DNA of 64,000 nt from an uncultured Chloroflexia bacterium (GTDB lineage Bacteria; Chloroflexota; Limnocylindria; Limnocylindrales; CSP1-4). Numbering within the stretch: position 1 is the first letter of the stretch; the number at the start of each line of letters is the position of its first letter. A program made the position numbers and the translations under genes. A model generated the notes under the pieces. The model worked only from the letters and a program-made list of their open reading frames with translations. It was not told where the DNA came from and did not search any database. Of this stretch, positions 1-64,000 are shown one piece after another. Where the stretch lies: the NCBI GenBank assembly GCA_963766735.1, contig CAVYBU010000030.1:224001-288000 (forward strand), given 5' to 3'.

Positions 1-351
1 TACGTGCACAACGCGACGGTGACGCTGATGCGGACCACCGAGGAGGAATGCGCCGAGCTGGGGCGGATCATCGCCCGCAAGCTCAACCTCGCGAAGGGTC
101 CCCTGACGGTGTTCATCCCCTTGGGCGGCGTCTCGATGATCGCCACGCCGGGTGGCCCCTTCCACGATGCGGCCGCCGATGCGGCCCTGATCCGGGAGCT
201 GAAGGCCGGTCTCCGGCCAGACGTCGAGGTGGTCGAGATGGCCACCGACATCAACGATCCCGCCTTTGCGACGGCGATGGCCGAGCGCCTCGATGCGCAT
301 TACCGCGCATGGGCCGCCGCGAAGGCGCAGGACGAAGGAGGACCCGCATGA
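1..351 (+). CDS. Tm-1-like ATP-binding / UPF0261 family protein, C-terminal part (5' end outside window)
   Basis: Frame 1 reads [13 protein letters not shown]...[14 protein letters not shown]...DINDPAFA, typical of the UPF0261 C-terminus. Its stop overlaps the next start (ATGA at 348-351). Confidence 0.85.
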
Positions 352-1178
352 ACGGGCAACAGGCGCTGGCGCGCCTCCGCGGCACCCTCGACGGGGGTGG
401 CGTGATCATGGGTGCCGGCGCCGGGACCGGCCTCTCCGCCAAGTGCGCAGAGGCCGGCGGCGCGGACCTCATCATCATCTACAACTCCGGGCGGTACCGG
501 ATGGCCGGCCGCGGCTCGCTCGCGGGCTGCATGCCCTACGGCGACGCCAATGCGATCGTGATGGAGATGGCCTCCGAAGTCCTCCCGATCGTCCGGGAGA
601 CACCGGTCCTGGCCGGCGTCTGCGGCACCGATCCGTTCCGACTCATGCCGGTCTTCCTCGAGGAGATCAAGCGGGTCGGGTTCTCCGGCGTCCAGAACTT
701 CCCGACGGTGGGGCTGTGCGACGGCCAGTTCCGCCAGAACCTGGAAGAGACCGGGATGGGCTACGGCCTCGAGGTGGACATGATCGGGGACGCCCACGCG
801 GCTGGCCTCCTGACCACCCCGTACGTCTTCGACCCGGACCAGGCCGCCGCGATGGCGAAGGCCGGAGCTGATGTCGTCGTCGCCCACATGGGCCTCACCA
901 CGAAGGGCGCAATCGGCGCCACCACCGCCCTCACGCTCGAGGCCTCAGCGGAACGGGTCCAGGCGATCCGGGACGCGGCGGTCGCCGTCAAGCCGGACAT
1001 CATCGTCCTGTGCCACGGCGGTCCGATCGCCGAGCCGGAGGATGCCGAGTACGTCCTGTCGCACACCACCGGCGTCGCCGGGTTCTTCGGTGCCTCGAGC
1101 ATGGAGCGGCTCCCGACCGAGATCGCGATCACCGAGAACATGAAGCGCTTCAAGAGGATCGGCCGCGGGGCGGCCTGA
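348..1178 (+). CDS. Phosphoenolpyruvate hydrolase-like TIM-barrel protein (PF09370 type, usual partner of UPF0261)
   Basis: RBS AAGGAGG before ATG 348. Motifs [51 protein letters not shown]. Confidence 0.9.
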
Positions 1179-1218
1179 CCCAGTCATCGTCTCGCTGTAC
1201 GCGAAGGAGGAAGCACCG

Positions 1219-2952
1219 GTGCCCCTCAAGGAAGAAGTCCTCGGCGAGTTCCTCGGGGACGAGACGTTCCCGATCGAATGGACGTCCGAGACCGAGAAGC
1301 TCCTGTTCTGGGTCTACGACGACCTGCACTGCCCGAAGCCGCTCAGCCCGATGTACGAGGACATCGGCGGCTGGTGGCTCTCCTGCGACCACATGTTCCG
1401 CCGCTTCGGCACGCCGTTCGCGTCGGACTGGATCTACAAGAACATCAACGGGTACCTGTACACCACCGCGATCCCGGCCGAGGCCGGCGTTGACGTCGCG
1501 ACGCAGGAGTACAACTACCAGACCCACCCGATCGTCCCCGAGGACAACGAGTACGCGGCGAAGATCGGGGCGTACCTCGGCCTCGTCCTGCCCGTCTACG
1601 GCAACAACTTCACCTTCTGGTGGAAGACCCGCTTCGTCCCGGAGATGCAGCGCAACTTCGACTACATCGAGAGCATGCTCGACCGGAAGGATGAGCTCAG
1701 CCTCGCGGACCTGGCCGTCCTCCTCGAGGACGCCGTCGACATGCACGACCGCCACTGGAAGATCCACTGGATGCTGAACTTCGCGCAGCTCAGCGCGACG
1801 CTCAACCTCAAGGCCGTCATGCAGGAGACGCACGGCAAGGTGGACGACGTCCTCCTCGGCCGCCTCCAGAACTCCGCCGACGACCGGAACTGGGACAAGG
1901 TCCGGGCGCTGTGGGAGATGAAGGAGGAGGTCAAGGGCGACGCCGAGCTGCGGGCCGCCTTCGCCAAGGGCCGTGCCACCGACATCGTCCCCGCCCTGCA
2001 GGCCACCGACCGGGGCCGCCGGTTCATCGACGAGCGGGTGGTCCCGTACCAGAAGGAGTTCGGCTGGCACGCCGTCTGGAGCCACGAGTTCATCTACCCG
2101 AGCTTCCGCGAGGACATGAACCCGGTCATCCAGCTCGTCTGCGACCAGTACACCGAGGACTACGACTACCCGACCAAGGTGGCGGCCCTGGCGGCCGACA
2201 TCGCCGCCGCGGCGAAGGAGATCCTCGAGGGGCTCGAGGGCGAGGCGCTCGACAAGATGCGCGCCGCCAACGAGATCAACCTCAAGATGGCGCCCCTCAC
2301 CCCTGACCACCACTTCTACATCGACCAGGGCGCCAACGCGCACGTCCGCCTCGTGCTCATCGCCATCGGCGAGAAGCTCGTCGAGATGGGCATGCTCGAC
2401 CAGCCGGACGACGTGATCCTGTTCCGCTACAACGCGCTGCGCGCGTTCATGGGCGCTCCGGACGCGGAGTCCGGGCGTGCCATGGCCGCCGCAGGGCGGG
2501 CCAAGCGCGCCGCCGCCGAGCAGATCCGCCCGAAGGACTGGGTCGGCACGGCCACGGCGACGCAACTGGCCTTCCCGTACCTCAACCTGTGGGGCTTCCC
2601 CGACAAGTTCAACCGGCCGCGCGAGATGCACGGCGACACGATCGTCGGCATCGGCGGCTCGCCGGGCGTCGTCGAAGGCACGGCGCGGGTCGTCATGTCC
2701 ACCGACGAGTTCGACAGCCTTGTCCCGGGCGAGATCCTCGTCTGCGAGATGACCAACCCGGCCTGGCAGGTCCTGTACGGGAAGATCATCGCTGTCGTCA
2801 CCAACGCGGGTGACTTCGTCGCCCATCCGGCCGTCCTCGCCCGCGAGTACGAGATCCCGGCGGTGGTTGGGACATCTGTCGGCACCTACCGGATCAAGAC
2901 CGGCGACCGCATCCGCGTGGACGGTGGCGCCGGGTTCGTCAAGATCCTGTAG
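1219..2952 (+). CDS. PEP-utilising enzyme family protein: large helical N-terminal domain plus C-terminal phospho-His swivel domain, no ATP-grasp domain
   Basis: RBS AAGGAGG before GTG. C-terminus GIGGSPGVVEGTARVV...ILVCEMTNPAW...AHPAVLAREYEIPAVVG...RIRVDG is the PEP-utiliser mobile domain with its catalytic His. Confidence 0.85.
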   Translation: MPLKEEVLGEFLGDETFPIEWTSETEKLLFWVYDDLHCPKPLSPMYEDIGGWWLSCDHMFRRFGTPFASDWIYKNINGYLYTTAIPAEAGVDVATQEYNYQTHPIVPEDNEYAAKIGAYLGLVLPVYGNNFTFWWKTRFVPEMQRNFDYIESMLDRKDELSLADLAVLLEDAVDMHDRHWKIHWMLNFAQLSATLNLKAVMQETHGKVDDVLLGRLQNSADDRNWDKVRALWEMKEEVKGDAELRAAFAKGRATDIVPALQATDRGRRFIDERVVPYQKEFGWHAVWSHEFIYPSFREDMNPVIQLVCDQYTEDYDYPTKVAALAADIAAAAKEILEGLEGEALDKMRAANEINLKMAPLTPDHHFYIDQGANAHVRLVLIAIGEKLVEMGMLDQPDDVILFRYNALRAFMGAPDAESGRAMAAAGRAKRAAAEQIRPKDWVGTATATQLAFPYLNLWGFPDKFNRPREMHGDTIVGIGGSPGVVEGTARVVMSTDEFDSLVPGEILVCEMTNPAWQVLYGKIIAVVTNAGDFVAHPAVLAREYEIPAVVGTSVGTYRIKTGDRIRVDGGAGFVKIL

Positions 2953-2978
2953 GCACCGGGAAACCGAGGGACATCGGG

Positions 2979-3683
2979 ATGACCGAGACGGTGATCTCCC
3001 GCGCTGTCCTGAGCGACACTGTCAAGGATCGCCTCCTGGAGGCGATCCTTGACGGCCGGTACCCACCCGGGTCCCGGATCGTGGAGACACGGGCCGCCCG
3101 GGAGTTCGGGACCAGCCAGGCCCCCGTCAGGGAGGCCCTCCGCGACCTCGAGGCGCTCGGCGTCGTGGAGATCTCGCCGTTCCGCGGCGCGCGCGTCCGG
3201 CGACCATCTCGCGAAGAGCTGCTCGAGGCCTACGTCGTCCGTGCGGAGCTCGAGGCCCTCGGGGTCCGGCTGGCCCTCCCCAGGCTGACCCAGGAGGATT
3301 TCGCAGCGCTCGGCGTGTACCTGGAGGAGATGCACCGGGCCGCGGCGGCGGGCGAGATCGTCGAGGAGGTGTCCGCGGACGCGGCCTTCCACGGCTATCT
3401 CGTGGACCGCTCCGGCAATGCCACGCTCAAGCGGGTGTGGGGCATGCTCGAGCCCTACTCGCGAACCTACATCACGATTGCCGTGCCCGGCTCGGACCGC
3501 CAGCGGATCGCCGGGCTCCACGGACCGCTCCTCGACGCCCTCCGCTCCCGTGAGGCGGACAGGGCCGACGCGGCGATCCGCAACCACTTTGCCGATGCCA
3601 GGGCAATGCTCGCCGGCCTCTGGCCAGACGAGTCCGGCGTCGCACCCGGACCATCGCCCGGCCCCGTGCCGGCACGCACCTAG
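2979..3683 (+). CDS. GntR family transcriptional regulator (FCD domain)
   Basis: wHTH motif ILDGRYPPGSRIVETRAAREFGTSQAPVREALRDLE; FCD motif DAAFH...SGN. Confidence 0.92.
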   Translation: MTETVISRAVLSDTVKDRLLEAILDGRYPPGSRIVETRAAREFGTSQAPVREALRDLEALGVVEISPFRGARVRRPSREELLEAYVVRAELEALGVRLALPRLTQEDFAALGVYLEEMHRAAAAGEIVEEVSADAAFHGYLVDRSGNATLKRVWGMLEPYSRTYITIAVPGSDRQRIAGLHGPLLDALRSREADRADAAIRNHFADARAMLAGLWPDESGVAPGPSPGPVPART

Positions 3684-3699
3684 AGACCGAAAGGACACG

Positions 3700-4587
3700 A
3701 TGAACGCCAAGCTGCAACTGACGGAGGAGTTCTCGGCGGGGGCCGCTCGCCTCCGCGTGGACGTGTACGGCGGCGAGCCGCGCGAGCATGTGCTCGACGA
3801 CCTGACCTTCCTCAACTACCGCCTCGCCGACGTCCGCATCTCCCCCGAGGTCACGCTGGCCGACGCCGACATCGTCTGGAACCAGGACGGCGCCAAGAAG
3901 GTCTCGTATGACGGCCGGGTCGTGACCTTCACGGGCGACTGGCCCGCCGGCCCGATCCAGAAGGTGATCGTCGCGGTCCTCGCGCTCCGGATGGAGGCCG
4001 TGGGCCTGCACCCGTCCCACAGCGCGGCCGTCAACTACCGCGGCAAGACCCTGCTGTTCCTGGGCGGCGAGTCCAACCACGGCAAGAGCATGGGCCTCAT
4101 CGAGGCCGGCGTCCGGGGCGCCCTCCAGGTCGCGTCCGAGACGACGGTCATCGACGAGGACGGTCGCGCGGCCATGGGCTCCGTGGACACGTTCCTCGTG
4201 AAGCGCACCGAGGGCACCGAGCGGTCCGACAAGGCCGCGCCCAACAAGGGCGTGGAGAAGTTCTGGGGCGAGATGCCCAGCTGGGGCATGTACCAGGGCA
4301 CGCCGAACATCGACATCGTCATCGTGCCCGCGATCGACGGCAACTTCGACCCGGCGACCAACGCGCTCATCCCGTTCGAGCGCCAGTTCCAGTTCCTCCA
4401 TTCGCTGCAGAACTACTTCCTCACCAACGAGCTGCTGGCCCCGGGCCACGTCATGCCGATGGTGGACAACGATGCGCTCCGAGCGAAGCGCGCGGACTTC
4501 GTCAACAGCTTCTGCGAGCGGCCGTTCTTCTTCATCCGCGCGGCGACCCCCCAGGTCCTCCTGGACGAGGTCGACAAGCTCCTCTAG
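3700..4587 (+). CDS. HPr-kinase-like P-loop protein of unknown function
   Basis: RBS AAGGA before ATG 3700. HSAAV...LLFLGGESNHGKS resembles the HPrK-type Walker A context. Confidence 0.55.
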   Translation: MNAKLQLTEEFSAGAARLRVDVYGGEPREHVLDDLTFLNYRLADVRISPEVTLADADIVWNQDGAKKVSYDGRVVTFTGDWPAGPIQKVIVAVLALRMEAVGLHPSHSAAVNYRGKTLLFLGGESNHGKSMGLIEAGVRGALQVASETTVIDEDGRAAMGSVDTFLVKRTEGTERSDKAAPNKGVEKFWGEMPSWGMYQGTPNIDIVIVPAIDGNFDPATNALIPFERQFQFLHSLQNYFLTNELLAPGHVMPMVDNDALRAKRADFVNSFCERPFFFIRAATPQVLLDEVDKLL

Positions 4588-4607
4588 GCAAGGCTGGGCC
4601 GGTTGTC

Positions 4608-5472
4608 ATGCACACCTTCGCCTACGCTCGGCCCGGCTCCCTGGCCGAGGCGGTCGCGCTCCTCGACGCCCACGGTCCGGACGCCCGCGTCCTGGCCGGG
4701 GGGACGGACCTGATCGTCCGGCTTCGCGACGGGTCGGCCACGCCGTCCGTGGTGATCGACGTCAAGCGGATCGCCGAGCTCCGGCCCGGCATCCGCGAGA
4801 CGGGCGGCCGCGTCGTCATCGGGGCCACGACCGTGATGACGGACGTGGCCGGAGACCCGCTCGTCCGGCGGCACTTCCCGGCGCTGGCGGAGGCCGCCGC
4901 CGTGGTGGGCTCGGTCCAGATCCGGAACCGGGCGACGCTTGCGGGCAACATCTGCAACGCCTCACCGGCAGCGGACACCGCCCCGTCGCTCCTGGTCCAT
5001 GGCGCGTCCGTCGTGGCCGAGGGCCCCGGTGGGACCCGTCGCATCCCCGTCGATGAGCTGTTCGTGCGCTCCGGCGTGACGACGCTCGCCCGGGGGGAGC
5101 TGGTGACCGCGATCGAGCTGCCGATCCCGGCGCTGCGCATCGCGAGCGTCCACGTGCGACGGACGCGCCGTCGGGGCCACGACCTGGCCTCCGTGACGCT
5201 CACCTGCGGCGTTGACGCGACCGGGATGACCCGGATCGCATACGGGAGCGTGGGCCCGCGGGCCGTGCTCGTGACCGACGAGAGCGGCGTCCTGGCGGAT
5301 CCGGCCGCGACGGACGAGGCCAAGGCCCCGATCCTCGAGGCGATGTTCGCTGCCGCCAGCCCGTCCCCACGCTCGATGCGGGCCGGGCCCGGAGTACCGC
5401 CTGGCGATGCTCCGCGTCCTGGGCCGGCGGGCGCTGGCAGCTGCCATCGAACGCCTGGCGGCGGGGGAGTGA
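4608..5472 (+). CDS. Xanthine dehydrogenase family FAD-binding (medium) subunit; +1 frameshift near 5389
   Basis: Motifs LAGGTDL and QIRNRATLAGNICNASPAAD. Removing one C near 5388-5390 restores the end ...PEYRLAMLRVLGRRAL...AGE* (TGA 5470-5472). Confidence 0.85.
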
Positions 5473-5951
5473 GCGACATGGTCGAGATGCATCCCATCGA
5501 GGTCACGGTCAACGGGCGCCTCCGGGCGCTCGAGGTGGCCGGCCACCACTCGCTGCTGGACGTCATCCGCGACGACCTGGGCCTGACCGGCGCCAAGGAG
5601 TGCTGCCTCGTCGGCGAATGCGGTGCCTGCACGGTCATGGTGGACGGGCGCACGGTGGACTCCTGCCTGGTGCTCGCGGTGGAGGTCGACGGTGCGGAGC
5701 TGACGACGGTCGAAGGGCTCGCCGCGGACGGCGAGCTGGCGCCGATCCAGCAGGCGTTCCTGGACAAGGGCGCCGTGCAGTGCGGGTTCTGCATCCCGGG
5801 CCAGCTGATGTCTGCGCACGTGCTGCTCGCGGAGCACGAGCATCCGACCGGGGCCGAGATCGAGGAGGGCATGGCCGGCAACCTGTGCCGGTGCGGGTGC
5901 TACCAGCAGATCACGGACGCGATCCTCGCGGTCGCGGAGGACGGACGATGA
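5469..5951 (+). CDS. Xanthine dehydrogenase family 2x[2Fe-2S] small subunit
   Basis: Motifs GAKECCLVGECGACTV...DSC and QCGFCIPG...GNLCRCGCY. GTG overlaps the upstream TGA; alternative start ATG 5478. Confidence 0.9.
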   Translation: MSDMVEMHPIEVTVNGRLRALEVAGHHSLLDVIRDDLGLTGAKECCLVGECGACTVMVDGRTVDSCLVLAVEVDGAELTTVEGLAADGELAPIQQAFLDKGAVQCGFCIPGQLMSAHVLLAEHEHPTGAEIEEGMAGNLCRCGCYQQITDAILAVAEDGR

Positions 5952-8227
5952 CCGGCGAGCGGATCGGCGGCTCGCCGGCGCGCGTCGGCGGCGTCGGGCG
6001 CGTCACCGGTGCCCAGCAGTACCTCGCGGACCTCCCCGCGGAGGACGCGCTGCACGCCAAGCTCGTCACGCTGGACTGCGCACGGGCACGGATCGTGTCG
6101 GTGGACTCGTCCGCCGCGCTGGCGCTGCCCGGCGTGCACCTGGTGATGACGGCCGAGGACCTGCCGGATCCGATGCCGCGGTTCGGACCGCAGTTCACCG
6201 ACCGGCCCATCCTCGCCGTGGGCGAGACCAAGTGGCACGGCGATGCCGTCGCCCTGGTCGTCGCCGACACGCGCGAGCTGGCGGAGCAGGCCGCGTCGCT
6301 CGTCCGCGTGGAGCACGAGGTGCTGCCCGCGGTGTTCACGCTCGACGCCGCCCTGGCGCCCGGCGCGCCGCTGGTCCAGGATCCCTCGATCCGGCGCAAG
6401 GACGCCCTGGCGCAGACCAACGTCCTCAACGAGCACCGCGTCGGCTGGGGCGACGTGGACGCCGCGGCGGCGGCAGACGGCCTGGTCATCGTCGAGAACC
6501 GCTACAGCTTCCCGATGGTCACCCACTTCGCCATCGAACCCCACGCGATCATGGCGGCCCCCGATGGTGACGGCGTGGCGGTCTGGAGCACGATCCAGCA
6601 TCCGAACTGGCTCCAGAAGCTGATCGCCTCGGTGCTGGGGATGCCGCTGGCCAAGGTCCGCGTCTACGCGCCGGACCCGGGTGGCGGCTTCGGCGGCAAG
6701 CAGCACGCCAAGCTGGAGCCAGCAGTCGTGTTCGCGGCCCTCAAGGTCGGCCGTCCCGTCCGCCTGGTCCTCACGCTGGAGGAGACGTTCCAGGCGGTGC
6801 GCCGCGCGGCCTGCGAGACCCGTGTCCGGACCGGGTTCCACCCCGACGGCCGGATCGCGTTCCAGGACGTCGAGGCCGACTACCTCATCGGCGCCTACGC
6901 GGACATCGCGGACAGGGTCGTGGGCAAGGGCAGCTACCCGGCCGCCGGGCCGTACAACGTGCCGGCCGTCCGGATCCTCGGTCGGAGCGTCCTTTCGCAC
7001 ACCACGCCGTCCACCGCGTTCCGTGGCTTCGGCAACCCGCAGGTCAACTGGGCGGTGGAGTCCAACCTGGACGAGGGCGCCCGCGCCCTGGGGATGGATC
7101 CCCTCGAGATCCGGCTCCTGAACCTCGCCCACAAGGGCGACGCGTTCATCCCGTTCGACACGCCCGCGGACGGCGATTGGGAGCAGACCGTGCGCCTGGC
7201 GGCGGAGCGGATCGGGTGGGAGACCCCGCTCCCTGCGGGCCACGGGCGGGGCATCGCCCTCGGCATCAAGTCCGGCCCGACCACCGGTCTCTCGTACTCC
7301 GCCGTTCGCCTCCTCGGCGACGGCAGCGTCGTCGTGTTCGCGGGGACCTCCGACATGGGCCAGGGCGCCCGCACCGTGTTCGCCCAGATCGCCGCCCAGG
7401 AGCTGGGCGCCCCGCTCGGCTGGGTGACGGTGGTGATGGGCGACACCGCGATCGTGCCCTATGACCAGCAGACCTCCGCCAGCCGCTCCACGGTCCTCAT
7501 GGGCAATTCGGTCCTGATGGCCTGTCGCTCGATCCAGGCCCAGCTGCGCACGATGGCCGCGCGTCTCCACGGCGTGGAGGAGGCCCAGGTCAGCGTGGAC
7601 AGGGGTGTCGTCCGTGTCGGAGACCGGGAGCTCACCGTGCTCGACGTCCTGGTGCCCGGCCTGGGCAGGCTCGGCGGCGAGCTCACCGGGCTGGGCGAGG
7701 TGCGCAAGGACGCGGAGCCGTCCCACCCCCTGGGAGGCGCGCCGGCCTTCTTCGAGTTCAACTGCACGGCCGTCGAGGCCGTGGTGGACCACGAGACCGG
7801 CGACGTCACCCTCGTCAAGCACGTCACCGTGTCCGACGTGGGCAAGGCCCTCAACCCGCTCCAGGTCCGGATGCAGGACGAAGGCGCGGCCATCATGGGT
7901 CTCGGCCACACGCTCATGGAGCACTACATCTACGACGACGCGGGTCGGATCCGGAACCTCGGTGCCATCGACTACCGGATCCCGACCAGCATGGATCTGC
8001 CGCTGTGGCTCCACAGCGAGACCGTCGAGAACGAGGACGGACCCGGCCCGTACGGGTCCAAGGGCATGAGCGAGGGCGCGCTGCTGTGCGTTGCCTCCGC
8101 CGTCGGGTCGGCCGTTCGGGAGGCCATCGGCGTCCCGATCCGCGACCTGCCGCTCACGCCGGAGCGCGTGTGGCGGGCCATCCACGACGAGGCCGCCCCG
8201 ACGGGCGGCGGAGAGGCAGGATCATGA
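5948..8227 (+). CDS. Xanthine dehydrogenase family molybdopterin-binding large subunit
   Basis: Motifs GGGFGGK, AFRGFG, DMGQG, DVGKALNP, KGMSE. ATGA overlaps at both ends. Confidence 0.92.
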   Translation: MTGERIGGSPARVGGVGRVTGAQQYLADLPAEDALHAKLVTLDCARARIVSVDSSAALALPGVHLVMTAEDLPDPMPRFGPQFTDRPILAVGETKWHGDAVALVVADTRELAEQAASLVRVEHEVLPAVFTLDAALAPGAPLVQDPSIRRKDALAQTNVLNEHRVGWGDVDAAAAADGLVIVENRYSFPMVTHFAIEPHAIMAAPDGDGVAVWSTIQHPNWLQKLIASVLGMPLAKVRVYAPDPGGGFGGKQHAKLEPAVVFAALKVGRPVRLVLTLEETFQAVRRAACETRVRTGFHPDGRIAFQDVEADYLIGAYADIADRVVGKGSYPAAGPYNVPAVRILGRSVLSHTTPSTAFRGFGNPQVNWAVESNLDEGARALGMDPLEIRLLNLAHKGDAFIPFDTPADGDWEQTVRLAAERIGWETPLPAGHGRGIALGIKSGPTTGLSYSAVRLLGDGSVVVFAGTSDMGQGARTVFAQIAAQELGAPLGWVTVVMGDTAIVPYDQQTSASRSTVLMGNSVLMACRSIQAQLRTMAARLHGVEEAQVSVDRGVVRVGDRELTVLDVLVPGLGRLGGELTGLGEVRKDAEPSHPLGGAPAFFEFNCTAVEAVVDHETGDVTLVKHVTVSDVGKALNPLQVRMQDEGAAIMGLGHTLMEHYIYDDAGRIRNLGAIDYRIPTSMDLPLWLHSETVENEDGPGPYGSKGMSEGALLCVASAVGSAVREAIGVPIRDLPLTPERVWRAIHDEAAPTGGGEAGS

Positions 8228-9114
8228 GAATCGGCAAGGAGATCGGCCCTGTTGGAGACATGCCGGCCGAGCAGGTCGTCCGCGCGGCGCAGCTGGTGCG
8301 CGAGGGCAGGATGGTCTCCCTCGCGGCGGCACGGTTCCCCGGTATGCCGCTGTTCCCCGGGCACCCGCCGTTCCAGGTGCTCAACTACCGCACCCCGCGC
8401 GGGATCCGCGTGACCGGCGCCCAGCCGTGGGGTCCGGTCAACGACGCCGGCCTGGGCTACATGGCCGAGTACGTGATGGCGACCAGCCACTCTGGTGCCC
8501 ACATGGACGCGCTGGCCCACATGACCGTCGGCGATGACATGCACTGGTACGGCGGCGGCAACGCGGACGAGCACCTGACGGACTTCGGGCCCGTGCACGG
8601 CGATGCGGCCAAGATGCCGCCGTTCTTCACCCGGGGCGTCCTGATCGACGTCCCGACGCACCGGGGCGTGGACTGCCTGCCCAAGGGCTCGCCGATCGAT
8701 GCCGCCGAAGTGGAGGCGATCTGCGCGGCCCAGGGCGTGACCGTCGGGAAGTGGGACGTGGTCGTGATCCGGACCGGCTACATGGGCCTCTGGCCCGATG
8801 CGGAGCGGATGGCTGCCCACAAGACCCCGGGCCCCGACATCTCCGTTGCCCACTGGCTGCTGGAGCGGGGCGTCATCGCGACCGGCACCGACACCGAGAC
8901 CTACGAGGTCCAGCCGGCCCCGGATCCCGGCCCCGAGGGGAACCCGCAGCCCGTTCACACCGCGCTCCTCATCGAGAACGGCGTCTACATCATGGAGAGC
9001 CTGGACCTCGAGGAGCTCGCCCGCCAGCGCATCTACGAGTTCCTGTTCGTCGCGCTGCCGGTCAAGATCCGCGGCGCCACTGGCTCGATGGTCGACCCGA
9101 TCGCGGTCATCTAG
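8224..9114 (+). CDS. Cyclase family (kynurenine formamidase-like) metal-dependent amidohydrolase
   Basis: Metal motif HSGAHMDALAH, plus RTG, GTD and PVKIRGATGSMVDPIAV. Confidence 0.88.
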   Translation: MRIGKEIGPVGDMPAEQVVRAAQLVREGRMVSLAAARFPGMPLFPGHPPFQVLNYRTPRGIRVTGAQPWGPVNDAGLGYMAEYVMATSHSGAHMDALAHMTVGDDMHWYGGGNADEHLTDFGPVHGDAAKMPPFFTRGVLIDVPTHRGVDCLPKGSPIDAAEVEAICAAQGVTVGKWDVVVIRTGYMGLWPDAERMAAHKTPGPDISVAHWLLERGVIATGTDTETYEVQPAPDPGPEGNPQPVHTALLIENGVYIMESLDLEELARQRIYEFLFVALPVKIRGATGSMVDPIAVI

Positions 9115-9145
9115 CCCACGCAACCACGACCAAGGAGTCAACCCG

Positions 9146-10213
9146 ATGTCCGCCGTGCCCTCGACCATGCAGGCCCTCGTCGTCCTCGAGCCCTCGGTGC
9201 TCGAGATCCAGGAGGTCCCGGTCCCCGTGCCCGGACCCAACGAGGTCCTCGCGCGCGTGCGCGCGGTCTCGATCTGCGGCACCGACGCCCACCTGATCCG
9301 GGGCGACTACCCCGGGTTCTGGCCCCCGGCCTTCCCGTTCATCCCGGGACACGAGTGGGCGGGCGAGATCGCGGCCCTGGGCCCCGGGGCCGAGCGCTTC
9401 GGCTGGCAGATCGGCGACCGCGTGGCCGGCACCTCCCATGACGCCTGCGGCGTCTGCCAGAAGTGCGTCGAGGGCCGCTACAACCTGTGCGAGAACTACG
9501 GCAAGGGCGGTCTCCACAAGCAGTACGGCCACAGCGTCCAGGGCGTCGATGCCACCTATGCGGTCCACGGCGTCAAGTGCGTCTTCCCGCTGCCCGACGG
9601 CCTGTCCTTCGCCCAGGGCGCCGTCATCGACCCCGCGTCGATCGGCCTCCACGTCGCCAACCGCGGCAACATCACCCCCGGCGACACGGTGGCGATCACG
9701 GGTGCGGGCGCAATCGGCCTGCTCGCAGGCGACGCCTCGCTGGTGCGCGGCGCGGGCCGCGTGATCATGCTCGAGCGCAACCCCGGCCGGATCGCCAAGG
9801 CCCGCGAGATGGGCTTCGAGACCATCGACTCCGGCGAGGGCGATCCCGTCGCCATCGTCCGCGCGATGACCGACGGCCTGGGCGTGGACGTGGTCCTCGA
9901 GTGTGCCGGCGTGCCGGCCACCGTCCAGCTGGCCCTGGGCATGCTCCGGCGCGGAGGACGATGCGCGGCGGTCGGGATCCCGACCCTGGGCGTGGAGATC
10001 GCCATGCAGCGGCTGGTGCTCGACGAGCTGGAGCTGGTCGGCTGCCGGGCGTCCGCGGGCGAGATGCGGCGCGTCATGCCCCTGGTGGAGCAGGGCCGGA
10101 TCAGGGTGGACGACATCATCACCCACCACTTCCCGCTGTCCGACTACCCGTCCGCCCTGGCCACGTTCAACGACCCGGCGAGCGGCGCGATCAAGATCAT
10201 CGTCGAACCCTAG
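9146..10213 (+). CDS. Zn-dependent alcohol dehydrogenase (MDR), copy 1
   Basis: RBS AAGGAG. Motifs ICGTD, GHE, CGVCQKC..G..NLC, GAGAIG. Confidence 0.92.
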   Translation: MSAVPSTMQALVVLEPSVLEIQEVPVPVPGPNEVLARVRAVSICGTDAHLIRGDYPGFWPPAFPFIPGHEWAGEIAALGPGAERFGWQIGDRVAGTSHDACGVCQKCVEGRYNLCENYGKGGLHKQYGHSVQGVDATYAVHGVKCVFPLPDGLSFAQGAVIDPASIGLHVANRGNITPGDTVAITGAGAIGLLAGDASLVRGAGRVIMLERNPGRIAKAREMGFETIDSGEGDPVAIVRAMTDGLGVDVVLECAGVPATVQLALGMLRRGGRCAAVGIPTLGVEIAMQRLVLDELELVGCRASAGEMRRVMPLVEQGRIRVDDIITHHFPLSDYPSALATFNDPASGAIKIIVEP

Positions 10214-10242
10214 AGCCGCCGAGCGGCGCCCCGAGCAAGAGG

Positions 10243-12417
10243 ATGTCCCTGCCCGTGACCCACGTCTACGCCTACGACCACCGCCACGACCTGCCGCTCA
10301 CCGAGCTCGCCCTGGTCATCGGCGGCAAGGCCGCCAACATCGCCACGATGGCCACGGAGCTGGGGCTCCCGGTCCCGCCGGCGTTCACGATCAGCACCGT
10401 GGCCTGCAACGAGTACCTCGCGACCGGCTGGCCGGACGGCCTGGACGACGAGATCCGCGAACACCTGGCGCGGATGGAGCAGCTCGTGGGCCGCCGCTTC
10501 GGGGACGCGGCGGACCCGCTGCTGGTCAGCGTCCGGTCGGGTGCCCCCCGCTCCATGCCCGGCATGATGGACACGATCCTCAACCTGGGCCTCAACGACT
10601 CCACCGAGGCGGGCCTGGCGGCGGCGTCCGGTGACCCGGTCTTCGCGGCGGACTGCCATGCGCGCTTCCGCAAGATCTACCAGGACGTCGTGGGCGTCAG
10701 CGTTGTCCCGCAGGACCCGTGGCAGCAGCTCCGGGGCGCCATCGAGGCCGTGTTCCGGTCCTGGAACAGCGACCGCGCCCGTGCCTACCGCGCCCACGAG
10801 GGGATCAGCGAATCCCTGGGCACGGGCGTGACGGTGCAGACGATGGTGTTCGGCAACCGTGGCGCAGACTCCGGGACCGGCGTGCTGTTCACCCGCAACC
10901 CGGCCACCGGCGAGAACGCCTTCTATGGCGACATCATGTTCAACGCCCAGGGCGAGGATGTGGTCGCTGGCACGCACAGGACCGAGGACGTGCGGATCCT
11001 CGACGATCGCATGCCGGCCGTGGCGGCAGAGCTCCGCGGCTACGCCACGACCCTCGAGCACCGCTACCGGGACTGCTGCGACATCGAGTTCACCATCGAG
11101 CAAGGCCGCCTCTGGATGCTCCAGGTTCGCGTGGGCAAGCGCACGCCCCAGGCGGCCCTGCGCATGGCTGTCGAGATGGCCGAGGACGAGGCGTTCCCGC
11201 TGTCGCGCGAGGAGGCGGTCCGCCGCGTGGCCGCGATCCTCACCACGCCCCCCACCACCGTCACCGGCCGCTCCGATGCCGGCCCTGCGTTGACGAGAGG
11301 CCTGGCGGCCTCCCCGGGTGTCGCCTGCGGAGAGATCGTCCTGACGCCCGAAGCTGCGGTCGCGGCCGCGGACGCCGGGCGCCGGGTCATCCTCGTCCGG
11401 TCCGAGACATCCCCGGACGACGTCCACGGCATGAGCCGGGCGGCCGGGATCCTGACCAGCACCGGCGGCTTTGTCAGCCATGCGGCGGTCGTCGCACGAG
11501 GGTGGGGAATCCCGGCTGTGGTCGGAGCCCCGGGCGTGGTGCTCGGGGAGGGGAGCGTCGCGATCGGTGGGACCGTCCTGTCCGCGGGTGACACGATCAC
11601 CATCGACGGTGCCAGCGGCGACGTGTTCCTCGGCGCAACGGCGGGCGCCTCCCAGGTGGTCCCCGAGGCGGCGACGCTTCTCGGGTGGGCCCGGGACCTG
11701 GGGATCGAGATCGACGTGGCGACGGCAGAGGAGGAGGCGGAGGCCATGACCGAGAACACGCCCGACGCAGGGCCTGGACCGACGGCCGCCAGTGCGGGCA
11801 TCTCGCCGGACGATGCCATCCGCGTCCTGGTGGTCAAGGGGTACGCAGGCCCGGACGGCATCGCGACAGCACTCCGTTGTAGGGAGGAGGACGCGGCGGC
11901 CATGCTGGACCGCCTGGTGGCGGACGGCATCGCCGAGATGGCCGCCGGCTCCTTCCGCCTCACCGCGGACGGCAAGGCGATCGGTGCCGAGAAGATCGCC
12001 GAGGACCGGGCGACCTGGGGCGTTGACAACGCCCTCGCCGCGCTGGACACGTTCCTGGTCCTGGACCACCGGATGAAGGACACGGTCACCGCCTGGCAGA
12101 TGCGAGAGGCGGACGGCGCCCAGACGTTCAACGACCACAGCGACGCGGACTACGACGCAGCGGTGCTGGCGCGCCTTGCGGCGCTCCACGAAGACGCTGC
12201 CGCCTGGCTGGCGCCGCTTGTCGCCGGCCTGCCTCGCCTAGCCGCGTACCGGGAGCGCCTGGAGCTTGCCGCCGCAAGAGCCGCTTCCGGTGATGGCAAG
12301 TACGTGGCGTCGCCACGGGTGGACAGCTACCACAGCATCTGGTTCGAGCTGCACGAGGATCTCATCCTCCTCGCCGGCCGCAACCGTGCCGACGAGGTTG
12401 CCGCGGGGCGGGCGTGA
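10243..12417 (+). CDS. ppdK: Truncated pyruvate,phosphate dikinase (ATP-grasp plus His-swivel, no pyruvate TIM barrel) fused to an Rv1126c-like C-terminal domain
   Basis: PPDK motifs GGKAAN, LLVSVRSGA..SMPGMMDTILNLG, QGEDVV, DIEFTIE, SHAAVVARGWG. C-terminus AWQMR...NDHSDADYD...DSYHSIWFELHEDL resembles, from recall, the mycobacterial Rv1126c family. Confidence 0.8.
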   Translation: MSLPVTHVYAYDHRHDLPLTELALVIGGKAANIATMATELGLPVPPAFTISTVACNEYLATGWPDGLDDEIREHLARMEQLVGRRFGDAADPLLVSVRSGAPRSMPGMMDTILNLGLNDSTEAGLAAASGDPVFAADCHARFRKIYQDVVGVSVVPQDPWQQLRGAIEAVFRSWNSDRARAYRAHEGISESLGTGVTVQTMVFGNRGADSGTGVLFTRNPATGENAFYGDIMFNAQGEDVVAGTHRTEDVRILDDRMPAVAAELRGYATTLEHRYRDCCDIEFTIEQGRLWMLQVRVGKRTPQAALRMAVEMAEDEAFPLSREEAVRRVAAILTTPPTTVTGRSDAGPALTRGLAASPGVACGEIVLTPEAAVAAADAGRRVILVRSETSPDDVHGMSRAAGILTSTGGFVSHAAVVARGWGIPAVVGAPGVVLGEGSVAIGGTVLSAGDTITIDGASGDVFLGATAGASQVVPEAATLLGWARDLGIEIDVATAEEEAEAMTENTPDAGPGPTAASAGISPDDAIRVLVVKGYAGPDGIATALRCREEDAAAMLDRLVADGIAEMAAGSFRLTADGKAIGAEKIAEDRATWGVDNALAALDTFLVLDHRMKDTVTAWQMREADGAQTFNDHSDADYDAAVLARLAALHEDAAAWLAPLVAGLPRLAAYRERLELAAARAASGDGKYVASPRVDSYHSIWFELHEDLILLAGRNRADEVAAGRA

Positions 12418-12439
12418 CCGCGTCCCGGGAGGAGAAGGC

Positions 12440-13212
12440 ATGAGCGTCGAGGGTCGCCGGATCGTCGTCACCGGGGCGTCCAGCGGGCTCGGCGCACACA
12501 CCGTTCGCCTGCTCGCTGGGCGTGGGGCACAGGTCGTGGCCGCCGGCCGGCGGCTGGATCGCCTGGAGGCGCTCGCCGCGGAGCTCGCGGACGCCCCGGG
12601 CGCGTGGTTCCAGTGTGCGCGGACGTCACGGTGGAGGACGACGTGGCTGCGCTCATGGCGGCCGCCGTCGCCGCCCTCGGCGGCATCGACGTCCTCGTCA
12701 ACAACGCCGGCAGCGAGGTCCAGGGCCCCATCGACCGGCTGTCCCTGGACGACTTCGAGGGCATGTTCCGGGCCAACGCCGTCAGCGTGTTCCTGTGCGT
12801 GCGGGCGGCCCTGCCCGCGCTCCGCGAGAGCCGGGGCATGGTCGTCAACCTGGGATCCACGGTGGTCGCGCGCCCGCCGCGCGGTCGTTTCGGCTACGTC
12901 GCGAGCAAGGGCGCCGTGGAGGCGATGTCCAGGGGTCTCGCCGTGGACCTGGGGCGGGACGGGATCCGGGTCAACTGCATCCGGCCCGGGATCATCCCGT
13001 CCGAGCTTCGCGGCCTGACCGAGGACGAGGAGCGGGCGCGGTTCGAGGCGGGGCTCCACTTCGGGCGCCAGGCGCTCTCGACGGTAGGGGAGGGCCGCGA
13101 CGTGGCCGAGGCCATCGCCTGGCTCTGTGGAGAGGGCGGCCGCTTCGTCACGGGTACGGTGATCGACATCGACGGCGGCTTCACGCTCGGGACGGCGGAC
13201 GTCCTGGGCTGA
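12440..13212 (+). CDS. SDR family oxidoreductase; frameshift near 12600
   Basis: TGASSGLG in one frame and NNAG...YVASK in another, joined by a 1-nt indel at ccgggcgcgtgg. RBS GGAGGAG. Confidence 0.85.
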
Positions 13213-13271
13213 CGTCGTCGGTCGACGAACGACCCGGTTGCCGGGCGACCCGGTCGTCGCGTCGCCAGGCC

Positions 13272-13313
13272 TCGCGCCCTGTCCCTACGGGTTCGCGCCC
13301 TGTCCCTACGGGT
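13272..13313. repeat. Exact 21-bp tandem duplication (tcgcgccctgtccctacgggt x2) overlapping the stop codon of ADH copy 2
   Basis: Read directly: 13272-13292 equals 13293-13313. Confidence 0.9.
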
Positions 13314-14370
13314 TGACCAGGATCTTGATCGCTCCGGATGAGCGGTCGTTGAACGTGGCCAGCGCCTCCGCGTAGTCCGCGAGGGCGAACCGGTGGGTCA
13401 CCATCTCGCGGACCCGCATGTTGCCCTGCTCCACGTGAGGGATCACGCGCCGCATCTCGCCGGCGGATGCCCGCGACCCGACAAGCTCCAGCTCGTCGAG
13501 GACCAGGCGCTGCATGGCAATCTCCACGCCCACCGTCGGGATCCCGACCGCCGCGCATCGCCCCCCGCGCCGGAGCATCTCCAGCGCCGCCTCGACCATC
13601 TGCGGGACGCCCGCGCACTCCAGCACCACGTCCACGCCATAGCCTCCGGTCATCGCCCGGACCGTGCCCACCGGATCGCCGGCCGCGGTGTTGACCGTCT
13701 CGAAGCCCATGGCCGCCGCCTTGGCCAGCCGATGGCCACGGCCCACGACGATGACCCGCCCGGCTCCCCGGATCCGCGCCGCATCGCCGCCGAGCAGGCC
13801 GATCGCGCCCGCACCCGTGATCGCCACCGTGTCGCCGGGGGTGATGTTGCCGCGGTTGGCGACGTGGAGCGCAATCGACGCGGGGTCGATCATCGCCCCG
13901 TCCTCGAAGGAGAGGCTGTCCGGGAGGGCGAAGATCGTCTTGACGCCCTGGACGACGTAGGTGGCATCGGCGCCCTGGACGCTGTGGCCGTACTGGCGGT
14001 GCAGCCCCTCGCGCCCGTAGTTCTCGCACAGGTTGTAGCGGCCCTCGACGCATTCGCGACAGACGCCGCAGGCATCGTGGGAGGTACCGGCCACGCGGTC
14101 GCCGACCTGCCAGCCGAAGCGCTCGGCCCCGGGACCCAGGGCCGCGATCTCGCCCGCCCACTCGTGCCCCGGGATGAACGGGAAGGCCGGGGGCCAGAAC
14201 CCGGGGTAGTCGCCCCGGATCAGGTGGGCGTCGGTGCCGCAGATCGAGACCGCGCGCACGCGCGCGAGGACCTCGTTGGGTCCGGGCACAGGGACCGGGA
14301 CCTCCTGGATCTCGAGCACCGAGGGCTCGAGGACGACGAGGGCCTGCATGGTCGAGGGCACGGCGGACAT
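13306..14370 (-). CDS. Zn-dependent alcohol dehydrogenase (MDR), copy 2
   Basis: Same motifs as copy 1. RBS and 5' coding region are nearly identical to 9128-9430. Confidence 0.92.
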   Translation of the reverse strand: MSAVPSTMQALVVLEPSVLEIQEVPVPVPGPNEVLARVRAVSICGTDAHLIRGDYPGFWPPAFPFIPGHEWAGEIAALGPGAERFGWQVGDRVAGTSHDACGVCRECVEGRYNLCENYGREGLHRQYGHSVQGADATYVVQGVKTIFALPDSLSFEDGAMIDPASIALHVANRGNITPGDTVAITGAGAIGLLGGDAARIRGAGRVIVVGRGHRLAKAAAMGFETVNTAAGDPVGTVRAMTGGYGVDVVLECAGVPQMVEAALEMLRRGGRCAAVGIPTVGVEIAMQRLVLDELELVGSRASAGEMRRVIPHVEQGNMRVREMVTHRFALADYAEALATFNDRSSGAIKILVNP

Positions 14371-14432
14371 CGGGTTGACTCCTTGGTCTGTGGACCGGAC
14401 CACCGACCCGCCGTTGGGACGCTCAGAGGCGA

Positions 14433-15326
14433 TCAGCGCGGCGGCGCGTCCTTGGCCGGATACGTGGTGCTCGTGGGGGCGGTGAACTTGTCGTAGAGCG
14501 CCCCGGCGTTCCGCTCCTGGATGTAGTCCATCATGTATTCCTGCCCGATATCCACCGGGTAGCGCTCGGCGAAGTTGACGCGCGCCATCGTCTCCTCGCG
14601 GGTCCAGCCCTTGGCAACGGCGATGGCCACGGCGGCCTTCCACTCGAGCATGAACGAGCGCTGGGTCGCGAGGTATGCCTTTCCCTGAACGGGTCCGTGA
14701 CCCGGGATGACGTGGTCGATGTCCAGGGCGCGGATCCGGTCGAGGGCCAGGATCCACTGGTCGACATCCGAGGTCATCAGCCAGGTGGTGCACTCCGAGA
14801 AGATGGTGTCGCCGGTGAACACGGCGCGCTCTTCCGGGACGTACACGGCGACCTGGCCCGGGGTGTGTCCGGGGGTGTGGAGCAGGTGGAACGTGCGATC
14901 GCCAACCTTGAGCGTCACGTCGCCCGAGAAGACGATGTCCGCGGTGCCCATGTTCGCGTAGTAGGTCTCGCGGTCGGGGACCAGCGCGGCGCCGTCCGGG
15001 TCGTCGGTCGGCAGCGCCTCGAGCGCGTACTCGAACGGATCCAGCTCCGGGTAGACGGTCATGAACCGCTCGTGGACGCCCTGGTGGTGGATGATCGGGC
15101 CGGCGCCCTTGAACCAGTAGTTGCCGAAGATGTGGTCGACGTGGTGCTCGGTGTTGATCACGTACTGGATCGTCCCGTGCTCCTCGACCTGCTTGCGCAT
15201 CGCGACGGCCTTCGTCGGCAGCTGCGGCGTGTCGATGACGACAGGCCCCTTGGACGTCAGCACGAAGGACGGGTTGCAGCCGCGCACCTTGGTCTCGGCG
15301 AAGATTCGGTCGGTGACCTGCTGCAT
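14433..15326 (-). CDS. Metallo-beta-lactamase fold hydrolase
   Basis: Motifs TEHHVDHIFGN (HxHxDH-like), GHT, TGD, PGHG. RBS GGGAG before MQQVTDR. Confidence 0.88.
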   Translation of the reverse strand: MQQVTDRIFAETKVRGCNPSFVLTSKGPVVIDTPQLPTKAVAMRKQVEEHGTIQYVINTEHHVDHIFGNYWFKGAGPIIHHQGVHERFMTVYPELDPFEYALEALPTDDPDGAALVPDRETYYANMGTADIVFSGDVTLKVGDRTFHLLHTPGHTPGQVAVYVPEERAVFTGDTIFSECTTWLMTSDVDQWILALDRIRALDIDHVIPGHGPVQGKAYLATQRSFMLEWKAAVAIAVAKGWTREETMARVNFAERYPVDIGQEYMMDYIQERNAGALYDKFTAPTSTTYPAKDAPPR

Positions 15327-15348
15327 GGCTGGAGGCTCCCTCTGCGTG

Positions 15349-16134
15349 CTACTGGGTTGCGGTGAGGCCGCCATCGACGCCCAGGACCTGGCCGGTGACG
15401 AAGCCGGCGGCGTCTGAGGCCAGGAAGACGACCGGGCCGGTCATGTCCGACGTGTCGCCGACGCGCCCGAGCGGAATGCGGTTGACGACGCCGGCCTTGA
15501 AGGCAGGGTCGTCGAGCAGCATCGCGACCTGGGGGGTGTCAACGAAGGTGGGGCGGATGGCGTTGACCCGGATCCCGTGCTTCGCCCATTCGGTCGCCCA
15601 CTGGCGGGTCAGGGAGCTGATAGCCCCCTTCGCGGCCACGTATGCCGAGTAGCCCGCGTTGATCCCGAGGTCCGCCCGTACCGAGCTGATGTTGACGACG
15701 ACGCCGCCGTTGCCGGCCTTGATCATCGCCTTGACGGCGGCCTGGGTTGCGAGCAGCGTCGAGCGGACGTTGAGCTCCATGATCCAGTCCCAGTCGTCCC
15801 GCGGGTAGTCCTGGGCATCGTGGAGCACCTTGCCAGCGCCGCCGCCGACGCAGTTGACGATGATGTCCACCTTGCCGAACCGCTCGACGGTGGCGGCGAC
15901 GATGCTCTCGCAGCCGGCCTCGCTCGTGACGTCCGCAGACAGGGCCAGGACCTCGGCGCCGGTCGCGCGGATGGTCTCCGCGGCCGCGTCGGCGCGCTCC
16001 TGCGTCACGTCCACGACGGTGACCTTCGCGCCCGCACCAGCCAGGGCTCCCGCGATCGCCGACCCGATGGCGCCGCCACCGCCGGGAACCAGGGCCACCT
16101 TGCCCTCGAGGCTGAAGACATCGAGATAGCTCAT
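15349..16134 (-). CDS. SDR family oxidoreductase (gluconate-5-dehydrogenase-like)
   Basis: Motifs GGGGAIG, NISS, YVAAK, VDGG. RBS GGGAGGGAG. Confidence 0.9.
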   Translation of the reverse strand: MSYLDVFSLEGKVALVPGGGGAIGSAIAGALAGAGAKVTVVDVTQERADAAAETIRATGAEVLALSADVTSEAGCESIVAATVERFGKVDIIVNCVGGGAGKVLHDAQDYPRDDWDWIMELNVRSTLLATQAAVKAMIKAGNGGVVVNISSVRADLGINAGYSAYVAAKGAISSLTRQWATEWAKHGIRVNAIRPTFVDTPQVAMLLDDPAFKAGVVNRIPLGRVGDTSDMTGPVVFLASDAAGFVTGQVLGVDGGLTATQ

Positions 16135-16174
16135 CTGGACTCCCTCCCGGACGGCGCCCGCCGGCGCATATCGG

Positions 16175-16203
16175 CACGTATCATCGATTATCGAGCATAC
16201 GTG
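16175..16203. promoter_or_regulatory. 29-bp near-perfect palindrome CACGTATCATCGAT-T-ATCGAGCATACGTG, candidate operator of the leftward SDR-MBL-ADH operon
   Basis: Arms match at 12 of 14 positions. AT-rich island about 40 bp upstream of the SDR start. Confidence 0.65.
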
Positions 16204-16313
16204 AGAACGGGTTCCCGGTCAACGGACGCGGGCGCGCGAGGGACCTATGCGAGCGGCCGACCTCTGCGCTGGGCGGCGCGGATCCCACCAGTCGCCGGAG
16301 TCGCCCGGTCCGT

Positions 16314-16622
16314 TCAGTCGGCGGGTGCGAACAGCCGGGCCCAGCCGTCGTACGGGCGCAGGCCCATCACCTCGAACGTGAGGATGCCCGCCTTGACGAA
16401 CGGAAGCGATGCCAGCGCCTCGCGCGCGGCGTCCTCATCCGGCGCCTCGAGGATCATGACGCTCATGCGGGCGCCCGTGCGGAAGCTGATCTCGCGCACG
16501 GTCCCGGCCTGGTGGAGCTCCCAGGCACGTCGTGCCTCCGCACGACCAAGGGCTTGCGCCTCGTCGCTGGAGAAGCCGGGAAAGGTGCTGTCCACTTCGG
16601 AACCGAGGGCGAGGAAACGCAT
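16314..16622 (-). CDS. Small muconolactone-isomerase/YCII-like dimeric alpha-beta barrel protein
   Basis: AEARRAWELHQAGTVREI...LEA...A...LASLPFVKAG. TACGAT lies 6 nt before ATG 16622 (leaderless). Confidence 0.7.
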   Translation of the reverse strand: MRFLALGSEVDSTFPGFSSDEAQALGRAEARRAWELHQAGTVREISFRTGARMSVMILEAPDEDAAREALASLPFVKAGILTFEVMGLRPYDGWARLFAPAD

Positions 16623-16663
16623 GTCCTGATCGTACCGCCGTTGGCAGGCCAGGTGGGGACCGG

Positions 16664-17449
16664 CTAGATCGGGACCGCGAACGCCACCACGACGACCGCG
16701 ATGGACGACACGATCTCGACGATGCCCACGTGGATCGGCCGGAGCGGCCTGGGACTCATGGCAAGCCGGCGCTGGACCACCGGCAGGGCGATGGCGCGGG
16801 CCGCCAGCCCGGCCGCCAGAATCGCGTAGGCCGGGGGGAGCGCCACGGCCGCCAGGGCGATGAGGGCCACGTGGAACCCGGCGGACAGTGACGCGAAGGT
16901 CCCGTTGCCGCGCTCGCGGAGGACGGAACGGACCATCAGCACCGTCCCGAACAGGTACCCCGCAGCCACGAGCGTGTACGCGATGACGATGGCGGACTCG
17001 AACTCGCCGGAGACGTACGCCGCCGCGGGCACCAGGACCAGCGCCTGCACCACCTGGACCAGGCTGTTGGCGAGATCCCGGCGCGTCCCCGGCTGTGCTC
17101 CACGGAACACGATGAGCGAGGTCGGCACCACCACCACGAGGATGGCGAGCAGGGCCGGGAAGGCGACGACCAGCAGCAGCCCGAGCGCGGCGAACGCGGT
17201 GCCGTATACGGCGATCGGGGCCCGGTAGGCAGGCGGGCGGCGGGCCCGGGACCACGCCTGCAGGGTGACCGATGCCAGGTAGCCGGTCAGCGCGGCACCG
17301 GCGACGGCCAGCTGCCAGGGGCTCGGCCGGCTCGCCGCCACGCCCAGCAGGACGGGTAGCAGGAGCATTGCCCAGGCGCCGTGCTGGCGCGGCACCCAGA
17401 GACGATGACCTGAGGGTCGGCGGGGATCGGGACGGGCGGGCGCGGTCAC
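16664..17449 (-). CDS. YwiC-like membrane protein
   Basis: WVPRQHGAWAMLLLP signature, multiple TM segments, C-terminal VGIVEI. Confidence 0.85.
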   Translation of the reverse strand: MTAPARPDPRRPSGHRLWVPRQHGAWAMLLLPVLLGVAASRPSPWQLAVAGAALTGYLASVTLQAWSRARRPPAYRAPIAVYGTAFAALGLLLVVAFPALLAILVVVVPTSLIVFRGAQPGTRRDLANSLVQVVQALVLVPAAAYVSGEFESAIVIAYTLVAAGYLFGTVLMVRSVLRERGNGTFASLSAGFHVALIALAAVALPPAYAILAAGLAARAIALPVVQRRLAMSPRPLRPIHVGIVEIVSSIAVVVVAFAVPI

Positions 17450-17509
17450 GCCCCCCACGCTAGCACCCACCTTCCCGCGGGCGGAAGGCGCCCGGACACG
17501 CCGGATCAG

Positions 17510-17546
17510 GGGTGGGGCTTGGGGTGGCCTACGGGGCTCGAACCCG
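17510..17546. repeat. att-like direct repeat (tRNA-His 3' end plus 10 bp flank); partner at 19462-19498
   Basis: gggtggggcttggggtggcctacggggctcgaacccg is identical at both sites. Confidence 0.92.
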
Positions 17547-17597
17547 GTGAGCGGGTCCGGGACGCCCTGGCCATCGCCGGGTCACGTCGGCGAGCGT

Positions 17598-18465
17598 ATG
17601 CTCACCAGGCCCGTCACCACAGTGGACCCATCCGTGACCGATCCCTCCCCGCAGGTCAGTGTCCTGATCCCGTGCTGGAACGCGGCCGGCACGATCGAGC
17701 GTGCGCTCGACTCCGTCCTGGACACGACCGGCCCAACCATCGAGTGCATCGTGGTGGACGATGCATCCACCGACGGGACCGCGGACCTGGTCCGGTCCCT
17801 GGCCGATCGCGATCCGAGGATCGTGCTCGTGCGGGCGGCTGAGAATGCCGGGGCCTCCGCTGCGCGCAACCTGGGGCTTCCCCTGGTTCGCGGCGAGTGG
17901 CTGACCTTCCTTGACAGCGACGACCGGATGCTGCCCGGTGCCCTCGCCGCGCTGCACCACGCCGCCGTGGCGACCGATGCGCTGGCCGTCATCGGACAGC
18001 GGATCTGGTCCGACGGCGTGGACACGTGGATCACCAGGCAGTACGACCGGCCGGACATCCGCGAGCCAGGGCGCAAGTCGCTGGTCGCCAACCCGGGCTT
18101 GATGTTCTACGCGTCGGGGACGGGCAAGCTCTTCCATCGCTCCATTCGCGAGGGGCTGCGTTTCGAGGGCCGGGTGCTCGGCGACCAGCCCTGGACGCTG
18201 TGCGCCCTGCTCCGGGCCGGCGACCGGATCGAGGTGATCGGGGACGTCGTGTACGAGTGGGACCGCCCTCGGCCGGGCAACGAGTTCACGTCGATCACCG
18301 AGGAGAAGCGCAGGTCGGCGGCGCGTGCGGCGGAGGCCGTCGAGGTGGCGATCGGAGCCTGGCGGCAGGTCGCAGATGAGGCCGACCGTGTCCTGACCGA
18401 CGTGGCCTCTCGGCGCCTCGTCCACGCCGCCTATCTCGACCGACTGGTGCGCGCCGACTTCTCAA
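17598..18465 (+). pseudogene. Glycosyltransferase family 2, 3'-truncated
   Basis: Motifs VSVLIPCWN, VVDDASTDGT, GASAARNLGL, FLDSDD. After about 18465 the ORF is only the antisense of the dehydrogenase. Confidence 0.75.
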
Positions 18466-19452
18466 GTTGGCTTGAACGCGACGCCGATGACGCCGACGCG
18501 CGACTCTTTGAGCGCCTTGCCGCGTTCGTTGAGCGCCTCGGCGATCAGGTCGACCACGTGCCGTGGCATGCTGAAGTTGATATCGCTGGCGGCCTCGATG
18601 AACCGGTCGGTGAAGTCGAACTCGCGCGCTCGCCACGACAGGTAGTACGAGTCCACAGAGATGCATTGGCCGCCCACGCCCGGCCCTGGCATGAAGCGCA
18701 TGAAGCCGAATGGCTTGGTAGCAGCGGCGTCGATGATCTCCCACACGTCCAGGTCCATCCGCTCGCACAGCAGCGCGAGCTGGTTGACGAACGCGATGTT
18801 CACGTTGCGGAAGGTGTTCTCGAGCAGCTTGGCCATCTCGGCCGCGTGCGGCGATGACATCTCCACGACGCGGTCGTTGACGTTGGCCAGCAGGGCCGCG
18901 ACGCGCCGCGTGGCGGACTCGGTGGTGCCGCCGACGAGACGCGGGACGCTGCGACTCGAGCTGGCGGGGTCGCCAGGGCTCACGCGCTCGGGCGCGAAGG
19001 CCAGGTCGAAGTCGGTGCCGGCCAGGAGGCCGCTCTCCTCGATCGCTTTGCGGAACGGCCCGGTCGTGGTGCCCGGGAACGTCGTGGACTGGAGGACGAC
19101 GAGGTGACCGGCACGGATGCCGTCCCGGACGAAGGTGGCCGCCGCTAGTACAGGGCCGAGGTCCGGGTCCTTGGTAGACGTGATGGGCGTCGGCACGCAG
19201 ACGAACACGGCATCGACATCCGCGAGGCGCGCGTTCAAGGGTTCGACCACGCGCAGGCCCGCGTCCAGCGCCGCGGACAGGCGCTCGTCGGAGATGTCAT
19301 CGATGGGGGATCGGCGGGCGTTGGAGCTCGGCGACGCGTGACGGGGAGGCGTCCACTCCCTCGACCTCCAAGCCGGCCTCGACGAACCCGATGGCGAGCG
19401 GGAGGCCCACGTACCCGAGCCCGATGATCGCGACGCGCCGATCCTGGGTCAT
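18462..19452 (-). pseudogene. Nucleotide-sugar dehydrogenase (WecC/TviB type), frameshifted near 19323 and 3'-truncated
   Basis: MTQDRRVAIIGLGYVGLPLA from ATG 19452 (RBS GGAGG). Motifs CVPTP, STTFPGTT, PERV, KLLENTFR, PGPGVGG.C. Ends abruptly at GVAFKPT*. Confidence 0.8.
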
Positions 19453-19471
19453 ACGTCCTCCGGGTGGGGCT

Positions 19472-19547
19472 TGGGGTGGCCTACGGGGCTCGAACCCGTA
19501 ACCTTCGGAGCCACAATCCGATGCTCTGCCATTGAGCTAAGGCCACC
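19472..19547 (-). tRNA. tRNA-His (GTG) with encoded G-1 and CCA
   Basis: Reverse complement GGTGGCCTTAGCTCAATGGCAGAGCATCGGATTGTGGCTCCGAAGGTTACGGGTTCGAGCCCCGTAGGCCACCCCA forms a cloverleaf with anticodon GTG and C73. Confidence 0.97.
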
Positions 19548-19909
19548 GCGAGATCAGATCGGGCATCGGGCGGTCGTCGTGCGACCGCCGCTGACACCCT
19601 ATCTGCGCCGCGAGAGTGTACCCGACCTCGGGCCGACTCTTGGCTGTGCCGGGCCGCCGGAACCGGCGATGCCCGCGCTCACAGGCGGTGCGCAGACCGG
19701 TGCGTGAAGGCACCGTTCGGCCTCTCGGGACGGCGAAAGGGGCCGAATGCCACGTTCCCGAGCGCCACAGGTTTCCGTACGTTTGACCATCTCTTGTCCA
19801 AGTCTGACTCGAGAAGCGCACGACTGGGGGTAGTCGTTGATCGATCCTCAACGGATCCGAGCGCGCCACCGGGCCGGTCACGACACAGACGACCACGCTG
19901 AGCAGCGCC

Positions 19910-21472
19910 GTGTCTGACCCTCGAGCACCCTCCGGTCCGCGTGCGGTCTGGCTTGACCGCGTCATGATCGGCGTCGTCATCGTCCTGACGCTCGGCACGG
20001 CTGCCTCCTTCCTCGTGCCCGATCTGCTCGCGGGCGTCTTCAATCCGTCGCTGGACCTCGTCATCCATACGATCGCCACGGTCGTGACGATCTCGGTCGC
20101 GGTGCTGGCCTGGGTACGCTTGCGCCAGGGGGGCGAGTCAGGCGCCGCGTTCCAGGCGGCCGCATTCCTGGTGCTCGCGATCGTCAACGTGCAAGCCATC
20201 CTGCTCGTCGTGACGGGCGCCGACGGCCAGGCAGGCATGCCAGCCGCATTGCCTAGCGACGCGCCGCTCTACATGCCGATGATCGTCCGCCTGTTCGCGG
20301 CCGCACTACTGGTGCTCGGCGGGCTCGCGTCCCTGCCCTCGGTTCGCATCCACCGCGCACTCATCGTCGCGCTCGGAGTGTCCGCCGCGATCCTGATCGT
20401 CATCACCCTCGTCGTGAAGGGGTCCGCGCCACTTCCGCCCGAGTGGATGATCGGGGTGGGTCTGCCGTCGCTGGTCACTGCGGACGCAGCGTGGCCGCTT
20501 CCGACTCCGATGGCGCTCGGTGCCGCCACGCAGGCGCTCGGGGCGGCACTGTTCCTGTGGGCGGCCGGACTGTTCTGGAGGCAGTACCACCGGGAAGGGC
20601 TGGTCGGCGATGGCTTCCTCGCGGTCGGGCTCGTCTTCGCAGCGTTTGCACAACTCCAGCCGGCTGCCTACCACGGCGCGTATGCGGGCCTGGTCACGAG
20701 CGGCGATCTGCTGCGCCTGGTCTTCGACGTGGTCCTCCTGGTCGGCATCCAGGCACAGGCGGGTGCGCACCTCGCGAGCCTCCGCCTGGCCAACGCGGCG
20801 ATGGCCCGGTCCAGGGAGACCGACGCGGAGCACGCCGCCCTCGAGGAGCGCGCACGCCTTTCGCGGGAGCTGCACGACGGCCTGGCACAGGACCTCTGGG
20901 TGGCGAAGCTCAAGACGAGGCGGCTGACCTCCCAGCCGGACCTCGGGCTCGAGGCGCGCGCACTCGCCGGCGAGCTGAGCGCTGCGATCGACGCCGGGCT
21001 CGCTGACGCGCAGCAGGCTGTGGCGGCCATGCGCATGCCCGGCGAGTCGGCCGCGACGTTCGGGGAGCTGATGGCGCGGTCCGTCGATGAGTTCGCGGAC
21101 CGGTTCGGCCTCCGTGTTGAGTTCGTGTGCGAGCAGGCGCTTCCGCCGCTCCCGGCGCGCGCCCAGGCCGAAGCGCTGCGGATCGCACGGGAGGCGCTCA
21201 TCAACGCGTCCCGTCACGCGGACGCGACGGTGGTCCGCGTGCGAGCAAGCGTGGAGGACGGCAGGCTCGTCATCGTGGTCGGTGACAATGGCCGAGGCTT
21301 CGACCAGAGCGCCGTGGGCCGCTCCGCGTTCGGGTTGGCGGGCATGCGAGAGCGGGCTGCCCAGATCGGCGCAGAGCTTCGCATCGACTCTCGGCCGCAC
21401 GACGGGACGCGGGTCAGCCTGTTCGTCCCGCTCACGGGCGCGGCAGTGCCGGTCATCGCTGGCGCCGGGTGA
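19910..21472 (+). CDS. Membrane sensor histidine kinase (HisKA_3, NarX/UhpB type)
   Basis: About 8 TM segments. H-box [16 protein letters not shown], then [25 protein letters not shown]. Confidence 0.92.
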
Positions 21473-22131
21473 CCACTCGGGCCCGCACCGGGCACCTCCG
21501 CGTCATGCTGGTCGACGACCACGCTCTGGTCCGGGCTGCGGTGCGTCAGGCGATCACCGCACCTGACGTGGAGCTCGTCGCGGAGGCATCAACCGCAGAG
21601 GAGGCGCTCGAGCTCGCGCCGCGGGTTCGCCCGGACGTGCTGCTCGTCGACATCGATCTGCCCGGGATGGACGGCGTGGCGCTCGTGCGTGAGCTGGCGC
21701 CCCGGCTTCCGGATACCCGGATCGTGATGCTCACCGTTTCGAGCGCAGACCGGCATCTCCTGGATGCGATGCGCTACGGGGCGAGCGGGTACCTGACCAA
21801 GAACCTGGACCCCGACGCCCTGCTCCGCGCCGTGCGAAGCGCACACGCGGGCGAGCTGGCGATGCCGCGGGGACTCGCCGCCCGGCTCGTCCACCGGCTC
21901 GTGGAAGCGTCCGGTCCGACGACGGATGCCGAGGATCCGGCCCTCGAGTCGCTCACGAGCCGCGAGGTGGAGGTTCTCGGCCTCCTTGCGGACGGCCTGA
22001 CCGACCGGGAGATCGCGGACTTGCTCACCATCTCGCCGCGCACGGTGGAGACGCACGTGAGCAGCGTGCTGCACAAGCTCGGGGCGCGGAACCGCGCCGA
22101 GGCTGCGCGCCGGTATCGCGAGCCGGTCTGA
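21469..22131 (+). CDS. NarL/LuxR family response regulator
   Basis: Receiver VDDH...DIDLPGMDG...GYLTK; [12 protein letters not shown]...TVETHV. Confidence 0.93.
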
Positions 22132-22158
22132 CCGAACCCCCGTTCGACCTGTGGCCGG

Positions 22159-22656
22159 TCAGCCCCTCGCGAACGCGCGCGCGGTCGCGACCTCGACCCG
22201 GAGCAGGCGGGGTTGCGCGACATCCAGCGAGACGCCCGTCCCACCGCACATGACCAGCAGCAGGCGCTCCCCGGACACCCCGACCTCCTCGATCTCCCCG
22301 AGGTTGAACGAGAGGGTCTGACGGCCGACGAGCACGAGCCGCCGTGAGGTCAGGTAGAGGTCGCCCGCGAGACCCAACGGCGCATCGGGGCCCGGGGTGG
22401 CGTGCCGCCGGTCGAGCTGGGCGGAGCGCCGCACCGCTACGACCCGTTCGCCAGGATCCAGCAGCGGGGCGACCGCCGCATCGGGCTCGAGCGAGGCCAT
22501 CGGCTGGGTGCGGTACGCCTCGCGAGCGAGGTCCGCGGCGGCATCGTCCGCTTGCGCGCGCACGATGATCGCCGACGCGTCCCGGATCGCCGGCGCGTCC
22601 GCTGGCGAGTCGTCGGGCGCGGTGACCTGGGCCTTCCGCCTGCTGAACCGCTCCAC
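22159..22656 (-). CDS. Hypothetical protein, possibly PH-like domain
   Basis: GDLYLTSRRLVLVG pattern. TACAGT lies 6 nt before GTG. Confidence 0.55.
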   Translation of the reverse strand: MERFSRRKAQVTAPDDSPADAPAIRDASAIIVRAQADDAAADLAREAYRTQPMASLEPDAAVAPLLDPGERVVAVRRSAQLDRRHATPGPDAPLGLAGDLYLTSRRLVLVGRQTLSFNLGEIEEVGVSGERLLLVMCGGTGVSLDVAQPRLLRVEVATARAFARG

Positions 22657-22932
22657 GACGCGACTGTACGGCGGCGGGACAGGTGGCCGCCATCGGGGAA
22701 GGTACGGACGCGGGTACTGGTTTCTCTCTACGTGTCCCGGGGTTCACCGCCATTGGTGACAGGAGGCACCGGATGTACGGAGGGCCGAACCCGTACCCCG
22801 GTCCGGGCTGGCACGGATGGCAGCGTGGCGGGTTCGGGGCAAGGTGAGGCAAGTCATCGGGCGTCGAGCGCCGGGGGGTGCCCGGGTGACACGGGGCGCC
22901 CGCCCGGCTCCAGACCGACAGTTACCAGGGGC

Positions 22933-23487
22933 ATGGAAACGACGGTCCCGAACAACTTCCCTGACGAGAGCGCCAAGGCGTCCAGCGATCTTGCCCGGCG
23001 CACGAGTCGCCGCCCCCGCCTCTCGACAGGCCTTGTCGTCGCGGCCGGTGTCGCGGTCCTGGCGGCCGGCATCGGCTTCCGGATGAGCGACATACATGTC
23101 CAGACGGTCCTGTCCGGTTCGATGCGACCCACCATCTCGCCGGGCGACCTCGCGATCACCCAGGCCGTCCCGGTTGGTTCCGTTCAGGTGGGTGACGTCA
23201 TCGTGTTCGCGCCGCCGGACGGCACGAAGCCGGTTCTCCACCGGGTCGCGTCGCGTGAGGGGGACGTCCTCACGACGAAGGGTGACGCGAACAGTGTCGC
23301 CGACCCTTGGCGCATCACGCTTGCAGGCACGACCGGCTACCGGCTGGTGTTCGTCGTGCCCTTCCTCGGCTGGCTGACCCAGCTGCGAGGCATCGCCCTC
23401 ATTGGCGCCGGGCTGATCGTGGCCCTGCTCATCCTCCTTGAAATTCGAAAGGGGGTGGGGTCCCGTCGATCCCAAGTCGCGTCCTGA
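22933..23487 (+). CDS. sipW: Signal peptidase I, SipW/archaeal (Ser-His) type
   Basis: Motifs VLSGSMRP, GDVI, LHRV, TKGDAN..D, VPFLG, with flanking TM segments. Confidence 0.88.
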   Translation: METTVPNNFPDESAKASSDLARRTSRRPRLSTGLVVAAGVAVLAAGIGFRMSDIHVQTVLSGSMRPTISPGDLAITQAVPVGSVQVGDVIVFAPPDGTKPVLHRVASREGDVLTTKGDANSVADPWRITLAGTTGYRLVFVVPFLGWLTQLRGIALIGAGLIVALLILLEIRKGVGSRRSQVAS

Positions 23488-23532
23488 GTTGCCCATGTGC
23501 CCAATAGCGCGTCCCCAGGAGAGTGACAAACC

Positions 23533-24402
23533 ATGACTCTGCGCAAGCTCGCCGGACTCCTCGCGGCGTTCGGCCTCACCGTCGGACTTATCGGAGGCGG
23601 CGTCGGTGCCGTCTTCCAGGACCAGGTCACCGCAACCGAGGAAATCAGCGTCGGTGACGTCGCGTGCGAGATCACCAGTGCGAGTCCTGCGGGCCCGGAC
23701 ATGGTGATCGCCGATGGCGGGAAATCCGTGACCTACACGCCTCCCATGATCACCAGCTCCGCAGCCAACGCTACCGGTCTCAAGTTCGACTTCACCGTGC
23801 AGAACACGGGCACCATCCCGGCGAACTTCACGGTCAATTCGCCTGACACCCAGGGATCGCAGTTCGCGACCCATGCGCCTGCGCCCAGCGGTCCCAACCC
23901 AGTCGCACCCGGTGCCTCGATCATCTACACGGGCGCCGGCGTCACCTGGGACGACCTCACGACTGAAGCAGGCATGAGCTACTCGTTCACGTGGACCGTG
24001 AACTGCGGCGAGGTGCCGCCCGTTCGACTTTGGAGCGCGGGGATCGCCGGTCCGGTTGACGCCGTGTTCCCCAGCACGATGGCAGCCAATGAGGCCAATG
24101 ACCTCCCCTACGCAACGGTCAATGACTCCACGATCACGTTCCAGAGCGTGACTCAAATCGCCGCCATGTGCATGGAGTACCGCTTCAACGACAACTCGCC
24201 CGACCAGAAGGTGTCCGACACCAACTACAACACGCTCGTCACCGACGGCCTGTGGCCGTTCCGGTGCTTCGGGTCAGGCTACAATTCGCCGTTTGCGACT
24301 GTCGCGATCCCGGACTGGGCCACGACCATCGAGGTCCGTCATTCGTTCGGCGGCGAGAGTGATTGGCGGTTCGGCTGGACTCGCTTCAACCTCCTGCCGT
24401 AA
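23533..24402 (+). CDS. Secreted protein with SipW-class signal peptide (TasA/CalY-like fibre subunit) and an extra C-terminal domain
   Basis: RBS AGGAG. Signal peptide ending GGGVGA|VFQD...ISVG; FTVQNTGTIP motif; directly after sipW. Confidence 0.72.
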   Translation: MTLRKLAGLLAAFGLTVGLIGGGVGAVFQDQVTATEEISVGDVACEITSASPAGPDMVIADGGKSVTYTPPMITSSAANATGLKFDFTVQNTGTIPANFTVNSPDTQGSQFATHAPAPSGPNPVAPGASIIYTGAGVTWDDLTTEAGMSYSFTWTVNCGEVPPVRLWSAGIAGPVDAVFPSTMAANEANDLPYATVNDSTITFQSVTQIAAMCMEYRFNDNSPDQKVSDTNYNTLVTDGLWPFRCFGSGYNSPFATVAIPDWATTIEVRHSFGGESDWRFGWTRFNLLP

Positions 24403-24463
24403 CGGCATCAATCCGGGCGGCATTCGGGGGACGCCGCTGGTAGACGGCTTGTCCACAGAAGAG

Positions 24464-24495
24464 CCCAGCCCGGCGTGCGTTCACACCGGGCTGGG
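24464..24495 (+). terminator. GC-rich hairpin between the fibre-subunit gene and the SipW-adhesin gene
   Basis: 10-bp stem cccagcccgg / ccgggctggg; no clear U-tract. Confidence 0.55.
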
Positions 24496-24578
24496 TGACC
24501 CGTTCGGTTCTCGGTCGTCGACCCGACGACGTCGGAACGATCCACCAGCGTGATCAATCCCAGGAGAGACCGGAGTCA

Positions 24579-27500
24579 ATGAGCGGCACCCAGGTCCTGA
24601 GGCGCGTCCGCGGTACCGCCGCGGGCGCCTCAGCGCGCCTGGTAACGCCGCTGCCGCGACGCGGTCGCGCCTGGCGTCATGTCTTCGCCGCGATCAACTT
24701 GGTGCTCGTCACCGCGATCGCGGCCATCGTGCTCCTAGACCTCGGGATCGCCGGCAACCCGTGGTACCGCATCGTCGGGATCACGGGTGGTTCCATGGAG
24801 CCGGCAATCAGTCGCGGTGACCTGATCGTGATCGCGCCCGCTCCTCCTACGGTCGAGCCGGGCATGGTCCTCCTGATGTCCGTCGGCGGCAAGGTCATCA
24901 CGCATCGCGTGGCCGCCGTCAACGCCGACGGGTCGTTCGTGACCCGCGGTGACGCGAACAGGGTGACCGACGCCTGGTCGGGCCGACCGATCCGCGTCAA
25001 CGGCCTGTACGTCGCCACCATCCCCTGGCTCGGCCACATCCTGCCGATCAAGAGCGGCTCCGGCGCGTCCTTTGCCGATAACTCCAGCGCCGCGATGAAC
25101 ATCACCGTGGGCCCCTGGGCCACCGGGGTTGCTGCCACGCCGACGCAGGAGCCCCCGGCGAACGCAGCCGGCTGGAACAGCACCGACGTCGTCGTGACCT
25201 GGAACTGGTCCGACACGGGTGCGGGGATCGACCCCGCCACGTGCACGACGAGCAGCACCTCCAGCGGCGAGGGCGCACTGGCCCTCACGGCCTCGTGCAC
25301 GGACAAGGCCGGCGTCACCGGCAGCGCCTCCTACGCCGTGAACGTCGACAAGACGCCGCCCGCGGTGACGATCGACGGCCACCCGAACGACACAGGCGGC
25401 TCGACAACGGCCGCGTTCACGTTCGAGGCTGACGACATTGGCGGCAGCGGGCTCGACGCGCTCAGCTGCATGCTCGATGCGGGGCCGGCCACCACGTGCG
25501 ACACCCCCATGTCGCAACGCTATACCGGGCTTTCAGACGGCCCCCACACGTTCACCGTCACCGCGACCGACAGGGCCGGAAACCCCGGCCCGGCGACCTT
25601 CACCTGGTCCGTTGACGCGGTCGGGCCGGTCATCGCCCCGCATGATCCCGTGGCCGCCGAGGCCACCGGGCCGACGGGGGCGCTCGTCACGTACACCGAA
25701 CCCACGACCAGCGACGCAAATGACGGCCCCGGAGTCGCGACGTGCGTTCCGGCCACGGGCAGCCTGTTCGCCCTCGGCCCGACGACGGTGGCCTGCGACG
25801 CCACCGACGCTGCCGGCAACGCTGCCTCCCAGACCAGCTTCGTGATCACCGTCGTCGATACGACCGGCCCTGCCTTCGCGGCCCCGGCCGACCAGGAGAT
25901 CCCGTCGACCGGGCCGGAGGGCGCGGTCTCCACCTGGCCAGATCCGACGGCCACCGACGCGGTTGACGGCACCGACCCCGTGCACTGCCTGCCCGCCTCG
26001 GGCTCCACGTTCCCGGTTGGCTCGACCACCGTGACGTGTACCTCGACCGACGCGGCATCCAACACCACGACCCACACGTTCTCGGTCACCGTCGTCTCGG
26101 ACGCGCCGACCGCCGCGCCGGTCATCGAGCCGCATGGCGACGTTACGGCCGAGGCCACGGGTCCCGAGGGCGCCCAGGTGACGTACGACCCGCCCACGAC
26201 AAGCGATGAGCAGGACGGATCCGGCGTCGCGACCTGCGGCCCGGCCTCCGGCAGCCTGTTCCCTCTTGGGTCTACGACCATCCTTTGCGATGCCGTCGAT
26301 TCCGACGCGAACCATGCCGCGCAGACCCAGTTCAACGTCACGGTTCGCGACACCACGCCCCCCACCTTCGCGGCCCCGGCCGACCAGGAGATCCCGTCGA
26401 CCGGGCCGGAGGGCGCGGTCTCCACCTGGCCAGATCCGACGGCCACCGACGCGGTTGACGGCACCGACCCCGTGCACTGCCTGCCCGCCTCGGGCTCCAC
26501 GTTCCCGGTTGGCTCGACCACCGTGACGTGTACCTCGACCGACGCGGCATCCAACACCACGACCCACACGTTCTCGGTCACCGTCGTCTCGGACGCGCCG
26601 ACCGCCGCGCCGACGCAGGCGCCGGCCGCGAACGGCAACGGCTGGAACAACGCCGACGTCGTCGTGACCTGGCACTGGTCCAGCGCCGGGTCGACGATTG
26701 ACGCGGCCCAATGCACGGCCAGCTCCACGTCGAGCGGCGAGGGCACGCTCACCCTCACGGCCACGTGTGCGAACGTGGCCGGCAACGCCGGCACCGCCAC
26801 GTACGCCGTGAAGGTCGACAAGACGAAGCCCGCGGTCGCGATCACGGGCCAACCCACCAGCCCGAGCAGCTCGGGCTCGGCCTCGTTCACCTTCAGCGCC
26901 ACGGACGCCGGCAGCGGCATCGACACCGTCAGCTGCAAGCTCGACGCCGGCCCCGCTGCTCCGTGCGACACCGCGACCTCTCATGGCTACACGGGCCTCG
27001 ACGCCGGCTCGCACACGTTCACGGTCATCGCCACGGACCTGGCCGGCAACGACAGCCAGGCGACCTTCACCTGGTGCATCAAGACCGCGGGGCCATCGGT
27101 CACGGTCGACCACGAAGTCGACGGGTCCAACGGCTGGAACCGGTCGTCCCCCGTCGCCCTTGTCATCACGGTCACGCCAGCCACCGCGCCGGTCACGGCC
27201 CCGCCGGTCTGCACCGACAACGGCCAGCCGTTCTCGCTCACCGGCCAGGCATCGCCGTACGCGGCCACGGTCACAGGCGATGGTACGCACGAGATCAGGT
27301 GCAAGGTCACCGACACGGCTGGCGTCTCGGCCACCGGCACCGACCCCGTCAAGATCGACACGACACCGCCCAAGGTCACGGTCCCGGCCGACATCGACGT
27401 CGGATCGGTTGACAAGGACGGGGTGGCCGTCAGCTACGCCGCGACGTTCGGTGACGCCACCAGCGGCCTGGCGAAGAAGGCGTGCACGCCGGCCTCGGGC

Positions 27501-28079
27501 TCGACGTTCCCGATCGGGATCACGACGGTGACGTGCTCGGCGACCGACAAGGCCGGCAACAGCCAGTCGCGGTCATTCACGATCACGGTCAAGATCCAGA
27601 CGGCGGTCGAGGCGAGGCAGGCGATCCTCGTGAGCCTCCAGGACGAGCTGGCCTGCACGGCGAGCAAGAACCTGAGGAGCCGACTGTCCGATGCGATCGG
27701 GCACGTCCGCGACAGCCTCGCCGCCAGCCTCTGGGTGGCGACCGGGCGGTTCGCCGACGGCAATCACCTGGATCCCGTCAGCGGCGAGACGGTCTTCGAC
27801 GCGGACAGGGCTGCGGTCGAGGCGCTGACGGGGATCAAGAAGCCGTCGTTCGCCGTCAAGGCGGCGATCGCGGACCTTGCCGCGGCCGACGAGCTGCTTG
27901 CCCAGACGGCGATCGACGACGCGATTGCCGCGAACGCCGATCCCCGACTCATCAGCGCCGCCCAGGAGCAGATGACCGCCGCCGAGGGCGACGCGGCGAA
28001 GGGTCACTTCGACCTGGCGATCGACCACCGGAAGTCCGCGTGGAGCGACGTGACGCCTGCGCCTCTGCCCGCCAGTTGA
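24579..28079 (+). CDS. SipW-type signal peptidase fused to a large Cys-rich Ig-like/HYR repeat surface protein
   Basis: N-terminal TM, then GGSMEP, THRV, RGDAN..D, IPWLG. Next SGASFAD...NITVG, followed by HYR repeats (DTT.P..., C.PASGSTFP.G.T.VTC) and Ig-like repeats. Confidence 0.82.
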   Translation: MSGTQVLRRVRGTAAGASARLVTPLPRRGRAWRHVFAAINLVLVTAIAAIVLLDLGIAGNPWYRIVGITGGSMEPAISRGDLIVIAPAPPTVEPGMVLLMSVGGKVITHRVAAVNADGSFVTRGDANRVTDAWSGRPIRVNGLYVATIPWLGHILPIKSGSGASFADNSSAAMNITVGPWATGVAATPTQEPPANAAGWNSTDVVVTWNWSDTGAGIDPATCTTSSTSSGEGALALTASCTDKAGVTGSASYAVNVDKTPPAVTIDGHPNDTGGSTTAAFTFEADDIGGSGLDALSCMLDAGPATTCDTPMSQRYTGLSDGPHTFTVTATDRAGNPGPATFTWSVDAVGPVIAPHDPVAAEATGPTGALVTYTEPTTSDANDGPGVATCVPATGSLFALGPTTVACDATDAAGNAASQTSFVITVVDTTGPAFAAPADQEIPSTGPEGAVSTWPDPTATDAVDGTDPVHCLPASGSTFPVGSTTVTCTSTDAASNTTTHTFSVTVVSDAPTAAPVIEPHGDVTAEATGPEGAQVTYDPPTTSDEQDGSGVATCGPASGSLFPLGSTTILCDAVDSDANHAAQTQFNVTVRDTTPPTFAAPADQEIPSTGPEGAVSTWPDPTATDAVDGTDPVHCLPASGSTFPVGSTTVTCTSTDAASNTTTHTFSVTVVSDAPTAAPTQAPAANGNGWNNADVVVTWHWSSAGSTIDAAQCTASSTSSGEGTLTLTATCANVAGNAGTATYAVKVDKTKPAVAITGQPTSPSSSGSASFTFSATDAGSGIDTVSCKLDAGPAAPCDTATSHGYTGLDAGSHTFTVIATDLAGNDSQATFTWCIKTAGPSVTVDHEVDGSNGWNRSSPVALVITVTPATAPVTAPPVCTDNGQPFSLTGQASPYAATVTGDGTHEIRCKVTDTAGVSATGTDPVKIDTTPPKVTVPADIDVGSVDKDGVAVSYAATFGDATSGLAKKACTPASGSTFPIGITTVTCSATDKAGNSQSRSFTITVKIQTAVEARQAILVSLQDELACTASKNLRSRLSDAIGHVRDSLAASLWVATGRFADGNHLDPVSGETVFDADRAAVEALTGIKKPSFAVKAAIADLAAADELLAQTAIDDAIAANADPRLISAAQEQMTAAEGDAAKGHFDLAIDHRKSAWSDVTPAPLPAS
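25873..26612 (+). repeat. Exact 248-bp intragenic duplication of one HYR domain (25873-26120 equals 26365-26612)
   Basis: Read directly; offset 492 bp; no mismatches seen. Confidence 0.9.
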
Positions 28080-28183
28080 ACGACTGAGGGTTCGAATTCG
28101 ATGACGCCTGGGGCTCATTGCGATCGCCCACCCGGTGTGTGAGACCTGTTGGTCGAGAAGCCCTCGTGACACCGAATGATCTA

Positions 28184-28212
28184 TTGACATCCGAGCGAAA
28201 GCAATCGACAAT
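28184..28212 (+). promoter_or_regulatory. sigma70-type leaderless promoter TTGACA-N17-GACAAT, with ATCGA repeats (possible XRE operator)
   Basis: The -10 ends 6 nt before ATG 28219, with no SD. Confidence 0.6.
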
Positions 28213-28218
28213 CGATAG

Positions 28219-28695
28219 ATGAACACGCTCGCAGGTCGGCTTCTCCGCGTTGCTCTTGTCGTCCTCCTGCTCGGAACCGTGTTCGTGCAGGTCCTCGTGC
28301 CCGTGCAGGCGACCATGGTGGGAACGAGCATCCCCGAAGTCGCCTACCTCGTCGCCCCGTATTCGACGGCCGCCATCCTCTTCATCGTCTGCGTCCAGGT
28401 GGCGCTGCTGGTCGTCTGGCGGCTGCTGTCCCTGGTCGACGGCGGGGTCATCTTCACCCACCGCGCCCTGCGCTGGGTCGATGTCATCATCACCTGCGCG
28501 GTGGTCGCCACGGTCCTGAGCGCAGCCGTCCTGATCCACATGCTCGGCTTCGTCCCCGGCGGCGGCGGACCGACGATCTACTTCATGCTCGCCTGCATCG
28601 CCGGCGGGCTGGCGTTCGTGCTCCTCATGATCGTCATGCGAGGCCTGCTCGAGTCGGCGATCGCCGACCGCACCGAGCTCGACGAGGTGATCTGA
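28219..28695 (+). CDS. DUF2975 family membrane protein
   Basis: Four TM segments, ends ...TELDEVI; typical partner of the downstream XRE. Confidence 0.85.
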   Translation: MNTLAGRLLRVALVVLLLGTVFVQVLVPVQATMVGTSIPEVAYLVAPYSTAAILFIVCVQVALLVVWRLLSLVDGGVIFTHRALRWVDVIITCAVVATVLSAAVLIHMLGFVPGGGGPTIYFMLACIAGGLAFVLLMIVMRGLLESAIADRTELDEVI

Positions 28696-28910
28696 TGGCC
28701 CTCATCGTCGAGCTCGACGTCATGCTCGCCCGGCGCAAGATGTCCGTGGGCGACTTTGCCAACGCCGTCGGCATCACCCCGGCGAACGTCGCCGTCCTGA
28801 AGAACGGGCGCGCCCGAGCGATCCGGTTCTCCACCCTGGACTCGATCTGCCGGGTGCTCGAGTGCCAGCCGGGTGACATCCTCCGGTGGACCGCCGACCC
28901 GCCCGCCTAG
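28695..28910 (+). CDS. XRE/YozG-like HTH transcriptional regulator
   Basis: LDVMLARRKMS...VGITPANVAVLKNGRARAIRFSTLDSICRVLECQPGDIL. Confidence 0.92.
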   Translation: MALIVELDVMLARRKMSVGDFANAVGITPANVAVLKNGRARAIRFSTLDSICRVLECQPGDILRWTADPPA

Positions 28911-29097
28911 CGGGAACGCGTTCGATGTCGGCAATCCTCACCATCGTCAACGTCTGCATCGTCCTGGCGCTCGGGCAGTCTGTTCGGCATGACGAGCCCG
29001 GCCGAGTGTCCTTGGCTGGGAGGTCTCCCACGCCCGGTGGCGCAGTTGAGCCGTGAGCGCCGTTGACAGGCCGGGATCTGGAGCAGAAGGTTTAGCC

Positions 29098-29274
29098 ATG
29101 ATCGACGACTGCCCCATGACCGAGGACTGTCCTGGCTACGACCGCGACCGCCGGGTGTGCCTCCTCCGGTCGGTTGACTGCGAGTTCGCGCCCGGTGCCG
29201 GCGAGGCCGCCCTGGTGTTCGAGATGCCCGATGCGCTGACGCCCGACGCTTCCGCAGAGGCAGTGTCGCGATAG
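29098..29274 (+). CDS. Small Cys-rich hypothetical protein
   Basis: 58 aa with four Cys; TTGACA at about 29063 upstream. Confidence 0.35.
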   Translation: MIDDCPMTEDCPGYDRDRRVCLLRSVDCEFAPGAGEAALVFEMPDALTPDASAEAVSR

Positions 29275-29613
29275 GCAGGCAACCGACGGCGCAAGTGCGG
29301 CTCGTGTTCCGCCCTCGTGTCCGCCGCGATCGCTACCGGCTCGGTTCCTGTCCGCCTGGATCGGGACGCCAGCCGCAGCCTCCGCAGTAGCCGCCGGCCT
29401 CATGGCCATAGGCACGGCGACGATGCCTGTCGTATCCAGGCAATGACCCCGCCCGACTCCGCAATCCCGGCGCCGTCTCCGTCGGCCCGGCGCGCCGGCC
29501 GGCAGAGGGACAAGCGACGTGGGCATTTCGGCTCTTGCCGCACCTCTCGATGCGGCGCGAGGATCGTGGCGAGGAACCGCGCTGAGCCACCACCTGCGGT
29601 CGCCGCGTGAACG

Positions 29614-30231
29614 ATGGAAACCCTGGCGATAACGTCGATCACCAACTTCGTCCTGGCCAGCGAGCTCTTCTTCCTGGCCGGCCTGATGGTGAAGACCCCG
29701 AAGGCCCGCTTCTCGGCGGCCTGGTTCTGGGGCGGGGCCATGTTCGCTCTGGCGTCGAGCGCGCTCATCGGCGGCATCGACCATGGCTTCGTCGAGCCGG
29801 CCGGGCTGTCGCGCTACTTCATCCAGCGGCCGAACTGGATCGTTGCGGGCGTGGCGACGTTCTGCATGCTGCTTGCGACGGCGCGGCAGTTCTTCCCACC
29901 CCGCTGGCAGCGGACTGCGCTGATCCTGGGAGCGATCCAGCTCATCGTCTACGTCATCGCCGTCCTGCTGATCGGCGACTTCCGGATCGTCATCGTCAAC
30001 TACCTGCCCGTGATGCTCCTCCTGCTGCTGTTGAGCGTCCTCAGGCTGAGGCACGGCACCGGCTCCTGGCAGATGGTCGTGGGCGTCCTCGTGCTCCTGG
30101 CCGCCTCAGCCGTCCAGGTCCTCGGCGTGGACCTGTTCAACCCGGTGGATCGGAACGGCCTGTACCACACGATCTCCATGGTGGGCGTGCTGTTCATGTA
30201 CTGGGGTGGACAGCGCCTGAAGGTGTCCTGA
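29614..30231 (+). CDS. Multi-pass membrane protein (DUF6962-like)
   Basis: About 7 TM segments; conserved-looking GGIDHG and NGLYH; good codon bias. Confidence 0.7.
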   Translation: METLAITSITNFVLASELFFLAGLMVKTPKARFSAAWFWGGAMFALASSALIGGIDHGFVEPAGLSRYFIQRPNWIVAGVATFCMLLATARQFFPPRWQRTALILGAIQLIVYVIAVLLIGDFRIVIVNYLPVMLLLLLLSVLRLRHGTGSWQMVVGVLVLLAASAVQVLGVDLFNPVDRNGLYHTISMVGVLFMYWGGQRLKVS

Positions 30232-30334
30232 CCTGGGGTGGTCCGCGGCCCCCGCGGGGCTGGGGGCGACTCGGGCCGCGCGCCTCTCGGATCGTCCCGG
30301 CTTGCCGGCCAGTCGGGGTGCGGGCAGACCGGGG

Positions 30335-30360
30335 CGCAACAACCTGCCGTCCCCCGCGTC
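30335..30360 (+). promoter_or_regulatory. Candidate ECF promoter CGCAAC-N16-CGTC upstream of the lipoprotein gene
   Basis: Same spacing and -10 as the motif before the ECF sigma gene. Confidence 0.4.
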
Positions 30361-30471
30361 CCATCCTCAGCGGGAGGCTCTGACACGCGGTCCATCACTC
30401 ACGGCCGCTGGGACCGCGCCGTGGGACTGGCGAGACCGACCCGCGTGATGGGCGTCCCCAGGGAGTGCGCG

Positions 30472-31937
30472 ATGGTTCCGCGACCTTCAACCGGCCGGCT
30501 TATCGTCGGTCTCACCGCGGCTGCATTGCTGGCCGGGTGCGCCGGCGGCACGACCCCCAGCGAGCGCCCCGCGGCATCGGCCCGGCCGTCGGCCACTCCG
30601 GCCGAGGCGACGCCCAGCGACGCGCGGATCGGCCCGGCCGTCGGCCACTCGGCCGAGGCGACGCCCAGCGAGCGCCCCGCGGCATCGGCCGGCGTCGGCC
30701 ACTCCGGCGGGTCGTCCCGACCGCGCCGAGCGCGGGCACGACCCCACCTGCGTCGGCGATCCCGGCCCTCGCGTGGCAGAGCGGGTTGATCCCGTCGATG
30801 TTGGAGGGTTATGGCCCGACGCCTGCCGCCGTCGGCGGCGGAGACGGCGGGTTCGCGGCCGTCGGCCGTCGGGTGTTCCGCGACAACGTTGGGCCGGGCG
30901 GCGGGACGGCGAGTGCATGGCACTCGGGGGATGGGCTCGCGTGGGAGCCCGCGACGGCCGACGCGGGCCTTGCCGTCGGGGACACCGTCCCCATCGACGA
31001 CTATCCCGACATCGGCCTCACCGATGTTGTCTGGGGACCGGCCGGTTTCGTCGCCGTCGGCATGACGGCCGCGCCAGACCCTCGCGGCGGTACGGCACGG
31101 ACCTCGAGCGACGGCGAGACGTGGACCCGCGCGAAGCTTCCTGACGCGGCCCATTCCTGGCCGGCGGCGGTGACCTGGAACGGATCGAGCTATGTCATCG
31201 TCGGCGTCGCCCGCGAGGAGGGCACCCCTCGCGCTGCGGCTTGGCTCTCGACCGACGGTCGATCTTGGCGGCGGGTGCCCGACGGCGACGCCTTCGACAT
31301 CGGCGGCTATGTCACCTACGCCTCAGCCTACAACTCGGGCGGGCCGGCGGACGTCGTGACGACCTCGGAGGGCTCCCTCGTCGCGGTCGGCAGGACCTGC
31401 ACCGCCACCTCGACCATGGAGGAGCAGTCGACGTGTCGACCGCTCGTGCTGCAGTCCGTCGACGGCGAGGCCTGGACGCGTACCCTCGTTCCCGACGACG
31501 CCGACGTCGTGCTCACCTCGGTCGCGGCGACATCGGGGCGGATCGTCGCGCTTGCCAACGGGGCCGGCGAGGCCGGCGATCACGCACGTCTGCTCCTGTC
31601 GGACGAGGCCGGCTGGCGCCTCGTCGAGCCGGCCGGCGTGCCCGTGCTCGCTCGGATCTCGGCATTCGGCGACGGGTTCCTCGCGGTGTCGACCATCGGC
31701 AACCGGATCGGGCTCTGGGCGTCGATCGACGGCGAGGCGTGGGCCGAGATGCCGGGCATCCCCCAGCCGACGATCGACCCCGACTGGGGGCCCGAGATGC
31801 AGGCGTTCGGCGACGTGGACATCGCCGTCGCAGGCGACCGCGTCGTGGTCGTCGGCCAGAACGAGGCGGATCCCGTGGGACCCACGGCCTTCTCGATCGT
31901 CGGGACCTCCTCCGCGACCTCCAGCCGGGCACCCTGA
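30472..31937 (+). CDS. Lipoprotein with Pro/Ala/Ser/Thr linker and repeated S.DG..W (BNR/Asp-box-like) beta-propeller domain; frameshifted within the linker repeats
   Basis: Lipobox LLAGC after ATG 30472. The downstream frame has repeated W.S.DG..W motifs. Confidence 0.7.
30553..30709 (+). repeat. About three imperfect 57-bp tandem repeats (TPSERPAASARPSATPAEA)
   Basis: Copies 2 and 3 differ from copy 1 mainly by short deletions. Confidence 0.75.
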
Positions 31938-32000
31938 CCGGCACTGCCGCCCCCGGCAACGGACCGTGCGCTCCGCGCGAATGGCCCTTCGCCTCTGCCC

Positions 32001-32026
32001 TGAAACACCAGGCGGGGCATAGCGTC
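32001..32026 (+). promoter_or_regulatory. ECF sigma promoter TGAAAC-N16-CGTC, probably autoregulatory and leaderless
   Basis: Matches the SigW/SigM/SigX-class consensus; lies 8 nt before the GTG start of the sigma gene. Confidence 0.75.
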
Positions 32027-32034
32027 ACATCGGC

Positions 32035-32607
32035 GTGGAACCGGTGACCTCTCCTCTCGAATCGGTGGACGCCGCGGGCGCGCATCGCGCCGCGCAGGCG
32101 GACGCGCTGGTCGTGGCCGCCTGGACCGACCACCACGCGGAGGTCTACGCGTTCCTCGTCCGGACGGCCCGCGATCCCGGGGTGGCCGAGGACCTGCTCT
32201 CCGAGGCCTACCTGCGCCTGACCCGCGAGGTGCGGGCCGGGCGGACCCCCGACAACGTCCGGGCCTGGCTGTACCGGGTGGGTGCCAACCTCGCGGTCAG
32301 CCGGGGACGGCGCATCTCGGCCGCGCTGCGCGGGCTGGTCAGGATCCAGACCACCACGGCCCCGCCGGTGACGACGCTCACCCCCGAGGCGAGCTACCTC
32401 GCACGCGAGGGCCGGGCCGCGATCGTGGGCATCCTCGCGGACCTGGACCCCGGCGCCCGGGCGGCGCTGCTCCTCGCGGCCGAGGGCTTCAGCGGGGCCG
32501 AGATCGCCGCCGCGATCGGGCGCTCCGAGGCCGCCACCCGCACCCTGCTGTGTCGGACCCGGATCCGGGTCCGCAGCCGGCTCGAGTCGGCGGAGGCGTC
32601 CCAATGA
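32035..32607 (+). CDS. ECF RNA polymerase sigma factor
   Basis: Region 2 AEDLLSEAYLRL...AWLYRVGANL; region 4 EGFSGAEIAAAIGRS...TLLCRTR. Confidence 0.9.
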   Translation: MEPVTSPLESVDAAGAHRAAQADALVVAAWTDHHAEVYAFLVRTARDPGVAEDLLSEAYLRLTREVRAGRTPDNVRAWLYRVGANLAVSRGRRISAALRGLVRIQTTTAPPVTTLTPEASYLAREGRAAIVGILADLDPGARAALLLAAEGFSGAEIAAAIGRSEAATRTLLCRTRIRVRSRLESAEASQ

Positions 32608-34417
32608 CCAGCGCACGACACGTTCCTGCACCTCGCCGCCACCGCGATCGACTACCCGCTTGCGGCGTCCGATCGCGGCCGCCTCGAGGCGCACCTCGCG
32701 GGCTGCCCGGCCTGTGCCCGGCGGGCGCATGCCTTCCGGGGCGATGCCCTCGCGCTCGAGCACCTGCCGCGGGTCACCCTGCCCGAGCGCCGCGGATCCG
32801 AGATCCTCGCTACTGCGATGCACCCGGGCGTCGTCCGCCACCCGCTCCGGCTGCTGGTCCTCGCGGCGCTCCTGGGCCTGCTGCTGGTGGGCTCGCTCGC
32901 GGTCGGTGCCCAGCTCCTGCGCACCCCCGAGGACGAGCTCTCGGTCGTGCTCCCGGTGCCGAGCCAGAGCGCCGGTCCGGACGCCACGCCCGCGCCGAGC
33001 GCGAGCCCGGTGCCGTCGGCTTCATTCGAGCCGTCGGCCCCTCCGGTGAGCGGGCCCGTGGTCACTCCGGCCTCGTTCCCGCTGCCATCGGGTGCCGTCT
33101 CGCTCGCACCGGCCGCGGCCGGCGGGGTGTGGGTGCTCGTGAACGACCATGCGGGCCCGGCGCTCGACGGCGAAACGGGCCGAGCGGTCCTCGCGCTTCT
33201 CACCAGGGACGGCGAGCCCGCCGCGGGCTGGCCGCAGGAGATCCAGGGCGTGGACTGCAGCATCCGGGCCGGCATCCCGGCATCGCCGTTCTCGCAGCTG
33301 CCGCTCGTCGCCCCCGACGGCAGCGTCCGCCTCCTGTGCCGGACGGTCCCGGCATCCCCGGATGCAACACCAGCCGTGTTCGCGCTCTCGTTCGACGCCG
33401 CCGGCGCAGCGTCTCCCGGCTGGCCGGTCATGCTGCCGGCAGACCCTGTCGATGCCCGGATGGTCGGTGACACGCTGGTCCTGGCGACAACCACCGTCAC
33501 GACCGACGCTGATGGGAACGTGCTGGAGGGCGAGTTCCGGATCCTGCGGGTCAGCGCGCCCGGCCAGCTGGAGCAGGGTCAGGCGGCTGTCAGGGACAGG
33601 AACTCCTCCTACGATCCGACTCTGGCTGCCGACGGGGTCGCGTTCCAGCGATGGGTCCATGATGATGACGAGGCCGCCGACCCGGCGACGGAGATCCTGG
33701 CGTTCGGGTTTGACGGCGCGCTGCCGGGCTGGCCGATCTCCGTGCCCGGGATCGTCTCCGCCCCCGTGGTAGGACCGGACGGTCGCTACTACGCGATTAC
33801 CTCGGCGAGGGCCGAGGGAACGGACGCGCTCGCCCCGAACCAGGCGCTCGTCGCGCTCACCCCCGACGGGACGCTTTCCGTCGGGTTGGATCTGCCCGTG
33901 CCCGGCATCTCCGAGGCGACCTTTGCGGGCGGGTACGCGCCGATCAGGCCCGTGCTCGAGCCAGGCGGATCCGCGTGGGTCCTGGGCGTCGACGACCGCG
34001 ACCGCGTCGTCGTCCACGCGCTCGGACCCGGACGGCAACGTCCGCGACGGGTGGCCGTGGTCGGCCGGTGCGCCCATCGGGGAGCAGGGCAAATGTCCGC
34101 AGGGCGATACAGGATGCGGCGTGTGGCGGACGGTGCCGGCCCTCGGCCCCGGTGAGGTGCTTCTGGTCCTCCTGGCGCCGGCTGATGCGAAGAGCGGCGG
34201 GCAAGTCGTCGCGGTCGGGCCGGACGGCCGGGTCGTTGACGGCTGGCCGGTCAAGCTCACGAACCCGGCCGGGCGCTGGGATGTCGTGGTGGCCGGCGCC
34301 GACGGGACGGTCTACGCAACGGCGGTCGAACCTGCCGGGGCCGGGTCGGCGATCACGCTTCTCGCGATCACGCCGGACAGCGAGGTGGCCTGGCGGTCGA
34401 CGCTCGTCGGCGAATGA
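32604..34417 (+). CDS. zf-HC2 (ZAS) anti-sigma factor with TM helix and large extracytoplasmic beta-rich domain; frameshifts near 32610 and 34029
   Basis: AHLAGCPAC (HxxxCxxC) upstream of the 32818 ORF in the same frame, then a TM segment and repeated GWP motifs. ATGA coupling to the sigma gene. Confidence 0.75.
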
Positions 34418-34797
34418 CGTGATCGACTCACCTGCGAAAGCGCGTCGCTCTACATGTCACGGGACGGACGCTCGTGGATCAGTCGTCCTGACTCCATGCC
34501 TCCCAGCAGAGCGAGCATCCTGGCCACAGACGGCGCAGGGACAGTTCCGGCCGCCGGCAACCCGTCGACGGCAGGCAAGGTCACGATCTGGCGGCTCGAG
34601 ACCGCGCTGCATGTAGCAAGGCTGTTCGTCAGCGCGCGAAGCCCCCAATGATCGGCGCATACGCCCCTCGACTCGTCGTGCGTGAAAGGGCCGACCCTTC
34701 ACCGCATAGGCCCCGGGGACTCCCAAAGCACCCCCGCTGGTGTTGCGCCACGCCCCGGATCCTTGTCTCCGTGATCGAGCCGTGCGAGCATCGCGCC

Positions 34798-35199
34798 ATG
34801 ACACGGATGAGGCGCTCTGCGGCCGGCGCCGCGATCCTCGCGCTCGCGACGGCAGCCGTTCTGGCCTGTTCCGCGACCGGGCGACCCGCCGCGGTCGAGG
34901 GCTGGAGGATCGGGCCAGAGGTCGATTGTGCCGGCCTGTCGCTGCCGCTCGAACGCTGCCAAGCGCTGCAACGACGGGCGATAGCCTATGCCGCAGCGAC
35001 CGGCGGACCGGTCTCATCCTGGACGATGCACGCCGCCGAGCATGTGAACGACGAGGGGCAGCCCGCGCTGCTCGCATCCGGATCAGGAATGCCCGACGCC
35101 ATCCTTCTCGTCAGGCAGGCCGACGGGTACCACGCGGCCCTGATGGGGTGCACCCAGCCCACCGCCGCGAACCAGCCTGCCGACGACACGTGCCCGTGA
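34798..35199 (+). CDS. Small putative lipoprotein
   Basis: Signal peptide ending VLAC; four additional Cys. Confidence 0.5.
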   Translation: MTRMRRSAAGAAILALATAAVLACSATGRPAAVEGWRIGPEVDCAGLSLPLERCQALQRRAIAYAAATGGPVSSWTMHAAEHVNDEGQPALLASGSGMPDAILLVRQADGYHAALMGCTQPTAANQPADDTCP

Positions 35200-35428
35200 C
35201 CCAGCCGCGGGCCTTGCGTTGAGCTGACCCTCCTGCCGTGGGGCAGAGTCAGCGAGCGGTCCACTTCATGGCACCCGGCCGCAGCCTCGTCGCTGCGCCG
35301 CCGCGGCGGATCCGGAGTAGATGGCCGGCCTCGCATGGGCGCTCGGGCGGGGCGAGCCGGTGCCGGACGGATAGGATGAATTCGTGGGACGAGGGCACAG
35401 GGACGACAAGGGGAGAGGGGGCGAGTCG

Positions 35429-35872
35429 GTGGGCGTCACGCTGGCTCCGGTAGGCGCGGGCAACTGGCGGGCCGTTGCGGATCTGGACGTTCGGGACGAG
35501 CAGCGTGCGTTCGTTGCGTCCGTGACCCGATACCTGGCCATGTGCGCGTATGGCGGAGGCCCATGGCAGCCACTTGCTGTCGAATCGGGTGGGGTAGTGG
35601 TCGGGTTCGCCATGGAGGCCGTTGACCCGGTTGACAATTCGTACTGGATCGGCGGGCTTGTCATCGACGCGGCGTCACAGGGGCGCGGGGTGGGGCGAGC
35701 GACCGTGGAGGCCATGATCGCGCGGGCCCGGGCAGGGTTGCGGCCGTCTGTCGCGCTGAGCTACCACCCCAGCAACAATGCAGCTCGGCGGCTCTATGCC
35801 GGCCTGGGCTTTGTCGAGACCGGCGAGGTCGAAGGCGACGAGGTTGTGGGTCGTCTCCTGCTTCGTGCATGA
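35429..35872 (+). CDS. GNAT N-acetyltransferase (diamine acetyltransferase-like)
   Basis: Motifs IDAASQGRGVGR and N..ARRLYAGLGFVETG. Confidence 0.88.
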   Translation: MGVTLAPVGAGNWRAVADLDVRDEQRAFVASVTRYLAMCAYGGGPWQPLAVESGGVVVGFAMEAVDPVDNSYWIGGLVIDAASQGRGVGRATVEAMIARARAGLRPSVALSYHPSNNAARRLYAGLGFVETGEVEGDEVVGRLLLRA

Positions 35873-36160
35873 CGCCACCCTGCACCCGCGCGTGCACGCT
35901 CGCGGCGCGCTCACCCGCAGGGGCGACGCGCACTGCACCCGGCCGGCCGCGGCCGGGAGACATGGGTCGGAACCGCCCCCCCTGACCGGCCGGCGCTGTC
36001 GACCCCTGACCATCGGGCGACCCTGCGTATGACTCATGGCACGCAAAGTGGGTCCTCCGGTCCTTGTCGGGGTCCGGGGTCATACGGACGCTTGGGTCAT
36101 GGGCAGACCTTCTGATTCCCGTGGCATGCGAAGTCGCCCGCCGACGCACGGCGGCGCGCG

Positions 36161-36931
36161 ATGAAGATCGCGGTCTCGGGCAAGGGCGGCGCCGGCAAGA
36201 CGACCCTCTCCGCCCTCCTGGCCGTGGAGCTGCGCCGACGGGACTACGGGGTCACGGTCATCGACGCCGATCCCAACCCGACCACGGCTGCGGCCCTCGG
36301 GTTCCCCCCGGGACCGGTGACCCCGCTCCTCGAGATGAGCGACGAGATCGAGGAGCGGATCGGCAGCCCCGGCGGGTTCGTCCGCCTCAACCCTCGCGTC
36401 GACGACCTGGTGGGCCGGATCTCGATCTCCCATGACGGCATCAACCTGATCGTGGCCGGGGGAATCACGCACGGTGGCGCAGGTTGCGCCTGTCCGCAGG
36501 CCGTGCTCCTGCGGCGGCTCCTCGAGCACGTCGTCACGGCGCTGGACGAAGCCGTCGTGATCGATCTGGAAGCCGGCCTTGAGCATCTTGGCCGGAGGAG
36601 CGCCCACGCCGTGGATGCCATGGTGGTGGTCGTGGATCCAAGCCGGGCCAGCATCGAGACGGCCCGTCGCATCCGGCGCCTCGCCGGCGAGATCGGCGTC
36701 GAGCGTGTGCTCGCGGTCGGGAACAGGATGCGGGGACCAGCAGACATCGAGTACCTGGCAGCGCAGCTCGACGGCATGGAGATCGTCGGGACCATTCCCT
36801 ACAGCGACGAAGTGATCGCAGCAGAAAGAGCCGGACGACCGGTGACCGAGATCGCGGGCGAGTTGCCCGCGGCGGCCGCCCGGCTCACGGACGCCCTGGT
36901 AGCAATGACGAAAGTGCAGGTGAAACCGTGA
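36161..36931 (+). CDS. cooC: CO dehydrogenase nickel-insertion ATPase CooC
   Basis: Motifs GKGGAGKTT, DADP, GCACP, DLEAGLEHLGR. Confidence 0.92.
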   Translation: MKIAVSGKGGAGKTTLSALLAVELRRRDYGVTVIDADPNPTTAAALGFPPGPVTPLLEMSDEIEERIGSPGGFVRLNPRVDDLVGRISISHDGINLIVAGGITHGGAGCACPQAVLLRRLLEHVVTALDEAVVIDLEAGLEHLGRRSAHAVDAMVVVVDPSRASIETARRIRRLAGEIGVERVLAVGNRMRGPADIEYLAAQLDGMEIVGTIPYSDEVIAAERAGRPVTEIAGELPAAAARLTDALVAMTKVQVKP

Positions 36932-38862
36932 CAGAGGCCACAACCCGCCCGGCCCGCACCGACCTTGCCAGCGTGGAGATGCGCGAGCGAGCCAAGCAGG
37001 AAGGCATCAACACGGTCTGGGACCGCTACGCTGCCATGGGAACCCAGTGCAAGATCGGCGAGGCGGGCATCTGCTGCACCGTCTGCCATCTCGGCCCGTG
37101 CAGCCTCGGCCTGCCCGGCACCAAGCGACCCCAGGTCGGGGTCTGCGGCGCGGACGTCAACACGATCGCCTCCCGTCGCCTCGCGCGCGACATGGCGGCC
37201 GGTTCCGCGGCCCATTCGGATCATGGACGGTCGGTGGCCCACCTGCTCCTCCAGGCCTCCCGGGGCGAGGCGCCCGGGTATGGCGTGCGCGATGAGGTCA
37301 AGCTGCGCACCCTGGCCGCAGAGCTGGACGTCCCGGTCAAGGACCGGACCGTGGACCAGATCGCCGAGGGCGTGGCCGAGTCCTGCCTCGCCCAGTTCGG
37401 CCAGCAGGAGGGAGCCCTGGCGTTCGTCAGCCGGGCGCCGGCCAAGCAGCAGGAGAACTGGCACAAGCTCGGCATCACCCCCCGTGGCGTCGACCGCGAG
37501 GTCGTCGACGTCATGCACCGGACCAACATGGGCGTCGACACCGAGTACAAGAGCCTCGTGATGTCCGGCATGCGCAGCGCCCTGGCCGACGGCTGGGGTG
37601 GCTCCATGGTCGCCACCGACCTCCAGGACGTCCTGTTCGGCACGCCGAAGCCGATCCGCGCCGAGATGAACCTGGGCGTGCTGCGCACGGACCAGGTGAA
37701 CATCCTCGTCCACGGCCATGAGCCGGCCCTGGCGGAGGCAATCGTCGATGCGGCCGGCGACCCCGGCCTCCTCGCGGAGGCCGCGGAGCTGGGTGCGTCC
37801 GGGATCAACGTCGCCGGCATCTGCTGCACCGCCAACGAGGTGCTGATGCGCCGCGGCGTCCCGATCGCCGGCAACTTCCTCCAGCAGGAGCTGGCCATCG
37901 TCAGCGGCGCCGTGGAGGCGATGCTGGTGGACGTCCAGTGCGTCATGCCCGGGATCGTCCAGGCGGCCGGCTGCTTCCACACGGAGATCATCGCGACCTC
38001 GACCCAGGCGGCGTTCCCGGGCACCATCCCGATCCAGGTCACCGAGGACCGGGCGCCGGAGGCGGCCCGCGAGATCGTCGGCCGGGCGGTCGCCAACTTC
38101 GCCAACCGCGACCAGGTGCGGGTCCAGATCCCGGACCACAAGATGGACGTGGTCGCGGGCTTCACGACCGAGTCGATCACCCACATGCTGGGTGGCACCT
38201 ACCGGGGCGGCTTCCGGCCGCTCAACGACGGGATCATCTCGGGTCGTATCCGCGGTGTCGTCGGAGTGGTGGGCTGCGACAGCCCCAAGCAGATCCAGGA
38301 CCAGGGACACCTGGACACCGTCTTCGAGCTGCTGCGCAACGACGTGCTCGTGGCGCAGACCGGCTGCTCGGCGATCGCCTGTGGCAAGGCGGGCCTGCTT
38401 CGCCCCGAGGCGGCCTTCGAGCACGCGGGGCGCGGGCTCCAGGAGATCTGCTCGGCGGTCGGCATCCCGCCGGTCCTCCACGTGGGCTCGTGTGTCGACA
38501 ACAGCCGGATCCTGACGGTCGCGCAGGAGATGGTCAGCGAGGGCGGCATCGGCCGTGACTTCTCCGAGCTCCCGATCGCCGCTTCGGCGCCCGGCTGGTG
38601 GTCGGAGAAGGCGATCGCGATCGGCTTCTACGCCGTTGCCTCGGGTATCACGACCTTCCTCGGCTCACCGTTCAACATCCTCGGCAGCGAGGCCGTGACC
38701 CGGTTCGTGACCGACGAGCTCGACGACCTGGTCGGCGCCCGGTTCACGTTCGAGACGGACCCGATCAGGACCGCCGAGCTGATCGTGGAGCACCTCGACC
38801 GGAAGCGGGCTGCGCTCAAGCTGCGGCCGATGATGTACGACGCCCTCCCGGCCATCGCCTAG
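36928..38862 (+). CDS. cooS: Anaerobic [NiFe] carbon-monoxide dehydrogenase catalytic subunit
   Basis: D/B-cluster QCKIGEAGICCTVCHLGPC...VCG; HSDH. C-cluster ligands HGHEP, GICCT, DVQC, VGC, TGC, GSCVDNSR; SEKA. Confidence 0.96.
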   Translation: MTEATTRPARTDLASVEMRERAKQEGINTVWDRYAAMGTQCKIGEAGICCTVCHLGPCSLGLPGTKRPQVGVCGADVNTIASRRLARDMAAGSAAHSDHGRSVAHLLLQASRGEAPGYGVRDEVKLRTLAAELDVPVKDRTVDQIAEGVAESCLAQFGQQEGALAFVSRAPAKQQENWHKLGITPRGVDREVVDVMHRTNMGVDTEYKSLVMSGMRSALADGWGGSMVATDLQDVLFGTPKPIRAEMNLGVLRTDQVNILVHGHEPALAEAIVDAAGDPGLLAEAAELGASGINVAGICCTANEVLMRRGVPIAGNFLQQELAIVSGAVEAMLVDVQCVMPGIVQAAGCFHTEIIATSTQAAFPGTIPIQVTEDRAPEAAREIVGRAVANFANRDQVRVQIPDHKMDVVAGFTTESITHMLGGTYRGGFRPLNDGIISGRIRGVVGVVGCDSPKQIQDQGHLDTVFELLRNDVLVAQTGCSAIACGKAGLLRPEAAFEHAGRGLQEICSAVGIPPVLHVGSCVDNSRILTVAQEMVSEGGIGRDFSELPIAASAPGWWSEKAIAIGFYAVASGITTFLGSPFNILGSEAVTRFVTDELDDLVGARFTFETDPIRTAELIVEHLDRKRAALKLRPMMYDALPAIA

Positions 38863-38908
38863 TCACCACGCTGAGACGTAGACAGCCCGACCGACGGAGC
38901 GAGAGACC

Positions 38909-41095
38909 ATGTCGAAGACCATTGCAGCCGCCGCGATCCGCGGCGGCCACGACTATGTGAACCAGGCGGAGACCAGGCTGGCCGAGGTGATGGAATCGCA
39001 GGGCGGTGCGACCCGCCTCGAGTTCCCCAACACCGCGTTCTACCTGCCGCTGATCCTGGCCACGACGGGCATCGAGGTGAAGACCGTCGAGGACGCCCAG
39101 GCGCCGCTGCGCATCGCGAGGAGCCTGCTCCCGCCCGTCCCCACGGAGGACGTCTGGCTGCCCTACCTGGGCGACGCGCTCGACGCGGGGGTCGCGACCC
39201 TCATCGCCCAGGAGGTCATCGAGGCACTGCGCTACACCAACGGAGGCCCTCCGGGCGGGATCTACCTCGGCTTCACCGACGACTCGATTCTCCGGACGCA
39301 GGGCATCAAGCTCGTGGACGGGAGGATGCCCGGGTTCGCCGCCTGCGTGGGTGCGATGCCCACCAACGAGGCCGCGGTCAGCCTCGCCCGGGAGCTCCAG
39401 GAGCGCAACATCCTCGTCTTCCTTGCCAGCCAGACCGGCGGCCGCAGCATGGCCGAGCAGCTGGCCGAGGAAGGCGTGGAGATGAGCTGGGACACGTATC
39501 TCGTGCCCTACGGCAAGGACACGAGCTCCGCCGTCCTCGCCCTCAACTTCGCCGCGCGGGCCGCGATGACGTTCGGCGGCATCGTCCCCGGCGACCGGGC
39601 CAGTGCGCGCAAGATCCTCATGTACAACAAGGAGCGGGTCTTCGCGTTCGTGCTCGCCCTCGGTGAGGTTGACGACCAGAAGTACGCGACCGCCGCGGGC
39701 GCCATCAACTTCGGCTTCCCGGTCATCGCGGACACGGACATCCCCGAGATCCTGCCCAGCGGCATCTGCACCTACGAGCACGTGGTTGCCAACACGGCCC
39801 ACGATCGGATGGTGCCCAGGGCGATCGAGGTGCGCGGGCTCAAGCTCAAGATCACCAAGATCCCGATCCCGGTCTCCTACAGCGCCGCCTTCGAGGGTGA
39901 GCGCGTTCGCAAGGAGCAGCTCCAGGTGGAGTTCGGGCGGGGTGGCCACCCGGCCCTCGAGTACCTGCGCAGTCGAGAGCTGGACGAGATCGAGGACGGG
40001 CACATCGAGGTGGTCGGCCCGGATCTGGACAGCGCCGAGATCGGCGGATCGATGCCCCTCGGCATCCTCATCGAGGTCGCCGGACGCAAGCTCCAGAAGG
40101 ACTTCGAGCCGATCCTCGAGCGCCAGGTGCACCGTTTCGTCAACGGGGCGATGGGCATCATGCACATGGGGCAGCGCGACCTGCCGTGGATCCGGGTCAG
40201 CCAGGACGCCTTCAACGCGGGCTTCCGGCTCCGGGACCTGGGCGTGATCCTGCACGCCAAGTACCTCGAGGAGTACCCCTCCCTCGTTGACAAGGTGTCG
40301 ATCACCCTGATCTCCGACGCCGCCACTCTCGAGCCGATCCTTGCGGAAGCGCGCAAGGTCTGGGACGAGCGCGACGCCCGCGTCGGCGGCATGACCGACG
40401 AGTCGACCGACATCTACTACTCGTGCACGCTCTGCCAGTCCTTTTCCCCGAACCACGTCTGCATCATCTCGCCCGAGCGGCTCGGCCTGTGCGGCGCCTA
40501 CAACTGGCTGGACGGCAAGGTCAGTCACGAGATCAACCCGCTCGGCCCGAACCAGCCGATCGAGAAGGGAGTCTGCCTCGACGCCTCGCTGGGGATGTAC
40601 CAGGGCCTCAACGAGTTCGTCAGCAGCAAGTCGAGCAAGACCGTCGAGCAGGTCAGCCTGTACTCGATGCTGATGGCCCCCATGACCTCGTGCGGCTGCT
40701 TCGAGTGCATCCTGGGGATCGTCCCCGAGGTCAACGGGGTGATCGCCGTCGATCGGGAGTACGGGGGCATGACGCCGTTGGGCATGTCCTTCAGCTCCCT
40801 GGCCAGCATGGTCGGGGGCGGCATCCAGACGCCAGGCTTCCTGGGTGTCGGACGCCTCTTCCTCGCCAGTCGCAAGTTCATCCCGGCCGACGGCGGCCTG
40901 CAGCGCCTCACGTGGATGCCACGTGATCTCAAGGAGGCCCTGCGCGAGAAGCTCCAGGCCCGGGCCGTCGAGATCGGCGACCCGGACTTCGTGGACAGGA
41001 TCGCAGACGAGACGGTGGCAACCACGGTCGACGAGCTGGTGGCCTTCCTCGAGGAGAAGAAGCACCCGGCCCTGACCATGGCGTCGATGCTCTAG
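38909..41095 (+). CDS. acsB: Acetyl-CoA synthase (bacterial type, 728 aa)
   Basis: FPNTAFYLP. A-cluster ligands SCTLCQSF, HVC, LGLCGAYNWLD, MTSCGCFE. Confidence 0.97.
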   Translation: MSKTIAAAAIRGGHDYVNQAETRLAEVMESQGGATRLEFPNTAFYLPLILATTGIEVKTVEDAQAPLRIARSLLPPVPTEDVWLPYLGDALDAGVATLIAQEVIEALRYTNGGPPGGIYLGFTDDSILRTQGIKLVDGRMPGFAACVGAMPTNEAAVSLARELQERNILVFLASQTGGRSMAEQLAEEGVEMSWDTYLVPYGKDTSSAVLALNFAARAAMTFGGIVPGDRASARKILMYNKERVFAFVLALGEVDDQKYATAAGAINFGFPVIADTDIPEILPSGICTYEHVVANTAHDRMVPRAIEVRGLKLKITKIPIPVSYSAAFEGERVRKEQLQVEFGRGGHPALEYLRSRELDEIEDGHIEVVGPDLDSAEIGGSMPLGILIEVAGRKLQKDFEPILERQVHRFVNGAMGIMHMGQRDLPWIRVSQDAFNAGFRLRDLGVILHAKYLEEYPSLVDKVSITLISDAATLEPILAEARKVWDERDARVGGMTDESTDIYYSCTLCQSFSPNHVCIISPERLGLCGAYNWLDGKVSHEINPLGPNQPIEKGVCLDASLGMYQGLNEFVSSKSSKTVEQVSLYSMLMAPMTSCGCFECILGIVPEVNGVIAVDREYGGMTPLGMSFSSLASMVGGGIQTPGFLGVGRLFLASRKFIPADGGLQRLTWMPRDLKEALREKLQARAVEIGDPDFVDRIADETVATTVDELVAFLEEKKHPALTMASML

Positions 41096-41153
41096 CTGAT
41101 CAAGACGCCGGTCCGGGAGCGGACCGGCCAGAACATACCGGAGGCGAACGCAC

Positions 41154-42512
41154 ATGGCGTTGACCGCGCTTGACATCTACAAGGTGCTGCCGAAGACGAA
41201 CTGCGGCGAGTGTGGAGTCCCCACCTGCCTGGCCTTCGCGATGAGCCTGGCCACCAAGAAGGCGGCCATCGACGCCTGTCCGTATGCGACGGACGATGCG
41301 AAGGCGACGCTCGCCGGGGCCGCCGCTCCGCCGATCCGGCTGGTCAGCATCGGCCCCGAGGCCCAGTGCATCGTGATGGGCAACGAGACGGTCCTGTTCC
41401 GCCACGAGGAGACCTTCTACCACCCGACCGCGATCGCGGCCCGGATCCGGACCGACCGCAGCCTGGAAGAGCTGAAGGCGGAGTTCGAGCGCGTCCAGGC
41501 GATGGTCTTCGACCGGGTCGGGCAGTTCGTGCGGGTGGAGATGGTTGCGCTCGAGGATGCCGACGGCGACCCGGGACGCTTTGCCGCCGCGGCCGCCCTC
41601 GCCGACGAGATGGGTCTCGCACTCATGCTCATCAGCGACACGCCGGCGGTCCTGGAGGCCGCGGTGGCGGGCATCTCCGCCCATCGCCCACTCCTCTACG
41701 CCGCCACGACCGACAACTGGGAGGCGATGGCGGCGCTCGCCAAGGCAAGCGCCTGTCCGCTCGTCGTCCGGGGCGCGGACCTCGACGAGCTGGCCGGTCT
41801 CACCCGACAGATCGGCGCCCTCGGCATCACCGACCTGATCCTCGACAGCGGTGCACGCGGCATCCAGGCCACGCTGACGGACCTGACCCAGATCCGGCGG
41901 CTGGCGCTTCGTCGCCAGTTCCGGCCGCTGGGCTACCCCGCGATGGCGTTCGTCACGGCCCAGGATCCCATCGATCAGGTCACCGAGGGGACGGCCTACC
42001 TCAGCAAGTACGCGGGCCTCGTCGTGGTGGACGGGCTCGAGGACTGGCAGGCGCTCGCCATGGTCACGGCGCGCCAGAACATCTACACCGACCCGCAGAA
42101 GCCGATCCAGATCGAGCCCGGCGTGCGCGCCATCGGCAAGCCGGATGCCTCCTCTCCGGTCCTGATCACGACCAACTTCTCGCTCACCTACTTCACGGTC
42201 GAGGCAGACGTGGAGGCCAGCCGCACGGCGGCCTGGGCGCTGATCGTCGACACCGAGGGCCAGTCGGTCCTGACCGCCTGGGCGGCCGACAAGTTCACCG
42301 CCGAGACGATCGCCAAGGCACTGGCCGCGTCCGACCTTGCCGAGCGTGTCGACCACCGGAAGGCCGTCCTCCCCGGCGGTGTCGCCACCCTGAGCGGCAA
42401 GCTGGAGGAGCTGAGCGGCTGGGAGATCATGGTTGGCCCGCGCGAGTCGGCCGGCATGACCATGTTCATGCGCAACCGATGGCGCCAGGCCGAGGCCGCC
42501 GCGACGAGCTAG
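41154..42512 (+). CDS. acsC: Corrinoid iron-sulfur protein large subunit
   Basis: LPKTNCGECGVPTCLAFA...CP; TTNFSLTYF; SVLTAWAA; GPRES. Confidence 0.96.
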   Translation: MALTALDIYKVLPKTNCGECGVPTCLAFAMSLATKKAAIDACPYATDDAKATLAGAAAPPIRLVSIGPEAQCIVMGNETVLFRHEETFYHPTAIAARIRTDRSLEELKAEFERVQAMVFDRVGQFVRVEMVALEDADGDPGRFAAAAALADEMGLALMLISDTPAVLEAAVAGISAHRPLLYAATTDNWEAMAALAKASACPLVVRGADLDELAGLTRQIGALGITDLILDSGARGIQATLTDLTQIRRLALRRQFRPLGYPAMAFVTAQDPIDQVTEGTAYLSKYAGLVVVDGLEDWQALAMVTARQNIYTDPQKPIQIEPGVRAIGKPDASSPVLITTNFSLTYFTVEADVEASRTAAWALIVDTEGQSVLTAWAADKFTAETIAKALAASDLAERVDHRKAVLPGGVATLSGKLEELSGWEIMVGPRESAGMTMFMRNRWRQAEAAATS

Positions 42513-42523
42513 AAGGACGGCCG

Positions 42524-44437
42524 GTGACCCAATCGCACATCACCTTTCTCCCCGACGACCGCTCCGCGGATGTCGGGGAGGGGGAGTCCCTGCTCGACGC
42601 GGCGATAGCCGCAGACGTCCCGCTGGCCGGCGTCTGCGGCGGACGGGCGATCTGCCAGCGTTGCTGGGTCGTGGTCACGGACGGGGAGGTCGTCGCCCCG
42701 CCGGAGGCGCGCGGCTCCGACGGCGAGATCCTCGCCTGCCTCGCGCGGGCGGTGGGGGACGTGACGCTTCGGGTTCCGGAGTCCTCGCGCATCGAAGGCG
42801 AGGAGATCCTCACCGGTCTCGAGCGCCCCGGCGAGCTGCCCGCCGCCGAGGACCGGGTCGCCCACGGGCTGCCCCGAGCGTCCGAGCTGTTCGTGTCGAG
42901 CCCGCTGGCCTTTGCCCTGCCGCTCGACCTCCCCCGGCCAACGCTCCTCGACCCGGTCAGCGACCTGGGCCGCCTGGAGCGCGAGCTGCAGCGGGAGCGC
43001 AACATCCGGAACCTCGCCGTGCCCCTTGATGTCCTGCGCGCGGCGCCCGGGGTGCTTCGGGAGGCCGACTGGGGAGTGACAGCGGTCCTCGCCCGCTCGC
43101 CCGGGGGCTATGAGCTGCTGGATCTCCGCCCGGGAACGGACGCGACGCGGGCCTTCGGCCTTGCGGTGGACATCGGGACGACCACCGTCGTCGTCCACCT
43201 CGTGGACCTGGGGAGCGGGGCAACCCTCGGCGCGGCTGCGGCGCTCAATCGCCAGGTTGCATATGGCGACGACGTGATCACCCGGATCATCCGGGCTGGG
43301 GAGCCCGGCGGGCTCGAGCAGCTGCGGGGGGCCGTGGTCGGCGAGCTCAACGTGCTGGTCGGGAGGCTGGCGCACACCCATGACGTCAGCGGCGACGAGA
43401 TGGTCACCGCAGTGATCTCCGGCAACACGACGATGGCCCACCTGTTCCTTGGCCTGGCACCCGATGAGATCCGGCGCTCGCCGTATATCCCGGTGGCCAC
43501 GCTGCCGCCGGCCCAGCACGCCGGGGCACTCGGGCTGCGGATCCACCCACGCGCGACGGTGACGATGATGCCCGGTGTGGCCAGCTACGTGGGCGGGGAC
43601 ATCGTCGCCGACGTGCTCGCCTCCGGGATGGACACGACCGGCGAGCTGTCGATGCTGATCGACGCCGGGACGAACGGCGAGACGGTCATCGGCAACCGGG
43701 ACTTCCTGATCTGCTGTGCCTGCTCCGCGGGTCCTGCCTTCGAGGGTGGCGGCATCTCGTCGGGGATGCGCGCGGCCCGGGGCGCGATCCAGCGGGTCGA
43801 GGTGACCGAGGACGGTGCGCTCGCCTTCGAGACGATCGGCGGGACACCGCCGCGAGGCATCTGCGGCTCCGGACTGGTCGACCTCCTGGCGGCCATGCTC
43901 CGCGCCGGGTGGGTCGACCGGTCGGCCCGTCTGCGGGCGGACGCGCCCCTCGTCCGCACGGGCCCGTCCGGGCTCGAGCTCGTCATCGTGCCGGCCGAGG
44001 CGACCGCGATCGGGCGGGACATCACGATCAACAATGCCGACCTCGAGAACCTGCTGCGCTCCAAGGCGGCTGTCTACGCCGGGGCCGCGCTCCTCGCCCG
44101 ACGCCTCGGCGTCGAGATGACCGATCTCGAGCGGGTCTACGTGGCCGGCGGCTTTGGCACCTATCTCGACATCCGCAACGCGATCCAGATCGGGCTCCTG
44201 CCCGACGTGCCGATCGAGCGGGTCACCTTCATCGGCAACGGCTCCGTGATCGGCGCCAAGATGGCACTGCTCTCCTACGAGGCGCTGCGCCGGGCCGGCG
44301 ACGTGGCTGCCCGGATGACCTACCGTGAACTCAGCGTCGATGAGGCCTTTATGGATGAGTACGTCTCTGCCATGTTCCTTCCCCACACCGATTGCGGCCG
44401 GTTCCCCCGGGCCTGTGCCGCACTCGGGGCATCCTGA
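42524..44437 (+). CDS. acsV: Reductive activator of corrinoid proteins (RACo, ASKHA domain with N-terminal [2Fe-2S])
   Basis: CGGRAICQRC...LAC; VDIGTTT; SGNTTM; GTNGE; SAGPAFEG; GICGSG; AGGFG. Confidence 0.93.
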   Translation: MTQSHITFLPDDRSADVGEGESLLDAAIAADVPLAGVCGGRAICQRCWVVVTDGEVVAPPEARGSDGEILACLARAVGDVTLRVPESSRIEGEEILTGLERPGELPAAEDRVAHGLPRASELFVSSPLAFALPLDLPRPTLLDPVSDLGRLERELQRERNIRNLAVPLDVLRAAPGVLREADWGVTAVLARSPGGYELLDLRPGTDATRAFGLAVDIGTTTVVVHLVDLGSGATLGAAAALNRQVAYGDDVITRIIRAGEPGGLEQLRGAVVGELNVLVGRLAHTHDVSGDEMVTAVISGNTTMAHLFLGLAPDEIRRSPYIPVATLPPAQHAGALGLRIHPRATVTMMPGVASYVGGDIVADVLASGMDTTGELSMLIDAGTNGETVIGNRDFLICCACSAGPAFEGGGISSGMRAARGAIQRVEVTEDGALAFETIGGTPPRGICGSGLVDLLAAMLRAGWVDRSARLRADAPLVRTGPSGLELVIVPAEATAIGRDITINNADLENLLRSKAAVYAGAALLARRLGVEMTDLERVYVAGGFGTYLDIRNAIQIGLLPDVPIERVTFIGNGSVIGAKMALLSYEALRRAGDVAARMTYRELSVDEAFMDEYVSAMFLPHTDCGRFPRACAALGAS

Positions 44438-44446
44438 GGTGGCGTC

Positions 44447-45211
44447 ATGGCCCAGGTGATCGCGCTCGCCGGCAAGGGCGGTACGGGAAAGACGACCGTG
44501 GCGGGGCTGGTCGTCCGCTCCCTTCGGGCCGCGACCCGGACCCCGATCCTGGCGGTTGACGCCGACCCGAACGCCTGCTTCGACGCTGCCCTCGGGCTGT
44601 ACCCGGAACGGACGATGTCGGACGTCCTCCACGCCAGCAAGGGCCTGCGCGGGGTGCCCGAGACGATGCCCAAGGCGACGTACCTCGAGCTCGAGCTGCA
44701 GGACTGCCTGGCCGAGGGCCGGGGCATGGACCTGATCGAGATGGGCCGTCCGGAGGGAGCCGCCTGCTATTGCTCGGCGAACCACCTCCTGCGCAACTAC
44801 ATGGACCAGCTGATGGGCGCCTACCGGTCGGTCGTCGTCGACAACGAGGCCGGCATGGAGCACCTCAGCCGGCGGACCACCCGGGACGTGGATCTCCTTC
44901 TCATCGTCAGCGACGCCACCGGGGTCGGAATCCGATCGGCGCAGCGGATCCGGGACCTCATCGCGGAGCTCGCCCTCCCGGTGCGCCGGGTGGCGCTGGT
45001 GGTCAACAGGGCCTCCGAGCTTCCGCCGACGGTCGAGACGGCGATCGCGGCGGAGGGGCTCGAGCTTGCCGGCCTCGTGCCCGACGACCCATCTGTCGCG
45101 GAGTTCGAGCTTGCCGGACGCCCCCTGCTCGAGCTCCCCGATGAGGCGCCGGCGGTCCTTGCGGTGGACCGGATGCTGACGGCGTTCGCCGTCGCGGGAG
45201 GACGCGGGTGA
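44447..45211 (+). CDS. acsF: CooC-family nickel-insertion ATPase (AcsF/CooC2)
   Basis: Motifs GKGGTGKTT, DADPN, CYC, DNEAGMEHLSRRT. Confidence 0.9.
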   Translation: MAQVIALAGKGGTGKTTVAGLVVRSLRAATRTPILAVDADPNACFDAALGLYPERTMSDVLHASKGLRGVPETMPKATYLELELQDCLAEGRGMDLIEMGRPEGAACYCSANHLLRNYMDQLMGAYRSVVVDNEAGMEHLSRRTTRDVDLLLIVSDATGVGIRSAQRIRDLIAELALPVRRVALVVNRASELPPTVETAIAAEGLELAGLVPDDPSVAEFELAGRPLLELPDEAPAVLAVDRMLTAFAVAGGRG

Positions 45212-45834
45212 GCACGTACCACGTGGCCTACGACGGGCTCCGCGCCCGGCTGGGCAGCATGGACATGGCTGGGATCGTGGAGCGCAGCGGCGCGCAGGCG
45301 CTCGGGCCGGACCGGATCGGGCTGCGATGCCTTGGCCAGGAGTACGTGATCAAGTATCCCGACGGGCTGGTGCTGGAGGCCGATGGCCAACCGGCACCCG
45401 AGACGGACGCGATCCTGCTCCTTCTCTACCTCACTGAGTCGACTGGCCGGGCCCACGACGGGGAGTGGGTTGCCTTTGAACAGCTTCCCGGTGGTGCGGG
45501 CTACTCCGCCTCCTTCCGGGGCCGCGTCGTGTTCCCGCTCGTGCGTGCCTTCGGGTCGCGCCCGCAGGCGCTCCTGGAGGCGGCCGTGAGCCTCGACGGG
45601 GAGCCAATCCAGCTCGGGGGCGTATCGGTTCGTCTCCCGGCCCTGCCCCGCGTGCCGCTCGCGTACATCGTCTGGGGTGGCGACGAGGAGTTCCCGGCAA
45701 CCGCAAACGTCGTGTTCGACGCCTCGGTCGAGGGCTATCTCGATGCCGAGGCGGTCACCGTCCTGGCCGAGCTTGCAACGCGCCGGCTGGCCGGGGCTGC
45801 CAACAAGTCATCCGAACAAGGAGGAACCAAGTGA
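45208..45834 (+). CDS. DUF3786 family protein
   Basis: ILLLLYL...GEWVAFEQLPGG...LPRVP...W.GDEEFPA..NVVFD. Confidence 0.85.
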   Translation: MSTYHVAYDGLRARLGSMDMAGIVERSGAQALGPDRIGLRCLGQEYVIKYPDGLVLEADGQPAPETDAILLLLYLTESTGRAHDGEWVAFEQLPGGAGYSASFRGRVVFPLVRAFGSRPQALLEAAVSLDGEPIQLGGVSVRLPALPRVPLAYIVWGGDEEFPATANVVFDASVEGYLDAEAVTVLAELATRRLAGAANKSSEQGGTK

Positions 45835-46817
45835 CGGTCGAGTTGATGCGCGAGACCTGGCCCGGGAGGATCATGACCGTCACCATCGGCGCAACGAGCG
45901 CCGACGGCGGGACACGGAGCTCAACGGTCACGATCGGTGGCCACGGGGCCCTGCCATTCATGACCGGCGACGCGCCGAGCCCTTACCCCCCGCTCGTCGC
46001 GCTCGAGGTGCTCGACGCGGTGCCGGAGGACTGGCCTGAGCACCTTCGGGCGTCGCTCGCCGACGTCATCGATTCCCCGGCAGCCTGGGCTCGCAAAGGC
46101 GTCGAGGAGCTGGGCGCCGACCTGATCTGCCTGCGACTCATCTCGACGCACCCCGAAGAGCGGGGCGCGAGTCCCGAGGAGGCCGCCCGAACCGTCCGGG
46201 CCGTGCTCGACGCGGTCTCGGTGCCGCTGATCATCCTCGGCTGCGGCGACCCCGACGCCGACAACGAGCTCTGGCCGCGGATCGCCCAGGAGGCTCGGGG
46301 CGAGCGCTGCCTGATGGGGATCGCGGTCCCGGAGAACTACAAGACTCTGGTCGTCGCCTGCCTGGCCGATGGGCATGCCCTCCTGGCCGAAGGACCGATC
46401 GACGTCAACATCCAGAAGCAGCTCTCGATCCTGGTCAGCGAGATGGGTCTGCCGGCCGACCGGATCGTGCTCCACCCGGGGACGGCCTCGCTCGGCTACG
46501 GCCTCGAGTACGAGTACTCGATCATGGAGCGGATCCGACTTGCCGGGCTCCAGGGCGACAAGATGCTCTCGCAGCCGGTGGTAGCCATCGTTGGTGAGGA
46601 CGCCTGGAAGGCGAAAGAGGCACGTCTGCCCGAGGCGGACATGCCGGCCTGGGGATCGGCGGCCCGTCGCGGTCCTGCCTGGGAGGCGACCACGGCCACC
46701 ACATACCTGCAGGCGGGGGCGGACATCGTCGTCCTGCTCCATCCCGACGCCCTCGCGTCGGTGAAGCGGACCATCAGCGAGCTGACAGCGCGCCCGGCCG
46801 GCGCGACAGAGGAGTAG
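45831..46817 (+). CDS. acsD: Corrinoid iron-sulfur protein small subunit
   Basis: PIDVNIQKQL, LGYGLEYEYSIMERIRLAGLQGD, WEATTA, GADIVVLLHP. Confidence 0.95.
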   Translation: MTVELMRETWPGRIMTVTIGATSADGGTRSSTVTIGGHGALPFMTGDAPSPYPPLVALEVLDAVPEDWPEHLRASLADVIDSPAAWARKGVEELGADLICLRLISTHPEERGASPEEAARTVRAVLDAVSVPLIILGCGDPDADNELWPRIAQEARGERCLMGIAVPENYKTLVVACLADGHALLAEGPIDVNIQKQLSILVSEMGLPADRIVLHPGTASLGYGLEYEYSIMERIRLAGLQGDKMLSQPVVAIVGEDAWKAKEARLPEADMPAWGSAARRGPAWEATTATTYLQAGADIVVLLHPDALASVKRTISELTARPAGATEE

Positions 46818-46819
46818 TC

Positions 46820-47608
46820 ATGTTCATCATCGGCGAACGCATCAACGGGATGTTCCGCTCGGTCGCACGGGCGATCGCCGAGCGCGACGAGGCCGCCATC
46901 AAGGACCTGGCCCGACGCCAGGTGGAAGCCGGCGCCCATGCGCTGGACGTCAACACCGGGCCGACGGAGGGCGACCCGGTCGAGGTGATGCGCTGGCTGG
47001 TCGAGACCATCCAGTCGGTCGTTGACGTGCCGCTGTCGATCGACAGCGCGAAGATCCCGGTCATCGAGGCCGGGCTCGTTGCCGCCCGCCATCCCGCGAT
47101 CATCAACTCCACGACCGGGGCCCAGGCCAAGCTCGACACCCTGCTGCCACTGGCGGCCGCCTACAACGCCAGCCTCATCGGCCTGACGATCGACGAGCGC
47201 GGGATCCCCCGCAACGCGGAGGCCCGGACGGAGATCGCCCTCACGATCGTGGCCCGCGCCCTCGAGGCCGGAATCGAGCCCAGCCGGCTCTACCTGGACC
47301 CGATCGTGCTGCCGGTGAGCGCTGCCCAGGACCAGTGTGCGGCGGCGCTCAAGGCGATCCCGGACTTCAAGTCCCTGTGCGATCCGGCCCCGAAGATCGC
47401 GATCGGCCTCTCCAACGTGTCCCAGGGGACGGCCAACCGGAGCCTGGTCAACCGGACCTACCTGGTCATGGCCATGGCCGCCGGGATCGACGGCGCCATC
47501 CTCGACCCCTTCGACCAGGAGCTGATGGATGGGTTGCGGACGGCGAGCATCCTGCTCAACCAGGACATCTTCGCCGAGAACTACCTCGGGTCCAAACCCG
47601 TAGCCTGA
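46820..47608 (+). CDS. acsE: Methyltetrahydrofolate:corrinoid/iron-sulfur protein methyltransferase
   Basis: MFIIGERINGMF, LDVNTG, IINST, GLSNVSQ. Confidence 0.95.
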   Translation: MFIIGERINGMFRSVARAIAERDEAAIKDLARRQVEAGAHALDVNTGPTEGDPVEVMRWLVETIQSVVDVPLSIDSAKIPVIEAGLVAARHPAIINSTTGAQAKLDTLLPLAAAYNASLIGLTIDERGIPRNAEARTEIALTIVARALEAGIEPSRLYLDPIVLPVSAAQDQCAAALKAIPDFKSLCDPAPKIAIGLSNVSQGTANRSLVNRTYLVMAMAAGIDGAILDPFDQELMDGLRTASILLNQDIFAENYLGSKPVA

Positions 47609-47626
47609 ACCAGAAAGGAACCGGCG

Positions 47627-48091
47627 GTGGCATTCGCGCTCGGGCGAACGGCAGACGAACTGACCGTCGGCGATCGCGCCTCGGTCAGCAAGCTCGTCTC
47701 GGAAACCGACATCCACCTGTATGTCGGCATGACGGGCGACCTCAATCCGCTCTACACGGACGAGAGCTACGCGGCCACCCAGCGCTACCACGGACGCGTC
47801 GCTCCCGGAGCCCTGACCGCAGGTCTGGTGGTCGCGGTGATCAGCACGCGGCTTCCGGGCGCGGGCAGCATCCTCGAGCGCGAGGACCTGCGTTTCACCG
47901 CGCCTGTGCGGCCGGGGGACACCATCACGGCCTTCGCGGAGGTCATCGAGGTGATGGCCCCGCGCGGGCGAGTCCGGATGAGCACCGTGTGCAAGAACCA
48001 GGACGGGGTCGTCGTGCTCGAGGGCGAGGTCGTCGTCCTGCCTCCGGCACCGACGGGACCTGCCCCGGCCGGGTCGCGCGACCCGGCCTGA
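47627..48091 (+). CDS. MaoC/PhaJ-like hot-dog fold protein
   Basis: TGDLNPLYTDESYA, ISTRLPG.G, LRFTAPVRPGDTIT, NQDG. RBS AAAGGA. Confidence 0.85.
   Translation: MAFALGRTADELTVGDRASVSKLVSETDIHLYVGMTGDLNPLYTDESYAATQRYHGRVAPGALTAGLVVAVISTRLPGAGSILEREDLRFTAPVRPGDTITAFAEVIEVMAPRGRVRMSTVCKNQDGVVVLEGEVVVLPPAPTGPAPAGSRDPA
48068..48087. terminator. Perfect 20-bp palindrome gccgggtcgcgcgacccggc at the end of the acs operon
   Basis: Read directly; followed by short imperfect direct repeats at 48145-48200. Confidence 0.4.
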
Positions 48092-48301
48092 CCGGGTCGC
48101 GAGGCGCACACAAGCCAGGCGGGCCGCGGGTCCCGGCGGGTGCCCGTGTCCGCAGGGGCCGGCGTGTCCGCAGGGGCCTGTGCCAGCAGGGACCTGTGCC
48201 AGGCCGTGGCATCGCGCGCCCCTGACTGGTACCCAGGGGGGATGGCGACCGGACCATTGCCCCCGGGATCTCGAGACGCGACCCGCGTAGCGTGTTGCTC
48301 G

Positions 48302-49303
48302 ATGGTCCTGATAGGAGCTCTCCCGTCGCGGCTGCTCGCGCTGATCGCCGGGCCGCGCCGCCTGACCGCCACGGTGGCGCTGGCATTCGCCGTCACCGCC
48401 GTCGGCCTGTTCGCCGTCCCATCGCACGCGCTGGCCTGGAACGAGGGCACCTTCAGCGGCGGATCAGAGTCTCAGCTGATATCGCTGCAGAACCAGGCCC
48501 GAGCCTCGGCCGGCCTGAAATCCCTCAAGGCCTCTGCGGACCTGCGTACGATCGCGCGCTGGCGCAGCAAGGACATGGCGGAGCGGAACTACTTCTCGCA
48601 CACCATCAAGGGCACCAGCCGCAAGGTGTTCTGGTACATGCAGAACAAGTACAACTACTGCTACAAGCTCGCCGGCGAGAACATCGGGACGCTGACCTGG
48701 GAGGGCGCCAGCGAGGAGGACGCCACCAACTGGATCTTCGAGCAGTTCATGAACTCGTCCGGGCATCGGGCGAACATCCTGGGCAAAGCCTGGGACGTGG
48801 TGGCGGTGGGCGCCTACAAGACCAGCGGCAACAAGTTCCTGTGGACTGCGCTCTTCGTCGACTCGTGCTCCTCGGCGCCCAAGGCGACCCCGAAGCCAAC
48901 GCCGAAGCCAACGCCCAAGGCGACCCCGAAGCCAACGCCGAAGCCAACGCCCAAGGCGACCCCGAAGCCAACGCCGAAGCCAACGCCGAAGCCCAGGCCC
49001 AAGGCGACTCCGAAACCGACCCCGAAGGCGACGCCCAGGCCCACGCCGACGGCGACTCCGGAGTCTGCCGCCACCCCGACCGCGGAGCCCACTGTGGCGC
49101 CGGTCCGATCACCAAAGGCCCCGCCGGAGCCGACCGCGACCCCGCGACGCACCGGCGAGCCGCCCGCCCGGCCCGAGACGAGCGGAGGTCGCGGCACTGG
49201 GCCCGTTCCGCACCTCCAGCTCCGGATCGTGGACGAGCCGGTTCACCAGGGCCTGGTGGAGTCGGTCCTGGGTACGGTCACGGCGCCGTTCTTCGGCTGG
49301 TGA
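48302..49303 (+). CDS. Secreted CAP (SCP) domain protein with Lys/Pro/Thr stalk
   Basis: Signal peptide; [20 protein letters not shown]; then ([12 protein letters not shown])n. Confidence 0.88.
48877..49045 (+). repeat. 12/36-bp coding tandem repeats (PKAT/PKPT)
   Basis: Read directly. Confidence 0.85.
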
Positions 49304-49432
49304 GGGTCCGGTCAGGAGCGTCCCGCGCATAGTCCCGGTGCCGATGCGTGGCAGGACCATCGAGCGGTGGACCTCACCCCACCGCACCGATATGGTACGG
49401 ACCGCACGCACCGCACCGGAGCCACCTTCCAC

Positions 49433-50245
49433 ATGACCTCGCCGCTGCCCGAGACGCCCGCCGCCCCCGCCGACCGGCCGGAGCAGGCGGCTTCCGCGCC
49501 GATCCTCGAGGGTCGCGCCCTGACGAAGCAGTACCGGATGCCGGGTGAGACCGTCGAAGCCGTGCGCGGCGTCAGCCTCCAGGTGATGGAGGGCGAGTTC
49601 GTGGCCCTGATGGGCCCGTCGGGCTCCGGCAAGAGCACGCTCCTTCAGCTGCTCGGCGGCCTGGACCAGCCCACCAGCGGCGACGTACTCCTCGAGGGCG
49701 TGTCAATCGGCCGACTCTCGGACGAGCAGGCGACCCGTCTTCGGCGGGAGCGCACCGGTTTCGTCTTCCAGTCGTTCAACCTCGTGCCGCTGCTCAACGT
49801 GGTGGAGAACGTGGGGCTGCCGTTCACCATCGCCGGTCAGGATCCGAGGAGCGGCGAGGTGGCCGCCCGGATCCAGGAAGCGATCGCCGGGGTGGACCTG
49901 ACCGGCAAGGAGCGTCACAAGCCTGATCAGCTCTCCGCCGGGGAGCAGCAGCGAGTTGCGGTTGCCCGCGCCATCGTCACGCGGCCTGCGCTGCTGTTCG
50001 CTGACGAGCCGACCGGGAACCTGGACTTCAGGACCGGCCTGGACATCCTCGAAGCGCTCTGGCGCACCTGCGTGGACCGCGGCCAGACGATCGTGCTGGT
50101 GACCCACGATGCGAAGACGGCTGCCTATGCAGACCGGGTGCTGGTCATCGGCGACGGGCGGGTCCTGGACGAGATCCGCCTCGGCAGGCGCGACGACCAC
50201 GCCGCAGGCCCGCTGATCTCGCGGCTCGCCCAGCTCGGGCTGTAG
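49433..50245 (+). CDS. ABC transporter ATP-binding protein (LolD/MacB type)
   Basis: GPSGSGKST, LSAGEQQRVA, DEPTGNLD, VTHD. Confidence 0.93.
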   Translation: MTSPLPETPAAPADRPEQAASAPILEGRALTKQYRMPGETVEAVRGVSLQVMEGEFVALMGPSGSGKSTLLQLLGGLDQPTSGDVLLEGVSIGRLSDEQATRLRRERTGFVFQSFNLVPLLNVVENVGLPFTIAGQDPRSGEVAARIQEAIAGVDLTGKERHKPDQLSAGEQQRVAVARAIVTRPALLFADEPTGNLDFRTGLDILEALWRTCVDRGQTIVLVTHDAKTAAYADRVLVIGDGRVLDEIRLGRRDDHAAGPLISRLAQLGL

Positions 50246-50253
50246 CCGGCGCC

Positions 50254-52809
50254 ATGCGCGGCCTGGTCCCGTACGCCTGGCGCAGCCTCGTCGCGAGGCC
50301 CACCCGGAGCATTCTCTCGATGATCGGGGTGGCCCTTGGCGTGGCCGTGCTGGTCGCGGCGCTGGCCGTGACGGCGGGACTGGACGCTTCCATCGACCGC
50401 ACGGTGGCCTCCCTCGTCGGGCGCGCGGACCTGCGCGTGTCGGCCTTCACCGAGCGCGGCCTGTCGGCCGGCACCGTCACTGCCCTGGATGCGGTCCCGG
50501 GTGTGGCCCTCGCGGCCCCCGGCATCGAGCGGCGCAGCTACATCGGCTCCACGCCGGGTCGCTCAACCACGCGGGAGCCCGTCACGGTGCTGGGGATCGA
50601 CCCGGCCCGCGAGCCGCGCGTCCGTGACCTGGCCCTGGCCCGGGGTGTGCCACTGGAGGCAGCGGACGAGAACGTTGTCCTGATCACCGAGAGCCTGGCG
50701 GCGGCCGAAGGGCTGGATGTCGGCAGCGAGCTCGTGCTGTACGGCGCCGGGGCACCCCTGCACCTTCAGGTGGTTGGCGTGCTCTCGGGGGACGGTCCGG
50801 CTGTCGGCTCGTCCGGACGGTCGGTCGTGGTGCCAATCGGCACCGCCGCAAGCCTGGGCGAAGCCGACGACGAGCCGTCCGCCGGCGAGGGCGCCCCTTC
50901 CGGGGTCACGCGCGTCGACCTGGTCCTCGCCGCGGGTGCGGACGCGGATGTCGTGATCGGCGCCATCGGGGAGGCGGCGGTGGTGGACCCGTACGTGCTG
51001 TCCGCCCCGGCCGACATGGCCGCATCGATGCGGTCGTCGACGGCAGACATCCGCTCCACGATGGCCCTGCTGGCGGCCATCACGCTGTTCGCGTCCGCGT
51101 TCCTCATCCTGAACACCCTGGCCATGACCGTTGTCGAGCGGATCCGGGAACTTGCGCTGTTCCGCGCGGCGGGTGCGGGCCGCGGCCAGGTTGTGCGGGT
51201 CGTCCTTGCCCAGGGGTTGTTCCTCGGCCTGGCCGGGTCCGCTCTTGGACTCGCCCTCGGTGCCGTGCTGGCCTGGCTCGCCGCGGCGTGGCTGCGTACC
51301 TCCGGCACCGTGAACCTGGATGGGCCGGTCATCTCGCCGTCTGTGCTGGTGGCGGGCGTGCTCGCCGGGATGCTCATCACGCTGGTCGCCTCGATCGAGC
51401 CGGCCCGTCGCGCCGCCGGGGTCAGCCCGGTGGCCGCGCTCCGCGTCCGGGCCGATCCGGGACCGGCGGTCCGCGCGAGCGTGGGTTGGCTGATCGTCGT
51501 GGTCGCCGCTGCGGGCGCCCTGGCGGTCGCGCTGCTGCCGGCGGCGGCAACGGGTCCCACGGGACCCGCTCGGGCCGTCGCCGTGTACGCCATCCTGCTG
51601 CTGGCCGTCCTCCTCACGCCGGTCCTGCTCGGTCCGCTCGGGCGACTCGTCGGCCTGCCGTTCTCCCTTGTCCTGAGGCTCGAGGAACGCCTGGCCCGGG
51701 CGGCGGTCAGCCGGAACAAGAGCCGGACCACGCTCACGGTCGGGGTGCTGGTCGTCGGCCTGGCGATGGTCGTGGGGATCGGCACGGTCGAGATCAACGC
51801 GCGCTCCGCGGCAACGGGGTGGCTCTCTGATGTGGTGCCCGGCGACGAGATTCTGACCGCCATTGCCCCCGAGCCCACGGGTCCCGGCAGTGTGGAGGAG
51901 GAGCTGACCGCGATCGACGGCGTCCGCCAGGTCACGCCGATGGCCTTCTTCGACCTCGCCTACGCGGGGACGCGCCTGGAGGCGGTCGCGATCCACGGCG
52001 ACGACTTCGAGGCGGACGGCCGGCTCACGTTCACATCCGGCGACAGGACGCGCGCGCTGGCGGCGATCGACGCGGGCGGTGCCGTCGTCCTGCCGCGGGC
52101 GCGCGCGGAGCGCATGGGCGTCGGCGTGGACGACGTGCTGGCGGTGGCCACGACGGAGGGCCTTGTCGAGCTGCGCGTCGTCGGTCTGGTGAACCGCTCG
52201 TTCCCGGGCCGGACGGGCGAGGCGGCGCTTGTCGGCTGGTCGGACGCCGTCGAGCGTCTTGGCATCGCGGGCGCGGACGTGTTCGGCGTCCGGTACGTCC
52301 CTGCCGCCCGGGAAGAGGCGTCTGCCGCGGTGCATGCGCTTGCCAGCGAGCGTGCGCTGATCCCCGCGCCGATCTCCCGGGTAGAGGGAGCGGTGGGCGA
52401 CGCGCTGGAGCGCGTCTTCGGGCTCCTGAGCCTCCTGGCGCTCGCGTCGGTGCTGATTGCGGCCCTCGGGATCGTGAATACGCTGTCGATGGACACCTGG
52501 GAGCGGACGCGAGAGCTCGGCATGCTGCGAGCGGCGGGGATGAGCCGAAAGCAGGTCTGGCGGAGCGTCCTCGTGGAGGCCGGGATCCTGGGTGCGATCG
52601 GGGCCGTCATGGGATCCCTGGCCGGCATCGTCATCGGCGTGCTGCTCGTCGCGACTGCCGGTGGGCGCATCGAGGAGGGGATCCTGCTGCCGGGCGCGAC
52701 CATCCTTCTCGCCCTGATCCTCGGCGTGACGCTGGCGATGCTGGCTGCCGCCCAGCCCGCTCGGATCGCAGGCCGGCGATCGATCGTCAGCGCCGTCCGC
52801 GGGGAGTAG
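50254..52809 (+). CDS. ABC transporter permease with two FtsX domains
   Basis: ERIRELALFRAAGA and ERTRELGMLRAAGM. Confidence 0.9.
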   Translation: MRGLVPYAWRSLVARPTRSILSMIGVALGVAVLVAALAVTAGLDASIDRTVASLVGRADLRVSAFTERGLSAGTVTALDAVPGVALAAPGIERRSYIGSTPGRSTTREPVTVLGIDPAREPRVRDLALARGVPLEAADENVVLITESLAAAEGLDVGSELVLYGAGAPLHLQVVGVLSGDGPAVGSSGRSVVVPIGTAASLGEADDEPSAGEGAPSGVTRVDLVLAAGADADVVIGAIGEAAVVDPYVLSAPADMAASMRSSTADIRSTMALLAAITLFASAFLILNTLAMTVVERIRELALFRAAGAGRGQVVRVVLAQGLFLGLAGSALGLALGAVLAWLAAAWLRTSGTVNLDGPVISPSVLVAGVLAGMLITLVASIEPARRAAGVSPVAALRVRADPGPAVRASVGWLIVVVAAAGALAVALLPAAATGPTGPARAVAVYAILLLAVLLTPVLLGPLGRLVGLPFSLVLRLEERLARAAVSRNKSRTTLTVGVLVVGLAMVVGIGTVEINARSAATGWLSDVVPGDEILTAIAPEPTGPGSVEEELTAIDGVRQVTPMAFFDLAYAGTRLEAVAIHGDDFEADGRLTFTSGDRTRALAAIDAGGAVVLPRARAERMGVGVDDVLAVATTEGLVELRVVGLVNRSFPGRTGEAALVGWSDAVERLGIAGADVFGVRYVPAAREEASAAVHALASERALIPAPISRVEGAVGDALERVFGLLSLLALASVLIAALGIVNTLSMDTWERTRELGMLRAAGMSRKQVWRSVLVEAGILGAIGAVMGSLAGIVIGVLLVATAGGRIEEGILLPGATILLALILGVTLAMLAAAQPARIAGRRSIVSAVRGE

Positions 52810-52890
52810 ACCGCACGTTCGTCGCCGGGACGCCCGGGCGGTAGACTATGCGCGCCGCCGCCCTGTCGGGGAAGGCGCGAGAGGGAGTCC

Positions 52891-53535
52891 ATGACCCACG
52901 CGATCCCGTCGCTCACGCGCGTACCCGCCACCGAGAAGGGTGTGACGATCGCCGACTTCCTGGTGCCGATCCGGGTCGGAGAGCGCGTCTCGCCGCGCCT
53001 CCGGAGCGTGATCCTCGTTGTGACCGGCGCATTCCTGATCTACCTCACCGCGCGCGTCGCGATCCCCGTCCCGGGTACCCCGGTGCCGTTCACGCTGCAG
53101 AACGTCGGCATCCTGGTCGTCGGGGGCGCCCTCGGGATGCGGCGCGGCGGACTCGCGGCCCTCCTGTACGTGGCCCTGGGCGTCATCGGGCTCCCGTTCT
53201 TCGCGGAAGGCCGCGGTGGACCCTCCGTGATCCTGGGCGCCACGGGCGGCTATCTGATCGGGTTCGTCCTTGCCGCCGCACTCGTCGGGCGGCTCGCGGA
53301 GCTCGGCTGGGACCGGCGGATCGGGGGCGCCATCGGCGCCACGACGCTGGGCACCGCGGTCATCTACCTCGTCGGCGTGCCCTGGCTCGCCGTCGTGACC
53401 GGGCTCTCGCTTGACGAGGCGATCGCCACGGGACTCGCCCCGTTCCTGGTGGCGGACATCGTCAAGCTGCTGGTTGCCGCGGCCGTGTTCCCGGTGGCGT
53501 GGTGGGTGGTCGGGCGGCGTCCCAGCGAGCGCTGA
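52891..53535 (+). CDS. bioY: Biotin ECF transporter S component
   Basis: PVPFTLQ, GLPFFA, TGGYLIGF, PFLVADIVK. Confidence 0.93.
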   Translation: MTHAIPSLTRVPATEKGVTIADFLVPIRVGERVSPRLRSVILVVTGAFLIYLTARVAIPVPGTPVPFTLQNVGILVVGGALGMRRGGLAALLYVALGVIGLPFFAEGRGGPSVILGATGGYLIGFVLAAALVGRLAELGWDRRIGGAIGATTLGTAVIYLVGVPWLAVVTGLSLDEAIATGLAPFLVADIVKLLVAAAVFPVAWWVVGRRPSER

Positions 53536-53545
53536 CCCTCGTCGC

Positions 53546-54139
53546 TCAGGTCAGGGCGTCGGCCATGACGCGCACCAGGTCGTTCGACCCCGTGATCCCA
53601 TTCAGCAACCGGATCGGAGCGGGCGCCTGCTCTGATGGCGACAACTCCAGCGCGAAGAACTCCACACCGTGCCAGCGGCCGTCCTTCCAGCCAACCTCCT
53701 CGAGCAGGCCGATGCGCCTGTACCCGAGCGCCTCGTGCAGGCCAACCGACGCGGGATTGGGCGGCGTGACCCCGGCCACGGCCGAGTGGAACCCCTGGAA
53801 GCGGAGGATCAGGATGACGGCTCGCAGCGTGGCCCTGCCGAGCCCTCGCCCGTGGAAGTCCCGGTCCACGTAGACCGTCGTCTCGGCCGTCCACGCGTAT
53901 GCCGCCCGATCCCGAAAGTGTCCCGCGTATGCGTACCCGCGCACGACCCCGTCCACCTCCGCCACCACCCATGGCAGCCGGCCCACGGTCCCGGCGATCC
54001 TCCTGCCGACCTCCACCCCGTCCGGGGGCGTCAGCTCGAACGAGATGCAGGTGTCGGTCACGTATGGCGCATAGATCGCCGAGCAGGCGGGACCGTCGGC
54101 GGGTGTCGCGAGGCGGAGACGCACAGGTCGGGGCTCCAC
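53546..54139 (-). CDS. GNAT N-acetyltransferase (phosphinothricin/YncA-like)
   Basis: IYAPYV...ISFE, RAAYAWTAE, GRGLG, NPASVGLHEALG, VGWKDGRW. Start uncertain (54124-54178). Confidence 0.88.
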   Translation of the reverse strand: MEPRPVRLRLATPADGPACSAIYAPYVTDTCISFELTPPDGVEVGRRIAGTVGRLPWVVAEVDGVVRGYAYAGHFRDRAAYAWTAETTVYVDRDFHGRGLGRATLRAVILILRFQGFHSAVAGVTPPNPASVGLHEALGYRRIGLLEEVGWKDGRWHGVEFFALELSPSEQAPAPIRLLNGITGSNDLVRVMADALT

Positions 54140-54144
54140 GGCAC

Positions 54145-55548
54145 TCAGTACAGGTGGGGGAAGCGGCGGCCCCACCACGCGTCCATGTCCCTGGGCGTGG
54201 CCGCATCGAGCGCGTCCAGCAGCGTCCGGGTCCGGACCAAGCCCCAGCGGTTGTCCGCGAGGTACCGTCGGATGGCGGTCCAGAAGGCGGCGGGGCCCAT
54301 CTTCGTCCGGGCCGCCGCGAGCAGGTTTCCACCCTGGATGTAGACGGTCTCGTAGTAGCAGGACCTCGAGTACCGGTAGATGGAGCGGTCCAGGTCAGCC
54401 GCGGCGCAGCGGGACGCCCGTCGCATGCCCAGGATGTCGCGCGTGACGAAGTCGGCAGGGGCCTCGTCCGCAAACGGCTCGCGCGCCTGGTCGTTGCCCA
54501 CGAGGCCGTAGAACCACTGGTGGGCGACCTCGTGGGTGACGAGATAGGCCAGGCTGGCAGCGCTCGTGCCGGTGGGGATCCAGACGACACCGGGCCCCTC
54601 CATCCCGTATCCGCCCGCCGCCTGGACGATCTTGATCACCCTGTACGGGTACGGGCCCAGCCTCGCCTCGAGCTTCGCGACCGCGACCTTGGCCGCACGC
54701 AGGACGGCCGCCTTCGGGAACCCGGGCCGGGCCACCACGCGGACCACGGTGTCGCCCACCACGGCCTGGGTCGTCCGGTAGTCCGCGGCGGCGGCAACGA
54801 CGACGTCACGCACGTTGACGGCCGTGAACGTCATGTCGAGGCCGTCCGCGGAGATCGCGGTGCGATTGCCGGTCGAGACAACCCGGAGGCGGGTGTCCGT
54901 GCGCAGGCGCAGGGTCGCTCGCGGGCTCACCGGGGTGACGAAGGGGTCGCCGTGGTTCGGGCGGTTGAAGGGCGTGCGGCGGCTCACCCACGGGATCCAG
55001 CGGTAGAGGTCGACGATCCCGTTGGCCCGGGTGAAGAGCCAGCTGCTCCCGGACGTGGTGGATCGGAGCGTGGCGGTGAAGGGGACCACGACCACGGCCG
55101 TGGCATTCGCCGGCAGGATGCCGCCCAGCGGCACGCTGATCGTCTGGTCGTCGAGCGTCGCGCTGACGGCGGTCCCATCCACCGTGACCGTCCCGAGGCG
55201 GAGAGCGCCGAGCGGGCCCATGACGGTGTTGAGCTCGAGGCGGTCGATGCCGGCACCGGAGTCGTTCCGGGCGGTGATGGTGACGTGGCCGCGGAGACGG
55301 CGGGCCGCGACGCCGAGCCTGACATCGACGTCGTACTCGGCGCGGATGGCAAGGCTGGACCGGTTGACCGACCCCGGGACGATCCGGGTCGAGGGGAGTG
55401 CGCTGGCGACGACGGGCCGCATTCCATCTCGATCGGGTGCCGCCGTGGTCGGGAGCGGCAGGGTCAGGAGGGCGAGGAGTGCGACGAGCAGGGCGGCCCG
55501 CCCTCGCGCGCGCGGCGCCGCTGACCCGGACGGTCGACGTCGGAGCAT
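54145..55548 (-). CDS. Secreted M1-family (gluzincin) metallopeptidase
   Basis: Signal peptide; YGME; HEVAHQWF...DE; Y.QG. TACGAT lies 6 nt before ATG. Confidence 0.85.
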   Translation of the reverse strand: MLRRRPSGSAAPRARGRAALLVALLALLTLPLPTTAAPDRDGMRPVVASALPSTRIVPGSVNRSSLAIRAEYDVDVRLGVAARRLRGHVTITARNDSGAGIDRLELNTVMGPLGALRLGTVTVDGTAVSATLDDQTISVPLGGILPANATAVVVVPFTATLRSTTSGSSWLFTRANGIVDLYRWIPWVSRRTPFNRPNHGDPFVTPVSPRATLRLRTDTRLRVVSTGNRTAISADGLDMTFTAVNVRDVVVAAAADYRTTQAVVGDTVVRVVARPGFPKAAVLRAAKVAVAKLEARLGPYPYRVIKIVQAAGGYGMEGPGVVWIPTGTSAASLAYLVTHEVAHQWFYGLVGNDQAREPFADEAPADFVTRDILGMRRASRCAAADLDRSIYRYSRSCYYETVYIQGGNLLAAARTKMGPAAFWTAIRRYLADNRWGLVRTRTLLDALDAATPRDMDAWWGRRFPHLY

Positions 55549-55834
55549 GTCGGGATCGTACTCCGGCGGGCGGTCTGGGGCCCATGCCAGGTCGAGTCTC
55601 AGGGCGCCGGCCTGCTCGACCCGCAGGGCTTGCCCGATCCCGGGCGGATGCTCCGCCGACGCGTCCGCTACGGACGGGGGCCAACGGGCCCGATCCGGAT
55701 GGCCCGTGCGAGTGAGTCCGTGCCAGGGAGCCCGGGTTCGCCCGGTCGGGCCGGACCCTGTATGTCGGGCCCGACGGCCCTCCCGGTTGCCGGCGGCGGG
55801 CCCCACGATCCCAGCACGCAGTCGGGAGATCGCC

Positions 55835-56404
55835 TTGAGCGCCCAGCGTGTCCTCGTCGCCTTCGCCAGCCGCTCCGGATCCACCGCGGGGATCGCCCAG
55901 GCGATCGCTGCCGTCCTCCAGGGCGCGGGCTTGTCCGTGGACTGTCGCCCGGCCGGCGACGTCACCGACGTGACGCCATACACCGCGGTCGTCCTTGGCA
56001 GCGGTGTCTTCCTGCGGCGCCGCGCGTCGGACGGCGGCGGGTTCCTCGCCCGCCACGCCGCCGCACTGTCCACGCGCGCCGTGTGGCTCTATTGCGCCGG
56101 CCCCATCGGGCACGGGCGCTCGGACGGCGACCGACCAGCGGCGGACGGTGACTGCAGTGCGGCAGAGGTTGCCCGTGCCGTCGGCGCGCGCGGTAGCGCG
56201 GAGTTCGGGACACCGGCACCGGCGAGCACCAATGATCCGTTCGACCAGCTGGCGCCGGTGGACCTGGCACGCGTACGCGCGTGGGCGCACGAGATCGCTG
56301 CCGAGCTTGCCGCTGGACCCGCCGAGCGTCCCGCCCCCCGGTCCGCCCCCACGTCACGCTCCCGCCGGCCGGCGCGCTGTTCAAGGGCCGCAGCCCCGGG
56401 CTGA
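55835..56404 (+). CDS. Flavodoxin-domain protein (HemG-like)
   Basis: VLVAFASRSGSTAGIAQAIA, Y.AVVLGS, VWLY..GP. TTG start after GGGAG. Confidence 0.75.
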   Translation: MSAQRVLVAFASRSGSTAGIAQAIAAVLQGAGLSVDCRPAGDVTDVTPYTAVVLGSGVFLRRRASDGGGFLARHAAALSTRAVWLYCAGPIGHGRSDGDRPAADGDCSAAEVARAVGARGSAEFGTPAPASTNDPFDQLAPVDLARVRAWAHEIAAELAAGPAERPAPRSAPTSRSRRPARCSRAAAPG

Positions 56405-56500
56405 CGCTTCCTCAGCCCGCTCCCCCGCGCGATTGCTCGAGCCCGGTTCGTCGCGCCCCAAGCCTGTGACGCCTGAGCTGTCACAGGGCCGGTCCAGGAT

Positions 56501-57808
56501 GTGGTCATGGAAGCACGGATCCTCCCCATGCCGAACCCGACCCAACCACGCGCCGTCGGGTCGTCGCCCGGCCCGGTCATCCGCGTCGAGGGCGACCGGA
56601 TCCTCGTCGAGCGCCTCGTCCTCGTGGACGCGCCGTTGGCGACGGCCCTCGCGGAACGCGAGCCGGCTGAGCGCCCAGCCGTGGTGGAGCGTGCGTTGCG
56701 GATCGGCCTGCTCGCCCTCCAGGACGCGGCGACCTCGATGGACACGGATGTCGTCCGTCGCGAGTTCGAGAAGCTGGTTGCCCAGACGACCGCGGTGAAC
56801 GCGCAGGCGGCCAAGGCCGTCGAGGACGTGCTGCGGGCCAACTTCGCGGATGGCGATGGTCGCCTGCCGCGCACGCTGGAGAAGTTCCTCGGGGATCGCG
56901 GAGCCCTTCAGAAGTTCGTGAACGACCTGTTCGACGAGACGAAGCGGGACTCCGCCATCGGACGTATCGGCGGGCTGCTGGGCCAGTACTTCGACGGTGA
57001 CCGGTCCAAGGTGGCGATGCTCCTGGATCCGACCCGGCTGGGGTCTCCGCTCCACCAGTTCCGCCAGGAGATCGCCGAGGGGTTCAAGGGCGTCCACGAA
57101 CGGCTGGCGGCGATCGAGGCCGCAGCGAGGGCGCGCGCGGACGAGCGCGCGAAGTCGACCGCGAAGGGCGGGGACTTCGAGGTGCTCCTTCACGGCATGC
57201 TCGGGGATCTCGCCCGCGGTTCGGGGGACCTCCTGGACCGGACGGGGACGGAGACGGGCTCGCTGCTCGGGTCCAAGAAGGGTGACTTCGTCCTGACCCT
57301 GGACGCACGCCTGACGCGCGGCGCGGACGTCCGGGTCGTGATCGAGGCCAAGGATCGCGCGATGTCCCAGCGCGCCATGCGCGAGGAACTCCGAGAGGCG
57401 CGGCAGAATCGCGGTGCAGCGGTGGCGATCGTCGCCTGGACGCCGGCCCACGCCCCGTCCGCCGTCGCCCCGTTCGCGCTCGTCGGGGAGGATGTCCACG
57501 TGGTGGTGGACCCGGAGCTGCCGGACACTGCCTATCTCGAGGCAGCGGTGCGCCTCGCCCGCCTCCTGGCGCTCGCACAGCTGCAGGAACGCGAGGTGGA
57601 CGTGGATGCCGCGGCCGTCGGCCGGGCGCTGGCCGGGGTCCGGCAGCAGTTGGAGGCCATCCGGGCGCTCAAGACCCAGCTGACGTCCGTGTCCAATGCA
57701 ACCAAGGCGGTCTGGACCGGCCTGGACACCCTGCGGACGGGCATTCTCGCCCGGGTCGCCGAGGCTGAGGCGGAGCTGAGTCTGGCCCAGCCGCCGGAGT
57801 CGTCCTGA
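56501..57808 (+). CDS. Coiled-coil protein with a PD-(D/E)xK-like domain (RmuC/DUF2130-like)
   Basis: Long helical N-terminus; KGGDFE...GDFV...VVIEAK. Start may be 56507 or 56528. Confidence 0.6.
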   Translation: MVMEARILPMPNPTQPRAVGSSPGPVIRVEGDRILVERLVLVDAPLATALAEREPAERPAVVERALRIGLLALQDAATSMDTDVVRREFEKLVAQTTAVNAQAAKAVEDVLRANFADGDGRLPRTLEKFLGDRGALQKFVNDLFDETKRDSAIGRIGGLLGQYFDGDRSKVAMLLDPTRLGSPLHQFRQEIAEGFKGVHERLAAIEAAARARADERAKSTAKGGDFEVLLHGMLGDLARGSGDLLDRTGTETGSLLGSKKGDFVLTLDARLTRGADVRVVIEAKDRAMSQRAMREELREARQNRGAAVAIVAWTPAHAPSAVAPFALVGEDVHVVVDPELPDTAYLEAAVRLARLLALAQLQEREVDVDAAAVGRALAGVRQQLEAIRALKTQLTSVSNATKAVWTGLDTLRTGILARVAEAEAELSLAQPPESS

Positions 57809-57928
57809 CCGCGCCCCCGGGACCATTGGGCGGACCAACTGCCCATTGTTGCCGGCTCCGCCGGAGGCGATGATCCGGTCCGGACTGGTGGGCTGCAGCG
57901 CCGGTCCTGGAATCCGTCCGGAGACTCC

Positions 57929-60698
57929 ATGCGTCGAGCCGCATCCCTCGCCCTCGCCCTCCTGGTCGCGCTCCCCGCCGAGTCCGCGTTCGCGTTCGGA
58001 CCCGCGCCGGAGAGCTTTCCGGTTGTGAGTGACGGCGCCGGGGCCGGATCGCCCAAGTCGGATCGCCTGACGGCGACGGACCGCTGGATCGTGGTCCTGC
58101 GCGACGGGACAACGATGGAGGCGGGCACCAAGAAGGCAGACCGCCTGGGCATCGGCCGGGACCGGACCTTCCGCAGCGCCATTCGCGGCTACTCCGCCAA
58201 GCTCACCAAGGACCAGGTTGAGGCCCTCCGCACGGACCCGGACGTGGCCGCGGTCGTGCCGGACGCCGTGGTGTCGATGGTTGGCCAGACGATCCCACGA
58301 GGTATCCGTCGGGTCTTCGGACCGCAGAGCCGTTCCGCCCGGATCGACGGTTCCGACGAGCGGGTGGACGCCGACGTCGCGATCGTGGACACGGGCATCG
58401 ATGCGTCGCACCGCGACCTCAACGTGGCCGGTGGCTACAACTGCTCGACCACGAACCCGGCCGCGTGGGGCGACGAGAACGGCCACGGGACGCACGTAGC
58501 AGGCACCACGGGAGCCATCGACAACGGGACCGGCGTCGTCGGCGTGGCTCCAGGCGTCCGCCTTTGGGGCGTGCGGATCCTCAACTCCGCCGGCAACGGG
58601 CTCGTCTCGTGGTACGTCTGCGGGCTGGACTGGATCACCGCGCAGCGGGATCCCGCGGACCCGACGCGGCCACTGTTCGAGGCCGTGAACATGTCGGTCG
58701 CGAAGACCGGCAAGGACGACCGGAACTGCGGCCTGACGAACGGAGACCTCATCCACCAGGCGATCTGCAGGCTCGTGGCCTCGGGTGTGACGGTCGTGGC
58801 CGCGGCAGGCAACAACTCGTTCAACGCCGCCAAGCTGATCCCCGCCAGCTACAACGAGGTGATCACCGTGTCGGCGCTCGCCGATACCGACGGGATGCCC
58901 GGCGGTCTTGGCGGCTCCTCCTGCTACTCCTGGGGCTCGTACGACAAGGACGACACGTTCGCGGACTTCTCGAACTACGGCGGCGACGTGGACCTGATCG
59001 CGCCCGGGAAGTGCATCTGGTCCACGCTCCCCGGAAACCGGTACGGCTACAGCTCGGGAACGTCCATGGCGGCTCCGCACGTGACCGGTGCGGCTGCCCT
59101 CTACAAGGCGTCGCGGCCGCTCGCGACTCCCGCCGAGGTCAAGGCCGCGCTACGCGCTGCGGGCACCCAGGACTGGAAGACCTCGACCGACCCCGACGGC
59201 GTGCATGAGCCGCTGCTCAACGTGGCGCGGATCGTGGCGCTCGGTGACTGGATGGTCGACGCCACCTCGCCGACGAGGGTTCTCGCCGGGTCCGGGGATA
59301 CCGTGCAGGTGCCTGTCTACGTGATCCGGGCTGAGGACGTGACGGCCGGCGTATCGCTCTCCGTGACCGGGCCCGCCGGTCTCCGCACCAAGCTCGCTGC
59401 GACGGTGGTGGGGCCGGGTGCCACGACGACGGCACTGACGGTGGTGGCGCTGCCGTCACTCGCCCCTGGCGTCCACACACTCACGGTCCGCGGGACGGTG
59501 GGCAACGTCACCCGGACGGTCCCGGTGACGATCAAGGTCGTCGCCGACCCGCCCGCCACGTACCACGCCCTCACCCCGGTCCGGCTGCTCGACAGCCGGA
59601 GCGGCAACGGCCTCACCGGCACGTTCAAGACCAAGGTGGCCCGGACTGTCCAGGTGACCACCAGGGGCGGGGTCCCCGCCAACGCCACAGCCGTGACCGG
59701 CACCCTCACCGTGACCGGGCAGACCGGTGCGGGCTACCTGTACCTGGGTCCGGTCGCCACCAGCGCCCCCACCAGCTCGACCCTCAACTTCCCGACAGGG
59801 GACACCCGGGCCAACGGGGTCACCGTCGCCCTCGGGTCGGGGGGCACGCTCTCGATCACCTATGTCGCGCGGACCAGCGGCAGGACGGCCCACGTCGTGT
59901 TCGACGTCACCGGCTACTTCACGCCCGATGCCACCGGAGCCACCTACCACGCCCTCACCCCGGTCCGGCTGCTCGACAGCCGGAGCGGCAACGGCCTCAC
60001 CGGCGCGTTCAAGACCAAGGTGGCCCGGACCGTCCAGGTGACCAACAGGGGCGGGGTCCCCGCCAACGCCACAGCCGTGACCGGCACCCTCACCGTGACC
60101 GGGCAGACCGGTGCGGGCTACCTGTACCTGGGTCCGGTCGCCACCAGCGCCCCCACCAGCTCGACCCTCAACTTCCCGACAGGGGACACCCGGGCCAACG
60201 GGGTCACCGTCGCCCTCGGGTCGGGAGGCACGCTCTCGATCACCTATGTCGCGCGGACCAGCGGCAGGACCGCCCACGTCGTGTTCGACGTCACCGGCTA
60301 CTTCACGCCCGATGCCACCGGAGCCACCTACCACGCCCTCACCCCGGTCCGGCTGCTCGACAGCCGGAGCGGCAACGGCCTCACCGGCACGTTCAAGACC
60401 AAGGTGGCCCGGACTGTCCAGGTGACCACCAGGGGCGGGGTCCCCGCCAACGCCACAGCCGTGACCGGCACCCTCACCGTGACCGGGCAGACCGGTGCGG
60501 GCTACCTGTACCTGGGTCCGGTCGCCACCAGCGCCCCCACCAGCTCGACCCTCAACTTCCCGACAGGGGACACCCGGGCCAACGGGGTCACCGTCGCCCT
60601 CGGGCTCGGGGGGCACGCTCTCGATCACCTATGTCGCGCGGACCAGCGGCAGGACCGCCCACGTCGTGTTCGACGTCACCGGCTACTTCACGCCGTAG
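57929..60698 (+). CDS. Secreted S8 subtilase with I9-like prodomain and three tandem C-terminal ~128-aa domains; +1 frameshift near 60605
   Basis: Catalytic triad DTGID / HGTHVAG / GTSMA. The true end is ...DVTGYFTP* at 60698. Confidence 0.9.
59555..60695 (+). repeat. Three near-identical 384-bp tandem repeats (start at 59555, 59939, 60323)
   Basis: Read directly; only a handful of substitutions between copies. Confidence 0.92.
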
Positions 60699-60775
60699 GG
60701 CAAGGGCCGGCGTCTTCCCCGCGGCGGATGGTGTTCTCCCGCGCGTGGGCGGCCGCGGCCACGCACGTGGTCATG

Positions 60776-60823
60776 GTGGTGATCCTCGGGACAAGCGGCG
60801 TGGTGATCCTCGGGACGAGCGGC
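60776..60823. repeat. Intergenic 24-bp tandem duplication gtggtgatcctcgggac(a/g)agcggc
   Basis: Two copies with one mismatch. Confidence 0.75.
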
Positions 60824-60993
60824 CGCCTTCGGGTCGACCTGGACGCCTCCTCGTCCTCCAGCAGGGGGCCCTCCCGCACCCCTTGACCCCGGCCAGGGAT
60901 CTTGCGGAGCAGTGGTAGAGTCACGCTCCCCGTGGGGCCGGCGGCGGTCCGGGTGTCGGTGATGATCGGGACGGGGAGGAACGGAGGCGCGGC

Positions 60994-61947
60994 ATGGCAC
61001 GCTCGATGTGGAAGGGCGCGATCCAGTTTGGCCTGGTGACGATCCCCGTCAAGCTCTACACGGCGACCGAGTCGGACTACGCGATCCGCTTCAACATGCT
61101 CCATGCTCCGGACCTGTCGCGCATCCAGATGAAGGTCTGGTGCCCCGCCGACGAGCAGGTCATCTCGCGCGGTGACACCGTGAAGGGCTACGAGTACGCG
61201 CCCGACCAGTACGTGGTGATCACCGACGAGGACCTGGAGAAGGTTCCCCTCAAGACGGTTCGCTCGATCGAGATCGAGCAGTTCGCACCGCGTGACGAGG
61301 CGACCGCAGAGCATGCGAAGTTCACCCGGCAGGCCTACTACATCGAGCCGGACGCGATCGGGCGCAAGGCGTTCTACCTCCTTCGACAGGTCCTGGCCGA
61401 GCGTGGGCTCACTGCGATCTGCAAGGTGGTCATCCGGGACCGGGAGGCGCTGGCCGCCCTCGACCCGTTCGAGAACACGATGCTGCTCACGACCCTCCAC
61501 TGGCCGGACGAGATCCGCTCCACCAGGGAGCTGAACCTCGCGGACGAGGAGTTCGAGTTCAAGCCGGCCGAGATGAGGATGGCCGAGCAGCTGATCGAGG
61601 CGATGACCGAGCCATTCGATCCGGCGAAGTACCGGGACGAGTATCGCGAGGCGCTGCTCAAGGTCATCGAGGCCAAGGTCGCGGGCGTGGAGGTGGCCCA
61701 GCCCGCGCCCACGGCCGACAACACCAACATCGTGGACCTGATGAAGCTGCTCGAGGCCAGCGTGAAGGCCGCGACCGACCAGAAGGCCAAGGACGCTCCC
61801 GTCTCGGTCAACGAGGTGAAGCAGGCGCGCGCCTCCCGCCCGGCGAAGGCGGCCGCGGCGAAGGCGGCCGCGGCGAAGGAGTCCGGGACGAAGGTCGAGG
61901 ACGCCGACGCCGAGACACGCCCGGTGAGGCGCCGCAAGAGCGCCTGA
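60994..61947 (+). CDS. ku: NHEJ DNA end-binding protein Ku
   Basis: MARSMWKGAIQFGLVTIPVKLY, VKGYEY, LHWPDEIR, VDLMKLLEASV, basic tail. Confidence 0.96.
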   Translation: MARSMWKGAIQFGLVTIPVKLYTATESDYAIRFNMLHAPDLSRIQMKVWCPADEQVISRGDTVKGYEYAPDQYVVITDEDLEKVPLKTVRSIEIEQFAPRDEATAEHAKFTRQAYYIEPDAIGRKAFYLLRQVLAERGLTAICKVVIRDREALAALDPFENTMLLTTLHWPDEIRSTRELNLADEEFEFKPAEMRMAEQLIEAMTEPFDPAKYRDEYREALLKVIEAKVAGVEVAQPAPTADNTNIVDLMKLLEASVKAATDQKAKDAPVSVNEVKQARASRPAKAAAAKAAAAKESGTKVEDADAETRPVRRRKSA

Positions 61948-61971
61948 CATCGTCCCGCGCCGAGTCCGTGG

Positions 61972-62418
61972 TCACCAGAGGCGAAGCTGGCCCGTCCTGC
62001 GCATCCACGCGACAGCAATTGCCGCGAGGACCAGCCCGATCACCCCGAAGATCGCCTGCAGGATCGAGGTATCCGGCAGCACGACCAGTTGGACCAGGAT
62101 CCAGATCACGAGCCCGGTCCCAAGCACGCCGGTGAGCCACGGTGCGGCCCAGTGGCGGCGCACGACGAGGCCGGCCAGGACCAGCATCCCGATCCCATTC
62201 ATCAGCAGCAGGTACAGACCCGGGACCAGGTATGAGCCAAAGGGTGTTCCCTCGATCCAGCCGGCCGGCAAGCCGATCGAGCCGCCGGTGGGGTCCGTGA
62301 CAAGCTGGAGCCCGACGGGGATGGCCCCGGCCGCGGTGAACAGCGCCAGGACGACGGCGAGCCAGACATAGGCGGGCCGGTCGAGTCGGGTGCTCACCGG
62401 CTGGAGCTGGGCGTGCAT
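61972..62418 (-). CDS. Four-TM hypothetical membrane protein
   Basis: TPFGSYLVPGLYL, WILVQ; RBS GAGGA. Confidence 0.75.
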   Translation of the reverse strand: MHAQLQPVSTRLDRPAYVWLAVVLALFTAAGAIPVGLQLVTDPTGGSIGLPAGWIEGTPFGSYLVPGLYLLLMNGIGMLVLAGLVVRRHWAAPWLTGVLGTGLVIWILVQLVVLPDTSILQAIFGVIGLVLAAIAVAWMRRTGQLRLW

Positions 62419-62567
62419 GGGTTCCTCTCAGGTCGGGGCTTGGCGGCCCTACGCGGACGGGAGTGTGCGCGACCCGTCGGTCTCCGTGACCGGCCATCGG
62501 TCACCCGGAGTGGATCAGCGGCACGGTCCGAAGCGGTCGGAACCGGTCCGCGATGGGCTGGAACGGG

Positions 62568-63606
62568 TCAGGTGGGCGCCGGGGTCTGCGCCGGCTCGCC
62601 CTCGAAGGCCTCGCCCGCCGGTGCTGCATCGAGGGTGCCCGGTGCCTGGGACAGGATCTTGAGCCGCAGGTACCGGTTGCCGCGCGCCACGAGCCACGGC
62701 CGGAACCGCTGCGGCAGCCCCTCGTGCTCGCCTGCAGTCACCGTCGTCGGCTCATCCAGCTCGTACACCGTGCCGCGAAGCTGGAGCCGGCAGTGGCCAC
62801 TCGCGCGGACATTGCGAGCCCAGTTGACGCCGCCGCCATACGGGAGCGCCACGTAGACGTGGCCGCTCGCGATCCGGGGCAGGACGGGCGTCCGGTACAA
62901 CGTCCCCGACACGCGCCCGACGTGCTCGAGATACGCCCACGGGGAGCGTCGTCCGCCGACCAGCCCAGCGCGCTCGACCGCCGGATTGAACCATGCGGTG
63001 ACGAACCGCCGGAGCCATGCCGGGGCGGCCGGAGGCGGTGGAGCGGCGGTCGCAGCGAAGCCGGGATCCCCTGGATCCCCTCCGGCCGCAACCCCACGCC
63101 CCCTGCCCGCGGGTGTCGCGCGGGGGCGGCGGACAACAACAACCAACAGGAGAATCGCTCCGGCGAGGACGCCCGCGGCGACCAGAACCCAGCGTGGCAC
63201 GTGCCGGCGTGGCACCGGCACCGGCCCAGGGACCCGAACGGGCACCGTCACCGACCTCGGTGCGGGAATGCGGAGCGGGACGGGGATGCGACGCGGAAGG
63301 GCGATACGCAGCGCCACGCGGCCGCGGAATTCCACCGTACCGCCTGGCAAGGGACCTGGCGCCTCGCTGCCTGGCGGAGACGCGACGGCCCCGCAGTCGC
63401 GTGGCGAGCCGGTCCGCGAAGCTCGGCGGTGCTCCCGGGGCGACCATCCGGGCCAATCGGTCGCGGAGCGCAGCTGCGGGCCCTATGCCACGTCGCCGGG
63501 CGACCGGACCCCGTCGCCGGCCAAGGCGGCCACGGTGGGACGGCGGGCCACGGCGGATGACGATCTCCGGACGCACCTCGATCTGGGGCTTGGCAATCTT
63601 GAACAT
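62568..63606 (-). CDS. Membrane-anchored deazaflavin (F420)-dependent oxidoreductase-like (Ddn/nitroreductase) protein; probable frameshift near 63380
   Basis: C-terminus FNP...[14 protein letters not shown]...LPYG...WARNVRA. Upstream ATG 63606 has RBS GGAGG but lies in another frame. Confidence 0.65.
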
Positions 63607-63712
63607 CACGAGCCTCCGCGCAGGGCTTGATGTTCGCACCGCCCGAGCGGCGGTGACCAGTGCCGGAGGGCGCCAGTCGGCGGCCACGCGTCCTCGGACG
63701 CATACTCCGGCC

Positions 63713-64000
63713 ATGCCGCTCGAGGAGTACCGCCGCAAGCGCGATTTCGCGAGGACACCGGAGCCCGCGCCGGGCGTGTCGCCCGCGGGTCTCCCGACAC
63801 CGCCGTCCGGGCCACCGCCGTCCGGGCCACCGCCGCTCGGTCTTCGGCGCCGCTTCGTCGTCCAGCGCCACCGGGCGTCCCGCCTCCACTACGACGTCAG
63901 ACTCGAGATCGACGGCGTCCTCGTGTCCTGGGCCGTTCCCAAGGGCCCCACGCTGGACCCCGACGCGCGCCGGATGGCCGTCCACGTGGAGGATCACCCG
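63713..64000 (+). CDS. ligD: NHEJ LigD 3'-phosphoesterase domain (runs off the window)
   Basis: Translated by hand: [18 protein letters not shown]...[36 protein letters not shown]...AVHVEDHP. Absent from the ORF track because there is no stop. Confidence 0.93.

Follow-up and report, generated by a model that had tools for sequence, protein, structure and literature searches.

Two-protein dikinases have been characterised from several catabolic gene clusters, namely HpeHI of Rhodococcus rhodochrous GD02, CreHI of Corynebacterium glutamicum, PpsAB of Thauera aromatica and AcvAB of Sphingobium SYK-6 (PMC12167813). According to the accessible part of that paper, substrate binding and a C-terminal swivel with its catalytic His reside in one protein, a homologue of the C-terminal two thirds of rifampin phosphotransferase (RPH); the ATP-grasp domain is carried by a second protein, and HpeHI, CreHI and PpsAB phosphorylate a phenolic OH via the swivel His. 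These systems bear out the statement of an initial annotation of the DNA described here that PPDK modules are reused on non-pyruvate substrates. By gene content, the system that comes closest is the 3hpd cluster of Ensifer adhaerens HP1, which encodes the 3-hydroxypyridine dehydrogenase HpdA1-4; in the accessible part of the preprint, orf9 ("pyruvate-phosphate dikinase") and orf10 ("PEP-utilizing protein mobile subunit") were both essential for the Mo hydroxylase (bioRxiv 10.1101/2020.01.08.898148). It is the sole published case found of an XDH-family Mo hydroxylase needing a PPDK-like and a swivel protein, and it gives a precedent for the present cluster, which the annotation calls uncharacterised.

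The window, a stretch of 64,000 nucleotides from a soil Chloroflexota bacterium of the Limnocylindria type, holds in its bases 1-16134 the end of an operon of ~19 kb and a convergent operon. From first to last the genes are ABC importer, UPF0261, PF09370, G3, GntR, G5, Mo hydroxylase, cyclase-type hydrolase, Zn-ADH, truncated PPDK and SDR, and the cluster reaches ~20 kb beyond the upstream edge of the window. Every gene call was backed by GC3 frame analysis, and all genes named in the initial annotation were found where it had placed them. The features are as follows.

1..351, plus strand: G1, final 116 codons of a UPF0261 (Tm-1/MarK-like) ATP-binding protein of 416 aa (PF23189, E 3.8e-33)
348..1178, plus strand: G2, PF09370 "PEP hydrolase-like" TIM barrel (E 1.2e-130)
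1219..2952, plus strand: G3, 577 aa, substrate-binding domain and swivel phospho-His domain (PF00391 at 503-572)
2824..2826, plus strand: codon of G3 His536, predicted phospho-carrier by conservation (motif TNAGDFVAH)
2979..3683, plus strand: G4, GntR/FCD-family regulator (PF00392 and PF07729)
3700..4587, plus strand: G5, 295-aa orphan-family P-loop protein with a predicted mini-PEPCK fold (AF2 model, Foldseek)
4063..4089, plus strand: P-loop of G5, GGESNHGKS (invariant residues in 21 sequences)
4608..5951, plus strand: G6, FAD-binding and 2x[2Fe-2S] subunits fused in one protein, XDH-family molybdoenzyme (PF00941 and PF01799)
5948..8227, plus strand: G7, XDH-family molybdopterin subunit (PF02738, PF20256, PF01315)
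8260..9114, plus strand: G8, cyclase-family metal hydrolase, candidate ring-opening enzyme (PF04199, E 3.5e-24)
9146..10213, plus strand: G9, Zn-dependent alcohol dehydrogenase (PF08240 and PF00107)
10243..12417, plus strand: G10, PPDK_N and swivel without the PF02896 barrel (Pfam, NCBIfam NF004531)
10243..11277, plus strand: ATP-grasp (nucleotide-binding) domain of G10, PPDK lineage (PF01326)
11278..11652, plus strand: swivel domain of G10 (PF00391, E 1.5e-22), His413 codon at 11479-11481, motif GGFVSH
11800..12417, plus strand: G10C, winged-helix and four-helix-bundle domain at the C-terminus of G10 (AF2 model)
~12455..13212, plus strand: G11, SDR with a 1-base deletion near 12600 (translations; PF13561 on the 3' part)
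13306..14370, minus strand: G12, second Zn-ADH, inverted paralogue of G9 (Pfam)
14433..15326, minus strand: G13, metallo-beta-lactamase-fold (MBL-fold) hydrolase (PF00753, E 2.8e-24)
15349..16134, minus strand: G14, SDR, gluconate-5-dehydrogenase-like (PF13561, E 1.1e-61)
16183..16194, unstranded: operator-like site ATCGATTATCGA(GCATAC), 49 bases upstream of G14 (motif)

The gene of G1 starts 899 bases upstream of the window, and G8 has an alternative start at 8224. Alignment of G11 with its intact orthologue in locus L025 showed one base missing near 12600, with a shift from frame 2 to frame 1, and one contig of run X1 carried an extra C after 12593 in this zone. The minus-strand operon consists of G14, G13 and G12 with G14 first, and G14 scored 215 bits with NF006070, under the cut-off. 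G9 and G12 form inverted repeats (9128-9766/13750-14388, 90%; 9788-10213/13306-13731, 77%), and the best NCBIfam match of G9 was the scyllo-inosose 3-dehydrogenase IolM (199.9 bits, below the cut-off of 450). The PF04199 cyclase family of G8 takes in isatin hydrolase and the C-C-cleaving dihydrophloroglucinol cyclohydrolase (PMC10470551). The two enzymes previously called amidohydrolase-type are G8 and the MBL-fold G13, neither of which belongs to the amidohydrolase superfamily.

The gene order of the cluster was found again in 80 related loci with identities down to 64%, an arrangement that far exceeds chance; part of this synteny is inherited, because the related loci were drawn mostly from one class and kin are not independent. 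The conserved core comprises G3, GntR, G5, the Mo enzyme and G10, each present in 43-46 of the 46 full-length loci (G3-holding loci of at least 20 kb): GntR in 46, G5 in 45, the FAD/FeS gene in 43, the Mo subunit in 46 and G10 in 45. The cyclase (40/46) and the ADH (39/46) were found less uniformly, and G10 directly follows the Mo genes in loci without them. Among 151 sampled genomes of the class, G5 occurred in 29 and G3 in 32; all 29 genomes with G5 had G3 on the same contig, none had G5 alone, and three had G3 without G5. Within genera both genes were polymorphic in step (g3 4/9, g4 3/9, g6 1/5, g8 1/3).

A distant set of 27 G5 loci of at least 9 kb (31-55% identity, GC 33-68%) contained G3 in 15, an ATP-grasp gene in 15, the cyclase in 12 and a cupin in 10. 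A megaplasmid of the cultured relative Thermomicrobium roseum carries the order ABC-UPF0261-PF09370-GntR-cyclase-ATP-grasp-...-G3-Mo, and a plasmid of the betaproteobacterium Diaphorobacter has a G3-like gene, G10C and a truncated PPDK beside Rieske dioxygenases. BLAST and profile searches found no G5 in T. roseum or the Diaphorobacter plasmid, and G5 is therefore not universally required, since G3-type systems are present in both.

The only Pfam match of G3 was the PEP-utilizers swivel (PF00391), and no ATP-grasp was found in it. G3 is of the HpeH/PpsA/RPH C-terminal type, and the region of RPH, PigC and RedH that binds the substrate and carries the swivel is homologous to it: RPH 5fbs aligned to residues 377-577 (E 3.2e-20), and NCBIfam RedH, PigC, RPH and PRK08296 matched, all under their cut-offs. 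G3 has 76 orthologues; His536 did not vary among 20 sequences with identities as low as 38%, and its conservation across 77 sequences was at least 98%. The surrounding motif, TNAGDFVAH, differs from the T/SxxGGxxxH described for HpeHI, CreHI, PpsAB and AcvAB in bearing Asp at the second Gly of the family, which counts against the reading proposed below.

G10 matched TIGR01828 with 527 bits and passed the cut-off of the barrel-less NF004531 (PRK05878; 502 versus 456 bits). Its N-terminal 470 residues align with Clostridium PPDK 1kbl (E 2.6e-119), and the ATP-grasp and swivel His are kept, His413 being at least 98% conserved in 37 orthologues. Unlike PPDK, G10 lacks the PF02896 PEP/pyruvate barrel in Pfam searches, and the regulatory Thr is replaced (GGFVSH). 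The barrel is thus absent as the initial annotation had it, but the protein is not simply truncated: G10C, a conserved 205-residue C-terminal domain with invariant motifs NDHxDxxYD, SYH and HE(D), occupies the place of the barrel. G10C has no Pfam match, and its AF2 model (pLDDT 95.1) resembles a MarR-type wHTH at residues 1-73 (Z ~12) and a generic helical bundle at residues 71-193; in the Diaphorobacter plasmid it is a free-standing 206-aa gene. The window genome encodes three ATP-grasp PPDK_N proteins and four swivels, among which only G3 and G10 are unpaired, G10 being the only ATP-grasp protein without a substrate domain and G3 the only swivel protein without an ATP-grasp. Together with the locus counts, this upholds the earlier pairing of the two.

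Set against the published two-protein dikinases as the accessible text describes them, the ATP-grasp partner here is of PPDK lineage instead of PEP-synthase-like, carries the wHTH/four-helix domain, and has beside it the mini-PEPCK-like G5 as a third protein that is obligatory for the lineage; the system is linked with a pterin oxidoreductase where the published ones have a P450 or carboxylase. G10 also keeps its own conserved swivel His, which would be superfluous in a simple HpeI-like partner, an observation that counts against the proposed reading. The reading favoured here, with moderate confidence, is a GntR-controlled catabolic regulon in which the split dikinase would act first, phosphorylating a hydroxyl on the ring, and Mo-dependent oxidation and ring opening would follow.

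The extent of this regulon was traced by its operator. The site ATCGATNATCGA matched the 3.6 Mb genome exactly at 17 positions versus 0 for the reversed control, 8 of the 17 lying within C30:192-240 kb. In related loci 199 sites were found in 70 of 80, nearly all at promoters of the G3/UPF0261, cupin-TK and SDR-MBL operons, and in 4 relatives the exact sites were all near the cluster, save one in G098. For the window alone, 5 matches (at most 1 mismatch) against 0.98 expected were not significant, 2 of 100 shuffles reaching 5. G4 is presumed to be the repressor. A TAL-like gene lies within 10 kb of G3 in 39/80 loci and MMSDH in 18/80; in G038 and G122 the TAL-like gene lies on the strand opposite to G3 at a distance of 0.4-1.2 kb, with an exact operator site between the two genes in G038. 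The conserved operator appears to link the cupin-transketolase genes, a TAL-like aldolase and malonate-semialdehyde dehydrogenase (MMSDH) to the regulon. It counts against the proposed reading that the support for the lower-pathway link (iolB, TAL-like, MMSDH) is one operator site in the window genome and synteny in relatives.

The regulon content bears on the reading that the locus is a 3hpd orthologue, converting 3-hydroxypyridine or a close N-heteroaromatic phenol via a dihydroxypyridine into the maleamate pathway. In the accessible part of the preprint, the components common to the two clusters are an ABC transporter, a GntR regulator, a Mo hydroxylase, and PPDK-like and PEP-utilizing swivel proteins; orthologous clusters from Thermoleophilia and Rubrobacteria are also listed there (bioRxiv 10.1101/2020.01.08.898148), and the phenolic OH is the target of characterised relatives of both kinase families, as far as the accessible sources describe them. 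However, the separate SRPBCC subunit and maleamate-pathway-type genes were not found among the Pfam matches of the cluster, and the regulon instead has transketolase, TIM, RpiB, TAL-like aldolase, MMSDH and iolB. The locus further adds G5, G10C, a cyclase-type hydrolase, ADH/SDR enzymes, cupin-transketolase and the TAL-like/MMSDH link to the 3hpd set as described, and in the distant versions the kinases have AFOR enzymes as partners, in loci of anaerobe type. Orthology to 3hpd is accordingly considered unlikely.

Similarly unlikely is that the kinase set activates or maintains the pterin enzyme in an ATP-dependent manner, or regulates through protein phosphorylation with G5 acting like HprK/P. 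A pterin oxidoreductase was present in 23 of the 27 distant G5 loci (AFOR 15, XDH-type 8), the AFOR enzymes being of tungsten type, and the set was also seen with one DMSOR-type enzyme, making three unrelated families. Moreover, since the authors of the 3hpd preprint detected no phosphorylated intermediate in its accessible part (bioRxiv 10.1101/2020.01.08.898148), though both genes were essential, the kinases may not act on the substrate. A P-loop core is common to G5 and HprK/P, but G5 aligns with the C-terminal domain of HprK/P only in part and with PEPCK over its whole length: Foldseek ranked ATP-PEPCK first (E 3.2e-7, ~350 columns, probability 1.0) and then HprK/P (E 3.3e-4). The AF2 model (pLDDT 91.3) predicts G5 to be a miniature PEP-carboxykinase fold, with the P-loop GxxxxGK[ST] and a conserved His before it as in ATP-PEPCK and HprK/P; G5 differs in having 295 residues versus ~530, 10-14% identity and no Pfam or NCBIfam match. 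Residues G123, E124, N126, G128 and K129 were invariant in 21 sequences, and the family, found almost solely beside G3-type genes, has only 177 representatives among 1.84 billion proteins. Against an activating or regulatory role, G3 retains a large binding domain of small-molecule type that is highly conserved and has homologues in RPH, PigC and HpeH, the Diaphorobacter trio has no pterin enzyme beside it, and the Thr targeted by PDRP-type regulators is missing from both swivels (VSH, VAH).

The initial annotation had itself proposed a dismembered PPDK/PEP synthase, with G10, G3 and the PF09370 barrel as one machine and UPF0261 as an accessory. One operon does hold all three domain types, PF09370 stands by name among PEP/pyruvate-type barrels, and UPF0261 and PF09370 recur beside G3 in Limnocylindria (23/80 loci) and T. 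roseum and share the operator. However, PF09370 always adjoins UPF0261 and never occurs without it in the 80 locus maps; the pair is present in 17-20 of the 46 full-length loci, is missing from most loci with G3 and G10, and the G3-G10 pairing holds without it. Two further PF09370 genes of the window genome lie near a second, upstream UPF0261 gene, away from any swivel protein, and the barrel on a G10-like protein in metagenome locus L128, behind which G10C is fused, is a complete and genuine PF02896. The UPF0261-PF09370 fusion in plant Tm-1, noted in the accessible part of PMC5028733, places the barrel with UPF0261 rather than with PPDK. Assigning the barrel to the dikinase is therefore very unlikely to be correct.

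UPF0261 itself has a relative of known activity. The 300 residues upstream of the window part of G1 match Tm-1 (E 3.6e-70) and MarK 9MPY (E 4.4e-56), the LDTKG motif including its Lys is present, and G1 is a clear UPF0261 homologue, paired like tomato Tm-1 with a PF09370 barrel; G2 is 76% identical to a T. roseum protein. MarK (Saro_1862, PDB 9MPY) is described in the accessible text of PMC12624787 as an ATP-dependent aromatic kinase, and the earlier remark that no function is established for UPF0261 in bacteria is out of date. MarK differs in lying in a carboxylase operon without a PF09370 partner in the gene list of that paper, whereas the pair described here is an optional add-on to a dikinase/Mo operon.

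ATP-driven reductive dehydroxylation, in which a phenolic OH is turned into a phosphate leaving group and removed by a 4-HBCR-like Mo enzyme or, in anaerobes, a BamB-like AFOR, was judged just as improbable as the dismembered synthase. The closest solved chain to G7 is the alpha subunit of 4-hydroxybenzoyl-CoA reductase (E 2.4e-94, 320.6 bits), ahead of quinoline 2-oxidoreductase (E 5e-67, 230.3 bits), and the same reductase is the top NCBIfam match; both the XDH and AFOR families have ring-reducing members. Nevertheless, the NCBIfam score of 425 is far under the cut-off of 994, the FAD part of G6 has no four-cysteine [4Fe-4S] insert, the extra loop of the 4-HBCR beta subunit, and the sole genetic precedent, 3hpd, is a hydroxylation in its accessible description.

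Least probable of all is that G10 is an independent housekeeping or regulatory PPDK of the actinobacterial NF004531 type and a mere neighbour of the G3 operon: its passing the NF004531 cut-off indicates that a barrel-less "PPDK" family exists outside the G3 context, but G10 stays with G3 in nearly all full-length loci, even directly after the Mo genes where cyclase and ADH are missing, the trio recurs on a betaproteobacterial plasmid, and the genome offers no other ATP-grasp partner for G3.

For the favoured reading, a catabolic regulon built on a split small-molecule dikinase, the following route is suggested. ATP would be bound by the PPDK-type ATP-grasp of G10, and the swivel His536 of G3, possibly charged via His413 of G10, would carry the phosphoryl group to a hydroxyl (or enol) on an imported ring compound held by G3. 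G5, which in this lineage completes the kinase set as its obligatory third component, is most likely a small-molecule kinase or phosphotransferase acting on a phosphorylated intermediate, and UPF0261 with PF09370 may form a separate, optional MarK-type kinase pair of the same regulon. The activated compound would be oxidised or hydroxylated with water by the XDH-family molybdenum enzyme and its ring opened by the dehydrogenases (Zn-ADH, SDR) and metal hydrolases (cyclase family, MBL fold), after which transketolase, the transaldolase-like aldolase and the CoA-acylating malonate-semialdehyde dehydrogenase could lead to central metabolites. The route of phosphorylation, Mo-dependent oxidation and ring opening put forward in the initial annotation is thus plausible, and its polyol option matches the regulon content. 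Considering this content, we lean towards a polyhydroxylated carbocycle or (hetero)aromatic ring as the candidate substrate, which would drain into an inositol-type lower pathway.

The gene calls, made by GC3 frame analysis together with Pfam and NCBIfam scans, bore out the coordinates and domain calls of the initial annotation for the cluster at positions 1-16134 of the window (C30:224001-288000 of a 3.6 Mb assembly with 35 contigs and 70% GC).

Genes of the cluster (window coordinates, strand, product)
window start, plus: G1, last 116 codons of a 416-aa UPF0261 protein (Pfam)
348-1178, plus: G2, PF09370 protein
1219-2952, plus: G3, substrate domain and swivel with His536
2979-3683, plus: G4, GntR/FCD regulator
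3700-4587, plus: G5, mini-PEPCK-like P-loop protein
4608-8227, plus: G6 and G7, XDH-family FAD/2Fe-2S fusion and Mo subunit
8260-9114, plus: G8, cyclase-family hydrolase
9146-10213, plus: G9, Zn-dependent alcohol dehydrogenase (ADH)
10243-12417, plus: G10, truncated PPDK
about 12455-13212, plus: G11, SDR
13306-16134, minus: G12, Zn-ADH; G13, MBL-fold hydrolase; G14, SDR

Gaps of -4 to 40 bases separate the plus-strand genes, which form with five upstream ABC-transporter genes a single co-directional run of ~19 kb. Farther upstream of the ABC genes lie a cupin gene, RpiB and TIM genes and a second Liv-type ABC system, and also a cupin gene followed by a split transketolase. A second PF09370-UPF0261-PF09370 set precedes the window (L003 9021-13398, corresponding to C30:213021-217401), and its UPF0261 gene is broken across two frames.

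The complementary pair formed by G3 and G10 is the center of the cluster's kinase set. G3 has no ATP-grasp domain and displays the substrate-binding domain and C-terminal swivel of the rifampin phosphotransferase (RPH) type, in that the NCBIfam models RedH (residues 200-576), PigC (209-576) and PRK06241.2-2 (138-577) match it with E values of 1e-32 to 1e-35, the NCBIfam RPH model matches its swivel, and Listeria RPH (5fbs) aligns with residues 377-577 (E 3.2e-20). According to the available text of PMC12167813, HpeH, CreH and PpsA share this architecture, and the catalytic His of two-component dikinases stands in a T/SxxGGxxxH motif near the C terminus. G3 carries TNAGDFVAH at this place, with the second Gly replaced by Asp in the window protein, and its His536 is invariant in 20 sequences down to 38% identity and at least 98% conserved in 77.

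G10 (724 aa) matches the PPDK model TIGR01828 with 527 bits and Clostridium PPDK with E 2.6e-119, and it passes NF004531, the NCBIfam model of a barrel-less "pyruvate, phosphate dikinase", with 502.1 bits against a cut-off of 456 over residues 25-486, residues 520-724 lying outside this model. It resembles PPDK (EC 2.7.9.1) in its ATP-grasp domain and its conserved swivel His413 (motif GGFVSH) but lacks the PF02896 PEP/pyruvate barrel, as only PF01326 and PF00391 match even at E 0.1. Judged by these matches, G10 is a genuine PPDK-lineage protein. In HpeHI, CreHI, PpsAB and AcvAB, ATP is converted to AMP and Pi, and both proteins are needed to phosphorylate a phenolic substrate. The partner proteins in these systems are ATP-grasp-only, about 340 aa long, with a PEP-synthase-like nucleotide motif; G10 does not fit this type, as it includes a PF00391 swivel of its own plus an extra domain. 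No ATP-grasp-only gene was found in the genome of the window, and such a type of 324-397 aa is present in Thermomicrobium roseum and in archaeal-type loci. Because the two other ATP-grasp PPDK_N proteins of the genome are each already joined to a swivel in the same reading frame, G3 and G10 are its sole complementary pair.

The extra domain, hereafter G10C (residues 520-724 of G10), is strongly conserved with invariant NDHxDxxYD, SYH and HE(D) motifs. A Diaphorobacter plasmid carries it as a free-standing 206-aa gene (37% identity, profile E 5e-57), flanked by a G3-like gene on one side and by a truncated PPDK of 506 aa on the other, with Rieske dioxygenases adjacent; archaeal-type metagenome loci contain a free 207-aa G10C gene next to G3, and in L128 the domain is fused behind a complete PF02896 barrel. 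From these free, barrel-fused and barrel-less forms, G10 looks like a PPDK-G10C fusion whose barrel has been lost. The G10C model (pLDDT 95.1) displays a MarR-like winged helix followed by a four-helix bundle. Foldseek with this model gave no match at E ≤0.001, and VIA-align returned no more than generic folds, a MarR-type wHTH and a helical bundle, with Z values within the usual range of helical proteins, so no functional fold assignment is made.

G5 belongs to no family in Pfam (to E 0.1) or NCBIfam. A search of 1.84 billion representatives yielded 177 relatives, mostly fragments, and the full-length distant members carry the source names Gaiellaceae, Nitrososphaerales, Thermococcus species, WOR-3 and subsurface metagenomes. 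The AF2 model (pLDDT 91.3) matches ATP-dependent PEP carboxykinase across its full length (E 3.2e-7), whereas the match to HprK/P covers the P-loop domain only (E 3.3e-4, 119-187 columns). At the superfamily level, the initial description as an HPrK-like P-loop protein is thus correct, and "mini-PEPCK" fits better. G5 lacks the Hpr_kinase_C domain of HprK/P (no Pfam match at E 0.1). The nearest Atlas clusters have no Pfam family and bear the automatic name "PEP carboxykinase family protein". The likeness concerns the fold and not family membership, given that ATP-dependent PEP carboxykinase is a two-domain protein of about 530 aa and G5 has 295 aa. Neither tblastn nor a profile HMM found G5 in T. 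roseum or on the Diaphorobacter plasmid, and the 304-aa and 205-aa hypothetical proteins of these two were rejected as candidates, being detectable neither as G5 nor as G10C. Complex prediction for G3 with G5 (alignments A5 and A2), run without controls, gave a score of 0.00 and a mark of 0.32 and speaks neither for nor against binding.

At least 589 relatives of G3 occur in one-genome-per-species contigs, and the best 80 of them all belong to Limnocylindria-type Chloroflexota MAGs with 64-92% identity. Counted over the 46 loci of at least 20 kb, GntR and the Mo subunit are present in 46/46, G5 and G10 in 45/46 each, FAD/FeS in 43, the cyclase in 40, ADH in 39, cupin in 35 and transketolase in 31, followed by UPF0261 (20/46) and PF09370 (17/46). 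The order G3-GntR-G5-FAD/FeS-Mo-(cyclase-ADH)-G10 is constant and the flanks are variable. Among 151 sampled genomes of the class, 29 contain G5 and 32 contain G3; G3 adjoins G5 in every one of the 29, three genomes have G3 alone and none has G5 alone. Several genera are polymorphic for G3 and G5 in step, and G5 is carried by 26 of the 44 further genomes sampled from the window's family. This concordance and the in-step polymorphism identify the cluster as an accessory unit that is jointly gained or lost, the counts coming from related genomes and thus not being independent events.

PF09370 only ever adjoins UPF0261 in the locus maps, which contradicts the earlier suggestion that it supplies the missing barrel of a dismembered PPDK. 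The view that UPF0261 has no established bacterial function is likewise superseded, as the UPF0261 protein MarK phosphorylates acetovanillone and other aromatics with conversion of ATP to ADP (PMC12624787, in the text available). G1 matches MarK with E 4.4e-56 as well as Tm-1, contains PF23189 and keeps the DTK lysine (N terminus LGTLDTKG); having both UPF0261 domains and this ATP-contacting residue, it is predicted to be of the MarK type. The pair is 76% and 69% identical to its T. roseum counterparts, compared with 45% for G3 and 36% for the Mo subunit. Based on its exclusive association and the activity of MarK, the UPF0261/PF09370 pair is read here as a separate, optional kinase module.

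The long operon (two sites), the cupin-transketolase/ABC operon, TIM, RpiB/PF09370 and G14 (window 16183) have AT-rich operator-like sites, ATCGAT(T/G/C)ATCGA, in their promoters, and these ATCGATTATCGA sites are a candidate operator for the GntR regulator G4. The second PF09370-UPF0261-PF09370 set adjoins a convergent TIM/RpiB pair behind the same motif; the RpiB scored 153 bits against the D-erythrulose-4-phosphate isomerase model, below the cut-off of 240. The window alone contains five matches with ≤1 mismatch versus 0.98 expected; 2/100 shuffles reach five, which is not significant, and support for the motif comes from the genome as a whole and from its relatives. Genome-wide there are 17 exact matches versus 0 for the reversed control, eight of them within C30:192-240 kb; several of the remaining ones are intragenic G-variants or lie on near-copy contigs. 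Among related loci, 70/80 contain 199 sites, almost all in promoters of G3/UPF0261 or of divergent cupin or SDR genes, and in four relatives exact sites stand beside the cluster, with one exception in G098. The classical FCD/GntR box TNGTNNNACNA was dropped as an operator, having a single intragenic match in 37 kb.

A further site, on contig C4, shares the extended sequence of the G14 site and precedes an operon made up of a frameshifted iolB, a transaldolase-like (TAL-like) gene and MMSDH (611.7 bits, cut-off 448.5). A TAL-like gene lies ≤10 kb from G3 in 39/80 loci and MMSDH in 18/80; in G038 and G122 the TAL-like gene is 0.4-1.2 kb from G3 on the opposite strand, with an exact operator site between the two in G038. 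Two IolD, two IolE and two IolG-type genes make the region C4:68-100 kb (L134 and L131) an inositol island, which also encodes a rhizopine-type binding protein and, next to IolD, another TAL-like gene. The lower part of myo-inositol catabolism comprises IolB, a DKGP aldolase, IolA (MMSDH) and the kinase IolC; no IolC exceeded the cut-off genome-wide (best 77.8 versus 300), and the window cluster itself contains no iol gene.

Several local features of the assembly accompany these genes. G9 and G12 (window 9128-10213 and 13306-14388) are inverted paralogues bracketing G10 and G11, with 90% identity over 639 nt and 77% over 426 nt, whereas the two ADHs stand in tandem in other loci. Frame breaks affect three regulon genes, namely the SDR G11, the upstream UPF0261 (L003 11313-12589) and iolB (L131 5844-6714). 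Compared with the L025 gene, G11 lacks one base at about 12593-12601, and a low-depth contig of run X1, which comes from a different sample, shows an additional C after position 12593, so that assembly indels and real or recent pseudogenes are indistinguishable here. Sequencing-run data on the window consist of short, low-depth contigs, none spanning the whole stretch. Pieces identical to G10 (10246-10389 and 11551-11721) occur in a few short contigs of the sediment metatranscriptome X20 (share 0.18), a weak hint of transcription that may reflect DNA carry-over. Two contigs contain near-duplicate sequence, owing to strain heterogeneity or duplicate assembly: C13 reproduces C30:201225-213048, the region of the cupin-transketolase-ABC operon, at 96.8% identity, and the end of C32 matches C4:96.8-103.3 kb at 98.3%. 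Past the cluster, window 16317-18857 encodes a 95-aa muconolactone-isomerase-like ORF, a YwiC-like membrane protein and a family-2 glycosyltransferase, which appear to have no link to the cluster.

As for the chemistry, the balance tips slightly toward a mechanism in which the split dikinase phosphorylates a ring hydroxyl, followed by Mo-dependent oxidation and ring opening. The characterized relatives of both kinase families all phosphorylate a phenolic hydroxyl, as far as the text of PMC12624787 and PMC12167813 goes. The sole genetic precedent for kinase-Mo coupling described in the preprint text (bioRxiv 10.1101/2020.01.08.898148) concerns 3-hydroxypyridine, and among the papers found on UPF0261/PF09370, 3-hydroxypyridine, two-component dikinases and dikinases together with molybdenum hydroxylases, only this preprint links a dikinase to a Mo hydroxylase. 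Compared by the preprint text, the 3-hydroxypyridine (3hpd) cluster of Ensifer adhaerens likewise combines a Mo hydroxylase, a PPDK-like gene and a PEP-utilizing swivel gene, but it also has the SRPBCC subunit HpdA3 and the maleamate-pathway genes hpdBCDE, none of which is among the Pfam matches in the window cluster and 20 kb upstream.

Hydrolytic cleavage of C-C bonds in cyclic diketones is within the reach of the cyclase family (PMC10470551, in the text available), the best match of both ADHs, though sub-threshold, is scyllo-inosose 3-dehydrogenase, and the downstream genes of the regulon comprise transketolase, TIM, RpiB, TAL-like aldolase, MMSDH and iolB. Together these argue against a classical aromatic or maleamate route, and a polyhydroxylated ring is favoured as substrate, whose opened product would enter an inositol-type lower pathway. 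The closest solved relative of G7 is the alpha subunit of 4-hydroxybenzoyl-CoA reductase, a reductive enzyme assignment for which G7 falls below the equivalog cut-off (TIGR03194, 425 versus 994.55). Because the beta subunit of that reductase has an extra [4Fe-4S] loop and the FAD part of G6 lacks the four-Cys insert, the Mo enzyme more likely works in the oxidative direction. The ABC binding protein is uninformative on the substrate: the solved structure nearest to it is 4zpj (E 5.8e-39), labelled "extracellular ligand-binding receptor", weak matches to aromatic-acid-type and urea-type binders follow, and the NCBIfam urea SBP model gives 66 bits against a cut-off of 492. Pyridoxine catabolism was rejected, with the SDR at 116 bits for pyridoxal 4-dehydrogenase and the MBL protein at 34 for 4-pyridoxolactonase (cut-offs 325).

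Relatives of G5 with 31-55% identity were located in 44 metagenome loci of 33-68% GC. In the 27 of at least 9 kb, the neighbours are G3, ATP-grasp and AFOR-type genes (15/27 each), cyclase (12), cupin (10), HMGL-like and XDH-type Mo genes (8 each) and free G10C (6), an XDH-type or AFOR-type enzyme being present in 23/27. Three of six ATP-grasp genes Pfam-scanned in seven distant loci encode PPDK_N-only proteins of the PpsB-like kind, 358-397 aa long. At L097, the G5 homologue is immediately followed by a DMSO-reductase-type molybdopterin enzyme and its 4Fe-4S subunit (10074-12743); two AFOR genes and a UPF0261 gene lie nearby. The anaerobe-type locus L096 (96-15354) combines G5 and a G3-like gene with three PF09370 genes and a complete 852-aa PPDK; AFOR, a RuBisCO-like protein, a cupin, a cyclase and an HMGL-like gene are also encoded there. 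Given the AFOR and DMSOR enzymes at G5 loci, the kinase set accompanies unrelated pterin enzymes and, as far as gene neighbourhoods tell, predates and extends beyond the Mo-hydroxylase pairing.

A more far-reaching and rather improbable reading is that G3, ATP-grasp, G5 and G10C constitute a portable, ancient phospho-activation cassette for XDH-, AFOR- and DMSOR-type enzymes in bacteria and archaea. The ring hydroxyl or enol of a polyhydroxylated carbocycle, such as a polyphenol or cyclitol-derived ketone, would be phosphorylated via up to three His residues (G10 His413, the invariant His of the G10C bundle and G3 His536), which would let a water-dependent pterin enzyme add, move or remove an oxygen function; G5 might pass on or recover the phosphate, for instance as the missing IolC-like kinase step. 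If true, this cassette would represent a novel form of ATP-coupled pterin-enzyme chemistry and would tie polyphenol breakdown to an inositol-type lower pathway.

The reason why some Mo hydroxylases need a PPDK-like kinase pair was left open in the text of the 2020 3hpd preprint. The present analysis indicates that dikinase-Mo hydroxylase coupling is no single-plasmid curiosity: the cluster is a conserved and, by its candidate operator, probably co-regulated unit in a major soil and freshwater group of Chloroflexota, and in anaerobe-type and archaeal-type loci, tungsten-type enzymes have relatives of its kinase set as neighbours. The cluster also contributes two as yet unnamed protein families, both confidently modelled: G5 with its mini-PEPCK fold, and G10C, which takes the place of the PPDK barrel. 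Among cultured organisms, T. roseum DSM 5159 offers partners open to testing, such as the pair TRD_RS09590 and TRD_RS09615. Should the substrate prove to be a polyhydroxylated ring compound that is abundant and of plant or soil origin, the cluster would bear on carbon turnover by an uncultured, widespread lineage.
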